The position numbers and the translations under genes were made by a program. From Candidatus Multivoradales bacterium (lineage in GTDB: Bacteria > Acidobacteriota > Thermoanaerobaculia > Multivoradales > JAHEKO01): DNA of 28,445 nucleotides. Positions 1 to 28,445 of this stretch are shown here, piece by piece (positions within the stretch are counted from its first letter, which is position 1; the number at the start of each line of letters is the position of its first letter). The notes beneath the pieces were generated by a model that ran no database searches, had not been told where the DNA came from, and worked only from the letters and a program-made list of their open reading frames with translations. The stretch spans positions 1-28,445 of the forward strand of contig CBDFIJ010000003.1 of NCBI GenBank assembly GCA_965248055.1. The letters are read 5' to 3'.

Positions 1-1649
<1,649 letters not shown>

Positions 1650-2500
1650 CTAATACGGCTTGTCTCCTGTATGCGTCCTTACATGACGGGTAAGATTACT
1701 TTGGTGAGAAAAATCCTTATCACAATGGGAACATTTAAAGGGTTTCTGTCCTGTATGTGTTCTAAGGTGGCTAGTAAGCATATTCTTTCTGCAAAATCCT
1801 TTATCACAATAGGGACAACGATAAGGCTTGTCTCCTGTATGTATCCTTACATGACAGGTAAGATTACTTAGGTGAGAAAATCGCTTATCACAATGAGAAC
1901 ATTGATAAGGCTTGTCTCCTGTATGCAACCTTAAATGACAGGTAAGATTATGTTTGCGGGAAAATCCTTTATCACAAGAGGGACAATGATAAGGCTTGTC
2001 TCCTGTATGCGTCCTTACATGACGGATAAGATGACTTTTTTTAGAAAATCCCTTATCACAATGGGAACATTGATAAGGCTTTTCTCCACTGTGTGTTCTT
2101 AAATGTATAAGGTTGCTTTCTTTAGTAAAACCCTTATTACACTTTAAGGGTTTCTCTCCTGTATGTGTTCTAAGGTGGCTAGTAAGCTCATTCTTTTGAG
2201 AAAATGTCTTATCACACCGATAACATTTAAAAGGCTTTTCTCCACTGTGTGTTTTAAAATGGCTAAGAAGGGTTCTTCTTTGAGAAAAACCCTTATCACA
2301 CTGGGAACACTTGAAAGGTTTCTCTCCTGTTTCTGTTGTAAGGTGGTGAGTATGCTCATACTCGCCCTCGTGTGTTTTCTGATGTAGTATAAGAGTGCTC
2401 TCATCAGTAAATGCCTTACTGCAATGTATACAAAATTGGGACTTCTCTCCAAAGCATGTATGTGGGTGTATCTTGGCCTGTCCATTGTCCAACTCTCTAT
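1650..2500 (-). CDS. C2H2 zinc-finger array, terminal coding exon A (8 intact fingers + 1 finger with in-frame deletions)
   Basis: ORF 1650..2492 with tandem CxxC-x12-HxxxH and TGEKP/TGDKP linkers. Acceptor ttttcctccccAG at 2501-2513 opens in phase 1 (xAT AGA GAG TTG). Ends at TAG inside a finger. Confidence 0.8.
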
Positions 2501-2879
2501 CTGGGGAGGAAAATATACAGTATTCCTATTATCCATATATTTATTTTATGAACAAAGTATCATGAAGATAATATTTATAAAAAAGACCAATTCAATCAAC
2601 TTAACGCTCAGTTTTATAAGCAAATACACTTTTGATCCATTCATAAAATCTTACATCCATTACAAATGTTATATCAATATCTGTTTAATTGGGTATAAAA
2701 GAAGAAAAAAAAGATGTTAATACTTAATGTCTGATAAAAATACATATGTCAATAACTCACAAGAATGAATGCCACTGTAGGAAGGTGGGCAATATTGAGA
2801 AGCATACATTGTAGCACAGGTAAATGTAATAAGATCTACAATAAAAATATTTTCTGTCATTGATAGGACTCTGCGGTCT

Positions 2880-2936
2880 AGTGTGCCACAGGAATCATTT
2901 ATGGGACCTTTACTCTTCACTTCTACAATGACATTA
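2880..2936 (+). mobile_element. Old LINE (CR1/L2-type) reverse-transcriptase relic in intron
   Basis: Translates SVPQESFMGPLLF then, after a frameshift, YNDI, matching the non-LTR RT motif GVPQGSxLGPLLFxxYxNDI. Confidence 0.55.
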
Positions 2937-3257
2937 CATTCATATTTATAACAGGATGGACATCATTAAAATAAGGTTTGTAATCAGTGTTGTATTTAAG
3001 ACCAGGCATCTCAAAACAAAGACCACCACCTAGTATGTGTCCAAAGCACTAGAGACCTTCCAGAAACCATGGCAACCAAATTGCTATACAAACATTTATC
3101 AGGATTTTCTCTAGCATATCACCCAGAACCCTCCATCAAAATAGAACAGTGGTATGTCATTTATTCAGTGTGCTTTCTAATATACTGGTATTATCGAAAA
3201 TAATATCGCTAGTGATATTCGTTTGTCTCGCAATGTGGTCAATAAGGAATCTAAAAG

Positions 3258-3300
3258 ATCACGACGTTTCGTATGCTACTGCGATGCTTCGTCAGGTGAT
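3258..3300 (-). ncRNA. Minimal type I hammerhead ribozyme (Penelope-type)
   Basis: Minus strand reads ATCAC-CTGACGA-A-GCAT(cgcagtagc)ATAC-GAAA-CG-TC-GTGAT: stem I ATCAC/GTGAT, core CUGANGA and GAAA, palindromic ACGU stem III, UC cleavage site. Stem II has one mismatch. Confidence 0.7.
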
Positions 3301-3491
3301 AAAAACTATTGTAAGCAAGGGTCTTTTATACTTTACGGGAGGACCGGCGGAGCGGTCTATAATTCGATCGATAATTGGAACAATAACGCCCAATGCCTAT
3401 TGGTCGACGCACACGGTGATCGACCAATCACCAAGGTCGCTGGTTCGGCTGATGAACCATACGGTCATACAATCATACGGTACTCAACCAA

Positions 3492-3950
3492 TCAACGGGC
3501 CGCGGGCTCGGGCCGTCTGCTGAATGGAATCGACCGTTGTTGGCTGGCAGGACGGCGAGTGTCATGGCGGCGTATCGTCCGCATCCAAAATTCGGGGATA
3601 TCGATCCCGTTGTCTCTGTTGAAATTATTAGGATTGAGACGGATATTGATAGCTTCTTTTACCCTCCGTGTATACCAATGCCGTTCCTGGGAAAGGCACT
3701 GAACCCCGTCCCAGTCTGGTTGATGCTGGTTATCCCAAGCATGTTCGGCTACGGCTGAGTTGTCAGTTCGACGGAGTCTGACGTCCCTCTTATGCTCAGT
3801 GATTCTTTCTTTTATCGGACGGGCAGTTTCACCGATGTAGGATCTATCACATCCTTTACAAGGGATGTTGTACACAATGCCGTCCCGTCTATGTGGAGGA
3901 ATTGGATCCTTGGGGCGTGTAAGTTGTTGACGTAGGGTGGTATCTGATCT
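3492..3950 (-). pseudogene. Penelope-like GIY-YIG endonuclease domain fragment (RT part missing)
   Basis: RSDTTLRQQLTRPKDP...GIVYNIPCKGCDRSYIGETARPIKERITEH...SAVAEH...RRVKEAINI...FNRDNG: typical PLE GIY-YIG motifs. Confidence 0.85.
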
Positions 3951-4140
3951 GATATTACTGGTATTAGTATTAGTATTATTAGTATTATACTGGTATTAGT
4001 TCACTTTTTTTTCTTTTTTATTATTCAGAAAATCCCTAATCACACAAGGAAGACATCCCATAGGAAAGTGAAAAGTATGCCGCAGACCTGCCGCAGATCT
4101 GCGGCAGACTTTTAGTCTGCGGCAAAGAGTATGCCGAAAT

Positions 4141-4400
4141 ATGCGGCAGAAAGAAATTTTGCTGCAGACTTGCCGCATACCAGTATGCCACAGGAACAGT
4201 CTGCGGCAGGATGAAACTTTGATCCAGACTTGCCGCATACTAGTATGCCACTGGAACAATCTGCGGCAGGATGAAACTTTGCTCCAGACTTGCCGCATAC
4301 TAGTATGCCACAGGAACGGTCTGCGGCAGATCTGCGGCAGGATGAAACTTTGCTCCAGACTTGCCGCATACCAGTATGCCACAGGAACAGTCTGCGGCAG
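4141..4400. repeat. 60-bp tandem repeat, about 4 copies
   Basis: Unit CTGCGGCAGGATGAAACTTTGCTCCAGACTTGCCGCATAC(C/T)AGTATGCCACAGGAACAGT at 4141, 4201, 4261, 4332 (11-bp insert before the last). Confidence 0.9.
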
Positions 4401-5018
4401 GTCTGCCACAGAAAAGTGGGAAATTATACAGTCTGCAGCAAGGCTATAGGCGGCCATTTTGGAGGACATGCAGTACCATGAGGTTGCAGGCTGAGCCCAT
4501 GATCTTGTAAATTCCTGTGTTAGCACTGTTAATTGTCTTTTTAGCTTCTGTCAAACCAAACAATTTGCTTCAAGTTCAACTGGTACCATAAGAGGAATTT
4601 ATTACATAAGAGGAGACTGAGGAATTAACAGACTGTTTCAAACATTTTTGTTGTGCCATATGTGATCTTATCTTCAGCCCCACTAACTCACTTTGTTGTT
4701 GTAACTATATAGCACATGGATCTGTGACTCTACTCTGGACTATGTGTATGCAGTTATTGTATTCCTATTCCTCTACCTAAACCCATATTTGTAGAATTGT
4801 TGAAGCAATTCCACCTGTTTTAGCCATTTCTACTAATTCAAGGTGCTAGAATGTAATGATGCAATGCATGCTCTCCAGCATAGCCTTCCTGCAAGACTGC
4901 ATACTTAATTGCCACGTACTGGATATGAAAGAGTATGCGGCAGGTCTGCAACAGGTCTATATGAGATATGAATATTCATGATGAAGAGTCTGCGGCAGGT
5001 CTGCAGCAGACTCTTTGT

Positions 5019-5293
5019 TATACTGAAAGAGTATGCGGCAAGTCTGCAGCAAGTCTGTGGCAGACCTGCCGCAGACTCTTCATCATACTGAAAGAGTATG
5101 CGGCCAAGTCTGCAGCAAGTGACTCTTCATCATACTGAAAGAGTATGCGGCAAGTCTGCAGCAAGTCTGTGGCAGACCTGCCGCAGACTCTTCATCATAC
5201 TGAAAGAATATGCGGCAAGTCTGCAGCAAGTGACTCTTCATCATACTGAAAGAGTATGCGGTAAGTCTGCAGCAAGTCTGCGGCAGACCTGCC
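5019..5293. repeat. Higher-order tandem repeat with alternating 65- and 46/47-bp units
   Basis: (C/T)ATACTGAAAGA unit starts at 5019, 5084, 5131, 5196, 5242. Confidence 0.85.
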
Positions 5294-5389
5294 CTGTCCA
5301 TACATGCTTTGGTAGATTGCTTTGGCAAGATAATCCTTTGTCACAATGGGAACATGGATATAAGGCCTTTCTTCACTGTGTGTTCTTAA

Positions 5390-5773
5390 AGGCATTGTTT
5401 AACAATGTTTCCAGTGTTACAAATTTGAGATGCATGGCCCCAAGTGTTATCATTGTCTGTGATATGGTGTAATATTGAAGCCCTAAAAAAACTGCGCTTC
5501 AAAATGATGAGGTACCTCAAAAAAGTAAAAAGCTTTGAGTGACCGGTTTTACCATACTCATTTTCCCCAATAGACTGTAGTGCTATAAAAACCGTTGTGA
5601 AAACGGTTTTTGAAATTTCGAATTTCAATCATAAATATCTTGATAATCAGACAGGTGATCGGCTTGTAAAAGTCATGGGATTCCTGACTGACCTAAAGGT
5701 TAATAATTATGATTGCAGCATGAGCTACATTAAGGATTTTGTTCAGAATCTAAGGCAAAGTTACCTAATCCCT
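5390..5773. mobile_element. TTAA-specific non-autonomous DNA transposon (Kolobok-like)
   Basis: TTAA TSD at 5386-5389 and 5774-5777. AGG...CCT termini with imperfect TIR (about 12/18). A second partial copy lies at 21618-21816. Confidence 0.75.
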
Positions 5774-6090
5774 TTAAATGGCTAATAAGGGTACTCCTTT
5801 GAGAAAAACCTTTACCACACTGAGAGACTGAGAACACCTTAAGGGTTTCTCCATGTGTCTGTTCTAAGGTGACTAGTAAGATCACTTATACAACAAAATA
5901 CCTTATTAAATTTGAGACATTTATATGGCATTTTCCTGTTTGTTATTAGGTGATAAGCAAGACCATACACTGTATTTACAATAAAATCCCCTTTTAAACA
6001 AAGTAAACATTTAAATGGCTTTTTCCAGTAGGTATGATTAGATTAAAAGTAAGATTACAGTTACAAGAAAATCTCTTAATACAATCTAAC

Positions 6091-6410
6091 TGTTACTGAC
6101 AGGAAGTTTTCTCCTGTGTTTGATAAAATCATGTAACGATAAGTCGGGAAATGCTGACGTCATAGACGAGGCTTTTTGGGGAATTGACATGTATTTGACT
6201 ATTGAGGGCGTTTCTTCGCATGCCACTGATTTTCCTTGTTTGGAACGGTCGGACGACCGTGAGGTTGTGATGATAAATTAATTCTTTTTGATGAGCCCAA
6301 CGTTATTGAACCGTGCTGATACGTGCTGAAGTATCTTGTCAGCGTGGTCTCATACTGGGTTTAGAACTTTGTGTCCTGCTTGATTATTTATCGTCACAGT
6401 GTCCCCAACA
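6091..6410 (+). repeat. 5' LTR
   Basis: TGTTACTGAC...CCCCAACA, 320 bp. No difference from the 3' LTR found by eye. Confidence 0.97.
6155..6283 (+). promoter_or_regulatory. Putative LTR promoter elements: CRE palindrome, short palindrome, TATA-like box
   Basis: TGACGTCA at 6155-6162. ACGGTCG-GA-CGACCGT at 6245-6260. GATAAATTAATT at 6272-6283, about 29 nt upstream of 6301. Confidence 0.35.
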
Positions 6411-6414
6411 TCAA

Positions 6415-6425
6415 GTTCAATAACG
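6415..6425 (+). promoter_or_regulatory. Non-tRNA primer-binding site candidate, complementary to LTR 6301-6311
   Basis: GTTCAATAACG is the exact reverse complement of CGTTATTGAAC (6301-6311). No TGG-initiated tRNA PBS follows the LTR. Confidence 0.55.
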
Positions 6426-6435
6426 CTTCATCAGG

Positions 6436-8076
6436 ATGAATGCAGCAGGTCAACTTCAAGCTGCTGGTGGGCAGTCTGAGGTCAAACAGGAAGATGAAAA
6501 ACAGGAAAAGAAACAGGGAAATGTGTTGGAGGTGGATCCTGAAGACTCGGTGAGTCAGTGTGTCAGCCATACTAGCTCTGCTTCGTCAGCCATGTTGAAA
6601 GCTATGGCCAGAAAGGCAGCCCTAGCAGCTGAAGCAGCTGCTATAGAAGAACGCCAACAGCTAGAACTTGAGGAATTTCAACTAACGCAGCGTAAGTTGA
6701 GATTATCGGTGCAGACGAAGCTCAGGGTTGCAGAAGCAGAAGAACAGATATACCTTGAGTTTGAGAATAAGAAGTTAGGAATAAGCTTTCCTGAGAAAGA
6801 ACAGGATGAAACCTTACCATACACTCCTGGCAAGGTGGTGACAGAGACTGTTGTTCCTACTAAGTCTACGAAGTGTAAGCCTATCACAGCAGATAGGTCT
6901 GACCATGGACAACCGCTGACCATGAGTGATGATTCCGATGTAGTCACCCTACTGAAGGAAGGACAACAGGAGCAACGCCGTCTTTGGGAGGTGATGCAGC
7001 TGCCTAAGGCCGAGTTGACGCCTTATGACGGAAATCCCCTAGAATTTTGGGAGTTCTGGCGGAGTTTCGAGGACAACATTGACTCTAGTTCGTGCGGAGA
7101 TAGGACGAAGCTAACTCGCCTCTTATACTATTGTCGAGGGGAACCTAAGAGACGTTTGAGTCCTTGCTTATTAATGAACGCATCACAAGGATATTCAACA
7201 GCAAAGCGACTTCTGATTGAAAGATTTGGAGACCCAGTTGTCATCACAGACTCCTGGATGAAGAAGATAACATCTGGGAAGCAGATTGGCCCTCGTGACA
7301 AGAAAGGTCTAAGAGAGCTGGCAGATGACATGAGTGTCTGCCTTATGTCATTTCAAGCAATGGGATTCGAACAGGAACTCTCCCCTCAGAAGGTGCTTCT
7401 CCCACTGGCGGAGAGACTGCCTTTCCATTTAAAAGGGAAGTGGCTGAGCAGAGTTGGAGCGATTCGGCGCCAGGAGAGAATCCCAAGATTTGAAGATCTG
7501 ATGTACTTTGTGCAGGAGGCTGCGCAGGAAGTTAATGACCCGGTGTATGGAGAGCTGATGTCTGGTCAGAGTGAGCAACGCACGCCTTCTCGAAGTGGGA
7601 AGTCAAAGGGCTCCTTCTCTACATCTTCCACTGCAAAGCCTGTTGAACTACATGTAGAGTGTTTCCAGTGCAAGGGTAACCATAGGCTGTGGGATTGTAA
7701 GCAGTTTAAGGACTTGCCTCCTAAGGATAGAATGCGGCTAGCAAGGAATAAGGGACTGTGTTTTAACTGTCTGAGACGAGGTCATATGATAGGAGCATGT
7801 AGTAGCAAGAGGACTTGCTCAGTAGGTGGTTGCACAAGGAAGCACAATAAGCTTCTCCATATGACAGAACCTGATGGCGGCACACAAAATAGAAATGTGG
7901 AGCAAGAAGCCTCCTGTAGTTCCACAGGGGCCGGCAGGAAAAGTGTGCTCCCTATAGTGCCTGTGAGGGTGAAGGCAGAAGGCTGCCAAGTTATGCTGTG
8001 GACATATGCATTGCTGGACCAAGGGTCAACAGGTACATTTTGTTCAGCAAGTTCTAGCAAGGTCACTCGGTGCTAA
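6436..8076 (+). CDS. gag: BEL/Pao gag plus start of aspartic protease (reading frame slips near 8047)
   Basis: LTPYDGNPLEFWEFW (Pao gag core). Knuckles CFQCKGNHRLWDC, CFNCLRRGHMIGAC, CSVGGCTRKHNKLLH. Protease site ALLDQGS. Confidence 0.9.
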   Translation: MNAAGQLQAAGGQSEVKQEDEKQEKKQGNVLEVDPEDSVSQCVSHTSSASSAMLKAMARKAALAAEAAAIEERQQLELEEFQLTQRKLRLSVQTKLRVAEAEEQIYLEFENKKLGISFPEKEQDETLPYTPGKVVTETVVPTKSTKCKPITADRSDHGQPLTMSDDSDVVTLLKEGQQEQRRLWEVMQLPKAELTPYDGNPLEFWEFWRSFEDNIDSSSCGDRTKLTRLLYYCRGEPKRRLSPCLLMNASQGYSTAKRLLIERFGDPVVITDSWMKKITSGKQIGPRDKKGLRELADDMSVCLMSFQAMGFEQELSPQKVLLPLAERLPFHLKGKWLSRVGAIRRQERIPRFEDLMYFVQEAAQEVNDPVYGELMSGQSEQRTPSRSGKSKGSFSTSSTAKPVELHVECFQCKGNHRLWDCKQFKDLPPKDRMRLARNKGLCFNCLRRGHMIGACSSKRTCSVGGCTRKHNKLLHMTEPDGGTQNRNVEQEASCSSTGAGRKSVLPIVPVRVKAEGCQVMLWTYALLDQGSTGTFCSASSSKVTRC

Positions 8077-8695
8077 GGGAGTCAAAGGGAAGCTTCTACT
8101 AACGACCCTTGATCGTAAAGAAAGTACTGTCCACACTGAAGCCGTCAGTTTGGTTGTGGACTCCGGAGATTACAGCAAGCAGATCAAGATGTTATGTGTG
8201 TACACAAAGGAAAATATCAACGTCAAGGGTGTACACATGGCCACAGTCGATGACATCGAAGGACTGACCCACCTAAGAGGGATTGACATCCCTGTGGCCA
8301 CTGAAGATGAGGTGGGACTGGTCATCGGTCAAGACGTCCCAGAAGCTCTGATGCCTCTAGAGGTTAGACATGGAGAGAAAGGACCATACGCAGTAAGGAC
8401 GTGCCTTGGGTGGTCACTCCATGGTCCACTCAGCCGAGCATGTGAAATGAACACTCCAGTGTATGCTACGAACACCTTCATCGAAGGAGATCTGTGCCTC
8501 GAGAGACAGTTAGAGAGGTTCTGGAAGCTTGAGACCCCTGATCCTTTCAAGGAAGAGAGAGCTATGTCAAGGAATGATGTCAAGGCCTTGGCAGAGTGGG
8601 AGCAGGGCATCTGCATAGAGGAAGGTCATTATCAGCTCCCTATCCCGTTCAAGAAGAGACCTCCAGATCTCCAGAATAACCGATGGTTGGCTGAA
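8048..8695 (+). pseudogene. Protease C-part/spacer of the BEL polyprotein in the +1 frame, ended by an insertion-borne TAA
   Basis: QVLARSLG...VGLVIGQD...PYAVRTCLGWSLHG...LERFWKLE...YQLPIPFK...NNRWLAE are standard BEL/Pao motifs (ORF track 8006..8698). Confidence 0.85.
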
Positions 8696-8830
8696 TAACG
8701 CCAGATAAGAACGACGAAGAAGGTGCTCGGTGCCTTGATGAGACAGCAAGTGCTGTCTGACGAGAACTTATCAACGCTGATGAAACTCCTTCGTCTTAAA
8801 CAAGGACGTAATGTTTTTGTGATGGAATGA

Positions 8831-11800
8831 GGCTGTCTTGGAAGAAGGCTTAGTCAGAGTGATGGTCTCCTTCAGAAGTATACAGATGGCATGGCAGACC
8901 TTTTGAAGAAGGGATATGCAGAGGAGGTCAATGAACTTGACAGTAAGAAGGAATGCGAATGGTATTTGCCACATCACCCGGTATTCCATCCCCAGAAACC
9001 GGGAAAAGTGAGAATAGTCTTCAATTGTGCATCAGCATGGAAAGGTTTGTCACTGAATGATGTGGTTAATCAGGGACCAGATCTGACTAACAAGCTGATC
9101 GGAGTGCTGTTGAGGTTTAGAACTGCGCCAGTGGCTTTGATGGCAGACATTGAAGCGATGTTTCATCAAGTTCGTGTGCCAGCACCAGACCGAGATGTAC
9201 TGAGATTCTTATGGTGGCCAACAGGTGACTTGAAGGAAGATCCATGTGTCTACAGAATGTGTGTGCACTTATTCGGTGGGACTTGGAGTCCCAGCTGCTG
9301 TAGCTATGCCTTACGACGCACAGCTGAAGACAACAAGGGTGAATTCTCTCCTGAAGCAGTAAAGGCAGTGACTAGGAATTTCTATGTGGACGACTGCTTA
9401 ATCTCCACTAAGGATGAGGAAGATGCCATACGACTAGCACAAGAATTGAAAAGCCTGCTAGAGAAGGGAGGCTTTAACCTGATCAAGTGGACAAGTAACA
9501 ACCGCAAAGTTGTGGAAGCCATCCCAGTGGAGGATAGAAGTAAACAAGTTAAGGACTTAGATCTTAGCAAGGAAGCACTACCAGTTGAAAGAGCCCTGGG
9601 GATCAAATGGGATGTGCAAGAGGACCGTCTAGAGTACAAGACATTGATAAAGGAGAAACCACTGACAAGAAGGGGTTTGCTTAGCATTGTGTCAAGCATT
9701 TATGACCCGCTTGGCTACCTGAGTCCCTTTATCTTGAGAGCTAAGCTGTTGATGCAGAAGTTAGCAACAAAGAAGTTAGGATGGGATGACCCAATTCCAG
9801 ATGTTGGACTGCAGTTATGGCAGCAGTGGGTAAAGCAACTTCCTGAAGTAGAAAACTTCAAGGTGCCAAGATGTGTGGTTCCTGCAGGATATGGTGCCAA
9901 GACAGAGCATCAGTTACATCACTTTGCTGATGCATCCGAAGATGCCTATGGAGCGGTGACATACCTGGTGGTAAGGAACTCTAAAGGGCAAGTCTGTAGC
10001 AGTCTTGTCTTTGCCAAGTCTCGCCTCGCTCCAGTGAAGAAGACTACGATTCCTCGTCTCGAATTGATGGCTGCTACTGTTGCGGTGAAGTCAGATGTCT
10101 TAGTGAGGAGAGAACTGGATCTACCACTAAAGGACTCTGTGTTCTGGACTGACAGCATGATTGTATTGGCATACATTAAGAATGAAGACAAAAGGTTTCA
10201 CACCTTTATTGCCAATAGACTGTCTATGATTCACTCTGCCAGTGATGTAAAGCAGTGGCATCATGTCAACACGAAAGAGAATCCGGCTGATGACGTCAGT
10301 AGAGGCATGAGTGCTAGGGATCTCGTGGCTAGTGAGAGATGGCTTCATGGGCCAAAATTCATCCTGTTGACTGAAGAGCAGCAGAGCCAAGATCCAGAAG
10401 CTGATGATATCCTACTAGACGATGATCCAGAAGTAAAGACTGTGAAGGCTTATGCCGCTGAGACTGATGTTGATGTACCAATTGCGGCTACTGATGAACT
10501 GTTGAGCTACTTCTCAGATTGGTACAAGCTTAAGAAGGCAGTAGCTAGAATCTTGCAGTTTCGGGAATATCTTCTGTGCAAGGTGCGGAAGGAGGTATTT
10601 GACTGTAAGGTGCTTCTTACAGTGGATGACATGAGAGAGGCTGAGCAGGCAATCCTGAAATATGTTCAGCGCCTGGCATACCCAGCTGAATACCAGGCAA
10701 TTGAGGAGAAGCCAGCCTTGAATGGAAAGCAGAGGGCTAGTAAGTTGAAGAAGTCCAGCCCTCTCTATAAGTTAGACCCTATGATGAGCAGAACTGGGTT
10801 GCTGTGTGTTGGAGGCCGCCTTAGGAATGCAGAGCTGAGTGACGAGATGAAGCATCCCATCATCTTACCACCCAAGCATCACGTGGTAACACTGTTAGTG
10901 AGACATGTTCATGACATGGTGGGACATTCAGGCAGAGAGCATGTCCTATCGATGCTGAGGCAGCGATTCTGGTTGATCAGAGGGAGGTCTACTGTGCGAC
11001 AGGTGAAACGGGACTGTTTTAAGTGTAAACGCCTGTCGTCTCCAACTCTCGGGCAGAAGATGGCTGATTTACCTAGTGATCGTGTGGCGTTTGACAAGCC
11101 ACCATTTACTAATGTTGGAGTGGACTGTTTTGGCCCTTATCTTGTCAAACAGGGCAGAAGCCAAGTGAAGAGATATGGCTGTATCTTCACTTGCCTATGT
11201 GTGAGAGCCGTGCACATAGAGATCTTGCATTCTATGGACACTGATTCATTTCTGAACGCTCTTCATCGATTCATGGCTCGCCGTGGAAGACCAGAGCTCA
11301 TCAGATCTGACAACGGCACGAATTTCGTCGGAGCAGAGAGAGAGCTGCGAGAGGGGTTAAGTAGATGGAACCAGCAGAGAATTCATGACCATCTACTCCA
11401 GAAAGGCATTGAATGGAGGTTTAACCCACCAGCGGCCTCGCACATGGGTGGATGTTGGGAACGCCAGATAAGAACGACGAAGAAGGTGCTCGGTGCCTTG
11501 ATGAGACAGCAAGTGCTGTCTGACGAGAACTTATCAACGCTGATGTGTAAGGTGGAGTCCATCATCAACGGGCGCCCTCTGACAGTAGTGTCGGATGATG
11601 CGGTGGATCCAGAACCCCTCACTCCGAATCATTTGCTCCTGCTGCGGGGTAATGGTACTGGGCCGCCTGACCTCTTCGAGGCACGAAATGTGTATAGCAG
11701 GCGACGATGGAGACAGGTTCAGTACCTTAGTGACATTTTCTGGCAGAGATGGAGGAAAGAGTATCTTCCTACACTCCAAGCGCGACAAAGGTGGAACGAG

Positions 11801-12001
11801 CGTGAGCGTGATGTTAGCGTGGGTGACATCGTTCACATCATGGAAGAAGCACCACGAAACCACTGGGCTGTCGGTCGCGTTGTAGAGATTTTCCCAGGCA
11901 AGGATGGGCTAGTTAGGTCAGTTAGGGTGCAAACCAAATCATCGACCCTTGTTAGGCCAATTCACAAGCTGTGTCTTTTGGAATCAGTGAATCATAGATA
12001 G
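8831..12001 (+). CDS. pol: BEL/Pao pol: reverse transcriptase, RNase H, integrase
   Basis: RT: YLPHHPV, ADIEAMFHQV, FYVDD. RNase H: HHFADAS, TIPRLEL, WTDS, NPADDVSRG. IN: H..GH..CFKC, VDCFGP, SDNGTNF, WERQI, C-terminal FWQRWRKEYL. Frame open from 8831 (first ATG 8891). Confidence 0.93.
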   Translation, partial: GCLGRRLSQSDGLLQKYTDGMADLLKKGYAEEVNELDSKKECEWYLPHHPVFHPQKPGKVRIVFNCASAWKGLSLNDVVNQGPDLTNKLIGVLLRFRTAPVALMADIEAMFHQVRVPAPDRDVLRFLWWPTGDLKEDPCVYRMCVHLFGGTWSPSCCSYALRRTAEDNKGEFSPEAVKAVTRNFYVDDCLISTKDEEDAIRLAQELKSLLEKGGFNLIKWTSNNRKVVEAIPVEDRSKQVKDLDLSKEALPVERALGIKWDVQEDRLEYKTLIKEKPLTRRGLLSIVSSIYDPLGYLSPFILRAKLLMQKLATKKLGWDDPIPDVGLQLWQQWVKQLPEVENFKVPRCVVPAGYGAKTEHQLHHFADASEDAYGAVTYLVVRNSKGQVCSSLVFAKSRLAPVKKTTIPRLELMAATVAVKSDVLVRRELDLPLKDSVFWTDSMIVLAYIKNEDKRFHTFIANRLSMIHSASDVKQWHHVNTKENPADDVSRGMSARDLVASERWLHGPKFILLTEEQQSQDPEADDILLDDDPEVKTVKAYAAETDVDVPIAATDELLSYFSDWYKLKKAVARILQFREYLLCKVRKEVFDCKVLLTVDDMREAEQAILKYVQRLAYPAEYQAIEEKPALNGKQRASKLKKSSPLYKLDPMMSRTGLLCVGGRLRNAELSDEMKHPIILPPKHHVVTLLVRHVHDMVGHSGREHVLSMLRQRFWLIRGRSTVRQVKRDCFKCKRLSSPTLGQKMADLPSDRVAFDKPPFTNVGVDCFGPYLVKQGRSQVKRYGCIFTCLCVRAVHIEILHSMDTDSFLNALHRFMARRGRPELIRSDNGTNFVGAERELREGLSRWNQQRIHDHLLQKGIEWRFNPPAASHMGGCWERQIRTTKKVLGALMRQQVLSDENLSTLMCKVESIINGRPLTVVSDDAVDPEPLTPNHLLLLRGNGTGPPDLFEARNVYSRRRWRQVQYLSDIFWQRWRKEYLPTLQARQRWNERERDVSVGDIVHIMEEAPRNHWAVGRVVEIFPGKDGLVRSVRVQTKSSTLVRPIHKLCLLESVNHR

Positions 12002-12753
12002 GTATATTCTATCCCCAGATAGGTACAAGTTTTACCCCTGTGTTTGTTTCTTAGAGCACTCTATTTGACAGAACTGAACTTCGATAGAGAGACATTTCAA
12101 GATGAATAGACATTTTGACAAATGAACAGAGAAATCAAAGTACAGTTTACACCATGGACTGTTATTTGAAAGGACTAATAATTCTGCATAGAGTGGACTC
12201 ATTTATTACTCTGAAAAAGGACATTTCAAGTATTCACCTGTATAGCAGACTAGTGGACTGGTTGCTTAGCAACAGGAGCCTTATCGGACTCTTTTTCGTA
12301 CAGACAACACATCAATATCAAATTTATGTATCAATGTGCATGTATATTGTTGTGATGTTTGTTTTATATACATGTATTAACATTATTCAACAGGTTGTTT
12401 TCAAGATAGAAATCACTATTTTATCATGCAATTGCATTTTGTGCAGAGATTTACTTTCTAAAGAGGGAGATTATTTAAAAGGAGATGAGAATTTATCAAT
12501 ATTGATGTTTTCTGACATTGCAAGAAATTGCTAAACTATGGGATTCTTAGGAGTAAAATATTTGAGAATATGGAATTTTCTTTAGATCTGTGTTGTCTTC
12601 CAGTATATACACATTTACTGCAAACAAATTAACATATTGATAATGTGTTTCAGGTACAAGTAAAGACAGTTATGTGTAACAGAGCATTTAAATTGTCAAA
12701 ATATTTTCTTTTTGATATATGATGTTATAAATGATTGCTTTTAGCTCACATTT

Positions 12754-12765
12754 AAGGGGCCGGTA
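12754..12765 (+). promoter_or_regulatory. Polypurine tract
   Basis: AAGGGGCCGGTA immediately 5' of the 3' LTR. Confidence 0.7.
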
Positions 12766-13085
12766 TGTTACTGACAGGAAGTTTTCTCCTGTGTTTGATA
12801 AAATCATGTAACGATAAGTCGGGAAATGCTGACGTCATAGACGAGGCTTTTTGGGGAATTGACATGTATTTGACTATTGAGGGCGTTTCTTCGCATGCCA
12901 CTGATTTTCCTTGTTTGGAACGGTCGGACGACCGTGAGGTTGTGATGATAAATTAATTCTTTTTGATGAGCCCAACGTTATTGAACCGTGCTGATACGTG
13001 CTGAAGTATCTTGTCAGCGTGGTCTCATACTGGGTTTAGAACTTTGTGTCCTGCTTGATTATTTATCGTCACAGTGTCCCCAACA
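12766..13085 (+). repeat. 3' LTR
   Basis: 320-bp copy of 6091-6410 followed by TSD CTAAC. Confidence 0.97.
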
Positions 13086-13213
13086 CTAACAGTTATAGAG
13101 TTTGTGTGTATTCTTAGATGCATAGGCTCATGCACTTTATGACAAAAGTAATTATAACATTAGGAACACTTAAAAGATTTCTGTCCTATATGTGTTCTAA
13201 GGTGGCTAGTAAC

Positions 13214-14334
13214 CAAGGCTCAAAATACATGAGGGCGGTGGGCGATTCGCCCCCGTGAGCTACATAATGGCCTCCGTCAGGTTGCTTACGGGGGCGATTG
13301 CAAAATTAAAAATCGCCCCCATTGAATTATAAAATAAAGATTATCTTTTCTGTTATACCTTTAACACAATATTGAGTTTCGATTTTAAAACCTTAAACCA
13401 ATATAATGGAACTTAGATTAGCGTGCAAGATTTCTCGCTCGAATTTGTCGGTGTCTAGAGAGTAAAGAAATGTACTTTTATTCGCCGGAAGATGACGCTA
13501 TATCTCCCATCTCTATGAGTATTACCGATACAAACAACCGAAACTCGCAGTGCAGTGCTGCCGTCAGCAGTGGCTATACTGCGCCGTTGGTGTGCACGCT
13601 GCCGCCCCATATCTCCTGGAGCTGGAGGTGATCGCGCAAGGGCTGAAACATTGTCATGGAGAGGTTTTTTGTTGTGTATCCTCTGAAATCTGGTAATTCC
13701 AAAAGATCAGCAAATAATGAACCTCGACCAGTAAATCAATATTGAGAAGAGGAAGACCAAAGATGTTGTGGAAGGATATGGTAACAGGAGAAGATCTACG
13801 GGGGGGGGGGGGGGGGGAGCTTAAATGGGCTGCTAAGTGAAAAATGTGATGTACATAGATTAAACGCCACAGTATTACCGGTAGTAGATGTTAGTAGGAA
13901 ATGCCAGGAAAACCATCACTTACGGGGGTTCAAACGAGCAACGACCAAACAAAAATTGCCTCGCCGTTATGGGTACACGATGCTTCCCAATGTCATTGGG
14001 TCAACCCCCCACCCCCCCTTCTTTGGAAAAAGCTAAATCCACCCCTTGGTAAAGACTTATAGTAAAGAAAGAATGTGAATATAAAGGTTGCTCCAAATAA
14101 TGAGGAAATAATGTGCAGAACTGGAAGACTGTCATCACGGGATGAAGTCAGTAACAGCTATGTAACTTGTAAATTTGTAAGAGGGAAAATGCTGACCTAA
14201 ATAAATGATAATGATGAAATAGCATAGAATTGAGGAGTATCATGGGTACCAATTAAATGGAAATTTGTATAAAAAAAAGAGCCACCATCAGTACTAAAGG
14301 AGCCCCCGTGGACAAAAAGTTAATTTGAGCCCTG
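13214..14334 (+). mobile_element. Non-autonomous hAT-like element (copy 1)
   Basis: TIR CAAGGCTCAAA / TTTGAGCCCTG. 8-bp TSD CTAGTAAC (13206-13213, 14335-14342). Subterminal GCCCCCGT motifs. Homologous to 24389-25592. Confidence 0.88.
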
Positions 14335-15394
14335 CTAGTAACATCCCTTTTATAAGAAAATCGACGTTTAAAAGGTTTTTATCTAGTATGTGTCCTAATA
14401 TGATAGGTAAGATGACCTCGATGAAAAAAACCTGTATCACAATGGGAACATTTAAAGGGTTTCTCTCATGGAAGATACACGTTAACTATTTGTGCAAACT
14501 GACTTCTAGAAACACAGGTATTTTAAATAAACTAAAACACGAGCTCCCAACCCACATTTTGTTATCTCTGTATAACAGCTTAATTTTACCTTACCTTAAC
14601 TACGGTATTCTCGCCTAGGGGAAACGGGACCAAAGCCCAACTTGATAAACTTCTCATTATTCAAAAGCGGGCAATAAGAAACATAAATCATTCGGGATTC
14701 CTTTCCCATACTAGTCAACTGTTTTTTAACAACAAAGTTCTCTGAATTGTTGATGTGTATGTGTACAGCGTAGGAGTGTTTATATATCAATTAACTGTAA
14801 ATGAGTTACCTGCTGTAATTGGTGCACTCTTCGTACAAAATAATAGTGCATGCTTTGTTTGTTGTTAATGTCTGTCCGACCTAGCTAGAAGCGACAAGTT
14901 ATGCACTTCGCGCTCCTGCTGTTGAGTTTCAGTGCATTACGGCAGGTGGATATGGCGGCATGTCATCGGGCAAACATATTTAGCTTTACATAAATGTGTA
15001 TCAAAAAATATGTTCTATTCATATTTGTTCCATCATACCAAAATGCTGGCATCATTGACAACCAGTCTGTTCGCTAGTGCGGCTACATTTAAATTTTCTA
15101 CAACATCGTACTTTACCGGCACACAGCCAGCGACACTCTCTGTCACATGATGCCAACATTTTGGTATGCTCCTTTGAGAATTGCCATTTGCGCACGGGTA
15201 GTGAAAATGTAATACAAATATTGCTAAGTATATGAACTTGTTTATTTTTTCTTCATAATAAGTTTCAATTTAATTCAATTACGTTATTTAATGAACACAA
15301 GACTATATCATTGTTATCACTTCCGGAGCCTATGACCTACAAGCATTGCCTTCTCTTTAGGCTCCATCATATTTCTTCCTTTTTACAACTTGTC

Positions 15395-16812
15395 TTATTA
15401 GGTGGTCTGTCGTTTTCGACAGATCACCTATTGTTTTCGTCAGAATTTTCTTTATTTATTATTCTATATTTTTATTTCTTCCCATTTTTTGTGCCCCGGA
15501 TAACTCAAGTTTGGTTTAGTTAATTTCATTAAATTTTGGGACAATTATAGGTCATTGTCATGAGACGTAACAGGAACATTTTCAAGGTCATTAGGTTATC
15601 GTGACGTCATCCAGGCGCCATTTTGTGAAATCACGTTATCCATCATATCTTCATGATGCATAAGCAAAGGTCATTCATATTCATATCACATATACATTAG
15701 GTCAAGGGTCAACAGGTCATGTCATCAAAGGTCACATAAAGGTCATGACGCTCAAAATCACCTAACTATTAAACGAGAGTACGAATCAGGTCATTTTAAG
15801 CATCTCAAAATTTTCCGTCCGTACGTGTCCCCGCGCGCGTTTGCGCGCGCTCACAGCGCGCGGAAAAGGTCCAATTCAAATTTTTTACATGATTTAGATT
15901 CCTCTTACCGTAAATGACAATTTACATTAATTTCAGGCACCCTTGACCTTTCATAAGGCCGTGAGCGCGCGTCAAAGTTCAAAATCCGCGCGTGCTGCTA
16001 TGGGCAATATAAAGCAAATTTGATCAAAAACATGCCATTTTAAAAATCAAAATGGCTCTTCAGATAGTCCATTGACCGCAACTTTTATATCATGGTTAGA
16101 AAAAGCATGAGTTGGAGATATGATTTCATGTCTCATTTGACCCTCAATTAACTCATGACGTCATCATAATGGCCTCCGAACTCAAAATATCAATTTGCAT
16201 ATTGTGACGTCAGCAGATTTTTTGAAAATTGATTGTATCTCTGTAAATATTAATCAATTTTCTTTCAAATTTTGATACGTTCTACCTTAGAGTATTCTCT
16301 ACAAATGCAGTAACCACAATAATTCATTTTGACAATGGTATCATGGCGTATTTTTGCGATTAAAGGAGGCATGTCAATTTTTCACATTTTGCGTGTATTC
16401 TCTATGGGACATGACTTTTTCTCAAAACTGGATTCTACATTCTCGTCTTTCGCGAGCAATATCTCTGTCGTTTTATCTTTGTTTACAATGAGCTTTGAGT
16501 ATGTTGTAGCTGAGACAATAAGCTATCACAAATGTACCCTATATTTTTTGATCAGATGCCGGGATCATGCTCATATTTCACTTACAAAGTGGGATTTAAG
16601 AATTCCGTTTTCCGTTTACGTGTAATCTCTATGGGAAATTTTTTGGTATATCGGTAACGCACTTGACTTTCGACCTCGAGGTCCATGGGTCGAGTCCGGG
16701 CGTCTCCAACAATTTTTTTTCTTCAATTTTTTTTACTTTTTGACTTGTCAATGATCATGAAAATTGAAGACAGACCACCTAATTCGTCCCCATGACAAAT
16801 TAAATTTCGAGT
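15395..16812 (+). mobile_element. Helentron-associated non-autonomous element (HINE / DINE-1-like)
   Basis: 5' subTIR TAGGTGGTCTGTC (15399-15411) with adjacent inverted copy (15418-15430) and T-rich low-complexity tract. 3' subTIR GACAGACCACCTAA (16769-16782) followed by hairpin AATTCGTC/GACAAATT. No TSD. Confidence 0.7.
16644..16708 (+). other. tRNA-derived (Pol III box A/B) segment inside the HINE
   Basis: A-box-like TGGTATATCGG, anticodon-like stem CTTGA/TCGAG, B-box-like GGGTCGAGTCC, ends CTCCA then a T-run. 5' acceptor strand missing. Confidence 0.5.
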
Positions 16813-16952
16813 GTATTATTCTTTTTGTTTGTATAAATCCATCCATAAATGAATACAAAAATGTAACGTGCCAAATGTAATGATGTATTATACAACATGT
16901 GAAATATGAAAATAAACTGAAACTGAACTGAACTGAACTGTATGTGTTCTAA

Positions 16953-17704
16953 AGTGACTCTCACACTCTGCCGTGTAGGCCTACCGTGTGCCACCGTGCG
17001 CGAAAATGTCTGCGGACGGTGGAGAACGGCGAGGGCACACGGTGGTTCGTTATCGAAGCGGGCAACACGTTAATAGGGCGTTGGCGCTTATTTACACCCG
17101 GTGGGACCCGGCGAAAGTTTTGGGCATGTTTAAAACTTTGGCCGGCTGGCACCGGCCGCAAGTAAGCGGCAAGAGAACGATGTTGAACGGTATGAGGACG
17201 GTATGAATACATTATGAAAACGGTCACACTGTATGCACACGTTCACAACACGCTCATAACCCGTTTCAGAACGGTGATGAAAAATGGAGAGCGGACTGAC
17301 CGTTGCCGTTCAAATCGGGGTATTTATGGCAGTCGTGTCATGACGTCAGCAGTCCGGGGACTCGCTCACAGGATGCTCCGAGCGGTGAGGGGACGCTAAG
17401 TGACTGGTAGGTGGCTGCTACAAACCCGGTGCACACGTTCGAGACCCGGTATGGGCCCGGTATGGAAACGGCCAAAATTTTCAACAAAAGTCACTCTGGG
17501 CGGTGAAGACGGTAGAAGCACGTTCAACACCCGGTATGCGCCCGGTGAGAACGGTCAGAAGATGGCAACGAAACGGTGAAAAGATTAATTTTATGAATTT
17601 TTTTTTTGCGGCCGGGGACAAGTTCGCTCAAAACCCAACGTTCTGTTTTTTTAATAGCCTGGCAGGTGGACTGTAGGCCTACACGGCAGAGTGTGAGAGC
17701 TCCA
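16953..17704. mobile_element. Non-autonomous PIF/Harbinger-like element
   Basis: Perfect 27-bp inverted repeat CTCTCACACTCTGCCGTGTAGGCCTAC (16958-16984 / 17673-17699). TAA (16950-16952) / TTA (17705-17707) flanks. Removal restores TEFTIHLRTH. Confidence 0.78.
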
Positions 17705-18014
17705 TTAGATGGATAGTAAACTCAGTCTTTCAGCAAAATCCTTTATCACAATAGGGACACTAATAAGGCTAGTCTCCTGTATGCGTCCTTACATGACGGG
17801 TAAGATTACTTTGGTGAGAAAAATCCTTATCACAATGGGAACATTTAAAGGGTTTCTCTCCAGTATGTGTTCTAAGGTGGCTAATAAGCTCATTCTTTTG
17901 AGAAAATGTCACATCACACTGGGAACATTTATAAGGCTTTTCACCACTGTGTGTTCTTAAATAGCAGGTCAGGTAATATCTACGACAAAATGTCCTATCA
18001 CACTGGGAACATTT

Positions 18015-18880
18015 TTAAGGCTTTTCACCACTGTGTGTTCTTAAATGACAGGTCAGGGAATATCTATGAGAAAATGCCTTATCACACTGGGAACATTTAT
18101 AAGGCTTTTCACCACTGTGTGTTCTTAAATGACAGGTCAGGGAATATCTACGAGAAAATGCCATATCACAATAGGGACATCGATAAGGCTTGTCTCCTGT
18201 ATGAATCCTTACATGATAGGTAAGATTACTTTTGAGAGAAAATCCCTTATCACAATGGGAACATTTAAAGGGTTTCTCTCCTGTATGTGTTTTAAGGTGG
18301 CTAGTAAGCATATTCTTTCGGCAAAATTCTTTATCACAATACGGACATCTATAAGGCTTGTCTCCTGTATGTGTCCTTACATGACCGGTAAGATTATTTT
18401 GGTGAGAAAAAGCCTTATCACAATGGGAACATGTATAAGGCTTTTCTCCACTGTGTGTTCTTAAATGGCCTCTAAGGGCACTTTGGTGAGAAAAACCCTT
18501 CTCACAATGGGAACATTTAAAGGGTTTCTCTCCTGTATGTATTCTAAGGTGGCAGGTAAGACTATTCTTTTGAGAAAATGTCTTATCACACTGAGAACAT
18601 TTAAAAGGCTTTTCTCCACTGTGTGTTTTTAAATGGCTAAGAAGTGTTCTTCTTTGAGAAAAACCCTTATCACACTGGGAACACTTGAAAGGTTTCTCTC
18701 CTGTTTGTGTTGTAATGTGGTGAGTATGCTCATACTCGCCCTGGTGTGTTTTCTGATGTAGTATAAGAGCGCTCTCATCTGTAAATGCCTTACTGCAATG
18801 TAAACAAAGTTGGGACTTCTCTCCACTGCATGCTGTTATATGTGGGTGTATCTTGTCCTGTCCACTGTCCAACTCTTTAT
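18015..18880 (-). CDS. C2H2 zinc-finger array, terminal coding exon B (9 fingers)
   Basis: ORF 18015..18872. Phase-1 acceptor ttttcctccccAG at 18881-18893. Ends at TAA (TAT->TAA) after SGEKP. Paralogous to exon A including about 150 bp of intron. Confidence 0.82.
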
Positions 18881-19935
18881 CTGGGGAGGAAAATATACAA
18901 TATTCCTATTATCCAACTATTTACTTCATGAAGTTAATCAACTAAATGCTCAGTTTTATAAGCAAATACACTTTTTGATTCATTCACAAAATCTTACATC
19001 TATTCAAAAGGTTATATTAATATCTAATTTATGAGTGTTGGTCATTTACCATTTTCTCTTTTTGTTAGTAGTTAATCATGGACCGACGACAAATGGACTT
19101 TTGACGGCGAGAGTAGTAAAACTAATGATAGCTACCACCTGTTCTAAAGTCTTACTTTCCTCTTTGTTTAAGGTATGTTTTGATAAGCTCCGATAAGGGG
19201 CCTTTGGTCCTATGAGATCCACCACAATTTTGTTTGTCGCCCTCTATCACCAAAAGTGACTTCACACTGATCAATGCTTCCCACAGTTTGCATTTTTCAT
19301 TTCATGAATGAATCATGACATGCCCATGCGCAGATAAAACTAAATTAGGGTTCCCCGGATGTAAATGTGCAATTAATGTCATCTTCATGTAGCCAATCTG
19401 TAAAAAAAAACTGTTGAAATCAGCGATTTCTTCGATTTTTTTACAACTTTTTGTTTGTGTGCAGCATAGGCCTACTACACGTATATAAGCAAGGAAAGTG
19501 ACCTCAAGAGCTTACAAAATACAGTTTTAAAAGTGCTTTCCCCCCTCCTGTTTCTGTTGACTTTTCTTTGAAACCAACGACATTGTGATGATAAAAAATC
19601 CCTCGTTTGTGGATTAAAATCTTTTGTTGGTTGTTGCGTTTGCTTGCGTTTTTGTTATAGACATTGAAAGAATTTGTTATCTTTTTATTTCGTAAAACTA
19701 GCAGATGAAGTCCCATTGATAGACATTGGGTACATGCTATTTTTAATATACAGTTTGGTTGTGGTAATATGAGAGTGAGACTGCTTTTTTATCTTCCCTC
19801 AGATTTTATCTTATTTTATCTTGAGGTACTTCATATGTGTACTGGGTTATTTGAGAATCTAAGATTGGTGATAAATAACCTTGTCTGTAAATTTGGGAAT
19901 TGACAAACATTGCAAAATATTCAACATATGGGATT

Positions 19936-21128
19936 TACATGATGGGTAAGATTACTTTGGTGAGAAAAATCCTTATCACAATGGGAACATCTATGAGGCT
20001 TCTAACCACTGTGCGTTCTTAAAGGTAAAGACCAGTTATGGTCATGCGATTGCATTGTGAAAGAAACGTTGTGGAATCGATCAGAAAAGGTTGATCATCT
20101 AGCATCTAGCATCTGCAAGGTTCTGGAATCATCAAAATGATAAGAAATTTGGCCCATTCTTTGTAAAGTTACAAGCACTATACACAATCGATGTATATGG
20201 GACTACCCTATATCTCTCACAGTCCATGAGAGAAACAAATTTACCAAATATATGAATTAGTAGGCGGTTTCCCGGCAAATTTTTTATCATCATGTATTAG
20301 TCAAAACATATTCTTTCACATGATTGGTAATGAGAGCTTCCATTTCATTTTTGAAATTGGGGCTTTTCCAATACTGGTCTTTACCTTTAAATGGCTCATA
20401 AGGGTACTTCTTCGAGAAAAACTTGTATCACAATCGGAACATCAATAAGGCTTTTCTCCACTTTGTGTTTTAAGGTGGCTAGTAAGCATATTCTTTATCA
20501 CAAATAGGAACACAGATGAGGCTTTTCTCCACTGTGTGTTCTTGAATGTCTAATAAATTTTTTTTTTTGAGAAAAACCCTTATCACACTGGGAACATTGT
20601 TAAGGCTTTTCTCCACTGTGCATTCTTAAATAGATAGTAAGATTACTTTGGCAAGTAAAAACCTTATCGCAATGAGAATATTTATGAAGCTTTTTACCAC
20701 TGTGTGTTCTTAAATGGCTTAGAAGGCTACTTCTTTGAGAAACCTGTATCACAATGGGAAAACTTAAAAGGGTTTCTCTCCTCTATGTGTTCTAAGGTGA
20801 ATAGTAAGCTTATTCTTTAGAGAAAAACCTTTATCACACTGGGAACATTGATAAGGCTTTTCTCCACTGTGCATTCTTAAATAGATAGTAAGATTACTTT
20901 GGCAAGTAAAATCTTTATCACAATGGGAACATCTATCAGGCTTTTTACCACTGTGTGTTCTTAAATAGCCTCTAAAGTTACTTCTTTGAGAAAAACCTGT
21001 ATCACAATGGGAACACTGATAAGGCTTTTCTCCTGTAAGCGTCCTTACATGACGGGTAAGATCACTTTGGTGAGAAAAATCCTTATCAAAATGGGAACAT
21101 CTATAAGGCTTTTCACCACTGTGTGTTC
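19936..21128 (-). pseudogene. Decayed 3' part of ZNF array C
   Basis: 84-bp ZNF periodicity with many indels and lost Zn ligands, downstream of a 7-nt deletion at about 21158. Confidence 0.8.
20023..20386. mobile_element. TTAA-specific non-autonomous DNA transposon (Kolobok-like, different family from 5390-5773)
   Basis: Perfect 14-bp TIR AGGTAAAGACCAGT. TTAA TSD at 20019-20022 and 20387-20390. Confidence 0.85.
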
Positions 21129-21535
21129 TTAAATGGCCCCTAAGGGTACTTCTTTGAGTGTATCACAATGAAAACATCGATAAGGCTTTTTACCACTGTG
21201 TGTTCTTAAATGGCCCTTAAGGGTACTTCTTTGAGAAAAACCTGTATCACAATGGCAACACCTAAGGGGTTTCTCTCCTGTATGTGTTTTAAGGTGGATA
21301 GTAACCTTAGACTTTTCAGAAAATCCTTTATCACAATAGACACATCGATAAGGCTTTTCTCCACTGTGCATTCTTGAATGGGTAGTAAGGTCACAATGGG
21401 AACATTTATCAGGATTTTCACCACATTTCTCATCAGTACATGTCTTACTGCAATGTAAACACAGATGGGACTTCTCTCCACTGCATACTGTTATATGTGG
21501 TTGTATCTTTTCATGTCCATTGTCCAACTCTTTAT
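21129..21535 (-). CDS. C2H2 zinc-finger array, terminal exon C (2 intact fingers, 2 deleted fingers, then frameshift); possibly non-functional
   Basis: DKELDNG...YRCVYC..HLKTH, LRCCHC..HLRTH, YRCFHCDT|frameshift. In-frame acceptor AG at 21536-21537. Confidence 0.55.
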
Positions 21536-21617
21536 CTGGATTCTGGGGAGGAAAATATACAGTAATCCTAATATCCAACTATTTACTTAATCCTGGACTA
21601 AGCTCATGCGTTTTCCT

Positions 21618-21816
21618 AACGGTTTTCATAACACTAAAGTCTATTGGGGAAAACAAGTATGGTAAAACTGGTCACTCAAAGATTTTTACTTTTTTGAGGC
21701 GCTTCTTGGTCATTTTGAAAAGCTATTTTTTTAGGGCTTTAATATTACACCATATCACAGACACTGATAACACGAAGGGCCATGCATCTCAGATTTAACA
21801 TTGTTAAACGATGCCT
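21618..21816 (-). mobile_element. Truncated copy of the Kolobok-like element at 5390-5773
   Basis: Reverse-complement match to about 5390-5596. Terminus ...ATGCCT then TTAA (21817-21820). Confidence 0.8.
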
Positions 21817-21871
21817 TTAATATCAGGATGGACTTCCTCTTTAAGGATATGATTTGCCTTGTTGATCATAC

Positions 21872-21976
21872 CTTCAGGAATTGATTGCTCAGTTTCTCCT
21901 CCTCCTTCACCTTGAGTTGTAATAGGTTCAAATATCTCTTCCTCATCTTCTTGCTTTACGGTGGCATAGATCATTT
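21872..21976 (-). CDS. ZNF gene coding exon 4 (105 nt, phase 1-1): (E)MIYATVKQEDEEEIFEPITTQGEGGGETEQSIPE
   Basis: Acceptor tttcttatAG, donor AAG|GTATGA, open frame, VKQE motif. Confidence 0.75.
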
Positions 21977-22433
21977 CTATAAGAAATCAAGAAGAAAAGT
22001 TTAACATCTTTCTTTGTAATAGCTGTGCATCTGCTATTTATTTGAAGATTTTGAGCTGTTCTTCAGCACTCTGTCTTTTTTCCGACCATTTCAATTCTTG
22101 TGATGCAACTTGATGTTCAAGATATTAAACTGGAACATAGAGAGTAGATGCTATTTACTTATGAGTTGTTCCCTTCCTTCTGAAAATAGGCCTAGTTATC
22201 TTCATTTATAGTTTTGTCTGTTTCAAGCCAACCTCCCTACAAAATTTGTTCGAAATGCTTCAAAATAAGGATCACATTGAACCGGAGTGCATCTATAAAC
22301 CCTAGAGCCCAGCAAATTGGACTTAATGCAATGCATGCATCAGTACATACTGCTTTCATGACCTAATTTTACCACAAAAAATCCATCCTGAGCGCCATTG
22401 TATTATAGAGTTCTCTTGATAACTTCATGATAC

Positions 22434-22520
22434 CTTGTTTAGATGGGTCTTGTCCTTCTGTACTTGAGAGGGATTCATACATGTCTGTGTCAACTTCTTG
22501 TTTGATGGTGAAGACCAGAC
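22434..22520 (-). CDS. ZNF gene coding exon 3 (87 nt, phase 1-1): (G)LVFTIKQEVDTDMYESLSSTEGQDPSKQ
   Basis: Acceptor ttcacaacAG, donor AAG|GTATCA, IKQE motif. Confidence 0.72.
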
Positions 22521-22641
22521 CTGTTGTGAACAAAGTAAAGATATTTTCATATTATCTAAGAAGTAAAATGTAATCTGGTTACCTATTATTGACTACATAG
22601 TGAAGAATGAATTATATAACCAAATAAATATGTATTTAAAC

Positions 22642-22987
22642 ATATTTGTGGCTCACACCCAGTAAATAAGATCGATTGATCGATCTGTATTGAAAAACAA
22701 GTCAGAAAAATCTTGGAACCAGCGGGACCTAAACCTGCATCTACTGCTTGCCGGGCAGCGACTCTACCACCAGGCCATCACTGGTCCATGGCACAGTCAC
22801 GATGAACTAGAACAAATACAGAAGCTCTCCTGATTCATTCTGACTCATTAATAATCATTAGTCCGCCAGAGGACAATAACTTTTATAAATGTAATGCTTC
22901 CTGGGAGAAATTTCAATTATTTACAAATATTTTTGGCTCACACCCAGTAAATAAGATCGATTGATCGATCTGTATTGAAACAAGTCA
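22642..22987. repeat. About 62-bp direct repeat pair (22642-22704, 22927-22987) enclosing a tRNA-like sequence
   Basis: TGGCTCACACCCAGTAAATAAGATCGATTGATCGATCTGTATTGAAA occurs twice, about 285 bp apart. Confidence 0.8.
22714..22787 (-). pseudogene. tRNA-like sequence (SINE-type/pseudo-tRNA)
   Basis: Acceptor-like stem GGACCAG/CTGGTTC, A box TGGCCTGGTGG, anticodon-like arm CTGC-CCGGCAA-GCAG, degenerate B box GGTTTAGGTCC. Confidence 0.55.
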
Positions 22988-23087
22988 ACAACAAAAAAAC
23001 AAAAAAACAAAAAAATGATATTCCAATAACTCATGCACAATGGAGGTATGAGGCAGAGCGAATAAAATCGTGGATGCAAAATGAACA

Positions 23088-23603
23088 GCTGCCGCCCCAT
23101 ATCTGCTGGAGCTAGAAGCGATCGAGCAAGGATCAAAACATGGAGAAGTTTTTCATTGTGAAAAGCGTGAATCCTCTGAAATCTGTTCATCCCAAAAGAC
23201 CAGCAAATAATGAACCTCCTCCAGTAAATCAATATTGAGAAGAGAAAGACCAAAGATGTTGTGGAAGGATGTAGTAAAGACTAAAGAAAGAATGTAATAC
23301 GGTTGCTCTGAATGATGAGGAATGTGCAGAACGGGAAGAAATGGAGAGAATGTCATCAATGGATGAAACCCCTATGTAGCTTGTAAAGTTGTAAAGAGGG
23401 AAAATGCCAAATTAAATAAATGATAATGAAGTAATAGCAAAAATTTAGGAGTATCACGAGTGCCAATTCAATGGAAATTTGTATTTTAAAAAAAGAGTCC
23501 CCTTCATTACGCAAAGAGCCCCTGTGAGAAGGCTCATGGGGCTCTTTTTTTTTGGGGGGGGGGGGGAAGAGCCCCTGTGGACAAATAATTAATTTGAGCA
23601 CTG
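23088..23603 (+). mobile_element. Partial, diverged copy 2 of the hAT-like family
   Basis: Matches 13598-14334 with internal deletions. Ends AATTTGAGCACTG. Left end absent. Confidence 0.8.
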
Positions 23604-23972
23604 GTTCCAGGACACAAAATCCCCTTTTCAAAATCTATGACTCGAATCTATTGTCTATAACATGTTATACACAATATTTTTTTAGTAGTGCCCCAAGAGA
23701 GAAGGAGCTTTTATACAGAAAAGCAGAAATTCATGGTATTTTTGTACACGACAAACAAGACAGTTATCTATGACTTTGTCACAATCCAGTAACCAAAATG
23801 CAGATTTTGAGATTTGCATGGACTAAGGGATATTATATATTTAAACAATCATAACTTTTTTAATTTGTGTATGATTTTGCTCTAACTTTCACCAATCCAC
23901 AGATCAAATCTTTCTGCTTTCATAGCAATTTGCTATCAATGTTTGATTTTCCTTTAAGAACCTATAGCCTAC

Positions 23973-24077
23973 CGTCTTGAGTTACAAGCTGACCCTCGTA
24001 TATCAAACCATCTGAACGTGGAATGGAATGACACATCTTCTTCTCAATTTCTCCTTCCTCCTTGATGTAGATGTTTC
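23973..24077 (-). CDS. ZNF gene coding exon 2 (105 nt, phase 1-1): (G)NIYIKEEGEIEKKMCHSIPRSDGLIYEGQLVTQD
   Basis: Acceptor catttacAG, donor ACG|GTAGGC, IKEE motif. Confidence 0.72.
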
Positions 24078-24388
24078 CTGTAAATGTAAATATAAACATC
24101 ATTAACATTCTTAATCACTATAGACTATCATTTCTATAATACAGAGTGAAGTTCTATGAATATGCAAATTGTGTTTTGAAATTAAGTTTTATGCATCTGT
24201 CTAGAGGTTGTATTGGTGCAAATAAACATTCATGATTCTGAGCTAGTGGACATATTTGTTTTGAATTTTAAAAAGTATATTTTTCTTCCTCATGATTTGA
24301 TGTGTAAGGTGAGAGAATGAAGGTTGTACCTAAAGATGCATAGTGGTGGGCTCTAGCTGGGGAATTTGACACTATTTGGGTGTTTACC

Positions 24389-25592
24389 CAGGGCTCAAAT
24401 TAATTTTTTGTCCACGGGGGCTCTTTCAACAAAAAAATGAGCCCCCGTGAGCCTTCTCACGGGGGCTCTTGTAGTGCTGACGGGGGCTCTTATTTTAATA
24501 CAAATTTCCAATAATTGGTACCCATGAAACTCTTAAATTCTTTGGTATTTTATCATTATCATTTATTTAAGTCAGCATTTTCCCTCTTAGAAATGTACTT
24601 GTTACATAGCTGTTATTGACTTTTACCTCTGTGATGACATTCTCTCCATTTCTTTCCGCTCTGCACATAATGTCCTCCTCATTATTCGGGGCAAGCTTAT
24701 TGACATTCTTTCTTTACTTTTAGTTTTTACCATATCCTTCCAAAACACAGGGGCGGATCTAGCTTTTTGCTAAGGGTAGGGGGTAACCCAAATACGATGT
24801 GGAGCATCGTCCACGAGCCGTGAGGCGATTTTTGTTGTTGCTATTTTGAAATTTGAACCCCCGTAAGTGATGTTTTCCTGGCATTTACAAACATGCGGAG
24901 CATCGTCGACGAGCCGCAGAGCGGCGAGGCGATTTTCTGGCGCTATTTGAACCCCCATTAGTGATGTTTTCCTGGCATCTACTGACATCTACTAATACTG
25001 TGTAGGTCTGGACACACGATAGCATTTTTCTATGCACATCACATTTTCACTTGGCAGCCCAAGGGGGGGGGGGGGGGGTAAACCCCCTAAACCCGCCCCT
25101 GCAACATCTTTGGTGATCTTCTTCTCAATATTGATTTACTGGTCGAGTTACATTATTTGCTGATCTTTTAGAATAACCAGATTTCAGAGGATTCACAATT
25201 TTCACAACGAAACTTCTGCATGTTTTAGTCCTTGCGCGATCGTCTCCAGCTCCAGCAGATATTGGGCGTCAGCGTGCACACCGGTACTAGCGGCGCAGTA
25301 TAGCCACTGCTGACGGCCGCACTAGCTGCACTGCGAGCTTCTGTTGTTTGTATCGGTAATACTCATAGAGATGGGAGAGAAAGCGCCATCTAAGTTCCAT
25401 TTGATTGGTTTAAGGTTTGAAAATTGATACTCAATATTGTGTTAAAGTTATATCAGAAAAGATAATCTTTATTTTATAATTCCACGGCGGCGATTTTTAA
25501 TTTTGCAATCGCCCCCGTCAGCAACCTGACGGGGGCGATTATGGAGCTCACGGGGGCGAATCGCCCATCGCCCCCGTGTACTTTGAGCGCTG
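24389..25592 (-). mobile_element. Non-autonomous hAT-like element (copy 3, inverted relative to copies 1 and 2)
   Basis: TIR CAGGGCTCAAA / TTTGAGCGCTG. 8-bp TSD TGTTTACC (24381-24388, 25593-25600). Confidence 0.9.
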
Positions 25593-26303
25593 TGTTTACC
25601 CAATAATATGTCTTGTCAATCACCAGGGTTAGCCTTCAGTTTTATGACCAACAGGCCCTATGTAATGCTCAGCCTTTTCCACCCAACCTCATATGGTATA
25701 GCCATTATATTACATTTCCCACACCCAAAGACTCTCTGAGAGAGTAGGGGGTATTTCTTGATGGGATTACGGTTTGCTGTATGCAAGACTTGTACACCCA
25801 TCAATGGTATTTCCACCAAGTCTGGTGTCAGCGAATTATGACCTAAAGCACATGGAAACTGCCAACAATCTCCCTTTAAATTTTCAATTGCACATGCCTA
25901 ACACTCGTGAATCACAATGATTTTTAGTGTATTGAATATTGCTTTAATATTTTTGTTTAAATCAGTGCAGAGATAAAATAATCTGTATATTATCTGTATC
26001 CTTTTTATTTTTATTTTCTTTTCAGAGAGAGCTTTCTTTACTATTTTAAGGGATCTCCTCAGTGGCAATCTTATACTGTTTTTGCACAATGCATGTCCTA
26101 CATGTGCTATCTTTAAGGTCCAGCTCCTTTTTAAGGTTTTTAAAGTTTTTCAGACTTGCAATAGGTCTACTCTTCACACCTTTATAATTTTTATCTGTAA
26201 CGCTATATTTACTGAGTCAAAACAAATATATGCTGAACTTATATTTTCATTAGTCATCAGAAACATTACCAAATACAGCACAACCCATTGAAACATTCCA
26301 TAC

Positions 26304-26405
26304 CTTCATCATGTTCATGTGATGACTGAAGAGTTCCCTCTCCTTCTCCATCTGTACCTGAGAGAGACGTCCAACAATCAATTTCTTGCTTCATCGCCAT
26401 GTTAT
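26304..26405 (-). CDS. ZNF gene first visible coding exon (102 nt; likely start ATG at 26400): MAMKQEIDCWTSLSGTDGEGEGTLQSSHEHDE
   Basis: Acceptor tcatacacAG, Kozak-like AACATGG, donor AAG|GTATGG, MKQE motif. Confidence 0.68.
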
Positions 26406-27987
26406 CTGTGTATGAAACAATACTCGATAAAATGTTTTGCCTTCTCGTTAAATAATCATAGTCATTGTCGAGTGTGTACACATTTACAGGCCAAGTAAAA
26501 AAGTAACAAGTTTCTTGTCCGAACTATTTCAAAAAAGGAGGCGGCAGTGCTTTACTATTTTTCAATTTTTCAATTTTTTTCCAAGATGGCTGCCATGCTA
26601 AATATGGCTGGCCTCAGGTCTGCTAGCTATTCTGAAGGACAACTATTCATAAGGAGCACTATTCATAGGGACCACTATATACATAATTTGAGAAATCCAG
26701 GGTCATCTGATTGGTCGATAATTGCATTCATAAAGGGTCACTATTTCTGTAACATTCCCAGTTAACCATGGGTAACGCTAGTTCTATAATCCCAGTAACC
26801 ATGGTTACCGGGAAAATCGTTCATTCGTCCAGGGTTACCCCATAGGTTTACATGTTAAAAAATGGTCTGAGCGATCGAAGAATTGGTCGGTAATTTCATA
26901 TACCAGACCTGCCAACCTCGATGGATTTTACCGACAATTTTATCTTGTATTCTTGACATGAACCCCAAAAGTTGTACTTCCAAAAACAAAAATACAACAT
27001 CTGCCGATAGATCTTGATCTAAGTTCGTGCCAATATGGATTGCAAAAGTAAAAGAAGGGCCCGTTTAATGGAGCAGCGGCGAAGCATCCACCACGCGAAG
27101 CCGTTTTTCAATCCATTTTAATGGATATATTAGAGAAAACTGCTAGATATGGTGACAGAGCGCGATGGCTGAGCGGTTCAAGGCGCTGATTGTAGTTTCA
27201 TCACCTTTTGAACGCAAGAGATCGAATCCTATCTTCGACAAAAGTTTGCCGATTTGTGATTTTTTATTTTTTAGTCTATTTTTTGTAGGCATACTAAAAG
27301 TATGAAGGACTACTTTAACATTCGACATAATAGTTGCATTTATACGCTCTCGGGAAGGTTACCAGTGAAAAAAATACACGGGGGCTCACTGCGAATTTGC
27401 CGAGAAGAGGGTCGTTATGCATAACACGAGAAGAAGGTCGCTATTCATAATACGAGAGAGGGTCATTAATCATTTATAGGGTTATTATTTATAAGGACCG
27501 CTATTCATAATCGAAAAAGGGAAAATATTGGATGGGGGACACCCCCACGGCTGTGGCGTAGCAGGGGGAGGGAGGACGACCTAGTTGTCGAAAACAATTA
27601 TTGCAAATATACATTTCTAAACAAATAAAGAAAAAAGGTGTGCTTTAAAAATTTATCTAGAATATTAGGTAAATAATTACAAGTACTACTAGTATATTAC
27701 AGAATAATAATAAGTGATATATTGCAATGGTGTAGTTCATGAGGGTTATGAAATTACATTACAGAGTTCAATAATTGCCAAAAGTGGGGTATTGGAGACA
27801 GCTGACATCTTTTAGTTCTAGTTCGGGGTAACTCAAGATGATGGGCATTCCTGAGGGAGCGACAAGTGAAGTTGTGACCATTCAGGTTTCAGACAAAAAA
27901 TATTGGAGATTAGACCAAATGGAAATCGAACCAACTGACTATTAGCCTAAATGGTCGTTAGACCATGTGGAGAATCAGATAGGCCGG

Positions 27988-28060
27988 TAACTCCGGGAAG
28001 CTCCAACACAGGCGCGCAGCGTCCGACGCTGCGCGCCGGTGTTGGAGCTTCCCGGAGTTA
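27988..28060. mobile_element. 73-bp palindromic mini-MITE with 9-bp TSD (Mutator-like)
   Basis: 36-bp arms (1 mismatch), 1-nt centre. ATAGGCCGG duplicated at 27979-27987 and 28061-28069. Confidence 0.85.
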
Positions 28061-28445
28061 ATAGGCCGGGTGCAGATCATATGGGAAAAGACCAGTTGGG
28101 TAGTTGACAACTGGCTGTATACCAAACGGCCGATTTTTATGTGCATATTAAAATAAGCCCATAGATATTTCCTTACGACTGGAACTACTTTTTCTTCTAC
28201 TTTATTTATAGTAAGAATAAGTCAAAATTGACCCACACAGTATAATTAAGGTACCTTTGGAACAGTCTAACAAGCCCAAGGTGATAACTGAGGGTGTTTG
28301 GACTGTTTTGAAGCTACATGAACATGAAGGTACCGAGTATGGTTATTTTGCTAATGCCTGAACAAAATGATGTATTGTTTTATAAAAAATATAAGATGTT
28401 TGATTATTAACATGATTTTTACTAATGACCGGTCATGTATTTACT

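Follow-up and report, generated by a model that had tools for sequence, protein, structure and literature searches.

One N-terminal exon set ahead of three zinc-finger last-exon cassettes in sea-urchin-like DNA: possible orphan duplicates of a terminal exon

Introduction

The Drosophila genes lola, broad and fruitless combine, in cis, common 5' exons with alternative 3' exons that encode DNA-binding fingers, and mod(mdg4) joins such exons by trans-splicing. We know of no case outside the BTB-ZF genes of arthropods in which alternative 3' exons exchange one long TGEKP array for another, and a search of the literature on alternative last exons of sea-urchin zinc-finger genes found no related report. 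Here we ask whether a locus with one set of N-terminal exons and three zinc-finger cassettes uses these as an alternative DNA-binding repertoire, as a preliminary description proposed, or whether two of the cassettes are duplicates of a last exon. The window, i.e. the whole stretch of DNA analysed, is an entire contig of 28,445 bp in a prokaryote genome bin (3.4 Mb, 4 contigs). Its DNA is Strongylocentrotus purpuratus-like, as judged from the comparison of exons 1-4 and cassette C with predicted S. purpuratus proteins.

Results

The gene lies on the minus strand. Downstream of four short phase-1 exons (26400-21872) come three cassettes, C, B and A, each consisting of an intron end, a leader and a C2H2 array. 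The exons are listed below (a slash marks a splice boundary).

26304..26400, minus strand: coding part of exon 1; ATG at 26400, donor GATGAAG/GTATGG after 26304, phase 1; peptide MAMKQEIDCWTSLSGTDGEGEGTLQSSHEHDE matches P0128
23973..24077, minus strand: exon 2; 105 nt, phase 1-1, peptide NIYIKEEGEIEKK...
22434..22520, minus strand: exon 3; 87 nt, phase 1-1, peptide LVFTIKQEVDTD...
21872..21976, minus strand: exon 4; 105 nt, phase 1-1, peptide MIYATVKQEDEEE...SIPE; donor G/GTATGA, the common donor

Together they encode an acidic N-terminal module of 131 aa with four psi-K-x-E (SUMO-consensus-like) motifs. An AG at 26407-26406 suggests that exon 1 starts at 26405, behind an upstream 5' exon outside the window; the extra N-terminal peptide of isoform X1 was searched for in the window and not found. 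No Pfam domain was detected at E up to 0.01 in the N-terminal modules of five proteins (P0128, P0121, P0125, P0126, P0127), the one sub-threshold match being DUF192, under its cut-off, and the common exons thus gave no BTB/POZ match in this test. A search with the module at E up to 0.001 yielded 18 representatives among 1.84 billion, two of which were the contig's own ORFs. Thirteen family proteins align over the whole module, and with these the N-terminus shares 97-127 identical residues of 122-131 aligned; P0025 and P0129 align only in part. Members such as XP_011674546, XP_030850501 and XP_011678199 combine the four-exon acidic module with a leader, (D/E)xELDNGQ...CLHCSK, and a C2H2 array. 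By these matches, which are almost confined to Strongylocentrotus, the unnamed module defines a small putative family of sea-urchin ZNFs.

The conceptual product of exons 1-4 and C was identical to P0128 (XP_011674546.1) at 248 of 266 aligned residues (127 of 131 in the N-terminus), and residues 132-257 of P0128 align with 21536-21159 at 95% identity. P0128, P0131 (XP_011674545.1) and P0130 (XP_011674548.1) are predicted "zinc finger protein 271-like" isoforms of S. purpuratus. They share with this locus the four N-terminal exons and the junction into array C, which joins exon 4 to C exactly at the proposed acceptor (21872->21535, ...SIPE/DKELDNG); unlike the window, whose C is frameshifted, these models contain neither B nor A. 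The three retrieved isoforms all end in C and vary only at the 5' end, which speaks against a choice among last exons.

The three cassettes and their surroundings are arranged as follows.

21129..21555, minus strand: cassette C; polypyrimidine tract with two AGs, leader, short ORF ending at 21129
19930..21128, minus strand: decayed tail of array C; its fingers have stops, frameshifts and missing zinc ligands
about 20024-20385: insert in the C tail; about 360 bp, terminal inverted repeats, read by eye
18015..18893, minus strand: cassette B; acceptor tract 18893-18881, exon from 18880, 287-codon ORF, 9 intact fingers
17700..18014, minus strand: tail of B; 1 finger with a lost histidine, 2 intact, then TGD-stop-PY-stop-CPYC
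1650..2513, minus strand: cassette A; acceptor tract 2513-2501, exon from 2500, 283-codon ORF
1..1649, minus strand: decayed fingers that follow A and are cut off by the contig end
about 190-1045: element inside the decayed fingers of A; about 850 bp, terminal inverted repeats, read by eye

Exactly three copies of the acceptor motif TTTTCCTCCCCAG are present in the window, always on the minus strand (21555-21543 in C, 18893-18881 in B, 2513-2501 in A), and the polypyrimidine tract and AG are identical across the cassettes. Each acceptor is followed by a leader, AT A(A/G)A GAG TTG GAC, and then by the C2H2 array. The donor after 21872 is in phase 1, and this one donor is frame-compatible with several ZNF 3' exons on the same strand: the conceptual joins of exons 1-4 to C (21535), B (18880) and A (2500) are all in frame, which bears out the earlier claim of homologous acceptors compatible with this donor. 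For C this claim needs an amendment. C has a 7-nt insert, AATCCAG; its AG homologous to the acceptors of A and B ends at 21543 and would lead to a stop after three codons (G/AA TCC AGA TAA), and the in-frame join uses the AG ending at 21536.

When the window was searched by tblastn with the four exon peptides (word size 2, E up to 100), no further N-terminal-type exon came up, the sole non-self matches at E < 0.1 being those of exons 1 and 3 to each other. Neither a start exon nor other N-terminal-type exons were thus found between C, B and A, as previously stated, and the same search revealed no 5' exons of B and A themselves within the window. The first ATG in the ORFs of B and A does not occur before about codon 190, so that they would be translated only after splicing to upstream coding exons; lacking both a start codon and 5' exons, they would reach protein only via splicing to exon 4 or to a donor inside a leader. 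In a scan for the hexamers AATAAA and ATTAAA (these two only), none was present from C down to 19800 or, further on, between C and 17655, where an ATTAAA follows B; another follows A at 778. B therefore probably lies within the primary transcript of the gene, as far as these hexamers indicate; together with the identical acceptor tracts, this counts against B as an unused duplicate.

These features agree with a reading in which each transcript ends in only one of C, B and A, so that alternative last exons supply one N-terminal effector module with three arrays, as in lola or broad: the joins are in frame behind an identical acceptor tract, B and A have no 5' exons or early ATG, and no canonical poly(A) hexamer occurs from C to 17655. 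In addition, S. purpuratus models join the exon-4-type donor to many downstream exons (exon 2 or 3 of the next N-terminal set, ZNF leaders, a non-ZNF exon). We nevertheless consider this reading unlikely. In the order of transcription the acceptor of C precedes the other two and would normally be preferred, the distance from the donor to A is 19 kb with a 7-kb retroelement in between, and none of the retrieved proteins joins the N-terminus to B or A. Among 5.8 billion proteins, in a search covering those of 157-503 aa, no match to the B or A leader exceeded 77% identity (7 proteins were found with the B leader, the best 77% identical), and no near-identical match was present among 120 listed of 7909; the missing annotation of B and A is weak evidence, since the XP models come from an older assembly and the search covered 157-503 aa.

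The upstream introns of A and B align over 151 nt with 88.7% identity and gaps of 1, 24 and 14 nt, a span of about 190 nt that matches the 150-190 bp reported before; C shares only about 45-60 nt of upstream intron with them, and the leaders of B and A resemble those of other paralogs rather than that of C. We favour, at about even odds, the reading that B and A are orphan copies of a last exon within a ZNF cluster that evolves by birth and death. C is the recorded terminal exon of the gene. B and A would be partial duplicates of the last-exon cassette, the copied unit being the array with its leader and about 190 bp from the end of the preceding intron. Unequal recombination or segmental duplication within a cluster of rapid turnover is their probable origin; B and A would be young, would drift neutrally and would not be kept as a regulated repertoire, a selected function being presumably absent.

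The arrays are of the C2H2 poly-zinc-finger type (PF00096, PF13465), with tandem C-x2-C-x12-H-x3-H units and TGEKP-type linkers, and match Pfam zf-H2C2_2 at 2.7e-62 (A), 3e-66 (B) and 4.7e-15 (C). The finger table confirms the earlier counts of 9 intact fingers in B and 8 in A, the latter with one additional broken finger (in-frame deletions, no cysteine pair). As also stated before, A and B differ in the recognition-helix residues of most fingers, which again fits alternative exons; the same helices are found in A-F1 and B-F1, in A-F7 and B-F5, and in A-F8 and the finger after the stop of B. All three cassettes are damaged. The stop of B (TAA, 18017-18015) stands where the neighbouring repeat unit has TAT and is premature, preceding the TAG common to A and B by about 250 nt (83 codons); this TAG ends the ORF of A (1652-1650) and is the stop after PY in the tail of B. 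C has only 2 intact canonical fingers ahead of a frameshift relative to the XP models, which follows ...FHCDT and ends the ORF earlier than in those models. A C product would have only 2-3 usable fingers, which leaves B as the sole good array in the vicinity of the gene, a further point against its being an orphan duplicate. In each cassette decayed fingers continue beyond the end of the ORF, as far as about 19930 in C, about 17700 in B and position 1 in A.

The divergence of A and B was evaluated over the first 108 orthologous codons, which contain 22 changes (Sd = 3.2, Nd = 18.8, dS = 0.053, dN = 0.075, omega = 1.41). The probability of at most 3 synonymous changes among 22 is 0.38 at omega 1, 0.048 at 0.5 and 0.003 at 0.3, so that omega of 0.3 or less is rejected. 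Over these 108 codons the divergence is neutral-like, one of the outcomes that the preliminary description itself had named as speaking against its proposal. Identity is 93.6% in the exon and 88.7% in the intron, a difference that is not significant (P = 0.07). An omega of 1.41 from 22 changes, a small sample, the premature stop of B and the broken finger of A provide no sign that alternative exons are selectively maintained, and they weigh against the use of B and A as last exons. Diversifying selection would likewise account for an omega above 1 combined with the changes of contact residues in finger 2.

Simulated neutral survival without a stop was 0.12-0.34 per cassette at 2.5-5% divergence per lineage, which makes open ORFs unsurprising at the age of the cassettes. 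With indels at one tenth of the substitution rate, survival fell to 0.006-0.09 per cassette, which counts against neutral drift of B and A. The interpretation as orphan duplicates is also opposed by the 287 and 283 open codons and the 9 and 8 intact fingers of B and A, set against their stop-filled tails, and by the indels separating the ORF of A from B or the 84-nt unit, all three of which are multiples of three (P = 0.037 for random lengths), although this count is biased because the ORFs were picked for being open.

Paralogous S. purpuratus models with tandem cassettes, P0040 (XP_030850501.1), P0123 (XP_011661711.1) and P0134 (XP_011675661.1), share the N-terminal module and leader of this locus and have a second leader after ...CLHC. 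In P0040 two leaders stand in series (...CLHC K LDNGQ...), and in P0123 and P0134 the second leader, behind CLHC, is read in two other frames. These frames may be explained by the use of three different AGs of CAG-ATAAAG-AG rather than by duplication of DNA. Predicted models from at least three paralogous loci splice into a second cassette, presumably through a cryptic donor inside the leader and in two of the three out of frame, which counts against B and A being unused duplicates; unlike in the alternative-exon model, the cassettes are in series, and they are known from protein sequences alone. The corresponding feature of this locus is as follows.

21449..21535, minus strand: potential leader mini-exon of C; 87 nt, phase 1-1, ending at the cryptic donor TGCA/GTAAGA

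Equivalent cryptic donors lie after 18794 (B) and after 2420 (A). By analogy with P0040, P0123 and P0134, the mini-exon and its donor could be used here: exon 4 would be spliced to the mini-exon of C and this in frame to the acceptor of B, which would become the effective DNA-binding exon while the decayed fingers of C are skipped. A GTAAG donor is present in all three leaders, each mini-exon has 87 nt and keeps the frame, and the double leader of P0040 and the second leaders of P0123 and P0134 point the same way. Such serial splicing is improbable in our judgement, since the splice reading of the paralogs derives from protein sequences, two of the three models leave the reading frame, as in splicing noise or NMD substrates, and the product of this locus is absent from the retrieved proteins.

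A retroelement separates A from B.

6091..13085, plus strand: BEL/Pao-type LTR retrotransposon between A and B; coding region split over three ORFs

Its direct LTRs of 320 bp (6091-6410 and 12766-13085) have TG...CA ends, show 100% identity to each other and are flanked by a 5-bp target-site duplication, CTAAC (6086-6090 and 13086-13090). Pfam matches to Peptidase_A17 (2e-50), DUF5641, RVT_1, rve and Integrase_H2C2 provide the Pao-type peptidase, reverse transcriptase and integrase that, with these repeats, place it in BEL/Pao. Dead fingers border all three arrays, transposons are inserted inside arrays, and together with the retroelement and its identical LTRs they give the surroundings the look of a decaying cluster.

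The presence of a 28-kb contig of animal DNA in a prokaryote bin is of practical concern in itself, and it would suit an artefact in which allelic or paralogous copies A and B were misjoined in one contig. The leaders of A and B differ by only about 6%, a value within the range of allelic divergence in S. purpuratus. We regard a misassembly as very improbable because the flanks of A and B are unrelated beyond about 190 bp, their finger orders differ, and the intervening retroelement, with its identical LTRs and perfect 5-bp duplication, indicates a coherent local assembly.

Discussion

Of the preliminary description, the layout of one N-terminal set and three terminal cassettes stands, with in-frame joins and no separate 5' exons of B and A; the selected repertoire of B and A gains no support from the three retrieved isoforms, which end in C, from the proteins of 157-503 aa, none of which carries the B or A leader above 77% identity, or from the neutral-like divergence. 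Like lola, broad, fruitless and mod(mdg4), the locus has common N-terminal exons and several same-strand, in-frame zinc-finger 3' exons. The Drosophila genes encode a BTB domain, each of their alternative exons contributes 1-2 fingers (or FLYWCH), and their junctions have been shown in mRNA, whereas the sea-urchin locus has an N-terminal module without a Pfam match, 8-9 fingers per exon in B and A, and a record of the C junction only, in predicted models. A deuterostome counterpart of lola and broad, with two or three interchangeable arrays joined to an acidic module by alternative last-exon choice or serial splicing, is a doubtful proposition.

The locus also resembles tetrapod KRAB-ZNF and cyprinid FiNZ-ZNF genes, as far as these are covered by the part of Wells et al. 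(2023; PMC10547256) used here, in its single large terminal exon with tandem TGEKP arrays, its short, glutamate-rich, lineage-restricted N-terminal module and its cluster rich in dead fingers and transposons with birth-and-death turnover. FiNZ is a 28-aa glutamate-rich N-terminal sequence, and the sea urchin is named there among species with many poorly characterised ZNFs. The sea-urchin module differs in consisting of four phase-1 exons and 131 aa; that part of the article neither mentions it nor describes orphan last-exon cassettes behind one N-terminal set.

On present evidence, the locus illustrates how birth-and-death ZNF clusters yield orphan last-exon copies. Genuine use of B or A would, to our knowledge, make this the first such case beyond the BTB-ZF genes of arthropods. 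Duplicating a last-exon cassette of only 1.3 kb, instead of a whole gene, would then suffice for new DNA-binding specificities and would be an inexpensive way for fast-evolving ZNF clusters to acquire them.

The window covers the whole of one contig (CBDFIJ010000003.1; 28,445 bp) of a 3.4-Mb prokaryote bin of 4 contigs (97.67% complete, 1.05% contaminated). The contig is nuclear DNA of a sea urchin (Strongylocentrotus purpuratus-like), so DNA of a host or other eukaryote has ended up in a bacterial bin. Two ORFs called on it (P0137 and P0139; P numbers denote database proteins retrieved by our searches) stand in protein collections as if they were bacterial. Here we describe a zinc-finger (ZNF) gene on this contig, with four N-terminal exons and three cassettes, C, B and A, each made up of an intron end, a leader and a C2H2 array; C lies nearest to exon 4 and A farthest from it. 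When exons 1-4 and C are joined conceptually, 248 of 266 aligned residues of the product are the same as in the predicted S. purpuratus protein XP_011674546.1 (P0128, 289 aa); in the N-terminus this holds for 127 of 131. The junction ...SIPE/DKELDNG in P0128 corresponds to splicing from donor 21872 to acceptor 21535. The cluster mates of P0128, isoforms X1 (P0131) and X3 (P0130), differ at the 5' end only and also end in C.

The N-terminal exons are the following:

26400-26304, minus strand: exon 1, coding part, with phase-1 GT donor
24077-23973, minus strand: exon 2, with AG acceptor and phase-1 GT donor
22520-22434, minus strand: exon 3, with AG acceptor and phase-1 GT donor
21976-21872, minus strand: exon 4, with AG acceptor and phase-1 GT donor

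Together they encode a module of 131 aa, of which 32 are acidic and 8 basic, with one psi-K-x-E motif per exon, near the exon start (MKQE, IKEE, IKQE and VKQE in exons 1-4, 26400-21872, minus strand); VKQE is followed by DEEE. The psi-K-x-E motif is the SUMO consensus, which is strengthened by an acidic tail, and the sequence suggests a putative SUMO-dependent effector module. The module is also reminiscent of the glutamate-rich FiNZ domain. No Pfam family was found for it, and its distribution is very restricted, with only 18 matching representatives among 1.84 billion (E up to 0.001), 2 of which are ORFs of the contig itself. The module search retrieved 11 proteins, nine named Strongylocentrotus purpuratus and two from metaclust without an organism name. 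In two S. purpuratus proteins (P0127 and P0129; LOC581412 and LOC100889811), the module and ...SIPE are followed by a non-zinc-finger C-terminus, EILLKSYTHPSDDES..., which has no Pfam match; the module therefore seems to be common to genes with differing C-terminal parts. Searching the window by tblastn with the four exon peptides, under very permissive settings, revealed no other exon of N-terminal type. Isoform X1 has an additional N-terminal peptide for which the window holds no coding sequence; a 5' exon and the promoter are probably located past the right edge of the window.

The cassettes are marked by the motif TTTTCCTCCCCAG, which a motif search found exactly three times in the window:

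21555-21543, minus strand: TTTTCCTCCCCAG of C
18893-18881, minus strand: TTTTCCTCCCCAG of B
2513-2501, minus strand: TTTTCCTCCCCAG of A

Each copy is followed by a leader (AT A(A/G)A GAG TTG GAC...) and then by a C2H2 array, and the reading frame is kept when exon 4 is joined conceptually to 21535 (C), to 18880 (B) or to 2500 (A). These joins, the three motif copies and the tblastn search bear out the preliminary description, which had seen one N-terminal exon set and three cassettes of acceptor and array. Its finger counts likewise hold, with 9 intact fingers in the 287-codon ORF of B and 8 in the 283-codon ORF of A, which also has one broken finger. In C, no more than 2 intact canonical fingers come before the ORF end. 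Good arrays are found at the locus in B and A alone. The 150-190 bp of upstream intron that A and B were said to share were recovered as 151 alignable bases of 88.7% identity (approximately 190 nt with gaps), and the similarity of the C intron to A and B is limited to its last 45-60 nt or so.

Two details had escaped the preliminary description. One is an insert of 7 nt in C. Splicing at the AG that corresponds to the A and B acceptor (ending at 21543) would give G/AA TCC AGA TAA, with a stop after three codons; in C, the second AG, ending at 21536, is the only one in frame. Decayed fingers also extend past the ORF ends, in C to approximately 19930, in B to approximately 17700 and in A to the contig end. 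The ORF of A ends in a TAG within ...TGDKPY*CPYC, which is also found in B, approximately 250 nt (83 codons) downstream of B's own stop, a TAA (18017-18015) where the adjacent repeat unit reads TAT. The ORF of B is therefore truncated relative to the common ancestor of A and B.

The cassette acceptor region, CAG-(AATCCAG)-ATAAAG-AG (21543-21528, minus strand), contains several closely spaced AGs, and predicted paralog proteins (P0040, P0125, P0122 and P0135) seem to use differing ones, some in frame (DKELD, ELD, DRELD) and one out of frame (VGQWT). These AGs appear to form a NAGNAG-like wobble by which the zinc-finger array could be turned on or off.

The preliminary description had proposed C, B and A as candidate alternative last exons; that they are truly used as such is a reading that we consider unlikely. 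Neither of the two distal cassettes comes with exons of its own, and their ORFs lack an ATG up to approximately codon 190; splicing to upstream exons is therefore their sole route to protein, and independent B and A genes with their own start were rejected. Their use would be favored by acceptor tracts identical to those of C, by their standing as the sole good arrays, and by the absence of a canonical AATAAA or ATTAAA from C to 17655, just after B; B probably lies within the primary transcript. Against this reading, all three retrieved isoforms of the gene use C, and a leader search of a 5.8-billion collection gave 7 matches (157-503 aa), all paralogs or unrelated, with no protein carrying a B or A leader at more than 77% identity. 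The whole-array search was dominated by generic ZNF proteins (7909 of 8000 candidates passed), with P0025 and P0040 as its useful yield and no near-identical match among the 120 listed of 7909. Public read assemblies yielded no protein for any family member, C included, and the absence of B and A from them therefore says nothing about expression.

The divergence of A and B also speaks against alternative last exons. Only the leader and fingers 1-2 are clearly orthologous (108 codons), and over this stretch Sd = 3.2 and Nd = 18.8 (dS 0.053, dN 0.075, omega 1.41); the 22 changes fit omega = 1 (P = 0.38), and an omega at or below 0.3 is rejected (P = 0.003). The preliminary description had envisaged a DNA-binding repertoire of diversified specificity and had itself named neutral divergence as evidence to the contrary; the divergence found is of this kind and counts against maintained function, and with only 22 changes diversifying selection is possible. 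At 93.6%, identity in the exon does not significantly exceed the 88.7% of the intron (P = 0.07). An omega of 0.41 from the whole alignment was discarded as meaningless because the fingers aligned beyond finger 2 are not orthologous. The open ORFs of B and A are only mildly surprising: simulated stop-free survival per cassette was 0.12-0.34 at 2.5-5% neutral substitution, and 0.006-0.09 with indels at one tenth of the substitution rate. All three indels in the ORF of A are multiples of three (P = 0.037), but this count is biased, since it was by being open that the ORFs drew attention.

The leaders of A and B (TDE.xLILHQKTH..., as in P0040, P0124, P0025 and P0122) are of a type unlike that of C (TDEKCGE(N/K)P..., as in the arrays of P0135). 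It follows that neither B nor A was copied from C; judged by their leaders, they are copies of the last-exon cassette of another family member. The exon-4-type donor has many partners in predicted S. purpuratus models:

exon 2 or 3 of a following N-terminal set: P0121, P0122, P0123, P0124, P0125, P0135
ZNF leaders: junctions indicate the use of three or more alternative AGs, one out of frame (P0125)
non-ZNF exon: P0127, P0129
the intron itself: P0126, P0136

In three predicted paralogs from three loci (P0040, P0123 and P0134), ...CLHC is followed by a second leader, in three differing frames. This is explained by the TGC AGT AAG codons of every leader, which hold a GTAAG donor (after 21449 in C, 18794 in B and 2420 in A). 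The leader could thus act as an 87-nt phase 1-1 mini-exon, joinable to the next cassette through this donor. Judging from the protein sequences, tandem cassettes recur in the ZNF family and appear in gene models, where they would be joined in series and not as alternatives, two of the three out of frame. Serial splicing of this kind at the present locus, which would make B the effective array, seems to us rather improbable.

The surroundings of the cassettes are rich in mobile elements and relics:

6091-13085, plus strand: BEL/Pao LTR retrotransposon of 6,995 bp between A and B (320-bp LTRs 100% identical, target-site duplication CTAAC)
approximately 20024-20385, minus-strand reading: element of approximately 360 bp with terminal inverted repeats and TTAA-like flanking duplications, in the decayed fingers of the C tail (by eye)
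approximately 190-1045, minus-strand reading: element of approximately 850 bp with inverted ends of approximately 35 bp beginning GGCC(A)n, in the decayed fingers of the A tail (by eye)
approximately 13140-13215 and 14367-14497: isolated finger relics
21609-21796 versus 5421-5605, and 24388-25599 versus 13209-14310: inverted repeat pairs

The identical LTRs and the target-site duplication make the BEL/Pao insertion very recent; the A-B acceptor distance is 16.4 kb, and approximately 9.4 kb without the element. Its coding region is broken into three ORFs, and an 86-nt stretch (8697-8782) is repeated exactly at 11460-11545. Misassembly is a very remote explanation. GIY-YIG is an endonuclease domain of the kind carried by Penelope-like retroelements; a 167-aa ORF (3495-3995, minus strand) matches it weakly (E = 0.0056, below Pfam's cut-off) and is adjoined by tandem repeats of approximately 60-110 bp (4139-4400 and 5009-5327). 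Most of intron 1, and of the intron that separates exon 4 from C, is made up of repeats with inverted counterparts between A and B (81-92% identity); these are dispersed repeat families, not gene sequence.

The layout of the locus is analogous to that of lola, broad and mod(mdg4), to which it had been likened, but the BTB domain that defines this family was tested and is absent, and selection on the alternative exons was not seen (A-B, 108 codons). By this comparison the locus falls outside that class and would at most work like a member of it. We found no description of alternative ZNF-array exons or of the sea-urchin N-terminal module in the literature, including the accessible part of PMC10547256, whose supplements may list sea-urchin ZNF subfamilies. 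Compared with the KRAB-/FiNZ-type clusters, as treated in that part of PMC10547256, the locus is an ordinary-looking new member with a module not found described there. It looks like a ZNF cluster in active birth-and-death turnover. In the reading that we prefer, at about an even chance, a last-exon cassette in such a fast-turnover cluster was duplicated recently, and B and A are its orphan copies, not (yet) maintained as functional exons.

What the first reader, a model, noticed from the sequence alone, without database searches (positions are those of the whole stretch)
6272..6433. Possible tRNA-independent self-priming in a BEL/Pao retrotransposon
Seen: the 5' LTR is followed by TCAA-GTTCAATAACG-CTTCATCA, with no TGG/tRNA-CCA complement. 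GTTCAATAACG (6415-6425) is the perfect reverse complement of LTR 6301-6311, and TGATGA (6289-6294) can additionally pair with TCATCA (6428-6433). A TATA-like GATAAATTAA lies about 29 nt upstream of 6301. The pairing polarity puts the 3' end of the 11-mer pointing into U5. Established: S. pombe Tf1 and related Ty3/Gypsy (Tf1/sushi group) elements prime minus-strand synthesis with the first 11 nt of their own RNA annealed to the PBS and cut by RNase H. Inference: this BEL/Pao lineage may self-prime convergently, which I do not know to be described for BEL/Pao. Chance of a given 11-mer in 320 nt is roughly 320/4^11 (about 1e-4), ignoring base composition.
Basis: partly seen in the sequence, partly recalled or inferred. 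Interest (0 to 1): 0.85.

Follow-up and report, generated by a model that had tools for sequence, protein, structure and literature searches.

The report
Self-primed BEL/Pao retrotransposon, sea urchin
A sea-urchin BEL/Pao retrotransposon has no tRNA binding site and instead carries, right after its repeat, a short sequence that pairs with its own repeat, and distant relatives keep this pairing with different letters, which points to an element that primes its own copying.

Summary
The window holds a BEL/Pao element with identical 320-bp LTRs (6091-6410, 12766-13085) and a CTAAC target duplication. It has a 25-nt leader with no TGG. GTTCAATAACG (6415-6425) is the exact reverse complement of LTR 6301-6311. 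Chance is about 1e-3 to 4e-3, not 1e-4.

I defined the 5' LTR end from two LTR copies in 10 further lineages from metagenome and MAG contigs (Pol 36-62% identical between lineages). In 5 of the 10, the first 16 nt after the LTR pair with that element's own LTR better than 95% of internal 16-mers (Fisher 3e-5; 4e-4 in the version fixed beforehand). The 16 nt after the 3' LTR never do (0 of 9). The paired letters differ between lineages. The leader arm starts 0-4 nt after the LTR end (6 nt in one lineage). None has TGG there.

Best reading: Tf1-like self-priming in a BEL/Pao clade, which the ICTV profile describes as tRNA-primed.

Not shown: the transcription start, the RNase H cut, and absence of a matching host tRNA.

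Against: other copies of this family carry 735 extra letters inside the 11-mer, and this copy's coding region is broken.

The parts
6086..6090 (+). Target-site duplication CTAAC, left copy
   Evidence: the same 5 nt stand at 13086-13090.
6091..6410 (+). 5' LTR, 320 bp, TGTTAC...CCAACA
   Evidence: 320 of 320 identical to 12766-13085.
6272..6281 (+). TATA-like GATAAATTAA, 29 nt before the arm. It contains GATAAA, which could also serve as a weak poly(A) signal (recalled, not tested).
   Evidence: sequence only. No transcription data.
6289..6294 (+). Helix 2, LTR arm TGATGA. A 6-nt loop (6295-6300) separates it from the main arm.
   Evidence: p 0.004 against shuffles of the 16 nt upstream. A like helix is seen in L011 and L059 only (3 of 9 lineages).
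6301..6311 (+). Helix 1, LTR arm CGTTATTGAAC. This is the proposed self-primer. Its 3' end points toward the LTR end, 99 nt away.
   Evidence: Base-pair probability is 0.77 when the RNA is folded from 6301. Other copies have 735 letters between 6304 and 6305.
6310..6348 (+). Predicted hairpin directly after the arm, in the position of Tf1's U5-IR stem-loop
   Evidence: minimum-free-energy fold. The whole-fold z-score is only -0.71, so this is weak.
6411..6414 (+). Spacer TCAA between the LTR end and the primer-binding site
   Evidence: Spacers are 0-4 nt in eight of the nine lineages tabulated and 6 nt in L009/L068.
6415..6425 (+). Primer-binding site GTTCAATAACG, complementary to 6301-6311
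6428..6433 (+). Helix 2, leader arm TCATCA
6436..8076 (+). gag ORF (546 aa, DUF1759). The leader before it is only 25 nt.
8006..8698 (+). Second ORF piece, in another frame. Relatives have one gag-pol ORF of about 1800-2080 aa, so this copy is interrupted here.
   Evidence: Other copies differ from the window near 8054 and at 8696-8834.
8891..12001 (+). pol piece (1036 aa): RT, Pao peptidase model A17, integrase, DUF5641
   Evidence: It is 99% identical to a predicted Strongylocentrotus purpuratus protein.
12754..12763 (+). Polypurine tract AAGGGGCCGG, 2 nt before the 3' LTR
   Evidence: The same GGGGCCGG motif stands before the 3' LTR in L003, L006, L010, L011, L020, L023, L040 and L093.
12766..13085 (+). 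3' LTR. Its copies of helix 2 arm and helix 1 arm lie at 12964-12969 and 12976-12986.
13086..13090 (+). Target-site duplication CTAAC, right copy

Best explanation
This is a recently inserted BEL/Pao LTR retrotransposon of a sea urchin, with a broken coding region. Its minus-strand primer-binding site (6415-6425) is complementary to an 11-nt stretch of its own LTR (6301-6311), not to a tRNA 3' end.

Proposed mechanism, as in Tf1 of S. pombe. The stretch lies at or within a few nt of the 5' end of the genomic RNA (the start of R). It folds back onto the primer-binding site and closes an R-U5 panhandle. The element's RNase H cuts the RNA 3' of the paired stretch. The freed 3'-OH primes minus-strand strong-stop DNA through TCAA and U5. 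Plus-strand copying of the RNA primer then rewrites the primer-binding site each cycle, which keeps the two arms complementary.

Shown here:
- the complementarity, with its position and polarity;
- its recurrence with different letters in relatives;
- the absence of TGG.

Inferred:
- that the arm is in the RNA 5' end;
- the cut;
- the priming itself.
For: 1. Anatomy. The 11-bp match starts 4 nt after the LTR end. The arm's 3' end points into U5. The leader is only 25 nt, which leaves no room for an 18-nt tRNA site.

2. Relatives, fixed test. In 12 loci the 5' LTR end was set by two LTR copies. I compared the first 16 nt after the LTR with that LTR and took an empirical p against 198-320 internal 16-mers per locus.
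- window 11 bp, p 0.004
- L011 10 bp, p 0.004
- L059 10 bp, p 0.0045
- L055 9 bp, p 0.014
- L100 9 bp, p 0.020
- L006 8 bp, p 0.044
- L093 8 bp, p 0.075
- L015 7 bp, p 0.12
- L040, L051, L068 and L090 not significant
- Fisher without the window and L100: 4e-4

3. Control. After a post hoc correction of the L090 boundary, 5 of 10 lineages excluding the window reach p<=0.05 (Fisher 3e-5). For the 16 nt after the 3' LTR it is 0 of 9 (Fisher 0.996).

4. Covariation. Arm/site pairs in 9 lineages:
- CGTTATTGAAC / GTTCAATAACG
- TGTTATGTAT / ATACATAACA
- TGTTTTTTAC / GTAAAAAACA
- AGTTTTTAC / GTAAAAACT
- CTTTTTAC / GTAAAAAG
- AGGTTGAACT / AGTTCAACTT
- TCAAACAA / TTGTTTGA
- AGTTCGAAC / GTTCGAATT (two lineages)
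Helix positions 1-10 each show 2-4 pair types. All cells are Watson-Crick except 3 G-U. Pol identity between these lineages is 36-62%.

5. No shared TGG-type site occurs among 62 loci, and none of the 12 defined LTR ends is followed by TGG.

6. Context fits the start of R. AATAAA or ATTAAA follows the arm within 0-26 nt in L011, L059, L056, L058, L093 and L083. A CA or TCAG motif stands at or just before the arm in most lineages. TATA-like motifs lie 28-29 nt before the arm in the window and L059.

7. Folding from the arm gives helix 1 a pair probability of 0.77-0.96 in the window, L011, L059, L058 and L093.

8. Without using LTR ends, the 48 nt before the gag ATG reach >=10 nt of complementarity upstream in 6 of 62 loci. 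A control zone inside gag does so in 0 of 62. For >=9 nt the counts are 17 against 3. Some of these loci are near-duplicates.
Against: - No transcription start, poly(A) site or cDNA primer was mapped. All four runs laid were contigs, and three were only guessed to be RNA.
- Host tRNAs, tRNA halves and other small RNAs could not be compared with 6411-6435.
- In one search a contig of X19 has 735 letters between 6304 and 6305, inside the arm. A contig of X1 diverges after 6304. The window's LTR may therefore be a minority or deletion form and the 11-mer a junction. If the long form is the replicating one, its arm may be split.
- The window's LTR has no AATAAA or ATTAAA after the arm, unlike six relatives.
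- The signal is not universal. L040 shows none, L068 and L051 (5' copy) fail the fixed test, and L006 and L090 have only 8 bp.
- The energy-based scan was significant only for L011.
- MAFFT plus RNAalifold predicted no pairs, because the ends did not align in register.
- With 14 nt of upstream sequence added, helix 1 drops to probability 0.08 in the window's fold.
- Helix 2 sits upstream of the start predicted from the TATA-like motif, which a strict 'first 11 nt' model does not explain.
Confidence: 0.6

Rival explanations
1. The LTR/leader pairing is a conserved RNA structure with another role, and the primer is something else. The role could be an R-U5/leader panhandle or a 5'-3' cyclisation between the U3-R junction of the 3' LTR copy and the leader. 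Such a structure could serve packaging, dimerisation or strand transfer.
For: Helix 2 lies upstream of the likely start, so in a genomic RNA it could form only with the 3' LTR copy. It is seen in the window, L011 and L059 (p 0.004, 0.036, 0.05). In several lineages the leader motif is partly palindromic (AGTTCGAA), as dimerisation sites are. Long-range 5'-3' pairings are known in Ty1 and Ty3 (recalled, no call).
Against: A structural helix need not begin 0-4 nt after the LTR end with the arm's 3' end facing U5, yet it does so in eight of the nine lineages tabulated. The leaders are 14-25 nt in the window, L011, L059, L055 and L093. The helices fill them, which leaves no other site for a primer. 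No TGG or shared site exists.
Confidence: 0.2
2. A host RNA primes at 6411-6430. It could be a tRNA internal region, a tRNA half (as for copia or Ty5), or another small RNA. The LTR complement would then be incidental or regulatory.
For: Half-tRNA priming exists in Ty1/copia lineages (passage of PMC6317226). The ICTV profile states tRNA-Arg or tRNA-Gly priming for the family (passage of PMC8742986). A recurrent motif (T)TAGTTCGAATTTG follows the LTR in three or more lineages, and the window and L093 have AAGTTCAA there. That could mean a shared trans-acting primer. Host tRNAs could not be checked.
Against: The sites differ between lineages (GTTCAATAACG, ATACATAACA, GTAAAAAACA, GTAAAAACT, GTAAAAAG, TTGTTTGA), and each is matched in cis by its own LTR. 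A conserved host RNA would not produce that. The recurrent motif resembles the sense strand of a tRNA T-loop, not its complement (my reading, recalled tRNA features). In those lineages the LTR also carries the matching AGTTCGAAC.
Confidence: 0.12
3. Chance, or an accident of this copy. The 11-mer would be the junction of a 735-nt deletion in a defective copy and would have no function.
For:: other copies carry 735 letters between 6304 and 6305. The window's copy has interrupted reading frames. A deletion made during the last round of reverse transcription would appear in both LTRs.
Against: A random junction would have to create an 11-bp helix and also place it 6 nt from a 6-bp second helix. 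It would have to do so at the same place, and with the same polarity, as the helices of independent lineages. Probability for the helix alone is about 1e-3 to 4e-3. Relatives' LTRs of 177-396 bp match the short form's layout.
Confidence: 0.05

Closest known systems
Tf1 / Tf2 / Tj1 and the Tf1/sushi group (Ty3/gypsy chromoviruses), including the plant and fungal Tcn1 clade
   Same: There is no tRNA-type site. The primer-binding site next to the 5' LTR is complementary to a short stretch of the element's own LTR near the RNA 5' end. Self-priming was inferred from the same kind of sequence evidence for Tj1, sushi and Tcn1 (passages of PMC4600332, and PMC6317226). A hairpin follows the arm, as Tf1's U5-IR does (Tf1 detail recalled).
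   Different: The superfamily is different: BEL/Pao, with Pao peptidase A17 and DUF5641. The arm's position relative to the transcription start is unknown. A second helix lies upstream of the arm in 3 of 9 lineages. There is no experimental proof.
Ty1/copia TAR lineage (Houba, Osr-1), predicted self-primers in plants
   Same: Self-priming is predicted from sequence in a superfamily other than Ty3/gypsy (passage of PMC6317226).
   Different: These are plant copia elements. I saw only that passage, not their sequences.
BEL/Pao (Belpaoviridae, Semotivirus) as described by ICTV
   Same: Gene content, LTRs of 0.2-1.2 kb, a polypurine tract of about 10 nt, and a metazoan host (passages of PMC8742986).
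   Different: [quoted passage not shown] Here the leader has 25 nt, no TGG, and an 11-nt site matching the element's own LTR.
Long-range 5'-3' pairings of Ty1 (CYC5/CYC3) and the bipartite Ty3 primer-binding site
   Same: This is a possible parallel for helix 2, which could pair the U3-R junction of the 3' LTR copy with the leader.
   Different: Those elements use initiator tRNA-Met. The comparison is recalled from memory and was not tested by any search.

Membership tests
BEL/Pao (Belpaoviridae) | Pol with a Pao-type aspartic peptidase model plus RT and integrase | tested here: met
   Peptidase_A17 1.9e-50, RVT_1, Integrase_H2C2, rve, DUF5641; 3988 relatives, the best-named ones being uncharacterised proteins of echinoderms, cnidarians and molluscs.
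BEL/Pao (Belpaoviridae) | LTRs with TG..CA ends, a short target duplication and a polypurine tract | tested here: met
   320-bp identical LTRs, CTAAC duplication, AAGGGGCCGG before the 3' LTR.
BEL/Pao (Belpaoviridae) | 18-nt primer-binding site complementary to the 3' end of tRNA-Arg or tRNA-Gly (ICTV profile) | tested here: not met
   no TGG within the leader of the window or after any of 12 defined LTR ends, and the leader is 25 nt. Host tRNA sequences themselves were not available.
Self-primed LTR retrotransposons (mechanism of Tf1) | Primer-binding site next to the 5' LTR, complementary to the element's own LTR, with the arm's 3' end facing U5 | tested here: met
   11 bp, 4 nt after the LTR end, p 0.004.
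Self-primed LTR retrotransposons (mechanism of Tf1) | Complementarity kept in relatives through changes on both sides | tested here: met
   5 of 10 further lineages at p<=0.05 (Fisher 3e-5; 4e-4 in the fixed version). The control gives 0 of 9. There are 2-4 pair types at each of helix positions 1-10.
Self-primed LTR retrotransposons (mechanism of Tf1) | The arm is the first nucleotides of the transcript | not testable with these tools
   There is only indirect context: a TATA-like motif 29 nt upstream, CA or TCAG at the arm, and poly(A) signals after the arm in relatives. Runs were contigs.
Self-primed LTR retrotransposons (mechanism of Tf1) | RNase H cleavage of the RNA duplex 3' of the arm, and cDNA carrying the element's own RNA as primer | not testable with these tools
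   This needs biochemistry.
Tf1/sushi group (phylogenetic family) | Ty3/gypsy chromovirus Pol | tested here: not met
   the protein families are those of BEL/Pao. The element works like Tf1 but is not a member of that group.

The most novel reading that the evidence does not exclude
A whole clade of BEL/Pao elements of marine invertebrates has given up tRNA priming. In addition, the stretch that pairs with the primer-binding site is used in its 3' LTR copy. The U3-R junction at the 3' end of the genomic RNA (helix 2, loop, helix 1: 17 bp in the window) would pair with the site and leader at the 5' end. One cyclised RNA would then couple primer supply with minus-strand transfer. That arrangement is not described for any retroelement. 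The breakpoints found inside or at the arm (735 letters at 6304/6305 in other copies; the 3' repeat of L051 starting at its arm) would be scars of that step.
Probability: 0.1. Interest if true: 0.85.

Novelty: new variant of a known kind. Interest (0 to 1): 0.66.

Why it matters
Self-priming has been proven only for Tf1. It has been inferred for its Ty3/gypsy relatives and for one plant copia lineage. BEL/Pao, the least studied LTR superfamily, is described as tRNA-primed in its ICTV profile, and the metazoan survey I searched has no occurrence of 'PBS', 'primer binding', 'tRNA' or 'self-prim' in its main text.

If a clade of BEL/Pao elements primes itself, three things follow.
- Self-priming has arisen or been kept in all three LTR superfamilies.
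- Annotation pipelines that look for tRNA-complementary sites will miss or mis-score these elements.
- Host defences that act through 3' tRNA fragments would not touch them.

The claim can be tested directly with 5' end mapping and with genome-wide censuses in sea urchins, which are a standard laboratory animal.

Tried and rejected
**Searches that found nothing**
- Host tRNA test: ARAGORN found 0 tRNA genes in the window and in 99 fetched loci, so there was nothing to compare.
- Rfam: 0 families in the window.
- The window's own assembly (G000, 4 contigs, 3.4 Mb) holds only the two LTRs of this element, so there are no other copies.
- Close relatives were not found in genome contigs with Pol alone, or in viral contigs with Gag or alignment A1.

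**Sequencing runs**
- All 24 runs listed were Logan contigs with coded or guessed kinds.
- The four laid (X1, X11, X15, X19; 4 of 24) gave no starts or ends (table 6: none), so no transcription start.
- Parts of the LTR without cover in some runs (about 6308-6380 in X15, worked out from bin depths) are not used as evidence.

**Structure analyses that were weak or failed**
- The energy-based duplex scan was noisy. Only L011 beat all 100 shuffles, and the window had p about 0.08.
- My first two-helix scan had a scoring fault: it discarded the window's helix 2 because of two trailing G-U pairs. Its control rate was also high (helix of 8 or more in 18 of 61 leaders against 233 of 1220 controls). 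I do not rely on it.
- MAFFT plus RNAalifold on seven arm-to-site stretches predicted 0 pairs, because the unrelated sequences did not align in register.
- The pair table is therefore my own end-anchored listing, fitted to the helices found by scanning.
- The whole-region fold of 6301-6440 is not more stable than shuffles (z -0.71).

**Ideas rejected**
- The leader as a tRNA T-arm complement: it resembles the sense strand.
- Terminal inverted repeats of the LTR as the source of the match: the arms are internal.

**Literature**
- Searches found no paper describing self-priming in BEL/Pao.
- I read passages only of PMC3601003, PMC13524379, PMC3286476, PMC8742986, PMC554778, PMC3118150, PMC6317226, PMC4600332, PMC5443660 and PMC5445492.
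- The Tf1 papers of Levin and of Lin were not held.
- Frame et al. 2001 and Butler et al. 2001 (recalled) are in subscription journals and were not searchable. They could bear on priority.
- Supplements were closed and were not asked for.
Full report
**What is there**

The window is the whole contig C3 of a 3.4-Mb, four-contig assembly filed as a prokaryote, but its content is animal. It holds arrays of C2H2 zinc fingers with an 84-nt period and one complete LTR retrotransposon. The element's Pol piece is 99% identical to a predicted protein of Strongylocentrotus purpuratus. The next relatives, at 60% and below, come from other echinoderms, cnidarians, molluscs and unnamed marine metagenome contigs. 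Pfam places it in BEL/Pao: Peptidase_A17 at 1.9e-50, plus RVT_1, rve, Integrase_H2C2 and DUF5641, with DUF1759 in gag.

Its LTRs (6091-6410 and 12766-13085) are 320 of 320 identical, run TG..CA, and are flanked by the duplication CTAAC. A polypurine tract AAGGGGCCGG stands 2 nt before the 3' LTR. The coding region is in three pieces (6436-8076, 8006-8698, 8891-12001), whereas most relatives have one gag-pol frame of about 1800-2080 codons. This is therefore a young insertion of a defective copy.

**The observation**

Between the LTR end and the gag ATG there are only 25 nt: TCAA, GTTCAATAACG, CT, TCATCA, GG. There is no TGG. The 11-mer is the exact reverse complement of LTR 6301-6311, and TCATCA is the reverse complement of 6289-6294.

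- 5 of 5000 leader shuffles reach 11 nt;
- 0 of 1261 internal 25-nt windows do;
- the empirical p is 0.004 for the first 16 nt.

**Relatives**

No close relative was reachable. An alignment of 32 Pol sequences (A1) brought 80 loci from metagenome contigs (the best 80 of 561 confirmed) and 19 from contigs binned into bacterial MAGs, at 29-53% Pol identity.

Self-comparison gave two LTR copies, and hence an exact 5' LTR end, in 11 loci. With the window these make 11 lineages, L006 and L100 being one lineage. None of these LTR ends is followed by TGG, the sequences after them differ, and no TGG-type word is shared among the 5' regions of 62 loci.

In the test fixed beforehand, I compared the first 16 nt after the LTR with the same element's LTR and judged the result against 198-320 internal 16-mers per locus. 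The longest Watson-Crick helix was:

| Locus | Helix (bp) | p |
|---|---|---|
| window | 11 | 0.004 |
| L011 | 10 | 0.004 |
| L059 | 10 | 0.0045 |
| L055 | 9 | 0.014 |
| L100 | 9 | 0.020 |
| L006 | 8 | 0.044 |
| L093 | 8 | 0.075 |
| L015 | 7 | 0.12 |
| L040, L051, L068, L090 | - | not significant |

Fisher's combination without the window and L100 is 4e-4.

For L090 the two copies happen to share three more letters. With the end set at its CA, the leader starts GTAAAAAG and pairs with CTTTTTAC in the LTR. With that post hoc correction, 5 of 10 lineages other than the window reach p<=0.05 (Fisher 3e-5).

The control uses the same procedure on the 16 nt after the 3' LTR. It gives 0 of 9 lineages at p<=0.05 (Fisher 0.996).

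A cruder test that needs no LTR ends points the same way. The 48 nt before the gag ATG, compared with up to 1255 nt upstream, reach 10 nt or more in 6 of 62 loci, against 0 of 62 for a zone inside gag. For 9 nt or more the counts are 17 against 3. Near-duplicate loci are included.

**Covariation and anatomy**

The paired sequences differ from lineage to lineage while staying complementary. They are listed and in the For line. Positions 1-10 of the end-anchored helices each show 2 to 4 pair types. This table is my own listing, fitted to helices found by scanning. MAFFT plus RNAalifold could not align these unrelated stretches and predicted nothing.

Within the group whose sites begin GTAAAA (L059, L055/56/58, L090, L051), homologous arm contexts (TTTCAG...TTTTAC) carry a G-C pair in L056 where L090 has C-G.

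The leader arm begins 0-4 nt after the LTR end, or 6 nt in L009/L068, whose end is known only to about 5 nt. The LTR arm lies 48-275 nt before the LTR end, with its 3' end toward it. Leaders are short where they could be read: 14 nt (L059), 17 (L093), 18 (L055) and 25 (window, L011).

Several features suit an arm at the start of R:
- AATAAA or ATTAAA follows the arm within 0-26 nt in L011, L059, L056, L058, L093 and L083.
- CA or TCAG stands at the arm's first letters in most lineages.
- A TATA-like motif lies 28-29 nt before the arm in the window and L059.

Folding the RNA from the arm to just past the ATG gives helix 1 a pair probability of 0.77-0.96 in the window, L011, L059, L058 and L093.

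**How it most likely works**

The site directly after the 5' LTR is, by the logic of LTR replication, where the minus-strand primer sits. Here it matches the element's own LTR, not a shared host RNA. The simplest mechanism is that of Tf1:
1. The 5' end of the RNA folds back on the site.
2. RNase H cuts the RNA after the paired stretch.
3. The new 3' end is extended through U5.
4. The plus strand later copies the RNA primer, so the site is rewritten from the arm each cycle.

That last step would explain perfect complementarity in young copies and decay in old ones. L051, whose LTRs are 88% alike, has a degenerate 5' arm. Only the pairing and its conservation are shown here; the start site, the cut and the priming are inferred. 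I put this reading at 0.6.

**What does not fit**

1; in all four runs the family is present as near-identical contigs. In X19, however, a 7176-nt contig has 735 letters between 6304 and 6305, inside the arm. In X1 a 381-nt contig follows 6091-6304 and then goes on unlike the window. I could not obtain those letters. The short LTR has the same layout as the relatives' LTRs of 177-396 bp, including helix 2 next to helix 1, and I take that as a sign that it is a working form rather than a random deletion. This is a judgement, not a result.
2. The window's LTR has no canonical poly(A) signal after the arm.
3. Helix 2 (TGATGA/TCATCA) has counterparts in L011 and L059 only (3 of 9 lineages). It lies before the start predicted from the TATA-like motif. 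It could form in the RNA only if transcription starts further upstream, as the TATA spacing in L011 would allow, or with the 3' LTR copy.
4. A recurrent motif after the LTR could point to a shared host primer: (T)TAGTTCGAATTTG in the L009/29/30/68, L014/15/20 and L047 groups, and AAGTTCAA in the window and L093. In those lineages the LTR also carries AGTTCGAAC, which pairs with the motif.
5. L040 shows nothing.

**Comparison with what is known**

Self-priming was demonstrated for Tf1. It has been inferred from the same kind of complementarity for Tj1, the vertebrate sushi group, the Tcn1 clade and the copia TAR lineage (passages in PMC4600332 and PMC6317226).

The ICTV profile of Belpaoviridae states an 18-nt site for tRNA-Arg or tRNA-Gly and tRNA-primed replication (passages). 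The survey of BEL/Pao in metazoan genomes has no occurrence of 'PBS', 'primer binding', 'tRNA' or 'self-prim' in its main text. None of eight searches turned up self-priming in BEL/Pao. Older subscription papers were not searchable.

The element is a BEL/Pao member that fails the family's stated priming feature. It works like Tf1 without belonging to the Tf1/sushi group.

**Verdict**

In novelty it is a new variant of a known kind: a known mechanism in a third LTR superfamily, apparently across a clade of marine invertebrate elements. Interest is 0.66.

Noticed in passing
window 1-28445 (whole contig): The contig is animal DNA. Its Pol is 99% identical to a purple sea urchin predicted protein, and it holds C2H2 zinc-finger arrays. 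Yet it sits as one of four contigs in a 3.4-Mb assembly filed as a prokaryote with 97.7% completeness, so it is most likely host contamination of that assembly.
   Followed up: partly
window 1-2500, 17680-18880, 20390-21540, minus strand: There are arrays of 84-nt repeats in 19-33 copies per repeat family. ORFs 1650-2492 and 18015-18872 on the minus strand are C2H2 zinc-finger arrays (zf-H2C2_2 2e-62 and 1e-65). The element lies between zinc-finger gene pieces.
   Followed up: partly
window 13166-13400: The stretch just downstream of the element has summed contig word depth of 13,000 to 128,000 in all four runs, against 24-700 for the element. There are many diverged contigs and loose ends, so this is a very abundant short repeat of the host.
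   Followed up: no
window 8696-8834 and near 8054: In all four runs a contig joins 8695 to 8835 with a short different stretch in place of these 139 nt. All four also differ from the window by a one-letter indel at 8054. These are the places where the window's reading frame is interrupted.
   Followed up: partly
window 6304/6305: A contig of run X19 carries 735 extra letters exactly here, and a contig of X1 diverges here. The LTR interior of this family is polymorphic at the proposed primer.
   Followed up: partly
L051 1-345 and 6760-7115: The two repeat copies are alike only from the arm onward (182 nt, 88% identity). The 3' copy has a perfect 11-nt complement of the site (GTAAAACATCG) straddling the start of the repeat, directly after a purine-rich tract. 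The 5' copy keeps upstream sequence like the U3 of L056 and L058 but has a degenerate arm.
   Followed up: partly
L003, L006, L010, L011, L020, L023, L040, L093 and window 12754-12763: A nearly invariant polypurine tract (A)GGGGCCGG stands 0-3 nt before the TGT of the 3' LTR. It occurs in lineages whose LTRs are otherwise unalignable.
   Followed up: no
L024, L076, L081, L013, L016: Some contigs repeat whole-element lengths (for example 9755 nt at a period of 6138 in L024) or have terminal overlaps that run through the LTR into gag. These are either tandem LTR-internal-LTR arrays or circular assembly paths from collapsed LTRs.
   Followed up: no
L083-L101: 19 contigs binned into bacterial MAGs (labelled Rubritalea, Sedimenticola, Flavobacteriales and others) encode BEL/Pao Pol. 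This shows animal retrotransposon contigs mis-binned into MAGs.
   Followed up: no
window 13674-13784 and 23167-23277: A 111-nt direct repeat pair at 91% identity, unrelated to the element.
   Followed up: no
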